Assembly (NCBI GenBank): GCA_032718475.1
Contig: JAUCBJ010000097.1
Span: 32,889-96,888, forward strand
Length of the DNA: 64,000 nucleotides
Reading direction: 5' to 3'
Source of the DNA: Nemertoderma westbladi
Taxonomy: Eukaryota > Animalia > Xenacoelomorpha
In this document: piece by piece, positions 1 to 64,000 of the stretch
How the letters are laid out: each line of letters opens with the position of its first letter
Numbering within the stretch: position 1 is the first letter of the stretch
The notes under the pieces: model-generated
What the model was told of the DNA's origin: nothing
The model's database searches: none
What the model saw: only the letters and a program-made list of their open reading frames with translations
Program-made: the position numbers and the translations under genes

Positions 1-97
1 TATGGCCTTCTGGTCTGTTATGTTCTTAGAATATTGGAAGCGGACCTGCGCTGCATTGAGTTACCGGTGGGATTGTTGGGAATATGAGGATGAAGAG
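1..97 (+). CDS. ANO: Anoctamin/TMEM16 exon (5'-truncated by window edge)
   Basis: From nt 2 translates MAFWSVMFLEYWKRTCAALSYRWDCWEYEDEE (anoctamin FLEYWKR motif); GT donor at 98. Confidence 0.9.
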
Positions 98-322
98 GTT
101 ACTGGAATTAATTACAATCAATAAGTTAATAATTAATTAAGATTTTTTTTTCAATAATGATATCTTATTATAGCATTAAGTATATTATATATATACGTGT
201 GATATATTAATTATTGTAGCCCGTGTAAAGAAGTTGCACTCTGTGCGTTAAATTATTAAGAAACCTGATAACATTGGAGTTGGTTGTTATTATAATTACC
301 GATTCGTATTTATCCGATGTAG

Positions 323-460
323 GAAAAACCTCGGCCGGAATTCGCTGCATTGGCTCCTGTTATGGAGAGAAACCCGATAACCGGAATGAAAGAACCTGCC
401 TTCCCCAAGAAGAGCAAGTTAATGAGAGTTATTACTGGGCTGTCTGTCATTGTAGTTATG
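323..460 (+). CDS. ANO: Anoctamin exon
   Basis: AG acceptor 321-322; EKPRPEFAALAPVMERNPITGMKEPAFPKKSKLMRVITGLSVIVVM; GTTAGT donor; phase 0/0 fits neighbouring exons. Confidence 0.9.
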
Positions 461-504
461 GTTAGTAAGTTTATTATTCAAGTTAATAAAACTTACTAAG
501 TACT

Positions 505-812
505 ACAGCTACTACTAGGTCGAGCGAACTCGGACAGTGGAAATGAGATCCTTCCAGGCTTCCCGAGTCTCCAACTACTACTAGGTCGAGCGAACTCGGA
601 CAGTGGAAATGAGATCCTTCCAGGCTTCCCGATTCTCCATAGTTGTCGCAATTTCGTTTCTCCCAAGTTCAGTATCCCTTTCAAGTTGATCTATATATGT
701 TATGGCAGGTCGTCCACGACTACGCTTTCCATGAGTTGGTTGCCAGAGAAGTAGATCTGGTATGACCTCGTCTTTACTTCGCCAGCAGTGCCCACTGAAT
801 CTCAATCTGCAA
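505..812 (-). mobile_element. 3' fragment of RTE-like LINE (family A) with duplicated 3' end and (TAG)n tail
   Basis: RLRFSGHCWR...LLLWQP...GRPAITYIDQL matches the RTE-type ORF C-terminus; ~55 bp repeated at 511 and 578. Confidence 0.75.
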
Positions 813-949
813 TAACGTGAATAGTGGTTTATACAGGTTGTATTATTGTACCATAAAGCCCGGCATTTCTCGTGTTTAGGGCTGCCCTTAGTCGTCTTGT
901 GTAGCAACAATTATAATATATATATTTTTTTTTAATGGTGGTAACTAAT

Positions 950-1040
950 GTGGAACATTATTTTCGCTAATCGAGATTGTTCAATTACCGAGCGTAGCGA
1001 GGTTAATGAGGTTAGCGAGGTTAATAAAGAATCGAGAATT
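950..1040. repeat. Short dispersed repeat, second copy at ~63690-63770
   Basis: Both copies share gaacatt..tttc.cta.tcgagat...ttaccgagcgtagcgaggttaat...aaagaatcgaga. Confidence 0.6.
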
Positions 1041-1786
1041 ATTTTCACGTCATTATTTATAAAATAGTTTCATTTAGCAAATGGTAAATTATGCATAATG
1101 GTAAACACGAAATGGTTAAATTTTGCTTATTCTATGATTTTATGATTCTAGAAAAATTTTTTAAAGTTGACTAATTTTATTAGAAATTATTTGTTATGTG
1201 TAATACATTGTTTAATTAGCTCAATTTTCAGGCTAGCTAGCGATTTTGCAAGATAGTTATTATTTTTTGAAAAATAAATTTAACCATTCGTTATAATTCG
1301 TTATATATAATTCGTTATAATCGTTATAGGCTATTATGTTTTTGATTAACCCCCAGACCCCCCCCCCCCCCCGCCTTAAAACAATTTAAAATATCAGTAA
1401 CCGTGATTCTAACACAAATAAACATTTAAAATTACAATTGTAAATTAATACTATCCTATTATATTGTCCTACTATAATCTGGTATATTAAATCTTTGTGA
1501 AACGGCTGGAACTTTGTCGGTGTCCCCCATGGGAGATGAAAAGTAATCAGTTGTGTTTTAAGTTCTTAATAAGTTTTTTTGTACCTTTTGAGAGCCAGAT
1601 TACAGCAAATTCCAGTCGCAACCACTATAAAGCCGGTAAATTACTTAATATAATTAATTGTATTTAAAAGCAAAGCCTTTATATAATGCTTTCTGGTATA
1701 CTACTGACAAACTATAGCAAAAAATCAATAAATACTAAATTACTCGATTCGAAACAAAGGAATTTATTCCTGTGATCAAGAAATAA

Positions 1787-2795
1787 TACTACTACGATCG
1801 GCATGCTGCATTGCAGCTGCATTATATATATAGATATATATATATAATACAAAATTGTATAAATTTTAAAACTCAAATATAGATAAATTCAACCACAGTG
1901 TGCGTGATCCGGTCAATTTATAATAATAATAAATTGAAATAAATAATTTGCGAAATAAATTTATCTTTTTAAAAACAGCGGGATATTGGTCTCCTTATTA
2001 TTTACTTCAAAATTTATTATTATTATATATATTGCATATAAATTAAGAATGCTGTGCCGGAATGTCGACAAAATTGCGCCGCCACAACTCCCTATCACCC
2101 ATGACATTTGCTAGATCATCCGCATCTTCAAGGCCAGTGTCCTTTAAGATGCGTCTCAAGAAAGTCATGGGCTGTCCACCATGCTTATTCACTCCATGAG
2201 GCTGCCAAAGTACAAGATTATGCACTGCCTGGTCCTCACGGCGAAAGCAATGTCCTGCAAAGCGGAGGCGTCGTTGTTCTAGTGTCAAGCTTGGGGGAAC
2301 CAATGAGTCACCTCCAATGTTATATAGTGTCTGGTTGGAGATGTGTGCATTGTACTTGACACAATGAACCCGGCGTAGCATTCTTGTGAATGTGCCATCC
2401 AGAGATTTGGTGTCCTCAGCAGTTAGAGCCCAGCATGGACTCTCGTAGAGGTGTACTGGAACTACTGCTGCTCTAAATAATCGGACCTTAAGTTTCCGAT
2501 TAATTCTCGGTGACTTCCAAATCCTGGAAAGCCTATTCAAGGCTGCCGATTCCTTTCCCTTACGTATTCGAAGGTCCTCACCTGACTTCCGGATCCATGA
2601 TCCCAGGTAACAGAAGTCGTCCACATGCTCAAGCATACCATCCTTTGAGCTTATGCTCATCCGATCAGAGACTTGCTGAGGACTTTCAAAGTTAACTGTC
2701 AACATTTTGGTCTTTTTGGAGTTAATGAAAACACCAACACTAGAAGCAGCATGTTCTAATGAGCTGAGGAGCCGTTGGGCTCCCTCTAGTAATTC
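1787..2795 (-). mobile_element. 5'-truncated RTE-like LINE (family B); ~220-bp AT-rich insert between ORF stop and 3' UTR
   Basis: ORF 2043-2819 (VDDFCYLGS, RLRFAGHC); 3' UTR/tail at 1787-1823 is the reverse complement of 60239-60283. Confidence 0.85.
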
Positions 2796-3261
2796 CATCA
2801 AGAGAAACTGGTACTCCAAAACGTCGTTAAATAATAAAGTTTTTCGCCTTTAATTTCGATTTAGTATCAAATCATTTGAATTTGATTACTAGATAGATTG
2901 CCATATATTTTTCCTATGATATTACATTGTCTATGGAATATTAAATATATATTAAGATAATTGTGATTGGCTTCGACTTGCACAATTTATAATCTATAAA
3001 AATATATATATTCTATATTTTATATTTATATTTCGTTATATTACATTTTTCAATAAATATATATAACACTCAAAGTAACGTAAAAAATAGCTACTTCTGC
3101 AAATTCTGGAAAAAAATTAATAAATTATATTATTATTATTTATATTATTTTTTTATATTTTTATTTATTTTTAATATTATATTTTATTTATTTTTAATAT
3201 TATATTTTATTTATTATATATATTTATTTAAATTAATAAAATATATTTAACTTTATTTCAG

Positions 3262-3463
3262 ATGGCAATTGTTGTAATTTTCCTCATCGGAGTGGTTCTG
3301 TATCGAGCCCTTATAATGATTCCTTTGTTCCAATCTAAGAACCAGGTTCTACGACACCAGGCCCAGAATATATCCAACCTCACTGGAGCCGTGGTACAAC
3401 TTATACTTATATTGATATTTAGTGTCGTTTATCAGAAGGTTGCTCTTAGACTAACTCAATGGG
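3262..3463 (+). CDS. ANO: Anoctamin exon (TM segments)
   Basis: TTTCAG acceptor; MAIVVIFLIGVVLYR...YQKVALRLTQW+G; GTAAGT donor at 3464. Confidence 0.93.
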
Positions 3464-3586
3464 GTAAGTTGACTTTAATCGAACTATTTACACTTTTTAT
3501 TATAATTTTAGTTGTTTAAACAATTAATTAATTCCTCACGAATTAAATATCAGGTTATACAGATACTAATGATTTCTTTGTTGTTA

Positions 3587-6500
3587 GTGTAGTTCTTATT
3601 GCATGTACGTACAGTGTGTGTACGTGTAGTTCTTATTGCATGTACGTACAGTGTGTGTACGTGTAGTTCTTATTGCATGTACGTACAGTGTGTGTACGTG
3701 TATTTCTTATTGCATGTACGTACAGTGTGTGTACGTGTAGTTCTTATTGCATGTACGTACAGTATGTGTACGTGTAGTTCTTATTGCATGTACGTACAGT
3801 ATGTGTACGTGTAGTTCTTATTGCATGTACGTACAGTGTGTGTACGTGTAGTTCTTATTGTGTGTACGTACAGTATGTGTACGTGTAGTTCTTATTGCAT
3901 GTACGTACAGTGTGTGTACGTGTATTTCTTATTGCATGTACGTACAGTGTGTGTACGTGTATTTCTTATTGCATGTACGTACAGTGTGTGTACGTGTAGT
4001 TCTTATTGCATGTACGTACAGTGTGTGTACGTGTAGTTCTTATTGCATGTACGTTCGGTATGTGTACGTGTAGTTCTTATTGCATGTACGTACAGTGTGT
4101 GTACGTGTAGTTCTTATTGCATGTACGTACAGTGTGTGTACGTGTAGTTCTTATTGCATGTACGTACAGTATGTGTACGTGTAGTTCTTAATGCATGTAC
4201 GTTCGGTATGTGTACGTGTAGTTCTTATTGCATGTACGTACAGTGTGTGTACGTGTAGTTCTTATTGCATGTACGTACAGTGTGTGTACGTGTAGTTCTT
4301 ATTGCATGTACGTTCAGTATGTGTACGTGTAGTTCTTATTGCATGTACGTTCGGTATGTGTACGTGTAGTTCTTATTGCATGTACGTACAGTGTGTGTAC
4401 GTGTAGTTCTTATTGCATGTACGTACAGTATGTGTACGTGTGGTTCTTATTGCATGTACGTACAGTATGTGTACGTGTAGTTCTTATTGCATGTACGTAC
4501 AGTATGTGTACGTGTAGTTCTTATTGCATGTACGTACAGTGTGTGTACGTGTAGTTCTTATTGCATGTACGTTCGGTATGTGTACGTGTAGTTCTTATTG
4601 CATGTACGTACAGTGTGTGTACGTGTGGTTCTTATTGCATGTACGTACAGTGTGTGTACGTGTAGTTCTTATTGCATGTACGTACAGTATGTGTACGTGT
4701 AGTTCTTATTGCATGTACGTACAGTGTGTGTACGTGTAGTTCTTATTGCATGTACGTACAGTATGTGTACGTGTAGTTCTTATTGCATGTACGTACAGTA
4801 TGTGTACGTGTAGTTCTTATTGCATGTACGTACGTACAGTGTGTGTACGTGTAGTTCTTATTGCATGTACGTTCGGTATGTGTACGTGTAGTTCTTATTG
4901 CATGTACGTACAGTATGTGTACGTGTAGTTCTTATTGCATTTACGTTCAGTGTGTGTACGTGTAGTTCTTATTGCATGTACGTTCGGTATGTGTACGTGT
5001 AGTTCTTATTGCATGTACGTACAGTATGTGTACGTGTAGTTCTTATTGCATGTACGTACAGTGTGTGTACGTGTAGTTCTTATTGCATGTACGTTCGGTA
5101 TGTGTACGTGTAGTTCTTATTGCATGTACGTACAGTATGTGTACGTGTAGTTCTTATTGCATGTACGTTCAGTATGTGTACGTGTAGTTCTTATTGCATG
5201 TACGTACAGTGTGTGTACGTATAGTTCTTATTGCATGTACGTACAGTATGTGTACGTGTAGTTCTTATTGCATGTACGTACAGTGTGTGTACGTGTAGTT
5301 CTTATTGCATGTACGTACAGTGTGTGTACGTGTAGTTCTTATTGCATGTACGTTCAGTATGTGTACGTGTAGTTCTTATTGCATGTACGTACAGTGTGTG
5401 TACGTGTAGTTCTTATTGCATGTACGTACAGTGTGTGTACGTGTAGCTCTTATTGCATGTACGTTCAGTATGTGTACGTGTAGTTCTTATTGCATGTACG
5501 TACAGTGTGTGTACGTGTAGTTCTTATTGCATGTACGTACAGTGTGTGTACGTGTAGTTCTTATTGCATGTACGTACAGTATGTGTACGTGTAGTTCTTA
5601 TTGCATGTACGTTCAGTATGTGTACGTGTAGTTCTTATTGCATGTACGTTCAGTATGTGTACGTGTAGTTCTTATTGCATGTACGTACAGTATGTGTACG
5701 TGTGGTTCTTATTGCATGTACGTACAGTATGTGTACGTGTAGTTCTTATTGCATGTACGTACAGTATGTGTACGTGTAGTTCTTATTGCATGTACGTACA
5801 GTGTGTGTACGTGTAGTTCTTATTGCATGTACGTACAGTATGTGTACGTGTAGTTCTTATTGCATGTACGTACAGTATGTGTACGTGTAGTTCTTATTGC
5901 ATGTACGTACAGTGTGTGTACGTGTAGTTCTTATTGCATGTACGTTCGGTATGTGTACGTGTAGTTCTTATTGCATGTACGTTCGGTATGTGTACGTGTA
6001 GTTCTTATTGCATGTACGTACAGTGTGTGTACGTGTAGTTCTTATTGCATGTACGTACAGTATGTGTACGTGTAGTTCTTATTGCATGTACGTACAGTGT
6101 GTGTACGTGTAGTTCTTATTGCATGTACGTACAGTGTGTGTACGTGTAGTTCTTATTGCATGTACGTACAGTGTGTGTACGTGTAGTTCTTATTGCATGT
6201 ACGTACAGTGTGTGTACGTGTAGTTCTTATTGCATGTACGTTCAGTATGTGTACGTGCAGTTCTTATTGCATGTACGTACAGTATGTGTACGTGTAGTTC
6301 TTATTGCATGTACGTACAGTGTGTGTACGTGTAGTTCTTATTGCATGTACGTACAGTGTGTGTACGTGTAGTTCTTATTGCATGTACGTACAGTGTGTGT
6401 ACGTGTAGTTCTTATTGCATGTACGTACAGTGTGTGTACGTGTAGTTCTTATTGTGTGTACGTACAGTATGTGTACGTGTACTTCTTATTGCATGTACGT

Positions 6501-7088
6501 ACAGTGTGTGTACGTGTAGTTCTTATTGCATGTACGTTCGGTATGTGATCGTGTAGTTCTTATTGCATGTACGTACAGTATGTGTACGTGTAGTTCTTAT
6601 TGTGTGTACGTACAGTATGTGTACGTGCAGTTCTTATTGCATGTACGTACAGTATGTGTACGTGTAGTTCTTATTGTGTGTACGTACAGTATGTGTACGT
6701 GTAGTTCTTATTGCATGTACGTACAGTGTGTGTACGTGTAGTTCTTATTGCATGTACGTACAGTGTGTGTACGTGTAGTTCTTATTGTGTGTACGTACAG
6801 TATGTGTACGTGTAGTTCTTATTGCATGTACGTACAGTGTGTGTACGTGTAGTTCTTATTGCATGTACGTTCGGTATGTGTACGTCTAGTTCTTATTGCA
6901 TGTACGTACAGTATGTGTACGTGTAGTTCTTATTGTGTGTACGTACAGTACAGTATGTGTACGTGTAGTTCTTATTGCATGTACGTACAGTATGTGTACG
7001 TGTAGTTCTTATTGTGTGTACGTACAGTATGTGTACGTGTAGTTCTTATTGTGTGTACGTACAGTATGTGTACGTGTAGTTCTTATTG
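3587..7088. repeat. 37-bp minisatellite, ~95 copies
   Basis: Unit GTGTAGTTCTTATTGCATGTACGTACAGT(G/A)TGTGTAC. Confidence 0.97.
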
Positions 7089-7193
7089 AGACGCATCTTA
7101 AAAGCACATTGGCCTTGAAGATGCGGATAATCCCATATGGGATAGGGAGTTTTGGCGGCGCAATTATGTCGATAAGCCGGCATAGAATTCTTA
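7086..7193 (+). mobile_element. ~110-bp 3' fragment of RTE-like family B
   Basis: Matches 60121-60237 (gagacgcatcttaaa...ggccttgaagatgcggat...ggcggcgcaatt...ttctta). Confidence 0.8.
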
Positions 7194-7292
7194 TTGCACC
7201 ATATTATATATTCCATATTATGGAAACCAATTAGATAGTCAGATAGAGACACAAGTTACAATTCCCTAGTATTATATTCTTATTTTTTTTAG

Positions 7293-7459
7293 AAATGCAC
7301 CGCACGCAGTCGGAGTTTGAAAGCAACTACACATTTAAGGTGTTTATATTCCAGTTCGTAAATTTCTATTCTTCCATTATCTATATCGCCTTCTTCAAGG
7401 GAAAGTTTGTCGGTTATCCAGGGCATTACAACCAGTTGTTTGGCCTCAGAAGCGAAGAG
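7293..7459 (+). CDS. ANO: Anoctamin exon
   Basis: Poly-T/AG acceptor; (E)[55 protein letters not shown]; GTAGGT donor. Confidence 0.95.
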
Positions 7460-7650
7460 GTAGGTTATTAACAATCAGTTATTATGTCTCAGAAATAGCA
7501 CTCTAGCAAGTATATTTGTCGTTAATGTCGAGTAGTACTTTGCACCAAATTAATTCACACAATTAATTGAATTGTATACTTATTATTTTAAACAAAGCTG
7601 GCAAACAGTGGAGCAAACTGGAGGCGACCTAACGGCTCCTCGTTCGATAG

Positions 7651-10600
7651 CTGCTACCCGAAGGTAGGGGTGGGCGCTACTCCTATCTGCTACCCGAAGG
7701 TAGGGGTGGGCGCTACTTCTATCTGCTACCCGAAGGTAGGGGTGGGCGCTACTCCTATCTGCTACCCGAAGGTAGGGGTGGGCGCTACTCCTATCTGGTA
7801 CCCGAGGGTAGGGGTGGGAGCTACTCCTATCTGGCACCCGAAGGTAGGGGTGGGCGCCACTCCTATCTGCTACCCGAAGGTGGGGGAGGGCGCTACTCCT
7901 ATCTGCTACCCGAAGGTAGGGGTGGGCGCTACTCCTATCTGCTACCATAAGGTAGGGGTGGACGCTACTCCTATCTGCTACCCGAAGGTAAGGGATGGCG
8001 CTACTTCTATCTGCTACCCGAAGGTAGGGGTGGGCGCTACTCCTGTCTGCTACCATAAGGTAGGGGTGGGCGCTATTCCTATCTGCTACCCGAAAGTAGG
8101 GGAGGGCGCTACTCCTATCTGCTACCCAAAGGTAGGGGTCGGCGCTACTCCTATCTGCTACCCGAAGGTAGGGGTGGAAGCTACTCCTATCTGGTACCCG
8201 AGGGTAGGGGTGGGCGCTACTCCTATCTGCTACCCGAAGGTAGGGGTGGGCGCTACTCCTATCTGCTACCCGAAGGTAGGGGTGGGCGCTACTCCTATCT
8301 GCTACCCGAAGGTAGGGGTGAGCGCTACTCCTATCTGGTACCCGAGGGTAGGGGTGGGCGCTACTCCTATCTGCTACCCGAAGGTAGGGGTGGGCGCTAC
8401 TCCTATCTGGTACCCGAGGGTAGGGGTGGGCGCTACTCCTATCTGCTACCCGAAGGTAGGGGTGGGCGCTACTCCTATCTGCTACCCGAAGGTGGGGGAG
8501 GGCGCTACTCATATCTGCTACCCGAAGGTAGGGGTGGGCGCTACTCCTATCTACTACCCGAATGTAGGGATGGGCGCTACTCCTATCTGCTAACCGAAGG
8601 TAGGGGTGGGCGCTACTCCTATCTGGTACCCGAGGGTAGGGGTGGGCGCTACTCCTATCTGGTACCCGAATGTAGGGATGGGCGCTACTCCTATCTGCTA
8701 TCCGAAGGTTGGGGTGGACGCTACTCCTATCTGGTACCCGAGGGTAGGGGTGAGCGCTACTCCTATCTGCTACCCGAAGGTATGGGAGGGCGCTACTCCT
8801 ATCTGCTACCCGAAGGTAGGGGTGGGCGCTACTCCTATCTGGTACCCGAAGGTAGGGGTAAGCGCTACTCATATCTGCTACCCGAAAGTAGGGGTGGGCG
8901 CTACTCCTATCTGCTACCCGAAGGTAGGGGTGGGCGCTACTCCTATCTGCTACCCGAAGGTAGGGTTCTGCGCTACTCCTATCTGCTACCCGAAGGTAGG
9001 GGTGGGCGCTACTCCTATCTGCTACCCGAAGGTAGGGGTGGGCGCTACTCCTATCTGCTACCCGAATGTAGGGATGGGCGCTACTCCTATCTGCTACCCG
9101 AGAGTAAGAGTGGGAGCTACTCCTATCTGCTACCCGAATGTAGGGGTGGGCGCTACTCCTATCTGCTACCCGAAGGTAGGGGTGGGCGCTACTCCTATCT
9201 GCAACCCGAAGGTAGGGGTGGGCGCTACTCCTATCTGCTACCCGAAGGTATGGGTGGGCGCTACTCCTATCTGCTACCCGAATGTAGGGGTGGGCGCTAC
9301 TCCTATCTGCTACCATAAGGTAGGGGTGGGCGCTACTCCTATCTGCTACCATAAGGTAGGGGTGGGCGCTACTCCTATCTGCTACCCGAAGGTAGGGGTG
9401 GGCGCTACTCCTATCTGCTACCCGAAGGTAGGGGTGGGCGCTATTCCTATGTGCTACCCGAAGGTAGGGATGGGCGCTACTCCTACCTGCTACCCGAAGG
9501 TAGGGGTGGGAGCTACTCATATCTGCTACCCGAAGGTAGGGGTGGGCGCTACTCCTATATGCTACCCGAAGGTAGGGGTGGGCGCTACTCCTATCTGCTA
9601 CCATAAGGTTGGGGTCGACGCTACTCCTATCTGCTACCCGAAGGTAGGGGAGGGCGCCACTCCTATCTGCTACCCGAAGGTGGGGGAGGGCGCTACTCCT
9701 ATCTGCTACCCGAAGGTAGGGGTGGGGCTACTCCTATCTGCTACCATAAGGTAGGGGTGGACGCTACTCCTATCTGCTACCCGAAGGTAAGGGATGGCGC
9801 TACTTCTATCTGCTACCCGAAGGTAGGGGTGGGCGCTACTCCTGTCTGCTACCATAAGGTAGGGGTGGGCGCTATTCCTATCTGCTACCCGAAAGTAGGG
9901 GAGGGCGCTACTCCTATCTGCTACCCAAAGGTAGGGGTCGGCGCTACTCCTATCTGCCACCCGAAGGTAGGGGTGGAAGCTATTCCTATCTGCTACCCGA
10001 AGGTAGGGGTGGGCGCTACTCCTATCTGCTACCCGAAGGTAGGGGTGAGCGCTACTCCTATCTGGTACCCGAGGGTAGGGGTGGGCGCTACTCCTATCTG
10101 CTACCCGAAGGTAGGGGTGGGCGCTACTCCTATCTGGTACCCGAGGGTAGGGGTGGGCGCTACTCCTATCTGCTACCCGAAGGTAGGGGTGGGCGCTACT
10201 CCTATTTGCTACCCGAAGGTGGGGGAGGGCGCTACTCCTATCTGCTACCCTGAAGGTAGGGGTGGGCGCTACTCCTATCTACTACCCGAATGTAGGGATG
10301 GGCGCTACTCCTATCTGCTAACCGAAGGTAGGGGTGGGCGCTACTCCTATCTGCTATCCGAAGGTTGGGGTGGACGCTACTCCTATCTGCTACCCGAAGG
10401 TAGGGGTAAGCGCTACTCATATCTGCTACCCGAAAGTAGGGGTGGGCGCTACTCCTATCTGCTACCCGAAGGTAGGGGTGGGCGCTACTCCTATCTGCTA
10501 CCCGAAGGTAGGGTTCTGCGCTACTCCTATCTGCTACCCGAAGGTAGGGGTGGGCGCTACTCCTATCTGCTACCCGAAGGTAGGGGTGGGCGCTACTCCT

Positions 10601-11462
10601 ATCTGCTACCCGAATGTAGGGATGGGCGCTACTCCTATCTGCTACCCGAGAGTAAGAGTGGGAGCTACTCCTATCTGCTACCCGAGGGTAGGTGTGGGCG
10701 CTACTCCTATCTGCTCGGAAGGTAGGGGTGGGCGCTACTCCTATCTGCTACCCGAAGGTAGGGGTGGGCGCTACTCCTATCTGCTACCCGAATGTAGGGG
10801 TGGGCGCTACTCCTATCTGCTACCCGAAGGTAGGGGTGGGCGCTACTCCTATCTGCAACCCGAAGGTAGGGGTGGGCGCTACTCCTATCTGCTACCCGAA
10901 GGTATGGGTGGGCGCTACTCCTATCTGCTACCCGAATGTAGGGGTGGGCGCTACTCCTATCTGCTAACCGAAGGTAGGGGTGGGCGCTACTCCTATCTGC
11001 TATCCGAAGGTTGGGGTGGACGCTACTCCTATCTGCTACCCGAAGGTAGGGGTAAGCGCTACTCATATCTGCTACCCGAAAGTAGGGGTGGACGCTACTC
11101 CTATCTGGTACCCGAGGGTAGGGGTGGGCGCTACTCCTATCTGCTACCCGAAGGTAGGGGAGGGCGCTACTCCCTGCTACCCGAAGGTAGGGGTGGGCGC
11201 TACTCCTATCTGCTACCCGAAGGTAGGGGTGGGCGCTACTCCTATCTGCTACCCGAAGATAGGGGTGGGCGCTACCCCTACCTGCTCCCCGAAGGTAGGG
11301 GTGGGCGCTACTCCTATCTACTACACGAATGTAGGGATGGACGCTACTCCTATCTGCTACCCGAAGGTAGGGGTGGACGCTACTCCTATCTGGTACCCGA
11401 GGGTAGGGGTGGGAGCTACTCCTATCTGGTACCCGAGGGTAGGGGTGGGCGCTACTCCTATA
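7651..11462. repeat. 36-bp minisatellite, ~105 copies
   Basis: Unit CTGCTACCCGAAGGTAGGGGTGGGCGCTACTCCTAT. Confidence 0.97.
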
Positions 11463-11607
11463 CCAAGTTTTGCTCCCAGTAATTCAACTGGTAATCATTT
11501 TATAGACCCCAGCGGATGAAAGGCTGATTGGATCCAGGCTGGGTTCGAACCTGCAACCAATAGATTGTAATCTCGGCGCTTAACCAACTGAGCTAGCTTG
11601 TCCGCCC
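11463..11607 (-). mobile_element. tRNA-derived SINE head and central domain
   Basis: Minus-strand A box TAGCTCAGTTGG and B box GGTTCGAACCC, then TCAGCCTTTCATCCGCTGGGGTCTATAAAATGATTACCAG, resembling a conserved SINE central domain. Confidence 0.75.
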
Positions 11608-11675
11608 ATATATTATATTGATTTTTACCTATATATATTTATTATTTTTAATCGGTTCCTATTTTTCTATTTCAG

Positions 11676-11773
11676 TGTGGAAATGGAGGTTGTCTTGTGG
11701 AATTAGCGCAGCAACTTGCAATTATTATGATAGGAAAACAATTCGTAAACAACTGCCAAGAAGTTTTTGTGCC
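11676..11773 (+). CDS. ANO: Anoctamin exon
   Basis: TTTCAG acceptor; CGNGGCLVELAQQLAIIMIGKQFVNNCQEVFV(P); GTGAGT donor. Confidence 0.95.
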
Positions 11774-11810
11774 GTGAGTAATAATTGGTACTCTATACAC
11801 TAAGACTTAT

Positions 11811-12982
11811 TGTAAAAGCTTTTGTGGGATAACTGATTCGTTTGCCTTGCTAACCAGTTCCCCCCAGTCGCTAGAATACTCTAAAAAGGGATCTATAACT
11901 CGAATAGCGCAAGCTACCGGCTGATTGGCTGATTCGCTGTGCGAAGGGATCTGGGCTACGTTTGATTGTCCAACCAGCTTGGGAAAGTATCTGCCTATAG
12001 GATTTGAGTTGATTTTGATTTCGACCTATCACAGATCTGCTGAACTGAATTTTCCTATCTTTATGCTCTTTCTCTGTGTTGGGTGGAAGCCTTTGTAAAT
12101 AAGGTTATTCTTATCAGTTTTCAGTGTTGTTGGTCTTTCTTTCCTAAGCCAGGAGAGAACGGCTTGTAAATATTTTGTGCTTTTCTGTTTTAGTCTAACA
12201 CTAGTAGGCTTAATTATAAAGGGCATATATCCGTTATCAAACTGATGCACAACACTTAATATCAAACTAATGAACTTAACGCACACTGAATTACTGTGCA
12301 TACTTTTATATTGTTATACTGCTATTTACTGTCAGTTCTTCATAATATGGTTGATGAATTATTATATTTGGAATAACGATAAATAACCCCGAAACCCAAT
12401 ATTCTTGATATACCGAAGGTAAGAGAGAAAGGTTACATATAACGATTGTGACTTATGTTAAAGTGGTTTGAAGTGAATCTAATGTTATTTGATAGACCCT
12501 ACATGAGTCGGTCCGTGTTCCTTTTATATATAACTAAAATCAGTGAAGATCGGCAGATCAGTGTGCAGTATTGTGCAGCATCGTGTATGAGTGATACTGA
12601 TAACGAAGCATTTCCTAAAGAATGCGCCATATATGTGAATTATAACTAAGCCATATCGTTGTGAGTAGTTTAAGTCATAACTCTGTTTATATAGATAGAG
12701 CGCCACGTCCTAAAGGAACTGTTAATATTCCCCGAAGGTGAATAATATTGTCAGAGATTATATAATACTGTCAGTCGAATAATACATTAGGCTTACATAG
12801 CAATAAAATTTAAGCCGTCGAACCCAATCTCCCGGGTATATCCAGCGGGTGAATGATCGCGCACTGATTGGTTTCGACTAGTGTAGTGAATTAAATACTT
12901 GTCATAGACTAAAGGTGATTTATTATCTAGAAGACATCCTAATTTGGCGGGTTAAACTGCCAAAGGTCTAAAAGCGCGAACA
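11811..12982 (+). repeat. 5' LTR of BEL element
   Basis: Direct repeat of 36629-37800; three substitutions seen by eye. Confidence 0.97.
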
Positions 12983-13004
12983 ATAACGGATATAGCTTCT
13001 TTAT
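12983..13004 (+). promoter_or_regulatory. Non-tRNA primer-binding site, complementary to LTR 12216-12237
   Basis: ATAACGGATATAGCTTCTTTAT has no TGG; pairs with ATAAAGGGCATATATCCGTTAT (12 perfect pairs adjacent to the LTR end; 18/22 Watson-Crick plus 2 G-U). Confidence 0.75.
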
Positions 13005-13049
13005 TGCAGTAAGCAATAAAGTTGAAAGTACCGGTCAACCGGTAAACCT

Positions 13050-13180
13050 GAACGGTACTTCAGTAGGTCAGTAGGCCCAACCGCCAGAACCGGTACTGCC
13101 GTAGGTCAGTAGGCCCAACTGCCAGAACCGGTACTTCTGTAGGTCCGTAGGCCTAACTGTCCTAACCGGTACTTCCGTAT
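13050..13180 (+). repeat. ~39-bp tandem repeats in BEL 5' leader
   Basis: aaccggtact..gtaggtc.gtaggcc.aac repeated 3-4 times. Confidence 0.8.
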
Positions 13181-13355
13181 AAGTACACTAGTATTATTCG
13201 ATTTGATTGTTGCATACCGGTAGGCTGTTTAAGGGATTAGGGATTGATCACCTCTTATTACTTTATATGGTTTACTTATTTCTGTCAAGTTTTATTTATT
13301 TGTAGGCCAGTATTGAACAGAAGGCGTGTAAGCCTGATCAGATTGTACAGACAAT

Positions 13356-13925
13356 TTGTAGGCTGAGCTGTTGTCTGATTGTTGTTAAGTCTGAACGGAT
13401 TGCAGTGTGCGTAGATCATCTGTCCGATAAAGAACGGTTAGGAAGTAGGGGCAGCGAATGCTGTAAGGTAAACCCACAACTAAAGAATAAGTCGTACTAC
13501 TGGGTTAGAACGCATACTACCTAATCATTTCGGAGTCTGCATGTCCTGTAGTTTATTTAGGCTTGAGAGTAGTCTGCCATCGTTTAGTCTGTACTTTGTT
13601 TGTGTAAGTCTGTACGGGTAGCGTATAATATTTATTTAGATAACTTGTAGGCTGAATAGTTGTCTGGCTGTTATTAGGTCTGAACGGATTGCAGTGTGTG
13701 TAGATCACCTGTCCGATAAAGAACGGTTAGGAAGTAGGGGCAGCGAATGCTGTAAGGTAAACCCCCAACTAAAGAATAAGTCGTACTACTGGGTTAGAAC
13801 GCATACTACCTAATCATTTCGGAGTCTGCATGTCCTGTAGTTTATTTAGGCTTGATAGTAGTCTGTCAGTATTTGGTCTACATTTTGTTTGAGTAGTTTG
13901 TACGCGTAGCGTAATATTTATTATT
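13356..13925 (+). repeat. ~289-bp tandem duplication in BEL 5' leader
   Basis: Copies start at 13356 and 13645 with a near-identical core. Confidence 0.9.
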
Positions 13926-15235
13926 CAGAGTTTATGCGATTATTCGCAACATTCATTCCCCAAGTTTGTTCCTACAGTAATTGTGTTTGTTATACATACC
14001 GCTATAGTTAAATTAACCCCGGTACTACACGGGCTGCTTGGCGTAGGTAAAGACTGGTGATTTTGTGCATCGGTCACTCCAGCAGATGCCGTGGTTCTTT
14101 TAGCTGTTCAAGTATATTTAACTACAGATTATATGTTATACAAGTACTCGTACCTAATTTAGGGTTTAGTGTACAGTGCTTTCCGAAAGTAATTAGTAGG
14201 CATTATATTTGTGTTGTAAAGTGGTTGATAGGCACGTTCGATTAGCTCTATTAACTTCTAGGTAGGAACACTCCGTGATACATAACGTAGTACCTGTAGC
14301 GATACGGCTATAGGTCGTCAGGCGGTGGTATTTTCCTATCTGGACAACGCAGTGTATTTACTACTACGTATTATTTTCAAATACTGCAGTACCCTGTCCG
14401 TTGTAATAACCAGATTTCTAACCCTTTGTTAGGCTGGTTTGTAGACTTCTTGTAAAATTACCCTGAAAATTCGTATTTTGTGTTTTTGAAAATTTTTGTG
14501 TTTATTTAGAGATTGTAATCTCACCCGAATTGTACGTAATTTGTAGTATTAAGTAACTTAGGTAAATTAGTATTATTTGTTTTAGTGTCCTATAAGTAAC
14601 ACTTCACTGAAAGCGCACCGCTTTGTGTAGTGATTACTCCCCAGAAATAATAACATTTATTTCAAACATTGACTAAACCCATTGAACGGGTATATATATA
14701 TTATAAATCAAATCTAACGATTTATAAATAGTAGGCCTACCATACAACCATTAGGTCTCAATATCAGTTGGATTACTGCTCAAATAACGGTAATAAAGTA
14801 AGTAAAGTAACCAAGTAACCTTAAAGTTCAGAAATTCAATTATTCTAAAATAATTGATATACCGGTATTTACGATAGGCCTATTATAATATTTATATTTT
14901 GTGCTGAAATCATACCGGTATTCTGTAATTAATTCAGTTAATAATTATACTTATATATACACTACAAACTGTCAGCTGTATACCGGTATTCCAGATAGGC
15001 CTATTATATATTTATATATATTTGTGCTAAAATTATACCGGTATTCTGTGATAAACCTAGTCTGTAATAATAGTTATATATACTATAAGCATACCGGTAT
15101 TCTAATATATTATATATATCAAGCTGCACTGAGTAGCAGTACCGGTAATTAATTACTAGGCTAGCAGTTAATACTGAATTACTAGACTTGCTCAGACTGT
15201 AATACAGCAGTAGACATTCAACTGTATACATAAAC

Positions 15236-17956
15236 ATGTCTGATACTAAGCAGAACCTGTCAGACAGTTTATTAGATGTAACTATCTGCGACTCAGATAG
15301 AGGCGTAGAACCGTCTAGTCGTAAGTTCAGTTCACCTCCCACTGTGAGGAAAGTCATCCCTCCAGTAGTAATAAAAGAACCTAGGCTGGTTCAACATCGT
15401 AGGTCTATCATAGGCACTCGAGCTCAGGTCAAACGGGACCAAGAAGCAGCGGAACAGCAACAACCCGCGAGCCAAGAACTTACTTCTCAACGGCCCGATA
15501 GCTCCAGTAGTGAAGATACGGTAGAACTGACACCCGAACGCGGAGCAAGGATGATGGATGAGGCTTATTCAGATCCCCTTCTCATCCTTCCTGCAGCCGT
15601 ACTCACTAGGTTATTGATCGCTGTGGAAGAACACCAGATCGATTGGGCGAGAAGCCAGCGTTCAACTAGAGATAGTTATGCGGGATACACGAGTGAAGAA
15701 CTGAAGTCTATTGTCGAGTCGCAATGGAACTTCCCCGGACCCGGACTCCCGTTTGATTTATCAGAAGCTGCCTGGGAAGACATACACCGGATGGGAGTAG
15801 CCAAAGAAACCATAGATCCCGCTGTGTGGAAGAGGTCCGCAGCCGGATACGCACAGGGATTCTTCAGCTCTATAGAGCGATTAAAAGAACAACTGTTTCA
15901 TCAACCTCAAGGACCTCAAGAGCAGGGATTGCTGCTTTATCAAGTTAGAGAAAGAATTCTACGAATCAGGCTAATCTTATCGGCCTTTGAGGAGGCTTCT
16001 AAACGAAGACAAGACACGTCGTTGCAAGTCGCCGTAAAGACTTGGTTTCAAAGGGTGAATCTCCAGGTTCAAGGAACAGCTCAGTGGAAAGCTCAGCTAG
16101 AGGAGCGATCAACCCATGGAGAATCAACAGACGCTACTTTTTCCCAAGTGGAAAGTGAAGCGACGGCAGAGAAACCGCATAAGAGGGATGCCATTGATAT
16201 CTATCTGTCAGACTATCAACGTTTTTTAGGTGATGACGAGTTGAGGAGAAGGTTAGAGGGGCTTACCCCTAATAGTGAAGGAACCAAGCTTGTGCTGGAT
16301 GCCATCGATGTGGAAATGAGAGCTGCGAACCAGGCTAAATTTGATGAACAACTCCGCATCACACGAGTCCAGGAGGAGCAAATCAAGAAAAAACGTATAG
16401 AAGACAGAAAGACAGTGGCAGTGACAGCAGCAGTGGCAGCGGCAGAAGCAGAAAGAAAAGCGGCAGTGGCAGCGGCAGAGGCAGAGGCAGAAGCCGAAAG
16501 AAAGGCGGCAGAGGCAGAGGCAGAAGCCGAAAGAAAAGTGGCAGCGGCAGCAGCCGAAGCAGAAAGAAAGGCGGCTGTAACAGCGGTCGAGGCAGTAGCA
16601 GAAGCAGAACGGAGAGCTTCCGAAGAAACCACCCAATTAGAATTGGAAAACATTCAGGAGAATCAAGACTGCATAAATAAACAGTTAACAGCTAGTAATA
16701 TGCAGATGATGAATCAATCTACTCCCAAAAGACAGGGATATACATCATCTGAGGAAGGCGATACCACCGATACTGAAGGCAAAGGAAATAGATCTCGTCT
16801 AAGCAGACGTAAAAGAACATTCCACTGTCAGAAATTGCCTGATTTGCCTCCAGCTGTTAGAAGGCAACTAAATAACACCAACTTAGGTAGTACAGAGCCC
16901 ACAGACCAAATAATTAAAATAGAAAGACTCCCTACTATAGTAGATGAGCCTGAAATAATTAGGCCTGTTCTTGAAATCACCCCTTCGGTGATAGACACAC
17001 CTTTGCTCCCTGAAACTACCTCTAAATTCCCTCTGCATAGCACTAAGCTACCTGTGCCCCGTAGAACTGCCCAGGGGACAGTTCAGGTCCTGGACCCCGA
17101 GCGAAATATTCATAATTTGTCGCCCGTTGTCCCTCGTCCGCCCGCTACAACGTTGGCGACTCCCGCTTCGGCGGTCGAATGGGTGGACGAGAGACGGCGG
17201 GGGATGGATATCCTGCTCGGGCAGATGCAGGAGACTGTCCAGCAATTCAAGGGCACAGTAAGGGAAAGTAGGCTAGAGTTGCAAGAAGTGCAGCAAAGTA
17301 TCGCGCTAGAACGCGATAAATTAGTAAATACTCAAAAGGGTATACTGCCACCCTCTGTAACAATGTGTCAACCTGTTAGGTCTGAAGTATCTCATGCGCA
17401 AGGTGTGGAGCCTACACGCATATATACTGCTAGCGAAGTAGAAACTCCTATAGTGAACCCTATTAAGGGTAATTATAGACCTGTTGATAATGACATTCCC
17501 TGCAGAACTGATCATAATCCGAGAAATTTATATACCGATAACTCGATATTAAATAACACGATGGCCCAAGAAAGTTTTACGCGTCAAATGGCTAGAACCG
17601 AAGCCCGGCAAGCGGTAAAGGTGGGAGAGATCGTCAAGTTCAATGGAGATGAGATGAAATGGTTACCTTTTAATGTATATTACAAAGATAACATACAGAA
17701 CTCTGTACTATCTAATGGAGAAAAACTTAGATACCTCATCGAGTGCTTGGAAGGATCTCCCAAGTTAATGGCGTTAAAGTTTATTGGACATCCAGACGGA
17801 TTAAGACAAGTTTGGGACACACTAAACATCAGGTATGGTAATAGGAATAATATCGCTAAGTATTTATATGCAAAATTAGTAGCGCCCAGAAAGTTCATCA
17901 GCAGTGGGATAATAGAGTTTTCCGATGAGATTCAAGAGATCTGTAGACAATTAGAT
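15236..17956 (+). CDS. gag: BEL gag-pol, part 1 (Gag N-terminus, Ala/Glu coiled coil, DUF1759-like)
   Basis: KFNGDEMKWLPF...LSNGEKLRYLIECLEG is typical of Pao Gag; interrupted by the Gypsy at 17957. Confidence 0.88.
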
Positions 17957-19164
17957 TGTGGAAGCGCTATCGGCGCCCGGTCCCGGATCCACGGCCACGC
18001 ACTATCCCGCTCGAGGGGTGAGCTGGAGAAGACTGAAGTGAAACTAGCTGCAGTATATCAGTATATTGTGTATTGAGTTGAGATACATGAATAACAAATA
18101 ATGATATGATACAATCAGACAATGAAACTAATAACGAACTACCTACAAAACATGACTGACAACCCTACACCGGTAAGTCATCTCAATAACTAAACTGAAT
18201 GATAACTGCTGACTGCGCCCTGCCCCCAGGACTATATCCCTGACAGCTACCGTACAACCAGCTGTTCTGTTCACACCCTAGGATACTACTATATCATACC
18301 TACTTAACCTATACAATACATACTAATCAGTCCAATAATACACCATCCCATAATACAATATCACATCCCCCCTTCTTAAAAAAAAAACTCGCCCACGAGT
18401 TTCTAGAACGCACAAACTACAAACCCCAAGTCTAATGACTACATCGACAAGTAAAGTCTACCTCAACGGCAGTATAGATACTGTATATGAAGCACGATAC
18501 CAACAATACATTCAACTAGCCTAAGGCCAATAATATCTAAATCGAAATTTCGTACTGCATGTATCGTAAGCCAGTATGACTAAAGAATAACACGTACAAC
18601 TCAATGAGTAACCAAATAACACTATATCAAGCATAATTGCAATCTATAAATCGCACCACCGTAAGTAACCGACCATAGTACAATCCATAAAATGTGTCAC
18701 TGCCACAATAAATCAAGGCTATATAAGTAAATAATTAATATGTGTATCTATCACATGAAAATGTATCCATACAGTATCTATCATAAACATGTATCCATCC
18801 ATACAGTATCTATCTATCCGTATCTTATGTAATAATAATACGTAATGACGTAACAAAAATATACAAAAAAATATATATGTTGGAGTTATGTACATAAGGT
18901 AAATAATAATACATACAGAATAGAGAATACTCTACAAAAGGTACATAACTGAGGCACAAAATATCTCGTGGGCGAATAACGGGTGAGAGCCGAGCAATGG
19001 AACGGAATTAAAAAAAATCACAATATCTAAATAATTCAGGATAACAATTTTTTTTTCCAAACAAAAGTTATTCATTGTTAATAAATGCAATTTATCTATG
19101 TAGCCATGGTAACCAGCAAACAGTCAAGTCACATCGACTACGTCTCTATAATTTGCGTCAACGG

Positions 19165-22100
19165 TCAACAGTCGCTATCGTCACCGTCGTAGACGTCCGC
19201 ACTGTCGTTCCCCCTACCTGTATCATCTCCCGTGGAGTTACTTTCTTCCCTATAGTATGGCTTTAAGTCCTTCACATTTACAATAATAAGTCGAGAACGT
19301 GGATTTGGTTTTCCCGATTTTCCCAACAGTTTAATGGCATAACTTGATTTACCAACCTGATCAACAATAGCATAAGGACCCCTAAACCTGAAGCTCAGCT
19401 TCGTATTCTTACCTTTGGTCGTCCTATCATAGTATAATACAGACTGCCCCTTAGTGTAGGTTCGAATGTTACTGCGTTGGCGCTTCCCCAGCTTACCATC
19501 GTGGTATTGTTTCTGTTTCACCTGTGTAAGCCTAAGAGCTTCCCTGGCTATCCCATGGGCCCGCTCCAAACGAAACCTTAATTCGTCTGCGAATGTTGCT
19601 TCATCTGCTAGCAAGCTGTACGGCCGGGCTATCTGCGTGTCTACTTGAGTTGTCGCCTGTCGCCCATACATTAAAGAGAAAGGAGTTTCCTTAAGTGTAC
19701 TCTGAATCGAAGTATTATAATTAAACGCAACAGCGGGAATAAACTCGTCCCAATTATGCGGGTTGGTAGCTGTCAACGATAACATGTTTACAGCTAACTG
19801 GTTAATGCGTTCTGTAAGACCATTGCAAGCTGGGTGGTATACCGACGTAAATACGGAAACAATACCAAACATTGCAGTTAATTCCTTGAATAAATTAGAC
19901 GTGAAATTACTACTCCTATCGCTTAATAAACTCTCGGGGGCGCCGTATATAAGAAAAATACCATCCACTAAAGCCCTGGCAACGGTAGCGGCTTCTTCAT
20001 TTGGTAACGGGAGGAGGGAAGCGTAACGAGTAAGATGATCAACTACTGTAAGGATAACCTTGTTACCTTTAGATGACGTCTGGAAGCCTTTAACGATATC
20101 AATTGAAAGGCGTTGCAAGACACGTTCAACGACTGGGAGAGGTGACAGTGGTTGGGTCTGAGGGACGCCCTTCCTACGCTGGCATGGGTCACATTCACGA
20201 ATGTGCTGCTTAACATTATCCTTTATACCTACCCAATAATACTTCATATGGATAGCACCTACCGTTTTATCAATACCCATGTGAGGCTTTTCATCGTGAC
20301 ACATGGATATAATTTGTTGCCTTAGTAACTTAGGAACTACAATCTGTACCTTCGATTTACCGTTACTTGTTGATAAATGGCAGAGTATATTGTCAACCAT
20401 AACATATTGTGCTCTAAATTTGAGCATGTAACGATACTCGTGTAGCGATTTGCGCACATCGGCATCGGCTATTGTAACAGCTGTGTCCAGTAATGTATCA
20501 ATCATAGGCTGTAAGTTATTGTCTTCTGATTGTAACTTACGCAAGGCAGTCAATGTGCAGTACTGTTGGCCGCCCGGAAGTGTCCAATTATTATTATTGT
20601 CATTATTGATAATGTATGTGACGTCACTATCGTGGTTGGGTCTGTCTGGGGAACTTAGAATGTCACATGGATTAGGTTTTGGCGGCTGCACGCCATTGTC
20701 TAGGTCCACCTCAACAGCGTTTGGTCTATCGCTATCATTATGTAGGTCTAAATTGGCTAGTCCTATCAAGCAATAATTATCTGACGAGACTGGGTCATTA
20801 TGCATAGGGGGAAGTAACGTATCCATGGCAACCGGTTCATTAGAAACGGTTTCGTCTCGTTGGTTGCCAGGGGTTACCTGTAATGGTATTCTAGAAAGAC
20901 AATCAGCGCGGTTAAGTCGGCCTGGCCTGTAAACAAAATTGAAATTAAATTCAGACAATTTAACGGCCCATCGCTGCAAACGCCCTGGAAGTTCGAGTTT
21001 GGTCTGTAAACAACTGAGTGGTTTATGATCCGAAACTAACGTAAATGCGCGGCCAATGAGGTAAAACCTGTGTTTCTGCATTGCCCAGACCACGGCTAAA
21101 GCCTCTAGCTCCGTAATGGACCACTTTCTCTCAGCGTTGCTTAGCGACCTCGATGAGTAAGCGATTACGCCCGAATCCTGATATAAAACAGCTCCTAAAG
21201 CTATACCGCTAGCGTCAGTCTCTAAGTAAAACGGCTGGTCGAAATCAGGGTGTTCTAGAATAGGGTTATTAATTAGGCGTTTCTTAAGGAATGTAAAAGC
21301 CTGCTCACAATCGCTTGTCCATACGAACTCTTGGTTTTTCCTTAACAACACGTTCAAGGGAGCTACAATCTTACCATAATCCTTAATAAATTTCCTATAG
21401 TAACCACATAATCCTAGGAAGCTATAAAGTTGCTTTGCATTGGCCGGTCGCGGAAAATCAACCATGGCTTGGACCTTATCCTTGTCCATATGCTGCCCTG
21501 AGCTATCTATCACATGGCCTAGGAATTTTACAGATGTCGCCCCGAACATGCACTTACTTGGTTTGAGCTTCAAGCCGAGATCGATAATTCTACGTAATAG
21601 AATGATAATAGTACTTACGTGGGTGTCCCATTCCCGGGTATACAGTATGACGTCATCGAGATAAACGAGAACGTACTCGATACCATGCAACGCTAATTGC
21701 ATAAGATTCTGGCAGCCAGAAGGGCTGGACTGGAGGCCAAAGGGCATTCTAACAAATTCGTAATGGCCACTATGTGTTACGAAAGCGGTTTTATGTGTAT
21801 CTTCAGCGGCTAAGGGTACCTGCCAAAACATCGATTTAAAATCGAGTGTCGTAAAATATTTGGGCCGTGCTGTGCCAATTTCCGACAACATTTCGTCTAT
21901 GCGCGGCAAAGGCCAAAATTGTGGCACAGCCGCAGCGTTAAGGCGGCGAAGATCAACGCAAAACCGCCACTTACCATCTTTTTTTTTACTTAATATTATT
22001 GGTGCCCCCCACTCACTGTTGCTAGGTTGAATAACACCTGCGGCTAACATATTGCCTACCTGTTTGTCAATCTCTTTCCTAAGCCCCATAGGTACTGTAC

Positions 22101-24633
22101 GTGGTCTCGTGTAAAAGGGCTTAGCCTCTGGTTTAAGTGGGATTCTATGTTCTAATAGGTCAGTCTTACCTATATCGCAATCTCCAAAGGAAAACGCCGC
22201 AGCATGTTTAGTAGCAATATCTATTAACTGGGTCCTCTGCTGAGGCTCCAAATGATCTAACGGTAATTCCTTAGCTAGATACTCCCTTTGTATGTCGCGC
22301 TCTACCGAGTCTTGTTTAACTTCTTTATTGAAGCTATCATTATCTACTGTACAATATAATGCAATTTTCTGATTGCGATATATTGTAACCGGGTAGTTAT
22401 TCGGATTTAATAACTGCACTGGGACCTTACCTGATCCGTCCAATGGGTTAGAAACTACACTTCGCGCAGTTAGATACGAACCCCTTGATTTTACTAACGG
22501 CTCTATCATTACCGACTCTGCTAATAATCCATTATCATACAATTTCCCTGCCAGTCTCACCTGTGTCCCTGCTGGGATCGTAGTCTTATCTATCGCAGAA
22601 ACAAAACAACAAAAAGGGTTTGTACTCTTACCGTTACCAGCGTTGCTGGGCGTGTTTAACCTCGCAAAGTACACTCTTTCCTGGTTGGTTAGAACCAAAC
22701 ACCTGTCTAGAAAATCTATGGACGCACAAGCAATACTTACGAAATCTAACCCTAACAGAAACGGGGGAATCCCAACACAAGATAAGTCTGCTACGTGGAC
22801 CTCGAGGGAAACCGAAAAATTGCTTGTAACTGATATTTGTAAAGTAGCCAATCCCATAGGTTTAACCTGTCCCCCTATACCGCTAATAGGTGGTAAATCA
22901 AGGGCACGCAACTGCACACCGGATGGGAGTTTCCTAACATCTATCAGGGAATAATGTGAGCCACTATCTAAAAATGCTTCACCATCCTCGTTTTCGATTC
23001 TTACTGGAAAATGCATGTCTAGTTTATTGGACACTACAGCTGTGTACATTGAAGCTGGATTGGGATTTAAATCCCGGTTTGTGTTAGGATTGGGATTAGG
23101 GTTAAAATTAGGGTTAGGGTTGTAAGTAGGGTTAGGGTTGTAATTCGGGTTAGAGTATTGCCTGTTAGGATTTGAGTTGATATTCGTACGTGGTCTAGTG
23201 CAATTTCGGCTATAATGTCCCGGTTCCCCACAGTTGTAGCAAGTAACCGAACTGTTGCTACTGTAGTTATTAGATCGGGGTGTAAACCCTCTGTTACTGC
23301 TGTCCCGTGAGTTGCCCGTACCGCTAGTACCAGTCCACCTTGCGTTGGGGTCAAACCAGTTATTCTGTCCCCGACCGTGATTATCGCGGCTATAATTGTT
23401 ATTGTAATTGGCGCGTGGGTAGCTACTGGTATTTGGTGTCTGATTGGACAGTTTCAGTTGTAAGTCCTTCAGTTGTCTTTCTAGATAACTCATATCAGTC
23501 TGTTTTGGGGACTGTTCTGAAAAACTAACCTTGCTGTATGAAGTTTGTCTGGGACTGGGAGGCGGTTCCCTGGGCCTATTACTCTGGTCCCTACGATCGC
23601 CCAATTCACAGCCAAATATACCATTATTTTCCTGTCTTAAATAAAGTTCCTCGCGCCTAGCACGGTGAACTGCCTCCCCAAAATTGCGCGGTTCTGTTAA
23701 CCGTATACTTCTCGCTAATTCAGGGGAAATCCCTCTATAAAATATTGGCAAAAGTAAAAGTTCCCGTTGCTCAGTGCTCATTCCCGGAAAAGCTTGTACC
23801 CCTAAACTAGTTATAATATCGGAAAATTCAGAAATAGTTTCCCCCACCTTCTGTTTACGATCTAGTAATTCATTGTACACAAAACTAGTATCCTGGGGGC
23901 AAAAACGGGCACGTAAAATATCACGAATTGCATCATAGTTTTCCTGTTCATGTTCAGCCAGTTCATCAAGGACACGTGCAGCCCTACCGGTTAAATAAAC
24001 AGGCACAATCTTACCGAGAGCGTCGTTCTTCCACCCCCTGAGTCTGGCGATCCGTTGCACCGATCTGTTCCATGCCTCGAAATCACCAGAACCATCAAAG
24101 CAGTCCGGTTCCTTGCGGATGCTTTCCATAGTCGGATCTCGTTGTCGAGTAGTCGACGGAGCAACTGTTGGAGAATCCCGTCGTCGAGTAGTCGGCGAAG
24201 CAACCGTTGGAGAATCTCGTCGTCGAGTAGTCGGCGGAGCAACTGTTGGAGAATCTCGTCGTCGAGTAGTCGGCGGAGCAACCGTCAGAGAATCCCGTCG
24301 TCTAGTTGTCGGCGGAGCAACCGTCAGAGAATCCCGTCGTCTAGTAGTCGGCGGAGCAACCGTCAGAGAATCACGTCGTCGAGTAGTCGGCGGCCCTGAA
24401 ATTGATCGGTTCAAGGATCCCCGTTGCCGTCGCGATCCGTGTAACGAGGGCGAGAGAGAACTACGACGCAACTTTGAAACAGCTCCCGATGACTTGTAGA
24501 GGAACGAATGTTCGTCCGTGCTGTCTGGATGAGGAGAACCAGAAGCGGAACGCAGTTGCTGCCGATAGGAAGGCTTACCCGTGGGAAAGTTAACGCTTCC
24601 AGCTTGTTTGCGCTCGGGTCGACGCGCAGGCAT
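19165..24633 (-). CDS. gag-pol: Gypsy single-ORF gag-pol (1822 aa)
   Basis: CYNCGEPGHYSRNC, FLDSGS, WRFCVDLR, MPFGL, YLDD, ETDAS, HHCC plus D,D,E integrase in PR-RT-RH-IN order. Confidence 0.96.
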   Translation of the reverse strand: MPARRPERKQAGSVNFPTGKPSYRQQLRSASGSPHPDSTDEHSFLYKSSGAVSKLRRSSLSPSLHGSRRQRGSLNRSISGPPTTRRRDSLTVAPPTTRRRDSLTVAPPTTRRRDSLTVAPPTTRRRDSPTVAPPTTRRRDSPTVASPTTRRRDSPTVAPSTTRQRDPTMESIRKEPDCFDGSGDFEAWNRSVQRIARLRGWKNDALGKIVPVYLTGRAARVLDELAEHEQENYDAIRDILRARFCPQDTSFVYNELLDRKQKVGETISEFSDIITSLGVQAFPGMSTEQRELLLLPIFYRGISPELARSIRLTEPRNFGEAVHRARREELYLRQENNGIFGCELGDRRDQSNRPREPPPSPRQTSYSKVSFSEQSPKQTDMSYLERQLKDLQLKLSNQTPNTSSYPRANYNNNYSRDNHGRGQNNWFDPNARWTGTSGTGNSRDSSNRGFTPRSNNYSSNSSVTCYNCGEPGHYSRNCTRPRTNINSNPNRQYSNPNYNPNPTYNPNPNFNPNPNPNTNRDLNPNPASMYTAVVSNKLDMHFPVRIENEDGEAFLDSGSHYSLIDVRKLPSGVQLRALDLPPISGIGGQVKPMGLATLQISVTSNFSVSLEVHVADLSCVGIPPFLLGLDFVSIACASIDFLDRCLVLTNQERVYFARLNTPSNAGNGKSTNPFCCFVSAIDKTTIPAGTQVRLAGKLYDNGLLAESVMIEPLVKSRGSYLTARSVVSNPLDGSGKVPVQLLNPNNYPVTIYRNQKIALYCTVDNDSFNKEVKQDSVERDIQREYLAKELPLDHLEPQQRTQLIDIATKHAAAFSFGDCDIGKTDLLEHRIPLKPEAKPFYTRPRTVPMGLRKEIDKQVGNMLAAGVIQPSNSEWGAPIILSKKKDGKWRFCVDLRRLNAAAVPQFWPLPRIDEMLSEIGTARPKYFTTLDFKSMFWQVPLAAEDTHKTAFVTHSGHYEFVRMPFGLQSSPSGCQNLMQLALHGIEYVLVYLDDVILYTREWDTHVSTIIILLRRIIDLGLKLKPSKCMFGATSVKFLGHVIDSSGQHMDKDKVQAMVDFPRPANAKQLYSFLGLCGYYRKFIKDYGKIVAPLNVLLRKNQEFVWTSDCEQAFTFLKKRLINNPILEHPDFDQPFYLETDASGIALGAVLYQDSGVIAYSSRSLSNAERKWSITELEALAVVWAMQKHRFYLIGRAFTLVSDHKPLSCLQTKLELPGRLQRWAVKLSEFNFNFVYRPGRLNRADCLSRIPLQVTPGNQRDETVSNEPVAMDTLLPPMHNDPVSSDNYCLIGLANLDLHNDSDRPNAVEVDLDNGVQPPKPNPCDILSSPDRPNHDSDVTYIINNDNNNNWTLPGGQQYCTLTALRKLQSEDNNLQPMIDTLLDTAVTIADADVRKSLHEYRYMLKFRAQYVMVDNILCHLSTSNGKSKVQIVVPKLLRQQIISMCHDEKPHMGIDKTVGAIHMKYYWVGIKDNVKQHIRECDPCQRRKGVPQTQPLSPLPVVERVLQRLSIDIVKGFQTSSKGNKVILTVVDHLTRYASLLPLPNEEAATVARALVDGIFLIYGAPESLLSDRSSNFTSNLFKELTAMFGIVSVFTSVYHPACNGLTERINQLAVNMLSLTATNPHNWDEFIPAVAFNYNTSIQSTLKETPFSLMYGRQATTQVDTQIARPYSLLADEATFADELRFRLERAHGIAREALRLTQVKQKQYHDGKLGKRQRSNIRTYTKGQSVLYYDRTTKGKNTKLSFRFRGPYAIVDQVGKSSYAIKLLGKSGKPNPRSRLIIVNVKDLKPYYREESNSTGDDTGRGNDSADVYDGDDSDC

Positions 24634-24802
24634 ACAGTGGAATAATCGTCAGAGACCCGCCACCCACAGTCTGACTGCCTGATGCAGTGATGGGTACGGT
24701 AGTTGGTCGTGGTAGCGATAGCCTGGTAGGCCAGACAGAGTTAGAGTACCTGTTGCCGGTAGCAGGTAGCGCGGTAGGCCTGTCAGACTGTCAGTTTCTC
24801 TT

Positions 24803-24820
24803 CTCCCGGACAAGCCCCCA
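24803..24820 (-). promoter_or_regulatory. tRNA-Pro primer-binding site of Gypsy element
   Basis: Minus strand TGGGGGCTTGTCCGGGAG versus canonical tRNA-Pro PBS TGGGGGCTCGTCCGGGAT. Confidence 0.88.
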
Positions 24821-25232
24821 TGTGGAAGCGCTATCGGCGCCCGGTCCCGGATCCACGGCCACGCACTATCCCGCTCGAGGGGTGAGCTGGAGAAGACTGA
24901 AGTGAAACTAGCTGCAGTATATCAGTATATTGTGTATTGAGTTGAGATACATGAATAACAAATAATGATATGATACAATCAGACAATGAAACTAATAACG
25001 AACTACCTACAAAACATGACTGACAACCCTACACCGGTAAGTCATCTCAATAACTAAACTGAATGATAACTGCTGACTGCGCCCTGCCCCCAGGACTATA
25101 TCCCTGACAGCTACCGTACAACCAGCTGTTCTGTTCACACCCTAGGATACTACTATATCATACCTACTTAACCTATACAATACATACTAATCAGTCCAAT
25201 AATACACCATCCCATAATACAATATCACAGAT

Positions 25233-28200
25233 TGGTTAGGTAAGTCTCATGAATACCAAAGTTCTATGGTCATTGGAGCTGTGGCTTCTACTTTACCGAA
25301 AGGTGGGGTAGGCACACGCTGGGATAAGAAAGTACTATATATGATGGAACAACAACGACGAGACCCTACCATGGCTGATCTCATGTCATTCTTGGATGGA
25401 GAAGTGAAATTGCAACTCCTCAAGCAGTCCCGAGAGAAGACACCGGAAAACAAGGTAAGTGAAAAACCCGTCTCTAGGAGAAAGGTAACACCAGTGTGTT
25501 ATACAGACGACGGCGAAAGCCAGACTTCTCCAGGAGAAGATAGCGGGAAAGACACTGATAGATCTTATTATGTCAATAAAATGCCTAAAGATCAGGTAAG
25601 TAAATTCAAGTCTCGAGCAAATGACAGGAGAGAACAGGTAAGAAAAACTCCTCCCACGTCTCCCAAGAGAATTCAGGTGAGAAAGCCCGAAGAAAAGGCA
25701 AGTGTACACAATGTGACTCAGAATAAGGTAAGTAACATCAAACCGAAATGTGCGCTGTGTGACGGGACCCACCATTTGAATAGGTGTGATGAATTTCTAA
25801 AGAAATCATTAACGGAGAGACGCGAAGTCATGTGGGATAAGCGGTTATGTTATAATTGCCTCAGACAAGGAGACCAACGGCGAACCTGTTTCTCTGACAT
25901 AAGGTGTGCAAAGTGTGGTGCGAAACATCATATCTTGTTGCACGCTGAATTCGATCGAAATAGTCCGAATCAGGTAAGTGATTCCGAGCTACATGTCCAA
26001 TTCAGTGATGTGAACGACACTGATCAATCTGAGATGGAAGGATTCTATACAGACGAGTTCTCCGACGAAAACGAATCCTGTTACATGATAAATACCGCAG
26101 TGTATCGAGCACTCACATATGAAAAGGATACAGACAACGACTTCACTCTAACTACTTCTGAGCGACAACCATCTTGGAAAGAGCCATCTTCCAATGTAGG
26201 GATCCGAGAGTTTCCTGTGGTGCAAGTAAGGGTTCACGGACCTAAGGGGAGTTATGTAGTGAACGCCCTCCTGGACTCCGGCAGCACAGGAACATTCATC
26301 GACAAAGAGCTAGCCGAAGATATATTTGCTGGACAACCCAAGTTCCAAACTAAGCTCAACATGTCCGGCATTATGCAAGTTTGGAAATCTACAATAACAG
26401 CTGATTATTATGTAGGCGCGTTGTCCACCCCACAAGACGAACTAGGAGAACATAGCATAAGGTCAGTGAAAATGGTGGCTATAAAGAACTTCGCTACTAC
26501 TCAAGCAGACCTTTATAATTGGGACGAGGATGAGAGCATCCAACATCTTAACATACCTCGATTCCAGACTGATTATCCTGGAGTGCAAATGCTCATCGGC
26601 CAAAACGCGCATGAGGCGCTGGAGACATTGGAAAAACGGCCTGCTCAACCGCAGCCACTACAGACCTATGCGGTAAGAACTAGAGTAGGTTGGTACTTTA
26701 CTGGCCCTTCCCGTAGAACACTCAAAGAAAGACTACCGCAAGAGCGCGTCTGCCAGGTGAGTGAATGGGAAGATGATACTAGTGAAGGAGACGATTTAAC
26801 TGAGGGAACCCCATACTCCTCAGATAACGACGACATTCACCAGCTTTTTGATGAGCAGAATACCATCGACCTCCTTAAGGAAAACGATGCTTGGCAAAAC
26901 CAAGTGAACTTATGTCAACTTCTTTATCCAACAGAACGGGAAGCTTATAACGACGAGTTAAATGACGTCATTGAGCGTCATAATGCCAAGACTCGGGATG
27001 AACATGCCGTACGATTCTTTACGCAAGAGGCGGTAGAGCCCAATTCCTACGATAAAGCCTTGTCGGTGGAAGAGGAAAGGGCCAAGCAGATCCAAGAGAC
27101 AACTACACGTTTCCTCAAAGATCAAGGTAGGTATGAAGTCGGTCTACCTTTCCGCAAGAAAGAACCGAAGTTCATCAATAACAGACCTTTGGCGGAAAAA
27201 AGAATCGCGCAACTCCATCGACGCCTTACGGCTAATTCTTCAGCTAAAGCAATGTATCAAACACAGCTGGAAAAATTTATTAGTAAGGGATACGCGGAGA
27301 GAGTACCGGAAGAAACACCTGTGACTGAAAGAACGTATTACTTAACTCACCATTACGTTCCTAAACCCGGTAAGCCACACGAAGTGAGAGTAGTGTTTGA
27401 TGGCTCCGCTCTTTACATGGGTCAATCCCTTAACTCTGAATTGTTACCCGGACCCAACTTGCTTCAATCTTTGTTGGGAATTCTTTTAAGATTGAGACAA
27501 TATTCGATTGCTTTCGCCTCCGATATAGAAGGCATGTTCTTACAAGTCAAGGTGTTGGATAGGGATCGGGATAGTCTACGATTTCTGTGGTGGCCCGAAG
27601 GAGACCTCAACCAGAAACCGGTGGAGTACTGGATGACCATCCAGGCCTTTGGGATAATCTCAAGCCCTTCCAACGCCTGTTCGGTAGTGCGTACCACTGC
27701 AGAGGACAACCGAGAGGCATTCTCTAAGGAAGTGATCGACAACATCAAGAGAGACATATATATGGACGACAATCTGAAGTCCCTCCCATCAGTTGAGGAA
27801 GCCATTGAGGTCGCTAAAGGAACGGTAGAGTGCTTAAAAAGAGGTGGGTTTCGATTAACGAAATTCACCAGCAACTCCCGTGAGTTTCTGGAGTCGATCC
27901 CTGCGGAAGATCGAGGAGCGAAAGATCTCGATTTAATCAAAGATGATCTGCCAGAAACCAAGACACTAGGCTTGAAATGGGACACAGAGCGAGATATCCT
28001 GTTTTTCCAGCTAAAACAGCGAGATAATCCAGTTCGAACCAAACGGATTTGCTTAAGTATACTGAGCACTTATTTCGATCCATTGGGATTTATTAGCCCA
28101 GTTATATTGATTGCTCATAGTTTGGTACAACAAATGTGGCTTGAAAACCACTCATGGGACGATCTACTTAAGGGAGAATTATTGAAGAAGTGGATGGAAT

Positions 28201-30644
28201 GGGAAGATTCTCTGCCGGCTATCGAGGATTTTATAATTTCCCGTTCATATTTTGGTCATGTTCTCCCTACGTATTCCTATCAACTCCATGTGTTTGGAGA
28301 CGCCAGCGATATGGGAATAGGTATAGTAGCCTACCTAAGAGTGGAAACTCCGGATGGAATCAAAGTCGCCTTGGTTACTTCTAAGGCATTAATCAACAAC
28401 AAGTTGAAAGTTCCTCGAGCGGAGTTAAAGGCGGCTCTATACGCTACAGCCATCGGCCGGAATGTAATGGAACAGATTGACTATCCATTAGAGAAAACTG
28501 TCTATTGGACCAACGCTTTACTCGTGTTAGAGTATATCACCAATGAAGTCTGTCAGTTCAGCGTCTTCGTTACCAACAGAGTAGCCATCATACTTAGTCG
28601 CACGACGATGGATCAATGGAGACATTGTCCCGGAACGATTAATCCAGCAGACATCGCTTCCAGGGGAGCGACTCCAAAGGAATTGGTAAATACTCCCGAA
28701 TGGTTAGGAGGACCTGACTTTCTCTACAGAGAAGAAGAAGAATGGCCTCCCCATCTCACAATAGCAGAAATCAGACAGGCCAAGGGAGCGGAGAAAGTTA
28801 AACCCAAAACTCGAGCGAGTAAATCGAAGTTGTTTAAACCTGCGGTTGATCTATCTGTATTATTTACTTCCGGAGAGGATGCTTTGGATCAGAAACCCAC
28901 CGCCACGGATAAAGAAGTCTTGGAAATCCGTGACAAGGATTGGAAATCTGGAATACCAGATGTCGCGCAAGGACACTCACCTCTCTTGCAGAGAGCGATA
29001 CGTCACTACAGTTCCTGGAATCGGCTCTGTAAAGCCGTCACCTATTTAAAACGATGTTTTCATCATCGTTACTCCGGGACAAAGACCAATAGTGATGATG
29101 CTCCATCAACATCTGCACGAGTCCATGTTGTTAAAGACCTTCCCCAATACAAGATATCCGACAGGTTTCTAAAGGAGAAGATCAGTTACCAGGAGCATGA
29201 TGAAACCAACAAACAGATGCTGAGACTCCTACAATGCTATGAGGATCCCGATAAGTATTTCCTGTTGTTAAGAAATCCGCAGATGCGCTTAAGGGATCGT
29301 TTCTCTAGTACCATGATAGATGGGTTAATACGTGTTGGAGGCAGGCTAACCAACGCCCCATTATCCTTTGACACTAAGTTTCCCATCCTCATTAGAAATC
29401 TTGACATACAAATCAAGATAATTGTAGATGTTCATAGCAAACTGTATCATGCTGGAAGAGAATGAGTTCTGAGCGAAATTCAAACTCGCTACTATTTTTA
29501 TAAACCCCGTAGGGCTCTGAACCAAGTTCTTAGGAACTGCATACCCTGTAGGAAAGCATTCAGTAGGCCTTTAACACAGCGAGAGGCAGAATTACCTAGG
29601 GAAAGAGTAAGCTTCTATGAACCACCCTTTACTAATACCGGTGTGGATTTATTTGGCCCTATTGAAGCATATCGTGCCCGGACTATAGTCAAGAGATGGT
29701 GTGTCATTTTCGTTTGTATGACTTGTAGAGCTATCCATCTCGATATGGTAAACGATCTATCCACCAACAGCTTCGTGTTGAGTTTACGACGACAGATCGC
29801 TCGCTTCGGAACCAGTAACACGATGAGATCGGATAAGGGAACGAACTTCATTGGCGCCAACAACGAAATTCAAGCTTACGTAAAGGACTGGAACAAAAGA
29901 CAGGTGGACGATCAGCTAAGGATAACAGCGTCTAGCTGGACCTTCAACGCCGCCGACGCCCCTTGGTGGGGAGGAAGTTGGGAGAGATTGATTAGGAGCG
30001 TGAAGACTGCGTTCCACTTTATTGTGCCTTGTCGCGCTTATCTCACCGACGAACTATTGCGGACGTTAATGGAGGAAATCGCCGCTTATCTCAATGAAAG
30101 ACCGCTTATGCCAGTCTCTTCAAGTCCTGATTCCCTGGAAGCGCTAACACCCGCGCACTTTCTACTGAAGAAACCCGTAGCCATGCTCCCACGATCGGAG
30201 ATCACAGACGGAGACGAGTACTGCCGTCGAACCTGGCAACTTATGCAGTTGCTATCCCGTCGTTTCGCTGACCATTTCGAGAAACATTACCTGCCCACTC
30301 TACAATTTCGAACTAAGTGGTTTGCACAGCAAGAAAACGTCAGCGCTGGAGACATGGTGCTTATTGTGGACCCCGATCTCCCACGTAAGCGATGGCAAAC
30401 AGGACGTATCATCGAGACTTATATCTCGAGCGATGGTTTGGTGCGATCAGTAGAGCTCGTCGTCATGCGGCGGAACTTTAAGAAACCAGGGATAGTCTTT
30501 GAGACTCAACAGCTCAATCGCCCAGTGGGTCGTTTATGTTTACTGGAAAGAGACAGAGAGCTCTCCGGAAACTATGGAAGGCAAGAAATTCTTCCCACGA
30601 CCACTTCCCTAATCCAACCGACATCTAGGGACTCCCCAACTTAA
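25233..30644 (+). pseudogene. pol: BEL gag-pol, part 2 (Zn knuckles, PR, RT, RNase H, IN) with premature stop at 29463-29465
   Basis: In frame with part 1 after removing the insert (RQLD|WLGK); LLDSGST, VRVVFDGS, YMDD, VFGDAS, PRAEL, GVDLFGP, SDKGTNF, GGSWERL; AGRE*VLSE is probably TGG>TGA. Confidence 0.92.
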
Positions 30645-32296
30645 TATCGTTCGGAGTGGGCGTGTGACTCTATTATTCATATTATTTTATTATTTTTATA
30701 TTTATGTATGTATTACTATGTAATTTTATTATAATCGTTTTATTTAATTTAGTAGAATATTATTTAGCGATTATTTTGTAGAATAGTGCAATATATTCGT
30801 GTTTATTACGTACGTAATTACTTATATTATATTTAGTGCGACGGCGAAGAAATAATAATTTTTTCTCTTTCCTTACTGTCCGTATTATATTATAAATACG
30901 TAACTACAGTAAGATGACATATCCGTACTTATTAAAGTACAATAAAGCCACTACTATATTTAAGTATTATTGGTAGGCAGAGTATTAGGAATGCAAAGTT
31001 CAGATCCTCGTGTCTCGGCTAAACCAAGCTCTGGGTAGACCTTGGAAACGACTTGCCTCTTCACACTGACATTGCTTCGTGCGATATTGCTCTCATACCG
31101 TATATTAAATAATACATATAGTAGCGTGATGTCCCTTTAACAGTAGCGTATAACGCAAAATAAATCTGTTAAACCCTTTGACCATCTGTAATTCTAGTCG
31201 ATTAAGATATCGCGGCACCCACCGATATACTTGAAAGACAAATTCTAGAATCAGTGGTTAACGTCCCCAGACAAGTTCTGGAATAAATTGGTGCCCATCT
31301 CAAATATTAATTAATTAATATTTGCAAAATCTAATAAATCAAAATCTGTAAAATTCAGATCCTTCAATAATTCTAGTCAATTAAGATATCGTAGCATTTA
31401 CCGATATTCTTAAAAAAGACAATTGTCACAGAATTAAGGATCTTGTGTCCCCAGACATGTTCTAGAATCAAAACATGTCCATTTAATTATCAAATAATAA
31501 AATTTCAGGGGATCAATTTAAATTCATGCCTTTTAATGAATTTAATAAATTGCCATTTTTACGCAATTTATAAAGTTCCCAAAATTCCATTAATTAATAG
31601 ATCAAGGGAGCGGAGATTTATCTTATTATGCATATGAGTGTGCGAAAGTCTCCCAAACATAGTCAATAGCCGATAAAATTCATAAAGTCATGTATAAAAC
31701 AGAACATTGACTATTAAAGAATACTATTAAATAACATCCCAGATCTGTATGCATTGGAATTACCCTAATTCTACCGCTAGCTTTGCATAATGTCACCCTA
31801 GCAACAACCACGCTAGAATTAGAATGGAGTTAAAAGAACAATAGAAAGCTTGTCCCATTGAATAGCATAGGGAATAAATAGCGCACTACTAGTATCCAAG
31901 GATACATAATAATACAGTGACATTCTGGAAGGCATTGACTAACGGACAAATGGCCCGAATGTGCGTAGTTGTGACCAGTTGTGTGGTATTTGTGAGTTTA
32001 TAGGTGAATGTTACTGCTAAAGTGTGTTTACAGTAGCTAGTCGCAATCGTAAAAGTAACCTAACTCTCCAAGGAATACCTGAAGTACATCTAAGCCTTTG
32101 GGACGGACAGTTGAGTGACTTGTGCCGGTTATCGTTGTCGTTGTACGGCTACGTCGTTGGCGAAAGTATAGCGACAGCGGTACATCGGCGCTGAGAATCT
32201 CATACTGTCCGGGGGCAAGGGAGAAATAGGCAGCGACGCCCGCTCGCCTAACAATATATAAACTCATTATAATATTGGTGAACTCGTATAGCAGAT

Positions 32297-35200
32297 ATGA
32301 CTGAATTAATAGAAGATGATCTTGGTATCAGGGAGAGATATACTCTACCTATACAAGCGTTTGTCGATAGCTTGATACGCGGCGACGCTGATCCAACTAC
32401 TACGGAGGACGATGGTCGTTATATCGAACCGCCAATGTCCCAGGAGCAACTTACGCGTGAATTGGACTATAGAAAGTTCACGGCTCGCTATACGCATCGT
32501 AATGGTATGTATATGGACTTCTTAACTACCGGCCACCCTATCGATTTACACGATACGGACGATGTAGACACCGAAAGGGAAATGGTTTTATTTAAATATC
32601 ATACCCAGCGGAGTCGAAACGATAAATCGAGAATAGAACACGAGAACTCTATTCGAAACAAACTCGAAAGAGAAGATGTTGAAGAACCCGATAAACGTAA
32701 CGGTTTCAACGATTATCTAGAATTCTTAAGAGAGACCTATCTCAATGTTGCCAGTGAACAAAACCTCGAAACTCGATATCCTCAAGGTATACATCCAGAT
32801 CCTATGATGGAACTCAAACGGCTCTATTTTACGATGATGTATCCTACTGCTGATCGACCGCTACCTGTCGTTCCAGATAGTTTCGAACAGATGGAGGAAT
32901 ATTGTAAAACTGGAGAGCGATCACCCGCGTTTCCTCTTCAAGACGTGCGTCTTTGGTATTACTGTGACGAATGCCCTAGACCTAACCAGCAAATCGAAAG
33001 GCATAAACATCCTCGGAGACGTTGCGCTAAACACAGTTTTACGCGATATACTTATGGGGGTTTCGAGCATAACCTTTTCGACGTATCACCTACGGTCGCG
33101 CGCCTTAAGCGATCATTGAATAAACCCATGATCAGAGTTCCGGAATACTCGGTCAGACCTCCCCATTCCCAAGTGATACCTCAAACTCTAGATCCTAATA
33201 GTATTACGGATCCTCCCGAACTGTACTCACTGTTCAAAGATCTGGTGTTACCTGAACAGTTGATTGGTGCCACTCCGGTAGTGGGTTCGTTGGATATTCG
33301 CCAACCTTACCTCGCTGGACTAGGACGCGGTCATCTAATATCACCGTTTAACCCCTACAACCGTCCTGGCCTTCCTCCGATCCAACCTGTTACAGAAGTC
33401 GAAGAGAGCGTGATACGAAATGCATTGGACGCTATTCGGCAGAAAATCGGAAAAGGAACTTACGATTGCTTGGAGAAACGTAAATTGCAACAACAAGTCC
33501 AAGCGGTGAAAGAACTAGCTTTACCCCAGTTCGATAGAGAAATACAAAATCTAGAGGAGGACATCGAACGTGGACGAACCTACTCTTTACAGGAATTCCT
33601 GGACGAGCGCTTGCAACAACAAGCGGAGGAAAATCAGCTCGAGGAGAGACATATAGAGCTGACTGAGAGGGAAGAAGCATCTTTAGCCCAACCAGAAGCT
33701 CAAATTCTTGTGACGGATCTCTATTCCAAAACGATTCTCCACCCCTCGATGGTTCCTCATTTTAAAGACAAGCTCTTTGCTACGGTACAGCCTCAACCGG
33801 TTAACACCGATCTCAGATCTCAAGAGCTCGTTGCTGACGCTCCCATGCTACAACGTCCACCCGTCGAGGCTGCTCGTGTCGATGGCGTACTTGTTGAGCC
33901 TCCGGACAATAGAGCGGATCTTGTCCGTCGCATGGTGCACGATGTTAACATACGCGCTAGACCTTTGCCGGACTCATTTTATGGAATTAAGGATCATCCT
34001 TATTACGTCAATTTAAAGCAATATTACATGGTAAAACCAGAAGATCCTACGCATAGTCTGAAGTTTCTACCATTGATCAATCCTCTCGACCTCGTCGAAC
34101 TCGAACAACTACAAAAACATCTAGATCAGCTAGTTAAATTAAACTCATTTCGAAAACCGTATAATATTTCCAGAATAGAGAAAGAAATATTACCCCCGTA
34201 CAATCTTGATGGATTCATTAAAACTCGATTGGTACACTGGAATCTTGACGTGTTATTCGAGGAAGAAAGAATAAAACGATATGGAGATGTGGAAACCTAT
34301 ACTACACAATGCTTAAAGTATAGAGATTTACCCAATGCTAGCGAATGCACTACTTTGTGGCATCCCGTGGGAATGACTCTCGAAAACGCCACTAAAGAAT
34401 GGAATGAGACTCTTAACGTTATCGAGATGTATGGCGTTGTTACTTATGACAACGAAGGTAGCGTTCCGGTGGGAGAACTAGGAACTACGCGAATGATACA
34501 TATACGAGGACTCGCTGGTTCTACCCACGTATTCACTCGAGCGTGTTCCGACATGATCGATTATTCTTTTGAAACCCTTACGGAGACACAAAAGAAACTT
34601 CGACATGGACAATTCGAGCTCGCGCAGCGTTACGTCACCGACACCGAGCGCAAACCGGCCATGGGTATCGACGGATCAATGTTACCCCAACCCGTGCTCG
34701 AAATGTTGTTTAACGAAAGAATCCTAAAAATCGGCTCAGCTGTTTATGGAGATCTCCAAAACGACTTCCGGAATATGGAAAACATTCCATACCCTTTCGT
34801 TGATACTCAGCTGATTGCTCCTTGGGCCGAAGGCCGAGGTTTCTTTCGCACTATGTATGCCAATACACCCAGCGACATTACTAAAGTACAACGGACGTCC
34901 ATCGGACATCTTGCCTTTCAAGAATATGGATGGAACTTCAAAGTTGGAAATCCTATCAATTACCAGCAGGTATATGGAGATCATTACTCCCGTTTATATT
35001 TTGACGGACCATTAACTGCGCCTGGTGCAGTATATAGCTTTATGAGTGTTCCACTTCGCCCTTCCTTAGCTATATACACGATCTTTGAAAACGCAGCACT
35101 TGCCGGTTGGCTAGCCGATGTGTGCAGTCGTACCATACGCGCTCACCCGTTAATACTTGGAACTAAACTCGCCAAGTTAGACGAACACAATAAGTTCATA

Positions 35201-36550
35201 CGTTTCGAATGTTTCCGGCGCTTTCTGACTCCGTTCCGTAACGTCGATAGTCAGTTCAAGGACCGCGCGCTGACCAAGCTCAGTCTTAGAGACTCAGCTG
35301 CGGAGAAACTGAGTAGCGCTGGATTTGCCGTCTTTCAAGACGTTTGTATACAGAACCTACATTCATCCGTTATACAAAGACCCCGAATATCTACAGGTTA
35401 TTCTGTCGTGGAAATACAGACAGTGGGTCCACTTACGGAAACCGACGCACCCACTTCGTCTATGCAGCTGGAGGATGAACCAGTATGCTTGGAATCAGAA
35501 GCGATTCAACCTACGGCTTCCCGGAGCAGTGACAATGATTATGTCATAGAGTGGTATCAAGGTCCACAGCGTCTCACAGCGTACGATTATCGACACGCCA
35601 ACTACGTTTCCCGAAAACGTTGTCGATTATGCGCATCGAGAGACCACTTCACTCCTCTAGACTCGAGCGTACCTTGTTCCTATTTCCTCAAACAACCGAT
35701 GATGGAAATATATTGTGCTTATTGCCGGCTTAATAACTCTCATATATTTGCCGTCTGCCCACAATTTATGACTCAATGTCACTACTGCCAACTTAAAGGA
35801 CATGAAAGTTACAATTGTCCCTTTAATCGCGATTTAGAGAGCGTAGACGAGATGATCACCCTGCGATACATCCGAGCTTGGGAAGCGAACGCCGATTTAC
35901 ATTGCGAATCCCGACATCGCTATTACCCTGGACGAGCTTACGAGGGAGTTTACGTGTTCCATCCTTATCTATTCGCGTCGATTGAACAGAAAACACACGT
36001 ACCAAGTTACGAGTTAATGAAGCGTGTTGGTGAGTGTATTTCCACCAAGTTTGTCAGGAAATACCTTAGAAACGTTAACCCTAATGATATAACCACATAT
36101 CACCTGATCAATTTTATCCGTCAGGACCCTGGGTATGGCGACATCTTTGTGAACTCGCATCCTGAACTACAGGAAATATCTCGGCGACCATATGAATATC
36201 GAACCCGAGAACGCGAGCTGGAGAGAACCATTAAACCGAGAAAGTTCCTCACCACTCACGGTCCACCCACCGCTAGTGTCCAGACGACCCGTCAAGGACC
36301 CGTAGGAGCTGCTGTCCTGAGACGCGCTCTAAAGGCCGTTAGACCTCACTCCACTGAGGTTGATATTAATCAACCAGGTACTTCGACCGGCGGGTATACC
36401 GATCGTAACCCTGCACCTTCTGATGCAATTATATTGCACCCTTCGCCTAGGAGCTACAGCCCTCCTCGTAAAGTGGCTCGCCCCAAAGAGAAAAGGACTC
36501 TTGCTAGCTTTAAAAAACTGCGTAAACGCCGTCCACGCAAGAAAGACTAA
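32297..36550 (+). CDS. Extra BEL ORF: 1417-aa protein with putative DEDDy (WRN/MUT-7/EXD-like) 3'-5' exonuclease, CCHC zinc knuckles and basic C-terminus
   Basis: Intact ORF between pol and 3' LTR; ExoI VVTYDNEG, ExoII LPQPVLEMLFNERILKIGSAVYGD, FVDTQLIA, SIGHLAFQEYGWNFK, ExoIII-like PLRPSLAIYTIFE; CHYCQLKGHESYNC; KKLRKRRPRKKD. Confidence 0.8.
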   Translation: MTELIEDDLGIRERYTLPIQAFVDSLIRGDADPTTTEDDGRYIEPPMSQEQLTRELDYRKFTARYTHRNGMYMDFLTTGHPIDLHDTDDVDTEREMVLFKYHTQRSRNDKSRIEHENSIRNKLEREDVEEPDKRNGFNDYLEFLRETYLNVASEQNLETRYPQGIHPDPMMELKRLYFTMMYPTADRPLPVVPDSFEQMEEYCKTGERSPAFPLQDVRLWYYCDECPRPNQQIERHKHPRRRCAKHSFTRYTYGGFEHNLFDVSPTVARLKRSLNKPMIRVPEYSVRPPHSQVIPQTLDPNSITDPPELYSLFKDLVLPEQLIGATPVVGSLDIRQPYLAGLGRGHLISPFNPYNRPGLPPIQPVTEVEESVIRNALDAIRQKIGKGTYDCLEKRKLQQQVQAVKELALPQFDREIQNLEEDIERGRTYSLQEFLDERLQQQAEENQLEERHIELTEREEASLAQPEAQILVTDLYSKTILHPSMVPHFKDKLFATVQPQPVNTDLRSQELVADAPMLQRPPVEAARVDGVLVEPPDNRADLVRRMVHDVNIRARPLPDSFYGIKDHPYYVNLKQYYMVKPEDPTHSLKFLPLINPLDLVELEQLQKHLDQLVKLNSFRKPYNISRIEKEILPPYNLDGFIKTRLVHWNLDVLFEEERIKRYGDVETYTTQCLKYRDLPNASECTTLWHPVGMTLENATKEWNETLNVIEMYGVVTYDNEGSVPVGELGTTRMIHIRGLAGSTHVFTRACSDMIDYSFETLTETQKKLRHGQFELAQRYVTDTERKPAMGIDGSMLPQPVLEMLFNERILKIGSAVYGDLQNDFRNMENIPYPFVDTQLIAPWAEGRGFFRTMYANTPSDITKVQRTSIGHLAFQEYGWNFKVGNPINYQQVYGDHYSRLYFDGPLTAPGAVYSFMSVPLRPSLAIYTIFENAALAGWLADVCSRTIRAHPLILGTKLAKLDEHNKFIRFECFRRFLTPFRNVDSQFKDRALTKLSLRDSAAEKLSSAGFAVFQDVCIQNLHSSVIQRPRISTGYSVVEIQTVGPLTETDAPTSSMQLEDEPVCLESEAIQPTASRSSDNDYVIEWYQGPQRLTAYDYRHANYVSRKRCRLCASRDHFTPLDSSVPCSYFLKQPMMEIYCAYCRLNNSHIFAVCPQFMTQCHYCQLKGHESYNCPFNRDLESVDEMITLRYIRAWEANADLHCESRHRYYPGRAYEGVYVFHPYLFASIEQKTHVPSYELMKRVGECISTKFVRKYLRNVNPNDITTYHLINFIRQDPGYGDIFVNSHPELQEISRRPYEYRTRERELERTIKPRKFLTTHGPPTASVQTTRQGPVGAAVLRRALKAVRPHSTEVDINQPGTSTGGYTDRNPAPSDAIILHPSPRSYSPPRKVARPKEKRTLASFKKLRKRRPRKKD

Positions 36551-36620
36551 TTGTTTAGAGTATTTATGTATATTAGAAATTGTGATTTCGTATATTTTAT
36601 AGACTTAAATCCCATTTTCT

Positions 36621-36628
36621 GGGAGCGG
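36621..36628 (+). promoter_or_regulatory. Polypurine tract of BEL element
   Basis: GGGAGCGG directly before the TG of the 3' LTR. Confidence 0.7.
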
Positions 36629-37800
36629 TGTAAAAGCTTTTGTGGGATAACTGATTCGTTTGCCTTGCTAACCAGTTCCCCCCAGTCGCTAGAATACTCT
36701 AAAAAGGGATCTATAACTCGAATAGCACAAGCTACCGGCTGATTGGCTGATTCGCTGTGCGAAGGGATCTGGGCTACGTTTGATTGTCCAACCAGCTTGG
36801 GAAAGTATCTGCCTATAGGATTTGAGTTGATTTTGATTTCGACCTATCACAGATCTACTGAACTGAATTTTCCTATCTTTATGCTCTTTCTCTGTGTTGG
36901 GTGGAAGCCTTTGTAAATAAGGTTATTCTTATCAGTTTTCAGTGTTGTTGGTCTTTCTTTCCTAAGCCAGGAGAGAACGGCTTGTAAATATTTTGTGCTT
37001 TTCTGTTTTAGTCTAACACTAGTAGGCTTAATTATAAAGGGCATATATCCGTTATCAAACTGATGCACAACACTTAATATCAAACTAATGAACTTAACGC
37101 ACACTGAATTACTGTGCATACTTTTATATTGTTATACTGCTATTTACTGTCAGTTCTTCATAATATGGTTGATGAATTATTATATTTGGAATAACGATAA
37201 ATAACCCCGAAACCCAATATTCTTGATATACCGAAGGTAAGAGAGAAAGGTTACATATAACGATTGTGACTTATGTTAAAGTGGTTTGAAGTGAATCTAA
37301 TGTTATTTGATAGACCCTACATGAGTCGGTCCGTGTTCCTTTTATATATAACTAAAATCAGTGAAGATCGGCAGATCAGTGTGCAGTATTGTGCAGCATC
37401 GTGTATGAGTGATACTGATAACGAAGCATTTCCTAAAGAATGCGCCATATATGTGAATTATAACTAAGCCATATCGTTGTGAGTAGTTTAAGTCATAACT
37501 CTGTTTATATAGATAGAGCGCCACGTCCTAAAGGAACTGTTAATATTCCCCGAAGGTGAATAATATTGTCAGAGATTATATAATACTGTCAGTCGAATAA
37601 TACATTAGGCTTACATAGCAATAAAATTTAAGCCGTCGAACCCAATCTCCCGGGTATATCCAGCGGGTGAATGATCGCGCACAGATTGGTTTCGACTAGT
37701 GTAGTGAATTAAATACTTGTCATAGACTAAAGGTGATTTATTATCTAGAAGACATCCTAATTTGGCGGGTTAAACTGCCAAAGGTCTAAAAGCGCGAACA
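36629..37800 (+). repeat. 3' LTR of BEL element
   Basis: Copy of 11811-12982 followed by TSD CTTAT. Confidence 0.97.
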
Positions 37801-38046
37801 CTTATTATTTAACAACAATTAATTTTATTCCTAGAGATATAACTACGATAATACTACGAGAATATAATAGTTACTAGTAGAAATTGTAATGCCAAGAAAA
37901 ATACAACAACGATGTATTAATTTTTTTGAAATAATATAGAAATCTAAAGAGAGTAGATCGTGAGAAGGAAAGTCAAAGGGAAATTACTCTTAACTCTATA
38001 GATTTCAACTATTTATTATTAACAATTATTTGTTTTTATTTCACAG

Positions 38047-38183
38047 AGTCATGAAAAGCTTTATAAATAAATGGAAACTTCGGAAACTAGCCAAGCATAA
38101 AGCCGAGGCCGATCTGACCCAATGGGAGGCCGATTACGATGTGGCCGATAATGAAGGACTGTTTGAAGAATATCTCGAGATGG
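38047..38183 (+). CDS. ANO: Anoctamin exon ending in the GLFEEYLEM motif
   Basis: CACAG acceptor; phase 2 completes the CC+A codon; VMKSFINKW...QWEADYDVADNEGLFEEYLEM+G; GTGAGT donor at 38184. Confidence 0.95.
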
Positions 38184-41100
38184 GTGAGTAAATATCTTGA
38201 GATGGGTGAGTAAATATCTCGAGATGGGTGAGTAAATATCTCGAGATGGGTGAGTATATATCTCGAGATGGGTGAGTAAATATCTCGAGATGGGTGAGTA
38301 AATATCTCGAGATGGGTGAGTAAATATCTCGAGATGGGTGAGTAAATTTCTCGAGATAGGTGAGTAAATATCTCGAGGGGTGAGTAAATATCTCGAGATG
38401 GGTGAGTAAATATCTCGAGATGGGTGAGTAAATATCTCGAGGGGTGAGTAAATATCTCGAGATGGGTGAGTAAATATCTCGAGATGGGTGAGTAAATATA
38501 TCGAGATGGGTGAGTAAATATCTCGAGATGGGTGAGTAAATATCTCGATATGGGTGAGTAAATATCTCGAGATGGGTGAGTAAATATCTCGAGGGGTGAG
38601 TAAATATCTCGAGGGGTGAGTAAATATCTCGAGATGGGTGAGTAAATATCTCGAGATGGGTGAGTAAATATCTCGAGATGGGTGAGTAAATATCTCGATA
38701 TGGGTGAGTAAATATCTCGAGATGGGTGAGTAAATATCTCGAGATGGGTGAGTAAATATCTCGAGATGGGTGAGTAAATATATCGAGATGGGTGAGTAAA
38801 TATCTCGAGATGGGTGAGTAAATATCTCGATATGGGTGAGTAAATATCTCGAGATGGGTGAGTAAATATCTCGAGGGGTGAGTAAATATCTCGAGGGGTG
38901 AGTAAATATCTCGAGATGGGTGAGTAAATATCTCGAGATGGGTGAGTAAATATCTCGAGATGGGTGAGTAAATATCTCGATATGGGTGAGTAAATATCTC
39001 GAGATGGGTGAGTAAATATCTCGAGGGGTGAGTAAATATCTCGAGGGGTGAGTAAATATCTCGAGATGGGTGAGTAAATATCTTGAGATGGGTGAGTAAA
39101 TATCTCGAGATGGGTGAGTAAATATCTCGAGATGGGTGAGTAAATATCTCGAGATGGGTGAGTAAATATCTTGAGATGGGTGAGTAAATATCTCGAGATG
39201 GGTGAGTAAATATCTCGAGATGGGTGAGTAAATATCTCGATATGGGTGAGTAAATATCTCGAGATGGGTGAGTAAATATCTCGAGATGGGTGAGTAAATA
39301 TCTCGAGATGGGTGAGTAAATATCTCGAGATGGGTGAGTAAATATCTCGATATGGGTGAGTAAATATCTCGAGATGGGTGAGTAAATATCTCGATCTGGG
39401 TGAGTAAATATCTCGAGATGGGTGAGTAAATATCTCGATATGGGTGAGTAAATATCTCGAGATGGGTGAGTAAATATCTCGAGATGGGTGAGTAAATATC
39501 TCGAGATGGGTGAGTAAATATCTTGAGATGGGTGAGTAAATATCTCGAGATGGGTGAGTAAATATCTCGAGATGGGTGAGTAAATATCTCGAGATGGGTG
39601 AGTAAATATCTCGAGATGGGTGAGTAAATATCTCGAGATGGGTGAGTAAATATCTCGATATGGGTGAGTAAATATCTCGATATGGGTGAGTAAATATCTC
39701 GAGATGGGTGAGTAAATATCTCGAGATGGGTGAGTAAATATCTCGATATGGGTGAGTAAATATCTCGAGATGGGTGAGTAAATATCTCGAGATGGGTGAG
39801 TAAATATCTTGAGATGGGTGAGTAAATATCTCGCTATGGGTGAGTAAATATCTCGAGATGGGTGAGTAAATATCTCGAGATGGGTGAGTAAATATCTCGA
39901 GATGGGTGAGTAAATATCTCGATATGGGTGAGTAAATATCTCGAGATGGGTGAGTAAATATCTCGAGATGGGTGAGTAAATATCTTGAGATGGGTGAGTA
40001 AATATCTCGCTATGGGTGAGTAAATATCTCGAGATGGGTGAGTAAATATCTCGAGATGGGTGAGTAAATATCTCGAGATGGGTGAGTAAATATCTCGATA
40101 TGGGTGAGTAAATATCTCGAGATGGGTGAGTAAATATCTCGAGATGGGTGAGTAAATATCTTGAGATGGGTGAGTAAATATCTCGCTATGGGTGAGTAAA
40201 TATCTCGAGATGGGTGAGTAAATATCTCGAGATGGGTGAGTAAATATCTCGAGATGGGTGAGTAAATATCTCGAGATGGGTGAGTAAATATCTCGAGATG
40301 GGTGAGTAAATATCTCGATATGGGTGAGTAAATATCTTGAGATGGGTGAGTAAATATCTCGAGATGGGTGAGTAAATATCTCGAGATGGGTGAGTAAATA
40401 TCTCGAGATGGGTGAGTAAATATCTCGAGATGGGTGAGTAAATATCTCGAGATGGGTGAGTAAATATCTCGAGATGGGTGAGTAAATATCTCGAGATGGG
40501 TGAGTAAATATCTCGAGATGGGTGAGTAAATATCTCGAGATGGGTGAGTAAATATCTCGAGATGGGTGAGTAAATATCTCGAGATGGGTGAGTAAATATC
40601 TCGAGATGGGTGAGTAAATATCTCGAGATGGGTGAGTAAATATCTCGATATGGGTGAGTAAATATCTCGAGATGGGTGAGTAAATATCTCGAGATGGGTG
40701 AGTAAATATCTCGAGATGGGTGAGTAAATATCTCGCGATGGGTGAGTAAATATCTCGAGATGGGTGAGTAAATATCTCGAGATGGGTGAGTAAATATCTC
40801 GAGATGGGTGAGTAAATATCTCGAGATGGGTGAGTAAATATCTCGAGATGGGTGAGTAAATATCTCGAGATGGGTGAGTAAATATCTCGAGATGGGTGAG
40901 TAAATATCTCGAGATGGGTGAGTAAATATCTCGAGATGGGTGAGTAAATATCTCGAGATGGGTGAGTAAATATCTCGAGATGGGTGAGTAAATATCTCGA
41001 GATGGGTGAGTAAATATCTCGAGATGGGTGAGTAAATATCTCGAGATGGGTGAGTAAATATCTCGAGATGGGTGAGTAAATATCTCGCTATGGGTGAGTA

Positions 41101-44100
41101 AATATCTCGAGATGGGTGAGTAAATATCTCGAGATGGGTGAGTAAATATCTCGAGATGGGTGAGTAAATATCTCGAGATGGGTGAGTAAATATCTCGAGA
41201 TGGGTGAGTAAATATCTCGATATGGGTGAGTAAATATCTCGAGATGGGTGAGTAAATATCTCGAGATGGGTGAGTAAATATCTCGAGATGGGTGAGTAAA
41301 TATCTCGAGATGGGTGAGTAAATATCTCGAGATGGGTGAGTAAATATCTCGATATGGGTGAGTAAATATCTCGAGATGGGTGAGTAAATATCTCGAGATG
41401 GGTGAGTAAATATCTCGAGATGGGTGAGTAAATATCTCGAGATGGGTGAGTAAATATCTCGAGATGGGTGAGTAAATATCTCGAGATGGGTGAGTAAATA
41501 TCTCGAGATGGGTGAGTAAATATCTCGAGATGGGTGAGTAAATATCTCGCTATGGGTGAGTAAATATCTCGAGATGGGTGAGTAAATATCTCGAGATGGG
41601 TGAGTAAATATCTCGAGATGGGTGAGTAAATATCTCGAGATGGGTGAGTAAATATCTCGAGATGGGTGAGTAAATATCTCGAGATGGGTGAGTAAATATC
41701 TCGAGATGGGTGAGTAAATATCTCGAGATGGGTGAGTAAATATCTCGAGATGGGTGAGTAAATATCTCGAGATGGGTGAGTAAATATCTCGAGATGGGTG
41801 AGTAAATATCTCGAGATGGGTGAGTAAATATCTCGAGATGGGTGAGTAAATATCTCGAGATGGGTGAGTAAATATCTCGAGATGGGTGAGTAAATATCTC
41901 GAGATGGGTGAGTAAATATCTCGAGATGGGTGAGTAAATATCTCGAGATGGGTGAGTAAATATCTCGAGATGGGTGAGTAAATATCTCGAGATGGGTGAG
42001 TAAATATCTCGAGATGGGTGAGTAAATATCTCGAGATGGGTGAGTAAATATCTCGAGGGGTGAGTAAATATCTCGAGATGGGTGAGTAAATATCTTGAGA
42101 TGGGTGAGTAAATATCTCGCTATGGGTGAGTAAATATCTCGAGATGGGTGAGTAAATATCTCGATATGGGTGAGTAAATATCTTGAGATGGGTGAGTAAA
42201 TATCTCGAGATGGGTGAGTAAATATCTCGAGATGGGTGAGTAAATATCTCGATATGGGTGAGTAAATATCTCGAGATGGGTGAGTAAATATCTCTGAGAT
42301 GGGTGAGTAAATATCTCGAGATGGGTGAGTAAATATCTCTGAGATGGGTGAGTAAATATCTCGAGATGGGTGAGTAAATATCTCGAGATGGGTGAGTAAA
42401 TATCTCGATATGGGTGAGTAAATATCTCGAGATGGGTGAGTAAATATCTCGATATGGGTGAGTAAATATCTCGATATGGGTGAGTAAATATCTCGAGATG
42501 GGTGAGTAAATATCTCGAGATGGGTGAGTAAATATCTCGAGATGGGTGAGTAAATATCTCGAGATGGGTGAGTAAATATCTCGAGATGGGTGAGTAAATA
42601 TCTCGAGATGGGTGAGTAAATATCTCGAGATGGGTGAGTAAATATCTCGAGATGGGTGAGTAAATATCTCGAGATGGGTGAGTAAATATCTCGAGATGGG
42701 TGAGTAAATATCTCGCTATGGGTGAGAAAATATCTCGAGATGGGTGAGTAAATATCTCGAGATGGGTGAGTAAATATCTCGAGATGGGTGAGTAAATATC
42801 TTGAGATGGGTGAGTAAATATCTCGCTATGGGTGAGTAAATATCTCGAGATGGGTGAGTAAATATCTCGATATGGGTGAGTAAATATCTTGAGATGGGTG
42901 AGTAAATATCTCGAGATGGGTGAGTAAATATCTCGAGATGGGTGAGTAAATATCTCGATATAGGTGAGTAAATATCTCGAGATGGGTGAGTAAATATCTC
43001 TGAGATGGGTGAGTAAATATCTCGAGATGGGTGAGTAAATATCTCTGAGATGGGTGAGTAAATATCTCGAGATGGGTGAGTAAATATCTTGAGATGGGTG
43101 AGTAAATATCTCGATATGGGTGAGTAAATATCTCGAGATGGGTGAGTAAATATCTCGATATGGGTGAGTAAATATCTCGATATGGGTGAGTAAATATCTT
43201 GAGATGGGTGAGTAAATATCTCGAGATGGGTGAGTAAATATCTTGAGATGGGTGAGTAAATATCTCGAGATGGGTGAGTAAATATCTTGAGATGGGTGAG
43301 TAAATATCTTGAGATGGGTGAGTAAATATCTTGAGATGGGTGAGTAAATATCTCGAGATGGGTGAGTAAATATCTCGAGATGGGTGAGTAAATATCTCGA
43401 TATAGGTGAGTAAATATCTTGAGATGGGTGAGTAAATATCTCGAGGGGTGAGTAAATATCTCGATATGGGTGAGTAAATATCTCGATATGGGTGAGTAAA
43501 TATCTCGAGATGGGTGAGTAAATATCTCGAGATGGGTGAGTAAATATCTCGAGATGGGTGAGTAAATATCTCGAGATGGGTGAGTAAATATCTCGAGATG
43601 GGTGAGTAAATATCTCGAGATGGGTGAGTAAATATCTCGAGATGGGTGAGTAAATATCTCGAGATGGGTGAGTAAATATCTCGAGATGGGTGAGTAAATA
43701 TCTCGAGATGGGTGAGTAAATATCTCGAGATGGGTGAGTAAATATCTCGAGATGGGTGAGTAAATATCTCGAGATGGGTGAGTAAATATCTCGAGATGGG
43801 TGAGTAAATATCTCGAGATGGTGAGTAAATATCTCGAGATGGGTGAGTAAATATCTCGAGATGGGTGAGTAAATATCTCGAGATGGGTGAGTAAATATCT
43901 CGATATGGGTGAGTAAATATCTCGAGATGGGTGAGTAAATATCTCGAGATGGGTGAGTAAATATCTCGATATGGGTGAGTAAATATCTCGAAATGGGTGA
44001 GTAAATATCTCGAGATGGGTGAGTAAATATCTCGATATGGGTGAGTAAATATCTCGAGATGGGTGAGTAAATATCTCGAGATGGGTGAGTAAATATCTCG

Positions 44101-47100
44101 ATATGGGTGAGTAAATATCTCGAAATGGGTGAGTAAATATCTCGAGATGGGTGAGTAAATATCTCGAGATGGGTGAGTAAATATCTCTGATGGGTGAGTA
44201 AATATCTCGAGATGGGTGAGTAAATATCTTGAGATGGGTGAGTAAATATCTCGAGATGGGTGAGTAAATATCTCGAGATGGGTGAGTAAATATCTCGAAA
44301 TGGGTGAGTAAATATCTCGAGATGGGTGAGTAAATATCTCGAGATGGGTGAGTAAATATCTCGATGGGTGAGTAAATATCTCGAGATGGGTGAGTAAATA
44401 TCTTGAGATGGGTGAGTAAATATCTCGAGATGGGTGAGTAAATATCTCGAGATGGGTGAGTAAATATCTCGAGATGGGTGAGTAAATATCTCGAGATGGG
44501 TGAGTAAATATCTCGAGATGGGTGAGTAAATATCTCGAGATGGGTGAGTAAATATCTCGAGATGGGTAGAGTAAATATCTCGAGATGGGTGAGTAAATAT
44601 CTCGAGATGGGTGAGTAAATATCTCGAGATGGGTGAGTAAATATCTCGAGATGGGTGAGTAAATATCTCGAGATGGGTGAGTAAATATCTCGAGATGGGT
44701 GAGTAAATATCTCGAGATGGGTGAGTAAATATCTCGAGATGGGTGAGTAAATATCTCGAGATGGGTGAGTAAATATCTCGAGATGGGTGAGTAAATATCT
44801 CGAGATGGGTGAGTAAATATCTCGAGATGGGTGAGTAAATATCTCGAGATGGGTGAGTAAATATCTCGAGATGGGTGAGTAAATATCTCGAGATGGGTGA
44901 GTAAATATCTCGAGATGGGTGAGTAAATATCTCGAGATGGGTGAGTAAATATCTCGAGATGGGTGAGTAAATATCTCGCTATGGGTGAGTAAATATCTCG
45001 AGATGGGTGAGTAAATATCTCGAGATGGGTGAGTAAATATCTCGAGATGGGTGAGTAAATATCTCGAGATGGGTGAGTAAATATCTCGCGATGGGTGAGT
45101 AAATATCTCGAGATGGGTGAGTAAATATCTCGAGATGGGTGAGTAAATATCTCGAGATGGGTGAGTAAATATCTCGAGATGGGTGAGTAAATATCTCGAG
45201 ATGGGTGAGTAAATATCTCGATATGGGTGAGTAAATATCTCGAGATGGGTGAGTAAATATCTCTGAGATGGGTGAGTAAATATCTCGAGATGGGTGAGTA
45301 AATATCTCTGAGATGGGTGAGTAAATATCTCGAGATGGGTGAGTAAATATCTCGAGATGGGTGAGTAAATATCTCGAGATGGGTGAGTAAATATCTCGAG
45401 ATGGGTGAGTAAATATCTCGAGATGGGTGAGTAAATATCTCGATATGGGTGAGTAAATATCTCGAGATGGGTGAGTAAATATCTCGAGATGGGTGAGTAA
45501 ATATCTCGAGATGGGTGAGTAAATATCTCGAGATGGGTGAGTAAATATCTCGAGATGGGTGAGTAAATATCTCGAGATGGGTGAGTAAATATCTCGAGAT
45601 GGGTGAGTAAATATCTCGAGATGGGTGAGTAAATATCTCGAGATGGGTGAGTAAATATCTCGATATGGGTGAGTAAATATCTCGAGATGGGTGAGTAAAT
45701 ATCTCGAGTGGGTGAGTAAATATCTCGATATGGGTGAGTAAATATCTCGATATGGGTGAGTAAATATCTCGAGATGGGTGAGTAAATATCTCGAGATGGG
45801 TGAGTAAATATCTCGAGATGGGTGAGTAAATATCTCGAGATGGGTGAGTAAATATCTCGAGATGGGTGAGTAAATATCTCGAGATGGGTGAGTAAATATC
45901 TCGAGATGGGTGAGTAAATATCTCGAGATGGGTGAGTAAATATCTCGAGATGGGTGAGTAAATATCTCGAGATGGGTGAGTAAATATCTCGAGATGGGTG
46001 AGTAAATATCTCGAGATGGGTGAGTAAATATCTCGAGATGGGTGAGTAAATATCTCGAGATGGGTGAGTAAATATCTCGAGATGGGTGAGTAAATATCTC
46101 GAGATGGGTGAGTAAATATCTCGAGATGGGTGAGTAAATATCTCGAGATGGGTGAGTAAATATCTCGAGATGGGTGAGTAAATATCTCGATATGGGTGAG
46201 TAAATATCTCGAGATGGGTGAGTAAATATCTCGAGATGGGTGAGTAAATATCTCGAGATGGGTGAGTAAATATCTCGAGATGGGTGAGTAAATATCTCGA
46301 GATGGGTGAGTAAATATCTCGAGATGGGTGAGTAAATATCTCGAGATGGGTGAGTAAATATCTCGAGATGGGTGAGTAAATATCTCGAGATGGGTGAGTA
46401 AATATCTCGAGATGGGTGAGTAAATATCTCGAGATGGGTGAGTAAATATCTCGAGATGGGTGAGTAAATATCTCGAGATGGGTGAGTAAATATCTCGAGA
46501 TGGGTGAGTAAATATCTCGAGATGGGTGAGTAAATATCTCGAGATGGGTGAGTAAATATCTCGAGATGGGTGAGTAAATATCTCGAGATGGGTGAGTAAA
46601 TATCTCGAGATGGGTGAGTAAATATCTCGAGATGGGTGAGTAAATATCTCGAGATGGGTGAGTAAATATCTCGAGATGGGTGAGTAAATATCTCGAGATG
46701 GGTGAGTAAATATCTCGAGATGGGTGAGTAAATATCTCGAGATGGGTGAGTAAATATCTCGAGATGGGTGAGTAAATATCTCGAGATGGGTGAGTAAATA
46801 TCTCGAGATGGGTGAGTAAATATCTCGAGATGGGTGAGTAAATATCTCGAGATGGGTGAGTAAATATCTCGAGATGGGTGAGTAAATATCTCGAGATGGG
46901 TGAGTAAATATCTCGAGATGGGTGAGTAAATATCTCGAGATGGGTGAGTAAATATCTCGAGATGGGTGAGTAAATATCTCGAGATGGGTGAGTAAATATC
47001 TCGAGATGGGTGAGTAAATATCTCGAGATGGGTGAGTAAATATCTCGAGATGGGTGAGTAAATATCTCGAGATGGGTGAGTAAATATCTCGAGATGGGTG

Positions 47101-50100
47101 AGTAAATATCTCGAGATGGGTGAGTAAATATCTCGAGATGGGTGAGTAAATATCTCGAGATGGGTGAGTAAATATCTCGAGATGGGTGAGTAAATATCTC
47201 GAGATGGGTGAGTAAATATCTCGAGATGGGTGAGTAAATATCTCGAGATGGGTGAGTAAATATCTCGAGATGGGTGAGTAAATATCTCGAGATGGGTGAG
47301 TAAATATCTCGAGATGGGTGAGTAAATATCTCGAGATGGGTGAGTAAATATCTCGAGATGGGTGAGTAAATATCTCGAGATGGGTGAGTAAATATCTCGA
47401 GATGGGTGAGTAAATATCTCGAGATGGGTGAGTAAATATCTCGAGATGGGTGAGTAAATATCTCGAGATGGGTGAGTAAATATCTCGAGATGGGTGAGTA
47501 AATATCTCGAGATGGGTGAGTAAATATCTCGAGATGGGTGAGTAAATATCTCGAGATGGGTGAGTAAATATCTCGAGATGGGTGAGTAAATATCTCGAGA
47601 TGGGTGAGTAAATATCTCGAGATGGGTGAGTAAATATCTCGAGATGGGTGAGTAAATATCTCGAGATGGGTGAGTAAATATCTCGAGATGGGTGAGTAAA
47701 TATCTCGAGATGGGTGAGTAAATATCTCGAGATGGGTGAGTAAATATCTCGAGATGGGTGAGTAAATATCTCGAGATGGGTGAGTAAATATCTCGAGATG
47801 GGTGAGTAAATATCTCGAGATGGGTGAGTAAATATCTCGAGATGGGTGAGTAAATATCTCGAGATGGGTGAGTAAATATCTCGAGATGGGTGAGTAAATA
47901 TCTCGAGTGGGTGAGTAAATATCTCGAGATGGGTGAGTAAATATCTCGAGATGGGTGAGTAAATATCTCGAGATGGGTGAGTAAATATCTCGAGATGGGT
48001 GAGTAAATATCTCGAGATGGGTGAGTAAATATCTCGAGATGGGTGAGTAAATATCTCGAGATGGGTGAGTAAATATCTCGAGATGGGTGAGTAAATATCT
48101 CGAGATGGGTGAGTAAATATCTCGAGATGGGTGAGTAAATATCTCGAGATGGGTGAGTAAATATCTCGAGATGGGTGAGTAAATATCTCGAGATGGGTGA
48201 GTAAATATCTCGAGATGGGTGAGTAAATATCTCGAGATGGGTGAGTAAATATCTCGAGATGGGTGAGTAAATATCTCGAGATGGGTGAGTAAATATCTCG
48301 AGATGGGTGAGTAAATATCTCGAGATGGGTGAGTAAATATCTCGAGATGGGTGAGTAAATATCTCGAGATGGGTGAGTAAATATCTCGAGATGGGTGAGT
48401 AAATATCTCGATATGGGTGAGTAAATATCTCGAGATGGGTGAGTAAATATCTCGAGATGGGTGAGTAAATATCTCGAGATGGGTGAGTAAATATCTCGAG
48501 ATGGGTGAGTAAATATCTCGAGATGGGTGAGTAAATATCTCGAGATGGGTGAGTAAATATCTCGAGATGGGTGAGTAAATATCTCGAGATGGGTGAGTAA
48601 ATATCTCGAGATGGGTGAGTAAATATCTCGAGATGGGTGAGTAAATATCTCGAGATGGGTGAGTAAATATCTCGAGATGGGTGAGTAAATATCTCGAGAT
48701 GGGTGAGTAAATATCTCGAGATGGGTGAGTAAATATCTCGAGATGGGTGAGTAAATATCTCGAGATGGGTGAGTAAATATCTCGAGATGGGTGAGTAAAT
48801 ATCTCGAGATGGGTGAGTAAATATCTCGAGATGGGTGAGTAAATATCTCGAGATGGGTGAGTAAATATCTCGAGATGGGTGAGTAAATATCTCGAGATGG
48901 GTGAGTAAATATCTCGAGATGGGTGAGTAAATATCTCGAGATGGGTGAGTAAATATCTCGAGATGGGTGAGTAAATATCTCGAGATGGGTGAGTAAATAT
49001 CTCGAGATGGGTGAGTAAATATCTCGAGATGGGTGAGTAAATATCTCGAGATGGGTGAGTAAATATCTCGAGATGGGTGAGTAAATATCTCGAGATGGGT
49101 GAGTAAATATCTCGAGATGGGTGAGTAAATATCTCGAGATGGGTGAGTAAATATCTCGAGATGGGTGAGTAAATATCTCGAGATGGGTGAGTAAATATCT
49201 CGAGATGGGTGAGTAAATATCTCGAGATGGGTGAGTAAATATCTCGAGATGGGTGAGTAAATATCTCGAGATGGGTGAGTAAATATCTCGATATGGGTGA
49301 GTAAATATCTCGAGATGGGTGAGTAAATATCTCGAGATGGGTGAGTAAATATCTCGAGATGGGTGAGTAAATATCTCGAGATGGGTGAGTAAATATCTCG
49401 AGATGGGTGAGTAAATATCTCGAGATGGGTGAGTAAATATCTCGAGATGGGTGAGTAAATATCTCGAGATGGGTGAGTAAATATCTCGAGATGGGTGAGT
49501 AAATATCTCGAGATGGGTGAGTAAATATCTCGAGATGGGTGAGTAAATATCTCGAGATGGGTGAGTAAATATCTCGAGATGGGTGAGTAAATATCTCGAG
49601 ATGGGTGAGTAAATATCTCGAGATGGGTGAGTAAATATCTCGAGATGGGTGAGTAAATATCTCGAGATGGGTGAGTAAATATCTCGAGATGGGTGAGTAA
49701 ATATCTCGAGATGGGTGAGTAAATATCTCGAGATGGGTGAGTAAATATCTCGAGATGGGTGAGTAAATATCTCGAGATGGGTGAGTAAATATCTCGAGAT
49801 GGGTGAGTAAATATCTCGAGATGGGTGAGTAAATATCTCGAGATGGGTGAGTAAATATCTCGAGATGGGTGAGTAAATATCTCGAGATGGGTGAGTAAAT
49901 ATCTCGAGATGGGTGAGTAAATATCTCGAGATGGGTGAGTAAATATCTCGAGATGGGTGAGTAAATATCTCGAGATGGGTGAGTAAATATCTCGAGATGG
50001 GTGAGTAAATATCTCGAGATGGGTGAGTAAATATCTCGAGATGGGTGAGTAAATATCTCGAGATGGGTGAGTAAATATCTCGAGATGGGTGAGTAAATAT

Positions 50101-53100
50101 CTCGAGATGGGTGAGTAAATATCTCGAGATGGGTGAGTAAATATCTCGAGATGGGTGAGTAAATATCTCGAGATGGGTGAGTAAATATCTCGAGATGGGT
50201 GAGTAAATATCTCGAGATGGGTGAGTAAATATCTCGAGATGGGTGAGTAAATATCTCGAGATGGGTGAGTAAATATCTCGAGATGGGTGAGTAAATATCT
50301 CGAGATGGGTGAGTAAATATCTCGAGATGGGTGAGTAAATATCTCGAGATGGGTGAGTAAATATCTCGAGATGGGTGAGTAAATATCTCGAGATGGGTGA
50401 GTAAATATCTCGAGATGGGTGAGTAAATATCTCGAGATGGGTGAGTAAATATCTCGAGATGGGTGAGTAAATATCTCGAGATGGGTGAGTAAATATCTCG
50501 AGATGGGTGAGTAAATATCTCGAGATGGGTGAGTAAATATCTCGAGATGGGTGAGTAAATATCTCGAGATGGGTGAGTAAATATCTCGAGATGGGTGAGT
50601 AAATATCTCGAGATGGGTGAGTAAATATCTCGAGATGGGTGAGTAAATATCTCGAGATGGGTGAGTAAATATCTCGAGATGGGTGAGTAAATATCTCGAG
50701 ATGGGTGAGTAAATATCTCGAGATGGGTGAGTAAATATCTCGAGATGGGTGAGTAAATATCTCGAGATGGGTGAGTAAATATCTCGAGATGGGTGAGTAA
50801 ATATCTCGAGATGGGTGAGTAAATATCTCGAGATGGGTGAGTAAATATCTCGAGATGGGTGAGTAAATATCTCGAGATGGGTGAGTAAATATCTCGAGAT
50901 GGGTGAGTAAATATCTCGAGATGGGTGAGTAAATATCTCGAGATGGGTGAGTAAATATCTCGAGATGGGTGAGTAAATATCTCGAGATGGGTGAGTAAAT
51001 ATCTCGAGATGGGTGAGTAAATATCTCGAGATGGGTGAGTAAATATCTCGAGATGGGTGAGTAAATATCTCGAGATGGGTGAGTAAATATCTCGAGATGG
51101 GTGAGTAAATATCTCGAGATGGGTGAGTAAATATCTCGAGATGGGTGAGTAAATATCTCGAGATGGGTGAGTAAATATCTCGAGATGGGTGAGTAAATAT
51201 CTCGAGATGGGTGAGTAAATATCTCGAGATGGGTGAGTAAATATCTCGAGATGGGTGAGTAAATATCTCGAGATGGGTGAGTAAATATCTCGAGATGGGT
51301 GAGTAAATATCTCGAGATGGGTGAGTAAATATCTCGAGATGGGTGAGTAAATATCTCGAGATGGGTGAGTAAATATCTCGAGATGGGTGAGTAAATATCT
51401 CGAGATGGGTGAGTAAATATCTCGAGATGGGTGAGTAAATATCTCGAGATGGGTGAGTAAATATCTCGAGATGGGTGAGTAAATATCTCGAGATGGGTGA
51501 GTAAATATCTCGAGATGGGTGAGTAAATATCTCGAGATGGGTGAGTAAATATCTCGAGATGGGTGAGTAAATATCTCGAGATGGGTGAGTAAATATCTCG
51601 AGATGGGTGAGTAAATATCTCGAGATGGGTGAGTAAATATCTCGAGATGGGTGAGTAAATATCTCGAGATGGGTGAGTAAATATCTCGAGATGGGTGAGT
51701 AAATATCTCGAGATGGGTGAGTAAATATCTCGAGATGGGTGAGTAAATATCTCGAGATGGGTGAGTAAATATCTCGAGATGGGTGAGTAAATATCTCGAG
51801 ATGGGTGAGTAAATATCTCGAGATGGGTGAGTAAATATCTCGAGATGGGTGAGTAAATATCTCGAGATGGGTGAGTAAATATCTCGAGATGGGTGAGTAA
51901 ATATCTCGAGATGGGTGAGTAAATATCTCGAGATGGGTGAGTAAATATCTCGAGATGGGTGAGTAAATATCTCGAGATGGGTGAGTAAATATCTCGAGAT
52001 GGGTGAGTAAATATCTCGAGATGGGTGAGTAAATATCTCGAGATGGGTGAGTAAATATCTCGAGATGGGTGAGTAAATATCTCGAGATGGGTGAGTAAAT
52101 ATCTCGAGATGGGTGAGTAAATATCTCGAGATGGGTGAGTAAATATCTCGAGATGGGTGAGTAAATATCTCGAGATGGGTGAGTAAATATCTCGAGATGG
52201 GTGAGTAAATATCTCGAGATGGGTGAGTAAATATCTCGAGATGGGTGAGTAAATATCTCGAGATGGGTGAGTAAATATCTCGAGATGGGTGAGTAAATAT
52301 CTCGAGATGGGTGAGTAAATATCTCGAGTGGGTGAGTAAATATCTCGAGATGGGTGAGTAAATATCTCGAGATGGGTGAGTAAATATCTCGAGATGGGTG
52401 AGTAAATATCTCGAGATGGGTGAGTAAATATCTCGAGATGGGTGAGTAAATATCTCGAGATGGGTGAGTAAATATCTCGAGATGGGTGAGTAAATATCTC
52501 GAGATGGGTGAGTAAATATCTCGAGATGGGTGAGTAAATATCTCGAGATGGGTGAGTAAATATCTCGAGATGGGTGAGTAAATATCTCGAGATGGGTGAG
52601 TAAATATCTCGAGATGGGTGAGTAAATATCTCGAGATGGGTGAGTAAATATCTCGAGATGGGTGAGTAAATATCTCGAGATGGGTGAGTAAATATCTCGA
52701 GATGGGTGAGTAAATATCTCGAGATGGGTGAGTAAATATCTCGAGATGGGTGAGTAAATATCTCGAGATGGGTGAGTAAATATCTCGAGATGGGTGAGTA
52801 AATATCTCGAGATGGGTGAGTAAATATCTCGAGATGGGTGAGTAAATATCTCGAGATGGGTGAGTAAATATCTCGAGATGGGTGAGTAAATATCTCGAGA
52901 TGGGTGAGTAAATATCTCGAGATGGGTGAGTAAATATCTCGAGATGGGTGAGTAAATATCTCGAGATGGGTGAGTAAATATCTCGAGATGGGTGAGTAAA
53001 TATCTCGAGATGGGTGAGTAAATATCTCGAGATGGGTGAGTAAATATCTCGAGATGGGTGAGTAAATATCTCGAGATGGGTGAGTAAATATCTCGAGATG

Positions 53101-54720
53101 GGTGAGTAAATATCTCGAGATGGGTGAGTAAATATCTCGAGATGGGTGAGTAAATATCTCGAGATGGGTGAGTAAATATCTCGAGATGGGTGAGTAAATA
53201 TCTCGAGATGGGTGAGTAAATATCTCGAGATGGGTGAGTAAATATCTCGAGATGGGTGAGTAAATATCTCGAGATGGGTGAGTAAATATCTCGAGATGGG
53301 TGAGTAAATATCTCGAGATGGGTGAGTAAATATCTCGATGGGTGAGTAAATATCTCGAGATGGGTGAGTAAATATCTCGAGGGGTGAGTAAATATCTCGA
53401 GATGGGTGAGTAAATATCTCGAGATGGGTGAGTAAATATCTCGAGATGGGTGAGTAAATATCTCGAGATGGGTGAGTAAATATCTCGAGATGGGTGAGTA
53501 AATATCTCGAGATGGGTGAGTAAATATCTCGAGATGGGTGAGTAAATATCTCGAGATGGGTGAGTAAATATCTCGAGATGGGTGAGTAAATATCTCGAGA
53601 TGGGTGAGTAAATATCTCGAGTGGGTGAGTAAATATCTCGAGGGGTGAGTAAATATCTCGAGGGGTGAGTAAATATCTCGAGATGGGTGAGTAAATATCT
53701 CGAGATGGGTGAGTAAATATCTCGAGATGGGTGAGTAAATATCTCGAGATGGGTGAGTAAATATCTCGAGATGGGTGAGTAAATATCTCGATGGGTGAGT
53801 AAATATCTCGAGATGGGTGAGTAAATATCTCGAGGGGTGAGTAAATATCTCGAGATGGGTGAGTAAATATCTCGAGATGGGTGAGTAAATATCTCGAGAT
53901 GGGTGAGTAAATATCTCGAGATGGGTGAGTAAATATCTCGAGGGGTGAGTAAATATCTCGAGATGGGTGAGTAAATATCTCGAGATGAGTGAGTAAATAT
54001 CTCGAGGGGTGAGTAAATATCTCGAGATGGGTGAGTAAATATCTCGAGATGGGTGAGTAAATATCTCGAGATGGGTGAGTAAATATCTCGAGATGGGTGA
54101 GTAAATATCTCGAGATGGGTGAGTAAATATCTCGAGATGGGTGAGTAAATATCTCGAGATGGGTGAGTAAATATCTCGAGATGGGTGAGTAAATATCTCG
54201 AGATGGGTGAGTAAATATCTCGAGATGGGTGAGTAAATATCTCGAGATGGGTGAGTAAATATCTCGAGATGGGTGAGTAAATATCTCGAGATGGGTGAGT
54301 AAATATCTCGAGATGGGTGAGTAAATATCTCGAGATGGGTGAGTAAATATCTCGAGATGGGTGAGTAAATATCTCGAGATGGGTGAGTAAATATCTCGAG
54401 ATGGGTGAGTAAATATCTCGAGATGGGTGAGTAAATATCTCGAGATGGGTGAGTAAATATCTCGAGATGGGTGAGTAAATATCTCGAGATGGGTGAGTAA
54501 ATATCTCGAGATGGGTGAGTAAATATCTCGAGATGGGTGAGTAAATATCTCGAGATGGGTGAGTAAATATCTCGAGATGGGTGAGTAAATATCTCGAGAT
54601 GGGTGAGTAAATATCTCGAGATGGGTGAGTAAATATCTCGAGATGGGTGAGTAAATATCTCGAGATGGGTGAGTAAATATCTCGAGATGGGTGAGTAAAT
54701 ATATCGAGATGGGTGAGTAA
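38169..54720. repeat. 22-bp satellite (~750 copies) made of the exon end plus 5' splice site
   Basis: Unit AATATCTCGAGATGG|GTGAGTA; first copy overlaps the codons for Y-L-E-M and the donor. Confidence 0.98.
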
Positions 54721-56498
54721 TAGTGTTGAGAACTGTAACTGTAATTATACTGTAACTGCAACTGTAACTGAATGATTTGGATGATTTTTTGAATACTGTA
54801 ACTATAACTGTAACTGTAATTGCGAATTTTAAATACTGTAACTGTAACTGAAACTGTAATTAGGAATTTTGAATACTGTAACTGTAACTGAAACTGAAAT
54901 TACTAAATATCGATTCAGTTCTCATCTCAATCACACAACTAACATGAATGAGCATTGGAAACAGTATTGTATGTAATATTATAAAGTATAGTTATTTAAA
55001 TGAATAACACTTTTCAACATGGGTATCATTTTTAAAACATTGATTTTTTATTTTTGTTTATTATTATAGTTTTAGACCTTGATAGTAGTAAGTGTCCCAA
55101 AGACCCATTGCCCACTTAGCTCAATTGTGATTGATTTGGCGAGTTAAGTAGTGAAGGAAAGATCTAGAATATGGTTATAATAATTACTGTAGCCTATGTT
55201 TATCTGTCTCAACTACAGTATTAGACTATTATCTGTTGCAACTGTAATGAATGATATTGTAATAAGTTGTTCAGAAATGGAAAAAATGAGAAAGTGCGTC
55301 ACTGGGGGTTGAACCAGTGCTATAGTAGCGCTAATAGGTCCAGCCACTCCCCCCTGACATCACCTTTCTATTTATTGCACTTCTACTGAACAGGCAGTCT
55401 TAGTTGCATTTGCATATCCTGTCTCTAACAGCGGACCTACCGGCCTCAAGTATGATAGAGTGAAACAGGAGGAAAGTACAAATATATAAATAATCAGTTC
55501 GAGTATTGCTGCCTGGTGATATTAATTTAATAAATGAATGTCGGAGCTCGGAGCGCGAACTTTGTTCCTAATATGTGAAAATGCCAATTTTGTTCAAATT
55601 CACAGCGAACATTTTTCCTATTTTTGCGAACTTTGTTCCGATTTTAGTGAATTTTGTTCCAATGAAAATTAATAATTCTGTCTTCTCACTCGCAAATCGA
55701 TTGCGAATTTTGTTCCTATGAAGGCGAATGTATTCTGCATTAAGTATATATATATAAAAAAAAATATAAATATATAAAAATATTGCACACCGCGCGGTGT
55801 ACCGTTGGATGTGTACAGGCCTTAAGGTAAGCCAGACAGGCTAGGTGGAGGTAAACTGCAAAGTGAAATATAACAGAATAAAGCCTTGTATACTTCACAT
55901 GGGTCCGGCCTGGTCTCTCTCTCTCTCCTTCTTGTGTGTTGTATATTATTATGTAATATTTATGATTAATGGTGTAATGGATAGTATTGAGAAAAATTAC
56001 CAGAAATAAACCACCATAACAACAATAATTACATTATTTTAGAGGGCCCTCTTTCATACAACAACTACAACCTATAGCTCTCTATAAAGAAGCATTTTCG
56101 TAATGAACATTATTATAATTAGTGTATTACTGTAATATATTAAAGTGACTCGTCTTTTTTTAGATAACTTTTTTTATTGCTCAAGTGATTCGGTTGATTT
56201 TGTGGGCAAGTGACTGCACTGCACCCTGCCTATGAGACTGACATTATTTAAATGACTGCTTACTGGGTGGGATAATTATATTGAATCTATAACTGAAACT
56301 GTAACTGACATTTTATCAGGATCAAAACTGTAACTGTAACTGAAATGCTTAATTTTTTAATACTGAAACTGTAACTGTAACTGAAATGTTACACATTGTA
56401 ATACTGAAACTGTAACTGTAACTGAAATGCAAAACTTTGAATACTGTAACTGTAACTGTAACTGAAATTAGTAAAAATTGATTCAGTTCTCAACACTA
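54721..56498. mobile_element. Non-autonomous hAT-type DNA transposon
   Basis: 15-bp TIRs TAGTGTTGAGAACTG / CAGTTCTCAACACTA; 8-bp TSD GTGAGTAA / GTTAGTAA; subterminal (ACTGTA/ACTGAA)n; no transposase ORF. Confidence 0.85.
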
Positions 56499-56770
56499 GT
56501 TAGTAAATATCTCGAGATGGGTGAGTAAATATCTCGAGATGGGTGAGTAAATATCTCGAGATGGGTGAGTAAATATCTCGAGATGGGTGAGTAAATATAT
56601 CGAGATGGGTGAGTAAATATCTCGAGATGGGTGAGTAAATATCTCGAGATGGGTGAGTAAATATCTCGAGATGGGTGAGTAAATATCTCGAGATGGGTGA
56701 GTAAATATATCGAGATGGGTGAGTAAATATCTCGAGGGGTGAGTAAATATCTCGAGATGGGTGAATAAAT
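56499..56770. repeat. Distal remainder of the 22-bp satellite (~12 units)
   Basis: Same unit resumes after the hAT insert. Confidence 0.95.
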
Positions 56771-57195
56771 ATTAATTTTTAAAAGTAATTTAACTCTACA
56801 ATACTTAATTATCATTATGATATAGAATAATACTATATAAATCTTGATTACTGATTACTCCACCCATTGGAAGTGTGTAAAAACGTTCTAGAACAAACTC
56901 GAGTCACTGAAAATCATATTGCTTTTGTATTAAGTCATCATATCACCCGGTGTAGAATTTGTTCACTTTTAGGAAAATCCTCGATGATGCTATACTATTG
57001 ATTACAACTATCATGTCTACCCAAAATCACTATTATTTTACTATAAATACTTCCATTCAATATGTAATACAATCTTTCGGAAAGTTTATATCGGCAGGTT
57101 TCTCTGCCTGATTTTGTCAGTCAACTTTTATTCTCAGAATGTTGTGTAAATTTTGGATTTCTATTATAATAAATTTATAATTATTTTCCTCGCAG

Positions 57196-57401
57196 TTCTC
57201 CAGTTTGGGTTTATCACTATATTCGTAGCGGCCTTCCCCTTGGCACCAATGTTCGCGTTGCTCAATAACTGGGTAGAAATCCGTCTAGACGCCACAAAGT
57301 TTACCTGCCAAGTCCGAAGGCCGGTCCCGGAACGAGCCCAGAATATAGGCATCTGGTTCGAGATTCTAGAAACCCTAAGTTCCATGGCAGTTGTCTCGAA
57401 T
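57196..57401 (+). CDS. ANO: Anoctamin exon
   Basis: CGCAG acceptor; (V)[35 protein letters not shown]...RRP...[19 protein letters not shown]; GTTAGT donor. Confidence 0.96.
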
Positions 57402-58994
57402 GTTAGTAGTTAAATATGGAATTTAATTCAACTTCATATAATTTTCATCCATTTATGTATCATAACTTTACCTATGGATTTAAGCCTTCTGGATCGCACA
57501 TACGGACTTAAGTAACAAACTTAATTTAAATTAAGTGCCAGAAAAATTGTAATCGACTTAATCAATTATTTTCTAATTTTAAGTAAATATATTTAAAATT
57601 GAGAGATAAATGTCAATTTTTAATTCAGTCTGCTAAAAACAAAACTTGGCGGAAATACATAAATTTTATCTTTTTTTTTCAACTTTTTTTGCCTAATTTG
57701 TTAACAAGTTTGACAAAAAATTTATACTTTTTTTGTCATCAAAAAAAGTAAAGTTGAATTAATTTTCAAAGTAATTTCCCTGACATTGATTTTTTATACT
57801 AGCTAGTTTTTGCTAATTTTTTTATAAATTAAATAGAACACGTGTTTGTTAGCTATCAATAATTTTGATAAAAAAAAAATAAATAAAAAATTTTTTTCTA
57901 GAACACATTTTTTTCGTTCTAGAACACATTTTTTGTTCTAGAACACATATTTTTGTTCTAGAACACACTTTTTATTTATTATACGAGCTATTTTTTTCTA
58001 CTTTTTTTTAAATAAATGTTATATTACCGGTACACTCACCAGGATGCATTGCTGAGCGCCATAATTGCATCCCATTTAGTAGGCGTTTCAGGAATTTTAT
58101 TGACTGATCACACATTTCTCTCACACACAGCCTGAGCAGGTCTATTATGATGGAGCCGTCCTGACTCATATGTTGCGCATGTAGAGCGATGCTGTGTTTT
58201 GGATATATGGCAATTAGAAGATATGTTTACCGACATTGTACATCTCCTGTATAGTTAATAGGAATTGTATTTTCTTCATTTTTTTACTGTAATTTTGTAA
58301 AGTAAAGAAGAATTTTTGCACGGAAATCTAGGTAAACACAAATTAATGGTTTGTTTTTGCTGCGTTTTAATTAAATTTAATATGTTGATATTGTAATTTC
58401 ACTTTAATATACTCACTAGTAACAATGCTATTATAAATATGAATATTACAAAAACTACAACACAGATAACAATCCAACATTTTCTAACCGAAAAACCATT
58501 TTCTGGGCCTCTGATCTTCTTTGTAGGCCAATTCTTATTAATCTCATCAACTGTATTACTGTTTGTTATTAAATCTTCATTCAAATAATCTGCCATTTTC
58601 TTAATCCCTTTTCTCTCTCATTGCAACATATATTATTCATAAGTTTTTCTGATACTTTAATATGACTGAAACACATTTATATTGATATGATTCTCGGCAT
58701 AGTTTTCATTCCAATGACCTTGGCATGGCATGGAAGAACACGTGGATTCTTTATAATTATTATTTAAATTGGAGTTATACCGGTACAGTAACTTATTCAG
58801 ATAAGTTTTCTTATTTAAAACAACAATTCTTAAATTTTGTTTTATAGTTTGTACTGTACATGTACCGAGTGTTCCAGAAACACTTTGTTTTTATGTATGA
58901 ATAGCTATACACAATAATGGCGATTCATGGCGATTAATCCTAAACAGACGTAATGTTGGGAATTAAAGAAAAGTTTTACGTTATCATTAGTCTA

Positions 58995-60659
58995 GGTTTA
59001 TTCTTGGTTGCGATGACGCGAGAAGTTTGTTGGCTTGTGGGGCCAACACTCCATCGCATGAGGCCACAAATGGGGAGAAGTCACCGCGACGAGCTGCAAC
59101 AGCAGCTGCGTACAGGTGCTTCTTTTCATACCCTGCAGCTTGAAGCACGGACATGGGGGCACGATTCGATTAGTATAGGACCCGGCGTCAAGGTTGGTTT
59201 ACCTGATCTAGATCAACGCCTGGGTCTGTACACTAAAAGCACCCCTTATCCCCACATCGCACCGCAGTCCCGCCATGTCCCCTTCTTCCAGCTGCTCCCG
59301 CACCACCGGTTCCACTTGCGCCATTCTTGTTCATAATTGTGGTTGACTATGTTCTACGCATGTCCTTAGATCATCATAATGATGATGGGGTGATGGTAAC
59401 TCCACCTACTGGCTCCAGAAGTCTAGGAAACCCTGCCAATAACTGATCTAGACATAGCTGATGACTTAGGAGTACTCTCAGAATCACTAGAGGGAGCCCA
59501 ACGGCTCCTCAGTTCATTAGAACATGCTGCTTCTAGTGTTGGTCTTTTTATTAACTCCAGAAAGACCAAAATTTTGACAGTTAACTTTGAAAGTCCTCAG
59601 CAAGTCTCTAATCGGATGAGCATAAGCTCAAAGGATGGTATGCTTGAGCATGTGGAGGACTTCTGTTACCTGGGATCATGGATCCGCAAGTCAGGTGAGG
59701 GAGGACCTTCGAATACGTAAGGGAAAGGCATGGGCAGCCTTGAATAGGCTTTCCAGGATTTGGAAGTCACCGAGAATTAATCGGAAACTTAAGGTCCGAT
59801 TATTTAGAGCAGCAGAAGTTCCAGTACTCCTCTATGGGAGTCCATGCTGGGCTCTAACTGCTGAGGGCACCAAATCTCTGGATGGTACATTCACAAGAAT
59901 GCTACGCCGGGTTCATTGTGTCAAGTACAATGCACACATCTCCAACCAGACACTATATAACATTGGAGGTGTCTCATTGGTTCTCCCAAGCTTGACACTA
60001 GAACAAAGTCGCCTCCGCTTTGCAGGACATTGCTTTCGCCGTGAGGACCAGCCAGTGCATAATCTTGTACTTTGGCAGCCTCATGGAGTGAATAAGCGTG
60101 GTGGACAGCCCATGACTTTCTTGAGACGCATCTTAAAGGACACTGGCCTTGAAGATGCGGATGATCTAGCAAATGTCGTGGGTGATAGGGAGTTGTGGCG
60201 GCGCAATTTTGTCGACAAGCCGGCACAGCATTCTTAAAAATGCAGCTGCAATGCAGCATGCCGATCCTAGTAGTAGTAGTAGTACCGGTTCCAACAGGAC
60301 ATTTCGAGGCCCAAATGCCAGAGCAGCAAGGTCTCCGCCGGTGTCCTGCAGTTAATTGTGGTGCTGGTTAACAAGACCATCCTTCTTGCAATTTAAACCG
60401 TGTATCAAATCGAAGGCGACCCGCAACTATTGCATTGGCTTGGTACACCGAGGAGGGGGTGACCATACCGCACTGCAATCGAGTCGCGGAACTCCAGGGG
60501 GATAGGTCGAACTGAAAGTTGGCTCTTGGGAGCGCCAAGACCCAACTGCCTGTTTTTTATATTCAGCTGCACGGCGGATTGTGCGACATCGACCCTCGGG
60601 CATTCTTCCTAGAGCACACTCGAGAGTTACCCTTTCAGCCTCAGTTCTCCTCTCATGCA
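58995..60659 (-). mobile_element. Degenerate CRE/R2-type (RLE) non-LTR retrotransposon fragment, interrupted by RTE
   Basis: Broken minus-strand translation: CNSCG..FDLIHGLNCKK, VLLEPVVRE..GLRCDVGIRG, EKKHLY....RRGDFSPFVASCDGVLAPQANKLL (CCHC plus restriction-like endonuclease). Confidence 0.7.
59315..60283 (+). mobile_element. 5'-truncated RTE-like LINE (family B)
   Basis: LAPFLFIIVVDY..ITDLDIADD..RLRFAGHC; (TAG)n tail; 10-bp TSD ACCGGTTCCA at 59305-59314 and 60284-60293. Confidence 0.9.
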
Positions 60660-61870
60660 CCGGGTGTTCCATATTGATTGCCACCCGCCCCCCCCCCTGG
60701 TCAGCCAAAACTGCCAGACATGCACCTGAGTATAATATACCATTCGAAAGAGAATTTAATTCTGAGCTTGCATGCAAAAATTTAGGGTCCAATACAAAAG
60801 TATAAAAATTTTATAGGCTATTCTTTAAACCTATCTTACTTTTCGTTATTTTTGATTTAATCGCAATTAAGTCGTCGGCCAGCCAGCGTTAGTCATCAGA
60901 TTTACAGCCATGTTTCACCTTTGTAGCACGGGGAGCTCCTCGATAGTGGCAAAGAATGTTGGCCCTTAAAAGGGCCGTTTTGGTCTGAGTTCAGTTTGAT
61001 TATGCCACAGTATTAAAAATCCGTGTTTCCTCCATTTGCATTGCAAATTCGTCTGGGAAAAGTTGATAAGAAGTTTATCAAATAAATCTCGGTCATCAGC
61101 CATACTTTCCAGCACATAATTCAGGTGTTGTTTGAGTACAACTTTGGAGTATCTCATTTTGGGTTGTTCCATCTATTACTCTTTTCCATATTTTCAATGC
61201 TTTTGATTTTGCCACGATTAAGAAGGATTTCTATTTGGAAGGCCCGCACTGATTTCTTAGGGCGACCTGCACACTCAGCTAGAATATCCTTAAATTCTTG
61301 TGAAAAAAAAATGGTCTTCCAGTTGTTTTCACCTTCCCGCAATTGTGTGGATCTCAATTCCAGTTTCGCTTCACAAAATCTTCACTACGCATTATCTTCT
61401 CCGCGATCCACTTCCTTGATCGGTTCACTAAAAGTAACAGCTCTGATTCTGTCAACGTTGATACTGATACGTTTTTCTTCAGAGTCATCGAAGATTGCAC
61501 TGTAACTTGTCATTTTCATTACTTCTGTTAGGCCTAATTCAGTAAAATTTCCAAAGAAACACGCTAACTGTAACAGTAATACCGGGAACTGAATACTGTA
61601 ATATATTGCAATACAGCAAAAGTCAGGCAGTAATAACTGTTTAAACAGGGCTGCTAATATGATAAATTATACGCTGGATAAATTATATTTTTTATGGTGA
61701 TTAAATCTAAAATATTGCAATATAAGATAGGTTTGAAGAACAGCCTATAAAATTTTCATACTTTAGTAATGGATCATAAATTTTGCATGCAAGCTCAGAA
61801 TGAAATTATCTTTCGAATGGTATATTACAATAAGGTGCTTGTCTGGCAGTTTTGACTTGCCATTGGGGGT

Positions 61871-61923
<53 letters not shown>

Positions 61924-61940
61924 CATTATGGAACACCCGG
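60660..61940 (-). mobile_element. Degenerate Tc1/mariner-like DNA transposon with ~190-bp TIRs
   Basis: CCGGGTGTTCCATA...aaacctatctta at left is mirrored at 61725-61940; TA on the right flank (CA on the left); fragmented internal minus-strand ORFs; poly-G expansion in the right TIR. Confidence 0.75.
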
Positions 61941-63270
61941 TACAATGTATATATTAATAATTGCTACCAAATTATTATTATATTTTATTAATATTACTCT
62001 CTAAGACATACTTTTAAATTGTAAAAGAACTACTAAATATCAACATACACGACTCTCCAATGTAGTCGCAATGTCCAGTAGCAAGTGTGTTAATGTAATC
62101 GAAACAGTTAAATTATTTTTATTACGGTATATTAAATTCTTTGCCAAATATCGAAATAATCTAATCTAATCCTATCTAATTACATATATTATTTACTGGC
62201 AGATTTATTATTGAGTCATTACATGACCTATTATAAATATTGGGTCGTTAGTCGTAATATATGATAATTTAATTAATTAAAGTATTAACATAAAGAACTG
62301 GATGATAATATAAAGTATCTAATAGTAATATAAAGTAATAATATATAGTAAAGCATGGGTTGAGGGACCGTTTACTTACGTACATTGTTACTTATTAAAA
62401 TTTAATATATTTTTTTTCATTTCTGGATACTATAGATATTATTTCAGAAGCCACTTTTAAAATTTGGTGGCAAAGTGTCTGTCTGTTCGCCTGTCGGTCT
62501 GTCCTTCGAAATATAACCGACCGCAAGATAAACAGACAAACAGTTGGAACCGATCAAATGTAAAACACAGACATCGGAAAAAGAAATCACCGACCAGGGG
62601 AAACCCCTATAACAATACTATTGCAGTCCTTCAATGTACTTTTAGATAGATGGTGTGCTTTACTTTTTATTTTCGATAGACCGACAGACAGTCATGCAGA
62701 AATTTAAGAAAATTAATTTAAATTCAATATTATAGTCCAACCAAAATGTGTATTGCACTTTATTCAAATTTATTTCATTTTTTGAGGAGTATTCTATTTC
62801 AATATGTTGACTTCAAACACAGTAACAGCCACCCCCATCATCTTATTAGTATTTTACGGTTAGTAGTTTACGCAGTCTGAGCACTGCTGCTTGATTTGTC
62901 CGTGAAAAAATCGTTGATTGTATGTCACCATTAATAAAAAAAAACGCATGGAGAGTGTATCTGGAAAAATAACAACCAGTTTACAAGTAAAAACACAGTC
63001 GGCCCACTAAATTTAGTGGACTGTTGCAGCCTTACCAGGCTGACCAGGCTTACCAGGCTGACCAGGCTTACCAGGGTATTATGGCCATGGACATATTTTA
63101 CTGTGTAATGAATCATATTGTATAGTCTCTTCAACATTGTGAAAATGGATATAAAATTATTATGAGGTACTATAACGGGTGAACCGATGTTTTGTAAGCT
63201 TTTACTATTTAGGTATTTTTTTTTTACGAATTTTCCGCTTACCCCCCCCCCCCCCCCCCCCCCCCACCAG

Positions 63271-63521
63271 GCGTTCGTGATTGCTTTTACCTCCCGACTT
63301 TCTTCCCAAACTGGTCTACCAGTACCAATTCTACGCCCAACATGGTGACAAATACACTCTAGATGGTTACGTCAACTTCTCATTGTCATGGAAACCCGAT
63401 GGCGTCACGAAACCCGCTGAGCCATGCCGTTACCGTGACTACAGGGATAATAATGGCGACTTAACGCTCTTCTATTGGAAAACTTTTGTGCTGCCGACTT
63501 GCCTTTGTAATTGCCTTTGAG
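63271..63521 (+). CDS. ANO: Anoctamin exon with two apparent +1 homopolymer frameshifts
   Basis: Poly-C/CAG acceptor; AFVIAFTS/DFLPKLVYQY...GYVNFSLS...CRYRDYR...FYWK/LLCCRLAFVIAFE once one extra C (~63293) and one extra A (~63480) are removed; GTTAGT donor. Confidence 0.85.
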
Positions 63522-64000
63522 GTTAGTTTCCATGACTACTAGCAATGATATATTAAGGTGGTTTTATTGCTATAATAGGTTTGCTTTATTTTTGTATATT
63601 AAATTTTATACTTAAAATATTTATATATTTAAAACTTATGCTCAACTTTCTCATATACATCTAATTATTTATTAAATGGTAAATAATGTAGAACATTGTT
63701 TTCACTACTCGAGATATTTTCTTTACCGAGCGTAGCGAGGTTAATAAAGAATCGAGAGCCTAGTGAAAATATTTTATTTAACATGAAATACGTAGTTTTA
63801 TTTTTAAATGTAACATTATCTTCACTTCACACATTCTATTCTAGAACAAATTAATGTTTCTTCATTAAGACCTTCCCCTCCATTATGTCACTGGGTGCCA
63901 ACTCCACCAAAAAACATTCTAGAATAAGAAAAACCTGTTCTTGTACTATTTTTTTTAAGTATAGGGAAGACTTTCTACACCTTAAAAATACCAACAACTA

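Follow-up and report, generated by a model that had tools for sequence, protein, structure and literature searches.

The element and its surroundings

The window analysed here, a stretch of 64,000 nucleotides from Nemertoderma westbladi, contains a 26-kb LTR retrotransposon that starts 37 bp into the intron after an anoctamin exon (11676-11773, + strand; PF04547, E 3e-7) and lies in the same orientation as that gene. Comparison of the window with itself delimits two LTRs that differ at 3 positions over 1172 bp (99.7% alike), and a second LTR element, on the opposite strand, interrupts the gag of the first. The parts of the two elements are as follows.

11806-11810 (left) and 37801-37805 (right), + strand: 5-bp target-site duplication, the same 5 letters on both sides
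11811-12982, + strand: 5' LTR, 1172 bp, TG...CA ends
15236-17956, + strand: part of gag (DUF1759), broken by the nested Ty3/gypsy element
17957-25229, - strand: nested Ty3/gypsy element with identical 409-bp LTRs and a single 1827-aa frame, apparently intact
25230-29465, + strand: rest of gag, protease, reverse transcriptase and RNase H (Peptidase_A17), with an in-frame stop at 29463-29465
29466-30644, + strand: remainder of the integrase (DUF5641), after the in-frame stop
32297-36550, + strand: extra ORF of 1417 aa, between integrase and 3' LTR
36621-36628, + strand: polypurine tract, a purine run just before the 3' LTR
36629-37800, + strand: 3' LTR, 1172 bp, with a second copy of the candidate primer segment at 37044-37055

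The Pol of the outer element matches PF03564, PF05380 and PF18701 in a gypsy-like order, which places it in the BEL/Pao class, and 319 homologues show the same BEL/Pao domains. The direct TG...CA LTRs, the target duplication and the polypurine tract are likewise the structural marks of that group. Between the 5' LTR and gag runs a leader of 2.2 kb. All 31 aligned relatives have an acidic residue at an RNase H position near 28512 where this copy has a non-acidic one. The copy is a young insertion yet disabled, its damage comprising the nested element, the in-frame stop and this RNase H change.

Several further repeats are worth recording. Only a 3-bp target duplication, shorter than usual, is evident for the nested gypsy element within the BEL gag. 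ACCGGT palindromes occur in short repeats as two clusters of six, at both ends of the leader (13030-13221 and 14861-15146), and possibly represent dimerisation or packaging signals. A 22-bp satellite of about 17 kb, with more than 760 copies (38001-54900), begins 200 bp past the 3' LTR. A GC-rich tandem array at 7586-11483, with units of about 36 bp, gives repeated weak PRY matches on translation and is probably a minisatellite. Inverted repeat copies at 1784-2849 and 59481-60278, 96-97% alike and carrying a DUF6451 frame, are likely LINE remnants.

The site behind the 5' LTR pairs with the LTR itself

The 5' LTR terminates in ...GCGAACA, and the preliminary description of this DNA, made from the letters alone, had noted that no TGG follows; the nearest one downstream is only at 13268. 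What follows instead is a segment whose complement lies within the LTR.

12983-12998, + strand: candidate primer-binding site without TGG; perfect core 12983-12994
12221-12237, + strand: candidate self-primer; perfect core 12226-12237, with its 3' end at 12237
12999-13021, + strand: 9-bp perfect hairpin (12999-13007 with 13013-13021, by folding), directly 3' of the primer site

Read as its reverse complement, the core 12983-12994 is identical to 12226-12237 and to the 3' LTR copy at 37044-37055. Pairing halts at the LTR edge, the next position on that side being a mismatch, so that the 12 consecutive perfect pairs ending exactly at the LTR boundary are as originally described. The chance of about 1e-4 given with them was also about right: at least 12 anchored pairs arose in only 2 of 20,000 dinucleotide shuffles of the LTR, and the Markov expectation for an anchored 12-pair match is 2.6e-4. 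When internal positions were used as mock primer sites, 12 pairs were reached in just 2 of 23,616, one of which is the real site. Duplex energy alone is less striking, since 55 of 944 internal 22-mers bind the LTR equally well; an energy as good as that of the real LTR was found in 1 of 1000 shuffled LTRs. The nested gypsy element served as a negative control inside the window, with an ordinary TGG-type site, presumably of tRNA-Pro type, and without a match to its own LTR (162 of 200 shuffles do as well).

The duplex was drawn at the outset as 22 nt long with a 2-nt internal loop, and here revision is needed. The lowest-energy register retains the 12-pair core, replaces the loop with a bulged A at 12225, and continues with C-G, G-C, G-U and G-U, for a predicted 16 pairs in all. 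The distal 6 pairs probably fall away, with a pairing probability of 0.00-0.03, because 12999-13007 prefers the hairpin with 13013-13021. Whether the helix forms also depends on where the RNA begins (folding with 5 RNA end points per start for starts from 12150 to 12226). Its probability is 0.76-1.0 for a start at 12192 and 1.0 for starts at 12216 or 12226; it is less steady for starts at 12205 (0.31-0.98) and 12180 (0.20-0.99), mostly lost at 12150 (0.05-0.35), and absent for starts at 12114 and 11811. The loop between the paired segments measures 745 nt.

The site thus has what is expected of the Tf1 type, namely a position at the LTR edge and complementarity to its own LTR, with tRNA 3' ends excluded by the missing TGG; the 18-nt site complementary to a tRNA 3' end that the ICTV profile gives for BEL/Pao is absent. 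We file the element under BEL/Pao because of its proteins, and it departs from the group in the primer-site trait. ARAGORN finds no tRNA genes in the window, and Rfam over 11811-13300 returns 4 matches, all far below their cut-offs. Two primer-site motifs gave no match in the paper supplements searched.

A conserved island in the LTR and variation within the family

Evidence on the family comes from the public contigs of 4 runs, X1, X3, X4 and X5 (the stretch is present in 6 of the 7 listed runs, in each case as contigs); depth in these contigs is no measure of copy number and cannot display transcription starts. The family is very abundant and variable in them. The features of the LTR that bear on the matter are these.

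12188-12240, + strand: island conserved in the family, with a depth peak and loose contig ends at both edges, in 4 runs
12190-12195, + strand: initiator-like TTAGTC, a candidate start near 12192 (motif scan, putative function)
12192-12210, + strand: 6-bp hairpin predicted by folding, at the 5' end of the island
12215-12220, + strand: TATAAA, the sole one in the LTR
12802-12807, + strand: AATAAA, candidate polyadenylation signal, the sole one in the LTR

The island lies in the otherwise variable left part of the LTR. Summed depth in X1 is 434,727 at 12209-12212 versus 4,379 at 12241-12244, and the shape is the same in 50-nt bins. Just ahead of 12188, contigs diverge in each of the 4 runs, and many do so at 12236-12243; the sequence after 12240 is the least conserved. 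The 3' edge of the island coincides with the predicted primer end, and on that ground the island counts in favour of self-priming; a promoter could be an alternative cause of it. The letters TTAGTC, read here against what we take to be the initiator consensus, can also be read as a splice acceptor ending at 12193. With the TATAAA as a working TATA box, transcription would begin near 12245, past the 3' end of the paired segment; a 1-nt deletion at 12218, within this motif, is found in family contigs.

Among the variants listed is a second form of the primer site, with A>T at 12983 and C>A at 12987. In X1 and X3, each change accounts for about half of the depth (for T at 12983, 186,037 of 386,940 and 127,079 of 294,163, respectively), and in X4 the two stand on one contig. 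Half of the family deviates at 2 of the first 5 letters of the site, which is hard to reconcile with one fixed host primer. The LTR letters that would match the variant site, at 12237 and 12233, were written down before the segment was inspected. The predicted A at 12237 is the first loose letter behind 12236 in 8 contigs of X1 and 1 of X4, and in X4 the two forms stand in similar proportions, 15 v 8.5 at one site and 16.6 v 5.7 at the other. This two-sided change is a single position read from alignment ends, with no contig spanning both sites and a chance of about 1/3 of meeting an A. Position 12233 has no row in the variant table; the depth in X1 steps there from 200,979 to 72,535, and X3 has no step. 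In X5 the deepest contig stops at 12236, yet T at 12983 amounts to 0 of 383.9, which is discordant or uninformative. Of the compensatory covariation looked for in the family, one of the two predicted changes is seen (12983/12237), unphased, and 12233/12987 is without a variant-table row. The matched change, foreseen before inspection, lends self-priming weak backing.

A strong splice donor (12419-12425) lies in the LTR 3' of the candidate primer segment, with acceptors at 12694, 12930 and 13305; it could give rise to a shorter mRNA or keep the 5' polyadenylation signal from being used. An intron from 12419 to 12930 would shorten the loop, but we have not adopted it, since it would be lost from progeny LTRs.

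Distant BEL/Pao families

A profile search of metagenome contigs yielded 78 BEL/Pao loci. Comparison of 5' with 3' LTRs fixed the LTR end, and the bases after it, at 15 of them, which form 10 families (several come from related assemblies, and hosts are fewer than families); 8 further loci gave an LTR start only. In the reverse transcriptase piece, these families are 41-47% identical to the window element and 47-64% identical among themselves. Viral contigs contained no relative.

A strict first test found contiguous self-matches in few of the 10 families. The test was widened after looking, so as to admit GT-AG introns, G-U pairs and offsets of up to 4 nt, with one LTR end reset (L021), and the controls were given the same search space as the relatives. 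On these terms, all 10 families show 11-15 pairs to their own LTR, 0-4 nt from the LTR end (matched in 0-3 of 200 shuffles each), and the own LTR outscores every other family's LTR in 11 of 11 cases. In 8 of the 10, the match exists only across the exon-exon junction of a GT-AG intron of 76-186 nt within the LTR.

Spliced-match families, with canonical splice sites: L052, L025, L042, L041, L072, L021, L013, L014/L058
Contiguous-match families, as in the window element: L056, L078

The primer site starts with TGG only in L014, where a junction match of 14 pairs is present as well. The primer end lies 67-175 nt from the LTR end in the relatives, versus 745 nt in the window element. The widened search is less kind to the window element itself, whose score of 12 is barely above that of a foreign primer site (11.5). 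A blind scan of the 8 start-only loci gave best matches of 8-11 pairs (one 0), not above cross-family controls of up to 12; the scan recovered 4 of 5 known cases, and two loci, L006 and L016, gave plausible junction matches. For the window element, a splice-junction primer was considered and rejected, the match being contiguous and no junction of canonical sites giving the complement.

Across families the match persists with wholly different letters, and complementarity kept among relatives, on which the original reading hung, is found in every distant family that could be tested. Judged from these sequences, the self-complement trait is old and lineage-wide, not special to the window copy. 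The suggestion of an independent origin of self-priming in BEL/Pao is accordingly only partly right: the trait did not arise in this family, since its signature recurs in relatives whose reverse transcriptase is 41-47% identical. The contiguous L078 and the spliced L042 have similar sites and are 64% identical in reverse transcriptase, a pair that hints at intron gain or loss. Two other loci, L028 and L074, are tandem BEL/Pao units sharing LTRs, with a period of 6.1-6.3 kb in the assembled contigs, and could be genuine arrays or circles made in assembly.

An extra ORF with a predicted exonuclease

The 1417-aa ORF has no Pfam match. Of its 30 Atlas matches, 25 fall in a PF01612 set of 3'-5' exonuclease clusters (score 0.92), and a DnaQ-type 3'-5' exonuclease domain is predicted at about 34439-35092, with three zinc-knuckle-like motifs at 35621-35830. 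Candidate acidic motifs ExoI-III were assigned by eye, following their usual consensus. The sole homologue among 1.8 billion representatives, P0121 (E 9e-8), has weak PF01612 and zinc-knuckle matches in the same layout. A single-sequence structure model of the exonuclease region was unusable (mean pLDDT 31.5), and a PDB sequence search with a two-sequence profile matched only the zinc knuckles of the homologue. Metagenome contigs contained no relatives of the ORF, a word search gave none, and P0121 had no further relatives in range.

Most LTR-to-LTR spans of the relatives, at about 6-7 kb, leave no room for such an ORF. With most relatives too short for it, the exonuclease is not needed for the general trait. 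Exonuclease trimming to the duplex edge would suit the long loop of the window element. One could go further and propose that a captured 3'-5' exonuclease trims the cut leader (or an RNA 3' end) to the duplex edge at 12237, so that the primer 3'-OH would be the work of this enzyme and not solely of RNase H, and that the family is an intron-less, long-loop offshoot of a broad, old lineage which gave up tRNA priming for primers of its own, usually built by splicing; we regard this as a speculative and improbable elaboration.

A model for priming and its alternatives

The reading that we favour, and consider fairly probable, is that in this BEL/Pao element the 5' end of the transcript itself serves as primer for reverse transcription, much as in Tf1. 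Transcription would start at the 5' edge of the island, near 12192, and the first 46 nt or so (small hairpin, linker and pairing segment) would fold across the 745-nt loop onto 12983-12998. RNase H, by analogy with Tf1, would cut the RNA after 12237, and the 3'-OH so freed could be extended by reverse transcriptase into U5 and then R. Plus-strand synthesis would copy the primer back into the primer site, rewriting the site from the LTR segment, so that the two segments would stay matched as the family drifts. Self-priming, proposed from the start for this element, has gained on several counts, all of them at the level of sequence: where the helix lies, how the segment is conserved among family members, a change matched on both sides at one position, and the 10 testable relatives. 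Taken in either form, from the 5' leader or from the 3' end, self-priming is in our judgement quite likely.

The main internal objection to the 5'-leader form is that the sole TATAAA, at 12215, would put the segment upstream of the start; the loss of the helix for starts at 12150 or earlier and the 745-nt loop also count against it. If that TATAAA were the promoter, the segment would be part of U3 and present in the RNA only at 37044-37055, where a cut or trimmed end, probably of a second packaged RNA, would prime. Besides the TATAAA position, such 3'-end priming can draw on the identical segment in the 3' LTR, on the predicted 3'-5' exonuclease that the element encodes, and on two relatives (L014 and L025) whose AATAAA falls inside the primer segment or 12 nt beyond it. 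It nevertheless seems unlikely to us. The 5' edge of the island is sharp and falls at the initiator-like motif, 27 nt upstream of TATAAA, and the region past 12240, where the start would fall on this account, is the least conserved. Moreover, the AATAAA of the window element is about 565 nt behind the segment, and trimming would strip R from that RNA.

A different class of explanation accepts the pairing and denies it the role of primer. The helix might be structural, circularising, packaging or switching the RNA, and the primer might come from the host, as an RNA (a half-tRNA, for instance) that can do without TGG. The contact between the 5' and 3' parts of Ty1 RNA is a precedent for structural pairing, and conservation with matched changes is expected of any selected helix. 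The exclusion of tRNAs reaches only their 3' ends, so a host tRNA fragment might match, and half-tRNA priming exists in Ty1/copia lineages (as described in the accessible portion of PMC6317226). Against this, the pairing ends at the LTR edge here and 0-4 nt from the edge in all 10 relatives. A site for a fixed host RNA would hardly differ wholly between families and vary within one, and Rfam offers nothing near its cut-offs in 11811-13300; on balance we think this explanation, too, has a small chance of being right. That the match arose by chance in an AT-rich LTR, in a copy that has lost its true primer site to decay, is far less credible still. The copy is indeed damaged elsewhere, by the nested insertion, the in-frame stop and the altered RNase H position, the 12-mer is AT-rich, and by energy the 55 internal 22-mers noted above bind as strongly. 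Against this stand the rarity of the anchored match (2 of 20,000 shuffles), the share of the window-type site in the family (about half of the depth), the 99.7% likeness of the LTRs and the recurrence of the pattern in 10 of 10 relatives, by which the chance reading is largely refuted.

Relation to known priming systems

The nearest likeness to 5'-leader priming is with Tf1 and Tf2 of Schizosaccharomyces pombe, the wider Tf1/sushi group and Tcn1, which have no tRNA site and carry at the LTR edge an 11-12-nt site complementary to their own LTR. Tf1 pairs through its first 11 bases, and cleavage by RNase H falls between bases 11 and 12 (according to the accessible part of PMC7175516). The Tf1 group belongs to the Ty3/gypsy chromoviruses, whereas the window element has BEL/Pao domains; it is no member of that group and at most works alike. 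Tf1 also pairs its very first bases, whereas the window segment probably ends about 46 nt from the putative start and is separated from its site by a 745-nt loop; the BEL/Pao relatives differ further in building the segment across an intron, and cleavage in the window element is only proposed. Tf1/sushi elements are described as self-priming, and the same is predicted of Tcn1 and plant TAR copia (PMC6317226, as far as its text was available). The TAR lineage of plant Ty1/copia, with Houba and Osr-1, is alike in that self-priming there is predicted from sequence alone outside Tf1/sushi; it differs in belonging to the copia superfamily of plants, and the same portion of PMC6317226 does not mention splice-built primers.

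Described BEL/Pao elements share with the window element the order gag (DUF1759), protease, reverse transcriptase, RNase H (Peptidase_A17) and integrase (DUF5641), the TG...CA LTRs, the 5-bp duplication and the polypurine tract; they have a tRNA-type site, and the window element has none. The latter also far exceeds their range of 4-10 kb, measuring about 18.7 kb with the nested insertion left out. Cer7 of C. elegans is said to have been proposed to encode its own tRNA-like primer. For BEL/Pao (Belpaoviridae, Semotivirus), the ICTV profile gives an 18-nt site for tRNA-Arg or tRNA-Gly and calls replication in the group poorly understood (PMC8742986), and the BEL/Pao element Achilles has a tRNA-Tyr site (PMC4580426, accessible text). 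Full-text searches gave no report of self-priming or of splice-built primers in BEL/Pao, subscription papers being outside their scope. The main text of three BEL/Pao surveys (PMC3118150, PMC554778, PMC6238403) mentions neither tRNA nor priming, and the available portions of PMC8220671, PMC3286476, PMC13524379 and PMC3601003 contain nothing on BEL self-priming. An extra ORF of the present kind has a counterpart in Juno and Vesta of bdelloid rotifers, whose DEDDy ORF3 encodes a DnaQ-type exonuclease downstream of pol; the window ORF differs in lying in a BEL/Pao element, in its length of 1417 aa and in its zinc-knuckle-like motifs, and the accessible part of that study proposes no link between the exonuclease and priming (PMC5408684).

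If self-priming holds, the Tf1 mechanism would be placed in a third LTR superfamily, which would bear on the order in which hairpin priming and tRNA priming arose, a question posed in the available text of PMC3601003. It would also explain why annotation based on tRNAs misses the primer site in such elements, and it would free these BEL/Pao elements from tRNA-fragment silencing. As for the relatives, their splice-built primers would couple reverse transcription to the splicing machinery of the host.

Follow-up and report, generated by a model that had tools for sequence, protein, structure and literature searches.

We consider it rather likely that a large BEL/Pao retrotransposon, found in the 64,000-nucleotide stretch of DNA analysed here (the window), primes with its own RNA in the manner of Tf1, and that the nuclease predicted in its third open reading frame (ORF3) is a separately acquired accessory rather than the maker of the primer. 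A sequence-only reading of the window had tentatively joined a self-complementary primer-binding site and an element-encoded exonuclease into a single mechanism for primer maturation. Both components find backing in our analysis, but one integrated primer-exonuclease mechanism is unlikely, and the two are probably separate traits.

All features are on the forward strand unless stated otherwise. The primer-binding site (12983..12994) lies flush with the end of the 5′ long terminal repeat (LTR), and no TGG is found at offsets 0-3 after the LTR of this BEL/Pao element. The 12 nt that follow the LTR are the perfect complement of 12226..12237, the predicted self-primer; this 12-nt self-complement has only two places in the window, 12226-12237 and 37044-37055, the latter being the copy of the segment in the 3′ LTR. 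Matches of at least 12 nt arose in 3 of 5000 dinucleotide shuffles, and the self-complementary site that had been claimed is therefore borne out. The Ty3/Gypsy element nested within the retrotransposon, by comparison, has an ordinary TGG primer site and no self-complement (best 3-4 nt). The 22-bp duplex claimed for the site fares less well. Its 22 positions comprise 18 Watson-Crick pairs, 2 G-U pairs, and 2 mismatches, and the helix predicted in cis amounts to about 16 pairs (12 plus 4 beyond a bulge); the outer 6 pairs form with a probability of 0.02-0.03, because 12999..13021, immediately 3′ of the site, folds into a predicted 9-bp hairpin of its own. In pairing energy, the 25-mer after the LTR is outside the 15 strongest of the 444 leader 25-mers matched against the LTR. 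What sets the self-complement apart is where exactly it lies and that it is conserved, not its energy. A primer formed across a splice junction in this element's own LTR was considered and rejected (best 4 nt), and four loci from a metagenome pattern scan were discarded as chance, since they match the window over the 22-base pattern alone. A search of Rfam over 11400-13400 returned 7 matches, all far under the gathering score.

Variation within the family was read from contigs of four public runs, organism B included. In all four, a block of about 50 bases in the LTR (12188..12238) is common to copies that are unlike on both flanks, and its 3′ edge, at 12236-12238, coincides with the predicted primer end. 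Its 5′ edge reads TTTTAG/TC, which we take to be either an initiator-like start or a splice acceptor. Within the family, a T/A exchange at 12237 is mirrored by an A/T exchange at 12983. Contigs that depart from the reference beyond 12236 go on with A in X1 (the majority cell of 8 contigs), X3 (1), and X4 (1), and T replaces A at 12983 in 48%, 43%, and 74% of the depth of X1, X3, and X4, respectively; because separate contigs carry the two halves of the exchange, their linkage is inferred. In X5, T at 12983 accounts for 0 of a depth of 384, and the main block contig departs from the reference at 12237. At 12987, A replaces C in 53% of the depth in X1 and 55% in X3, about half of the family depth; its partner change would fall at 12233, inside the 50-base block, where substitutions are not listed in the comparison and hence not visible. 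The 12987 variant, lacking a visible partner, and run X5, lacking T at 12983, both speak against self-priming. The self-priming that had been claimed thus stands as a prediction backed by position, conservation, and one apparently compensated exchange.

The element spans 11811-37800 (25,990 bp) and is flanked by a 5-bp target site duplication, CTTAT (left copy 11806..11810, right copy 37801..37805). Its 1172-bp LTRs, with TG...CA ends, lie at 11811..12982 and 36629..37800 and differ at 3 positions. Between them are a leader of about 2.25 kb (12983-15235), a first part of gag with DUF1759 (15236..17956), the remainder of gag together with pol (25230..30644; protease, RT, RNase H, and integrase, with Peptidase_A17 and DUF5641), ORF3, and a short purine-rich tract ahead of the 3′ LTR (36621..36628). 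The gag gene is split by the nested element (17957..25229, reverse strand; 7,273 bp), which has identical 409-bp LTRs and an intact 1827-codon frame and whose subtraction leaves about 18.7 kb net. Recomputed in this way, the sizes agree with the large BEL element that had been described (~18.7 kb net, 1.2-kb LTRs, 2.2-kb leader). An in-frame stop interrupts pol at 29463-29465, and this copy departs from the residue that 120 of 120 relatives share at an RNase H catalytic position near 28512; the element is a young but broken retrotransposon. The alteration counts against a self-priming cycle that uses RNase H.

The order PR-RT-RH-IN between LTRs agrees with BEL/Pao, and the element's pol is 38-44% identical to BEL pol proteins (E 1e-139 to 1e-125), the 120 matches listed all being PF05380 proteins, from cnidarians, echinoderms, molluscs, and fish. 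It shares with the Belpaoviridae the LTR-gag-pol plan with PR-RT-RH-IN order, the Pao-specific domains Peptidase_A17, DUF1759, and DUF5641, an LTR of 1.17 kb (0.2-1.2 kb in the profile of the family), and the 5-bp duplication, but differs in its length (4.2-10 kb in the family, about 18.7 kb net here), in lacking an 18-nt site able to pair with the 3′ terminus of tRNA-Arg or tRNA-Gly, and in a third gene that is nuclease-like rather than env-like (PMC8742986). In an LTR complement of 11-12 nt and the absence of a tRNA it resembles Tf1, Tf2, Tj1, and the Tf1/sushi group (PMC7175516, PMC4600332). Those elements are Ty3/Gypsy, however, whereas the pol found here is BEL/Pao, and the start and the cut are only predicted here; the element would work like Tf1 without belonging to the Tf1/sushi chromovirus clade.

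ORF3 (32297..36550; 1417 aa), which has a possible splice acceptor just before its ATG, contains a predicted RNase D/EXD-like exonuclease domain of the DEDDy type (34388..35161) and, further on, three Cys/His clusters (35621..35818), the last two of which are nucleocapsid-like zinc knuckles (profile A1 against the HIV-1 nucleocapsid, E 0.002). The ORF has no Pfam match and no transmembrane stretch, and its first ~700 aa are without assignment, the N-terminal 668 aa giving no usable match in the Atlas. For the exonuclease domain, the Atlas gave 0.91 to PF01612 clusters, and EXD2, NrnC, Exd1, Nibbler, and Egalitarian accounted for 13 of the 15 best Foldseek rows, none of them at E ≤ 0.001 and all obtained with a model of pLDDT 37. 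The best single exonuclease match had an E of 0.075 by profile and 0.22 by fold with that model, neither of which is significant, and a single-sequence fold was unusable (pLDDT 31). In the 50% library, 2 proteins were matched by the exonuclease region; other homolog searches with it found nothing new but were length-limited, so that absence is not implied, and viral contigs scanned with pol, a pol profile, and an exonuclease profile gave no match. The ExoI DxE and ExoII D motifs are present, and the four acidic positions of the motif, near 34448, 34454, 34751, and 35087, read D-E-D-E, ExoIII being YxxxE in ORF3 and in P0001 and the canonical YxxxD in P0002. The sequence, language-model, and fold matches to cellular EXD1/EXD2, Egalitarian, Nibbler, WRN, and RNase D are each weak and all concordant, and they support a remote RNase D/EXD-like exonuclease domain in ORF3, giving the claimed exonuclease the standing of a predicted activity.

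Whether such a domain would be active is a separate matter. The fold may be catalytically dead and serve only to bind RNA, like EXD1, Egalitarian, and Maelstrom, an alternative that would fit the self-priming reading and that we regard as possible but not the likelier case. The fourth motif position is Glu and not Asp in both ORF3 and P0001, the structures closest to the pLDDT 37 model include Egalitarian and Exd1, and inactive DEDD derivatives are noted in piRNA biology (PMC5408684); against this, all four positions are acidic, P0002 retains the canonical YxxxD, and the frame is open over 1417 codons. As a separately acquired accessory, ORF3 would likely be translated from a spliced transcript, as env genes are, and would likely bind or trim RNA 3′ ends. 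Its role might most plausibly be to counter small-RNA silencing or to take part in the maturation of the RNA particle, which is the weakest step of the proposal.

Fold predictions for RNAs with different starts bear on how the self-primer could operate: starts at 12192-12226 give a predicted pairing of 0.91-0.98, against 0.00-0.16 for the 8 starts placed at 11850-12175. We propose that the conserved block supplies the start of the RNA, at about 12192, either by initiation or by splicing, and that bases 12226-12237 then pair back with the primer-binding site. From the primer end to the next poly(A) hexamer, the first AATAAA 3′ of it and the likely poly(A) signal (12802..12807), there are 564 bases, and an internal cut is therefore needed; it would fall just past 12237, with RNase H of the element as the most likely agent, and would free the 3′-OH. 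Plus-strand copying of the primer would rewrite the binding site in each cycle, so that primer and site would stay in register.

A TATAAA at 12215-12220, inside the conserved block, argues against this start: as a promoter box it would put the start 3′ of the primer. If transcription began near 12245, the primer would belong to U3 and be present only at the 3′ end of the RNA (37044-37055), where its pairing with the binding site would circularise the RNA and priming would need some 600 bases taken off the poly(A) end. A conserved promoter could account for the conserved block, but variability is highest in the would-be start region, just after 12238, a single A of the run is absent from 6-36% of the depth, depending on the public run, and trimming R off would remove the strand-transfer landing site on that RNA. 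We therefore hold this alternative to be unlikely.

The relation between self-priming and ORF3 was examined in 16 loci of BEL relatives, 10 of which could be scored for the primer; L010, L012, L015, L016, L018, and L020 were left out, having no scorable LTR-to-leader junction. The LTR end of L013 was picked by eye, the LTR of L009 is truncated, L017 represents a collapsed circle containing 100 N, and the criteria of the splice search were relaxed once, following a first pass. None of the 10 has a TGG primer site, and the tRNA site of the ICTV profile is therefore not universal in BEL/Pao. In six of them, an 11-nt self-primer spans a predicted splice junction (0-2 of 300 shuffles for each); in L005, L008, L011, and L019 no match above chance was found at offsets 0-3. 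The differences between L006 and L007 in the junction duplex fall at corresponding positions of its two sides. The spliced primers lie 0-33 bases from the poly(A) hexamer, as against 564 bases in the window element, a difference that, together with their distance, counts against our reading. In all six self-primer relatives, the gap from integrase to the 3′ LTR is 131-354 bases, into which ORF3 cannot fit, and the exonuclease profile matched 0 of the 16 loci. Self-priming relatives that lack the ORF, the case named beforehand as telling against a joint mechanism, were thus found in 6/6, and the two traits are probably separate.

The joint mechanism nevertheless has a form that deserves weighing. 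In a giant BEL/Pao lineage, a spliced, poly(A)-proximal primer would have given way to a contiguous one deep in a long R, and a captured exonuclease would finish its 3′ end, a scenario to which we attach little probability; that ORF3 does the finishing, by trimming either a longer 3′ tail, the product of a loose internal cut or of a short LTR transcript, to the duplex end at 12237 or the overhang that copying of a 46-nt primer leaves on plus-strand DNA, appears very unlikely too. Self-complement and nuclease do co-occur in one element, the primer is unspliced and distant from the poly(A) hexamer, unlike those of the relatives, the nucleocapsid-like knuckles could carry ORF3 into the particle, its four acidic motif positions are present, and one RNase H catalytic position is changed. 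That change, however, occurs in a copy that a nested insertion and an in-frame stop also disrupt, and other steps of the retroelement cycle require RNase H. An exonuclease would also have to start from an exposed 3′ end, and the 5′ LTR segment offers none unless it is first cut internally, and the absence of ORF3 in 6/6 self-priming relatives means that self-priming needs no ORF3. Exonuclease ORF3s also occur in Gypsy-type and Penelope-like elements (PMC5408684). The BEL relatives are only distantly related, at 37-40% identity in RT-RNase H, and the window element sits on a long branch of the tree, which leaves room for a lineage-specific role of the nuclease; the tree, being quick and unrooted, does not give the order of events. 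If true, finishing by a captured exonuclease would make this the first retroelement to have a nuclease devoted to maturing its primer.

Priming by a host RNA (a half-tRNA or other small RNA), with the LTR complement reduced to a regulatory or structural pairing, draws on the half-tRNA priming of Copia lineages (PMC6317226) and on the 12987 variant without a visible partner change, but it is improbable, given that the first base of the site is A or T within the family, apparently mirrored in the LTR, and that the sites of the relatives differ, each matching its own LTR, as a conserved host RNA would not bring about.

DEDDy exonuclease ORF3s have been described in the bdelloid elements Juno and Vesta and in Athena/Terminons (PMC5408684, PMC6431247), and they move between unrelated retroelements, Penelope-like ones included (PMC5408684). 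They share with the ORF3 analysed here an RNase D-like domain at the env position, nearby Cys/His motifs, an altered DEDD motif, and a function that is predicted alone. The present ORF3 differs in its BEL/Pao host, in its 1417 aa with a 700-aa unassigned N-terminus, and in reading D-E-D-E where the rotifer proteins have DEED, a comparison drawn from the published description (PMC5408684); in the available text of that source, the primer sites of ORF3-bearing elements are not given (0 mentions of PBS). In the literature searched, published DEDDy-like ORF3s came only from Gypsy-type and Penelope-like rotifer elements, and no paper on self-priming or an exonuclease ORF in BEL/Pao was found, subscription journals and Repbase reports being outside the scope. 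A BEL/Pao carrier of a DEDDy-like ORF3 widens this shared gene pool.

Replication of BEL/Pao elements is listed in the ICTV profile as primed by host tRNA (PMC8742986). Self-primer signatures now appear in two architectures, contiguous in the window element and across a predicted splice junction in 6 of the 10 scorable relatives, which suggests that tRNA-free priming is common in one BEL/Pao branch. With its high copy number and two primer-site variants, the family is tractable for mapping the self-primer and for testing retroelement exonucleases.

The BEL/Pao LTR retrotransposon at 11811–37800, the single such element reported in the window, has an LTR pair of 1172 bp that starts with TG, ends with CA, and differs at three positions, and CTTAT flanks it on either side. 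The Pao-specific domains DUF1759, Peptidase_A17, and DUF5641 were found in it with Pfam, and its RT–RNase H is 38–44% identical to BEL proteins (120 listed), the named ones among these coming from cnidarians, echinoderms, molluscs, a brachiopod, and fish. A Ty3/Gypsy element with identical 409-bp LTRs is nested inside gag on the minus strand (17957–25229). Without this insertion the element measures about 18.7 kb, whereas the ICTV profile gives 4.2–10 kb for BEL/Pao (PMC8742986), and the sequence-only reading was thus right to describe an unusually large BEL element with ~1.2-kb LTRs. The window copy is broken, because it carries the nested insertion, an in-frame stop (29463–29465), and a change near 28512 at a catalytic residue of RNase H, a position that all of 120/120 relatives keep. 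The nested Gypsy has an intact frame, opening with 6.6 copies of a 39-bp repeat (24136–24393), and a target duplication that is only 3 bp long with its LTRs read as TG...CA and 4 bp long when a terminal base is assigned to the target. Tandem and direct repeats also occupy the leader of the BEL element (13053–13179, 13349–13922, and 14858–15083, with 38-bp, 289-bp, and 123-bp units) and the 1.6-kb spacer before ORF3 (31189–31505).

The retrotransposon would be located in the intron preceding a host exon that ends at ~38183. The last residues of this exon, for which 45 aa gave no Pfam match, resemble an anoctamin/TMEM16 motif. A 22-bp unit that spans the end of the exon together with its GT splice donor follows in 754 tandem copies, so that potential 5' splice sites are repeated over 16.5 kb; exon and array lie within 38048–54720. 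Satellite arrays lie directly upstream of the element (3587–7088, 37-bp × 94; 7651–11461, 36-bp × 106), followed by a tRNA-like SINE remnant suspected by eye at ~11525–11597 on the minus strand, where ARAGORN found no tRNA. Two inverted copies of a LINE-like fragment (DUF6451), 96% alike, lie at 2043–2795 and 59481–60237.

No TGG start was found in the bases directly 3' of the 5' LTR. Instead, positions 12983–12994 are, at zero offset, the perfect complement of LTR positions 12226–12237, and a match of at least 12 nt arose in only 3/5000 dinucleotide shuffles of the LTR with four offsets allowed; the nested Gypsy, used as a control, has a TGG site and a self-complement of just 3–4 nt. The proposed pairing of LTR and binding site in place of a tRNA-type site is therefore upheld, but the accompanying 22-bp duplex is not, as it consists of 18 Watson–Crick pairs, two G–U pairs, and two mismatches. 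In the cis fold, the outer six pairs have a probability of 0.02–0.03, because 12999–13021 folds as a hairpin, and the remaining helix comprises 12 pairs plus four past a bulge. Pairing energy alone does not single out the binding site: of 444 leader 25-mers, 15 or more find a stronger partner in the LTR than the binding-site 25-mer does. Self-priming has been published for Tf1/sushi, Tcn1, and the Copia TAR lineage, according to PMC6317226, whereas the ICTV profile lists tRNA priming for BEL/Pao (PMC8742986). Our literature search, with most subscription papers and Repbase reports outside its scope, found no report of BEL/Pao self-priming or of a BEL/Pao exonuclease ORF.

Copies of the family were compared in four of seven listed public sequencing runs (X1, X3, X4, and X5), all as contigs. 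The family is deeply covered and varied in organism A, and it also occurs in organism B. An LTR block from 12188 to 12236–12238, whose 3' edge coincides with the predicted primer end, recurs in contigs that diverge from the reference on one or both sides of it; in X4, two records (370 and 609 bases) match the reference solely over this block. Among copies, 12240–12325 and 11871–12187 vary strongly while 12327–12982 is common to them, as if the family exchanged or quickly altered the LTR parts on either side of the block. In terms of summed contig depth, which is not copy number, T replaces A at 12983 in 48% of X1, 43% of X3, 74% of X4, and 0 of depth 384 in X5, and A replaces C at 12987 in 53%, 55%, and 74% of X1, X3, and X4, respectively. 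Contigs that depart from the reference after 12236 read A next (the majority cell of eight contigs in X1, one contig each in X3 and X4), which is the partner required by T at 12983; apparently, 12237/12983 is one compensated exchange with its two sides on separate contigs. The LTR partner of 12987 is 12233, within the block, whose records carry 1–4 internal differences that are not itemised as individual substitutions.

The 5' edge of the block reads TTTTAG/TC (12188–12195), which would suit either an initiator-like start, with the A at 12192, or a splice acceptor preceded by a stretch of pyrimidines; on either reading, the primer would fall in the 5' portion of the transcript. When RNAs were folded to 13100, mean pairing of the 12-mer was 0.91–0.98 with the four starts placed between 12192 and 12226, compared to 0.00–0.16 with eight starts between 11850 and 12175. 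This preference for starts at 12192–12226 is a hint, because long-range folds are fragile. If TATAAA at 12215 were instead the promoter box, the start would fall beyond the primer and within the most variable LTR stretch.

In Tf1 (PMC7175516), the first 11 bases anneal to the binding site, with RNase H cleaving the RNA between bases 11 and 12. A scheme of this type fits the window element, with the difference that the primer would lie about 35–46 bases into the RNA. The sequence-only reading had a 3'–5' exonuclease trim the RNA to leave a 3'-OH after 12237, yet on the 5' copy such an enzyme could reach that position only if the RNA had first been cut internally, and reaching it on the 3' copy would take the removal of ~600 bases, including the strand-transfer repeat.

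The putative exonuclease is ORF3, which stays open for 1417 codons in the env position (32297–36550) and has neither a Pfam match nor a hydrophobic span. In a library of 1.84 billion proteins it matched two, P0001 (E 1.5e-7) and P0002 (E 8.5e-4), and in each of these a nuclease-like domain and Cys/His clusters are arranged as in ORF3. The domain scored 0.91 to PF01612 3'–5' exonuclease clusters in Atlas, where 10/10 family-bearing matches fall in one family or clan. Profile matches were to Egalitarian (E 0.075), EXD2 (E 0.084), and RNase D (E 1.8), and a Foldseek search with a low-confidence model (pLDDT 37) returned EXD2, NrnC, Exd1, Nibbler, or Egalitarian in 13 of the top 15 rows, none significant. 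The motifs are DxE, D, and YxxxE, the third being YxxxE in P0001 and YxxxD in P0002. In our judgement, an RNase D/EXD-like 3'–5' exonuclease fold is very likely, and the predicted nuclease is probably active. The element-encoded exonuclease thus stands as a fold assignment, through the Atlas score and the concordant weak matches, but its proposed role in making the primer is unlikely, the ORF being found in 0/6 self-priming relatives.

These relatives come from a scan of genome contigs for BEL pol, which gave 16 loci (32–44% identity); their record titles name bacterial metagenome bins, so they are probably host DNA. The LTR-to-leader junction was scorable in ten, none of which has a TGG primer site. 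Six (L006, 7498–8268; L007, 7014–7876; L009, L013, L014, and L017) have an 11-nt self-complement, visible only once a GT–AG intron in the LTR is removed, so that the predicted primer spans an exon–exon junction inside the LTR; 0–2 of 300 shuffles reached such a match in each. The close relatives L006 and L007 differ at matching positions of exon end and binding site. The six primers are predicted to end 0–33 bases before a poly(A) hexamer, whereas that of the window element is contiguous and ends 564 bases before the next one. L019 has a 12-base match to its predicted LTR splice junction, seen by eye at 4678–4700, ~8 bases past the apparent LTR end, and was left out of the count as that end is ambiguous. 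L017 has an additional 239-codon frame in its LTR-to-gag interval (4231–4947, plus strand), which resembles an esterase by eye and has no Pfam match above cut-off. The six relatives are distant from the window element (37–40% identical), whose branch is long in a rapidly built, unrooted tree.

From integrase match to 3' LTR there are 131–354 bases in all six self-priming relatives, compared to 5985 in the window element, although the L007 integrase match ends early and the L017 gap contains 100 N; none of the 16 loci matched the exonuclease profile. As far as these sequences indicate, the nuclease is dispensable for self-priming in BEL elements, because the six lack space for ORF3 and no locus matches its profile; the sequence-only reading had itself named self-priming relatives without the ORF as the result that would refute its model. 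This, together with the cut needed on the 5' copy and the ~600 bases to be trimmed on the 3' copy, makes an integrated primer–exonuclease system, in which the ORF3 exonuclease would finish the self-primer, unlikely. According to PMC5408684, DEDDy ORF3s, like the window ORF3 exonuclease-type genes in retroelements, are common to unrelated rotifer retroelements, and the authors propose roles in RNA 3'-end processing or silencing. Given the limits on exonuclease access and the passage of DEDDy ORF3s among unrelated retroelements, ORF3 is probably an accessory independent of self-priming, and Tf1-like self-priming combined with such an accessory is, on balance, the explanation we favor for the element as a whole.

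Follow-up and report, generated by a model that had tools for sequence, protein, structure and literature searches.

In a very large BEL/Pao retrotransposon of Nemertoderma westbladi, the place of env is taken by ORF3, a gene whose exonuclease domain is, judged by its sequence, a homologue of DEDDy exonucleases, with which all five catalytic positions correspond; the fifth is Glu. ORF3 is a multi-copy gene inside the element and is under purifying selection, and the element is a young, multi-copy family. The window is the whole 64,000-nt stretch of DNA that was analysed, and its relevant features are as follows.

11806-11810: left target-site duplication, CTTAT
11811-12982, + strand: 5' LTR, 1172 bp, TG...CA, 3 differences from the 3' LTR
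12216-12237, + strand: part of the LTR that can pair with the adjoining leader; putative self-primer
12983-13004, + strand: primer-binding position, pairs with 12216-12237
15236-17956, + strand: 5' part of the BEL/Pao gag, interrupted by the nested element (DUF1759, E 1.9e-8)
17957-25229, - strand: nested Ty3/gypsy element with identical 409-bp LTRs and an open 1822-aa gag-pol
25230-30644, + strand: remaining BEL/Pao gag-pol with knuckles, protease, RT, Peptidase_A17, integrase and DUF5641
30645-32296, + strand: non-coding spacer of 1.65 kb, TATA-like box at 32255
32297-36550, + strand: ORF3, open over 1417 aa from its ATG, located between pol and the 3' LTR
34394-35131, + strand: DEDDy 3'-5' exonuclease domain, about aa 700-945 (D718, E720, D819, Y927, E931)
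35621-35965, + strand: three zinc-knuckle-like motifs (35621-35818) and the conserved segment behind them, to aa 1223
36473-36547, + strand: basic tail with 13 K/R; possible nuclear localisation signal
36621-36628, + strand: short (8-nt) purine-rich tract ahead of the 3' LTR
36629-37800, + strand: 3' LTR
37801-37805: right target-site duplication, CTTAT

The element is bounded by two LTRs of 1172 bp each, and the 5-bp target duplication flanks both of their outer sides. BEL-specific domains were detected in gag-pol by Pfam, namely DUF1759, Peptidase_A17 (E 6e-34) and DUF5641 (E 8e-20), and the YMDD motif of RT lies at 27759. Belpaoviridae have genomes of 4.2-10 kb and LTRs of 0.2-1.2 kb (PMC8742986). 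The gag-pol order PR-RT-RH-IN, on which this domain-based assignment rests, the LTR length and the purine tract agree with that family, and the element exceeds its genome range at 18,717 bp after subtraction of the nested element. The nested 7.3-kb Gypsy element sits in gag and is unrelated to the ORF3 finding. Because gag is split by this insertion and pol is interrupted by an in-frame stop codon at 29463-29465, the window copy is not autonomous; ORF3 remains open.

The original prediction of an uninterrupted 4.25-kb reading frame at the env place inside the LTR pair was borne out, as was the claim that it lacks an evident transmembrane segment. The highest 19-residue hydropathy in ORF3 is 1.19 and the value at its N-terminus is 0.49, and ORF3 was rejected as an env gene since it has neither a signal peptide nor a membrane anchor. 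Three CCHC-like knuckles had also been claimed; three motifs are present, and the canonical CX2CX4HX4C spacing is found in the third only, the others being CX2CX4HX9C and CX2CX5HX4C. The basic tail was correctly described, with K or R at 13 of the last 25 residues, and it may act in nuclear localisation. An HRDC domain had been suspected by eye behind the exonuclease. With a profile built from 38 such domains of RNase D proteins, none was found: ORF3 as a whole reaches an HHalign probability of at most 1.4%, and aa 941-1035 reach 0.15%. No relative was detected for residues 1-700, for which the PDB sequence search gave nothing significant, PHROGs gave nothing meaningful for ORF3, and the Atlas leads for the knuckle region were all under 0.9.

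The exonuclease motifs lie where the original prediction placed them: D718 at 34448, E720 at 34454-34456, LP..V at 34682, ILKIG at 34721, D819 at 34751, FVDT at 34796, SIGHL at 34895-34912, Y927 at 35075 and E931 at 35087-35089. The ExoI D-x-E, ExoII D and ExoIII Y-x3-D residues thus appear in order and register, with Glu and not Asp as the final acid. In two alignment modes, these five residues align with the catalytic residues D28, E30, D85, Y151 and D155 of RNase D. The same catalytic spacing as in RNase D is known from NrnC (PMC8492067). HHalign of the domain against the RNase D profile gave 93.7-94.7% (pair E 2e-7 to 1e-8), against 0.2% for the reversed control. The window domain alone scores 42.9 against that profile and none of 40 shuffles exceeds 19.7, so the motifs are beyond chance. 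In a blind search of 151 genomes, 25 of 33 matches, and all of the best 12, fell inside PF01612 exonucleases. The Atlas look-alikes of the domain are likewise PF01612 clusters (0.93). The Pfam check proposed with the original prediction failed, returning no families for ORF3 although HHalign reaches 94.7% against RNase D; the domain stays below the Pfam threshold, with 0 matches for the window and E 0.036 for its relative P0003. A PDB sequence search with the exonuclease alone gave nothing significant. The strong comparison was made with RNase D only; a hint of the MUT-7/Nibbler/EXD/WRN type comes from the K-I-G lead-in to ExoII, beside weak matches of the family profile to Egalitarian and EXD2 (E=1.1). 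Predicted structures were of low confidence (pLDDT 31.5 and 36.4), and fold searches on such models are uninformative: Foldseek gave nothing at E<=0.001, with EXD2 in fourth place at E 0.6, and the best hit of the wide fold search, Z 5.0, was an unrelated fold. Relative to cellular PF01612 proteins (RNase D, EXD2, Egalitarian, WRN, MUT-7/Nibbler, Rrp6), the ORF3 domain also differs in 25-30 extra residues that follow the first strands, in its ExoIII Glu, and in being fused to knuckles without an RNase D-type HRDC.

An exhaustive homologue search found four proteins at E<=0.001, one of them, P0006, matching simply at its knuckles. The three others are distant relatives with the same exonuclease and triple-knuckle layout as ORF3. 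P0003 shares the ExoIII Glu and matches the knuckles of nucleocapsids (E 1e-4) and, at E 0.064, AIR2; P0005 carries D-E-D-Y-D complete; in P0004 the catalytic residues are gone and the knuckle domain is doubled, and it looks catalytically dead from its sequence. Word-indexed searches returned nothing besides their own query, viral contigs held no relatives of P0002, P0003 or P0005, phages and plasmids gave nothing usable, and a PDB sequence search with P0005 found nothing significant. The Glu in ORF3 and P0003, together with the loss in P0004, allows the exonuclease fold to be seen as an RNA-binding module with little or no catalysis, like that of Egalitarian or EXD1, so that ORF3 would be an adaptor that exports, localises or shields unspliced element RNA in a Rev- or CERV-like manner. 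Egalitarian is the best DEDD match of the family profile, at a non-significant E of 0.5, and the element RNA would be very long. Inactive DEDD derivatives that retain RNA binding are named in the available part of PMC5408684, and Cer1 codes for a factor that exports its own RNA from the nucleus according to the accessible text of PMC10309623. Against this stand the intact D718, E720, D819 and Y927, the acidic fifth position and the complete set of P0005; retention of catalytic residues across about 25% identity suggests metal binding. We regard the adaptor role as rather unlikely.

The same domain could serve DNA, proofreading or trimming the element cDNA and helping to maintain an 18.7-kb genome, as ExoN does in nidoviruses. 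The element is about twice the family range of 4.2-10 kb (PMC8742986), and DEDDy enzymes include DNA proofreaders, with EXD2 cutting DNA, as described in the available portions of PMC7968707 and PMC6648332. This proposal is quite improbable: ORF3 is separate from pol and not fused to it, the knuckles point to RNA, and the blind-search matches for which a match is listed were on RNase D-sized ORFs, with none on PolA-sized ORFs. In addition, the giant LTR elements treated in the accessible text of PMC6431247 do not include the bdelloid elements with DEDDy genes.

Segregating ORF3 variants in the family are synonymous in 15 of 16 cases, compared with an expectation of 28.5%, which indicates that ORF3 is under selection. 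Gaps in diverged contig pieces occur in 2 of 16 inside ORF3 against 4 of 5 outside, and no variant of the E931 codon is present among the 40 rows listed of 1443. GC3 is 0.42 in ORF3, compared with 0.41 and 0.45 for gag and pol. Other copies join pol, spacer and the ORF3 region, with joints at 30448-32262 and 30554-31794. Owing to this linkage and the single target duplication round the whole element, ORF3 as an independent insertion was rejected; together with the RNase D alignment, they uphold the predicted DEDDy exonuclease and knuckles as part of the element. Could ORF3 nevertheless be of no use to the element, a passenger that arose by recent capture of a host gene or by an unrelated insertion? 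Nine of the ten private differences of the window copy are non-synonymous, although any copy gathers such changes after insertion, and derivatives without the exonuclease domain are common; copies that skip 33655-36415 are present in two runs at depths of 356-763. The strongly synonymous and largely gap-free family variation, the linkage in other copies, the GC3 similar to gag and pol, and the failure of the homologue searches to find a close host homologue leave this most improbable, and a neutral passenger was rejected as largely refuted by synonymous variation and linkage.

At the primer-binding position, a tRNA-type site, tested as a TGG start behind the 5' LTR, is absent. The 12 nt that directly follow the 5' LTR are complementary to 12226-12237 without a mismatch, and the pairing extends to about 21 bp, the duplex with 12216-12237 having -22.6 kcal/mol; 17 of 20000 shuffled LTRs and 1 of 3770 other anchors reach a 12-nt match. 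Self-priming of the element is predicted from this complementarity, and priming by an internal tRNA fragment is possible. In Tf1/Tj1, which belong to Ty3/gypsy, the primer-binding position is also complementary to a segment of the own LTR, but there the RNA primes with its extreme 5' end (PMC4600332). The ORF3 nuclease may then process the element's own RNA, trimming the 3' overhang of a transcript fragment to the LTR-leader duplex and making a tRNA-free primer. A similar inverted pair (2931-2943 / 3191-3203), reached by 14 of 500 shuffles, lies between ORF3 and the downstream ORF of L001, the locus that encodes P0004, and 3'-end processing was the first guess for the bdelloid genes too in the available part of PMC5408684. 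This role is nonetheless unlikely, if a plausible contender, in that the protein encoded next to the second self-complementary site, P0004, appears to be without catalysis, L001 may be something other than an LTR element, and Tf1 self-primes with RNase H alone according to the accessible text of PMC4600332. Rfam gave no matches in the window and L001, and hence neither contains a hammerhead ribozyme of the Terminon kind.

The explanation that we tentatively favour, at somewhat less than an even chance, is that ORF3 is an RNA-binding nuclease acting in trans, probably in the nucleus, which trims or destroys small or antisense RNAs that silence the element. ORF3 would be expressed from its own promoter in the spacer, for which the TATA-like box 42 nt upstream of its ATG is a candidate; the knuckles would bind RNA, the basic tail would import the protein into the nucleus, and a catalytically active exonuclease domain would attack the silencing RNAs. 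RNA is preferred over DNA as substrate because the protein has knuckles and resembles RNase D and EXD proteins, and action in trans because ORF3 is separate, has the TATA-like box, and is accompanied by the domain-skipping copies. DEDDy genes are present in both LTR and Penelope-like elements, as reported in the available part of PMC5408684. These prime and integrate differently, and host RNA silencing, a pressure that they share, may be the simplest joint cause. Lassa NP, as far as the account available goes, is a viral DEDD nuclease directed against host RNA sensing. The unexplained N-terminal half of the protein and the self-complementary primer site, an alternative substrate, count against the counter-silencing role. 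The bdelloid DEDDy ORF3s, which had no clear copy-number link and still drew small RNAs in the available part of PMC5408684, do so as well. Catalysis may also be dispensable, given the ExoIII Glu and the loss of the catalytic set in P0004.

The original prediction claimed novelty for BEL/Pao elements, and literature searches found no DEDDy exonuclease gene in them. Juno and Vesta, the bdelloid LTR retrotransposons with DEDDy genes, are of the Ty3/gypsy type, in contrast to the BEL/Pao host here. The idea itself is not new: DEDDy third genes are already known from bdelloid LTR and Penelope-like elements, and the DEDDy ORF3s of the former were published in 2017 with the same two functional guesses (PMC5408684, in the part available). 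The Juno/Vesta ORF3, common to Athena/Terminon Penelope-like elements, is likewise a separate DEDDy third ORF behind pol that replaces env, lacks a membrane segment and has one catalytic Asp changed to Glu (accessible text of PMC5408684 and PMC6431247). By that same account, the bdelloid motif is DEED as against D-E-D-E here, nothing beyond a Cys-His-Cys motif in two Vesta ORFs is mentioned whereas the 1417-aa ORF3 carries three knuckles and a basic tail, and the bdelloid extra ORFs do not depart significantly from neutrality, unlike ORF3. The Juno, Vesta and Athena proteins did not surface in homologue searches with ORF3. BEL-Pao elements with a third gene, such as roo, Tas, Cer13 and Atlas (PMC8742986, PMC9094657, PMC13524379), share the gag-pol domain set and order, the LTR length and a third ORF behind pol; their third genes are envelope glycoproteins, whereas ORF3 is a soluble nuclease-knuckle protein, and their 4.2-10 kb contrasts with 18.7 kb here (nested insertion excluded) and the missing tRNA-type primer site.

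What is new here is that the host is a BEL/Pao element, that the exonuclease is fused to knuckles, that the element measures 18.7 kb and that selection can be seen. It is possible, if doubtful, that the element is the type member of an unnamed lineage of very large BEL/Pao elements in which an active exonuclease for RNA, joined to knuckles, took the place of env, and a primer of the element's own making that of the tRNA. The nuclease would then either trim this primer or be the first enzyme known from an animal LTR retrotransposon to suppress small-RNA silencing. DEDDy nucleases have seemingly been acquired by at least three kinds of retroelements. BEL/Pao is now added to the carriers and, unlike the rotifer cases, it offers clear purifying selection, together with one relative whose catalytic set is complete and another that is apparently dead. 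One soluble domain thereby makes two matters testable: the action of transposon enzymes against small-RNA silencing, and primer making without a tRNA site.

The third ORF (ORF3) of a BEL/Pao LTR retrotransposon is a selected, multi-copy gene with a DEDDy domain, zinc-knuckle (CCHC-like) motifs and a basic tail. As the original prediction had described, it is an uninterrupted ORF inside an LTR pair and carries no membrane segment. It is free of stops, and its 1417 aa include no hydrophobic segment. Self-comparison of the window gave a sole LTR pair around ORF3 (1172 bp, 3 differences, TG...CA ends), and the same five bases, CTTAT, stand immediately outside either LTR end. The 26-kb stretch is therefore a single insertion, with the following features.

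11811-12982, 5' LTR
12983-15235, leader of 2.25 kb containing three tandem duplications (38, 289 and 123 bp)
15236, start of gag, which is interrupted by a nested Gypsy element
17957-25229, nested Gypsy element with identical 409-bp LTRs
up to 30644, continuation of BEL/Pao gag-pol, with an in-frame stop at 29463-29465
32297-36550, ORF3
36629-37800, 3' LTR

The domains DUF1759, Peptidase_A17 and DUF5641 assign the outer element to BEL/Pao. Without the nested Gypsy it measures 18,717 bp, whereas the family ranges from 4.2 to 10 kb (PMC8742986). A 1.65-kb spacer separates pol from ORF3, with a TATA-like box 42 nt 5' of the ORF3 ATG. The N-terminal half of ORF3 holds an additional Cys/His cluster (32963-33034, aa 223-246), and aa 395-460 are Gln/Glu-rich and probably coiled-coil. 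The nested Gypsy is very young, with its identical LTRs, open gag-pol and TGG-type primer site; the direct repeat at its ends is just 3 bp (GAT), and its gag contains a 39-bp tandem repeat. Satellite arrays flank the outer element at 3587-7088 (37 bp, 94 copies), 7651-11461 (36 bp, 106 copies) and 38169-54720 (22 bp, 754 copies), and the long ORFs inside them are repeat artefacts. A 750-bp repeat occurs twice in opposite orientation (2043-2795 and 59481-60237, 96% alike).

Pfam gave no match anywhere in ORF3. An exhaustive search of aa 680-1250 against 1.84 billion representatives returned four proteins at E<=0.001. Three unnamed proteins of 575-648 aa (P0003, P0004 and P0005) share the ORF3 layout, in which an exonuclease-like region is followed by a spacer, then by three knuckles, and finally by a conserved segment; the fourth, a plain knuckle match, was discarded as a relative. 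A four-sequence alignment (A3) was put through a blind genome search, an RNase D profile comparison and a residue register test. In the blind search, run over all six frames of 151 bacterial genomes, 33 matches reached E<=1, of which at least 25, including all of the best 12, lie inside PF01612 matches (among the matches listed, 150 of 374); two of the remaining eight may coincide with further PF01612 matches. In comparison with a profile built from 43 RNase D domains, A3 obtained a score of 52.5 (probability 93.7%); for the ORF3 domain by itself the score was 42.9 (86.4%). Shuffled controls, 40 for each, peaked at 17.2 and 19.7, respectively, and the reversed alignment scored 14.3. In the full alignment, the RNase D catalytic residues D28, E30, D85, Y151 and D155 pair with D718, E720, D819, Y927 and E931 of ORF3, the same residues that the original prediction had named. 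A language-model search agrees with the profile tests (25 of 30 matches in a PF01612 set, score 0.93). NrnC shares this spacing of catalytic residues (PMC8492067). A DEDDy exonuclease domain with knuckles is thus upheld by profile and register, while its proposed WRN/MUT-7/EXD affinity met only weak matches, Egalitarian (E 0.5) and EXD2 (E 1.1), among seven from the PDB. No RNase D-type HRDC follows the exonuclease domain of ORF3. Two structure models had pLDDT of 31.5 and 36.4, and fold searches on models this poor are uninformative. The last catalytic position is Glu in ORF3 and P0003 and Asp in P0005, and P0004 lacks most of the catalytic set. The Glu and the loss in P0004 would suit a catalytically weak RNA adaptor, a quite unlikely reading.

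The stretch is wholly or partly present in six of seven listed sequencing runs from four studies, none recorded as RNA; four runs were compared over 29500-38100. Single ORF3 contigs are roughly nine-fold deeper than the flank (257 vs 28.5 in run X1, 343 vs 37.8 in run X3), so ORF3 is multi-copy. It is not a separate insertion: the whole element is one insertion, and joints in other copies connect the pol end with the spacer and with sequence immediately 5' of ORF3. Among the best-supported 40 of 1443 variant rows, a subset not equivalent to a full dN/dS, 26 fall in ORF3, 16 synonymous and 10 not (expected synonymous 28.5%, p 4.5e-4). Split by X1 frequency, 9 of 10 of these rows private to the window copy are non-synonymous, and 15 of 16 segregating ones are synonymous. 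Among 12 of 114 indels, none lies in ORF3. Of 32 listed contig pieces, the 21 with at least 10 differences were kept; gaps occur in 2 of 16 inside ORF3 (7 gap letters, 599 substitutions) and in 4 of 5 outside (42 gap letters, 83 substitutions). Variants, indels and gapped pieces all point to purifying selection on ORF3. That ORF3 is a passenger is scarcely credible, given the synonymous excess among segregating variants. Copies missing 33654/33655 to about 36415 are common in X1 and X3; they lack 2.76 kb of ORF3, including nuclease and knuckles, and carry about 33 nt of other sequence at the junction. They are probably a non-autonomous subfamily, and their frequency indicates that the exonuclease domain is not needed in cis.

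No TGG tRNA-type site lies behind the 5' LTR. The first 12 bases 3' of this LTR are the exact complement of 12226-12237 within it; complementarity of this length arises in 17 of 20000 shuffles of the LTR and at 1 of 3770 other anchors. The LTR-leader duplex (12216-12237 with 12983-13004) spans about 21 bp, and when the predicted 5' RNA is folded each pair forms with a probability of 0.82-1.0. In the nested Gypsy, the control with a TGG site, such complementarity is just 4 nt. The pairing matches the geometry of Tf1/Tj1 self-priming as described in PMC4600332, here as a sequence-based prediction. By eye, a TATA-like box can be read about 28 nt upstream of an Inr-like TTAGTC at 12190. At the locus encoding P0004 (L001), the one relative read at the DNA level, the stretch 3' of the gene (2073-3685) shows a purine tract then TG (~2064-2074), about 1.1 kb of non-coding DNA, an inverted pair (2931-2943 / 3191-3203; 14 of 500 shuffles) and an ORF leaving the contig. 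This contig carries neither pol nor a second LTR; its order is compatible with a putative ORF3 - LTR - self-complementary primer site - gag arrangement. An element that lacks a TGG site and has a leader complementary to its own LTR would suit an ORF3 that trims the element's own RNA or self-primer, though this role is unlikely.

An exonuclease at the env position is of a known kind, since DEDDy ORF3s, with the motif altered to DEED, are reported in PMC5408684 for Juno and Vesta, two LTR families of bdelloids, and for Athena elements, and again for Terminons in PMC6431247. The former proposes the same two functions as the original prediction. For BEL/Pao, in keeping with the original prediction, the literature searched contained no exonuclease-bearing element; an earlier mention is possible in subscription papers, Repbase, GyDB or older nematode Cer papers. 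The ICTV profile of BEL/Pao (PMC8742986) gives no third genes other than env-like ones, env alone is mentioned in the available part of PMC3118150, and the word 'exonuclease' is absent from the main text of PMC9094657 and PMC13524379.

The ORF3 protein may be expressed from its own promoter, bind RNA, be imported into the nucleus and act in trans. Proofreading of cDNA by ORF3 is very unlikely, and an active nuclease in silencing suppression or primer making is somewhat unlikely. Counter-silencing is tentatively favored as the service of the ORF3 nuclease, because DEDDy genes recur in retroelements with different replication, which points to a common host pressure.
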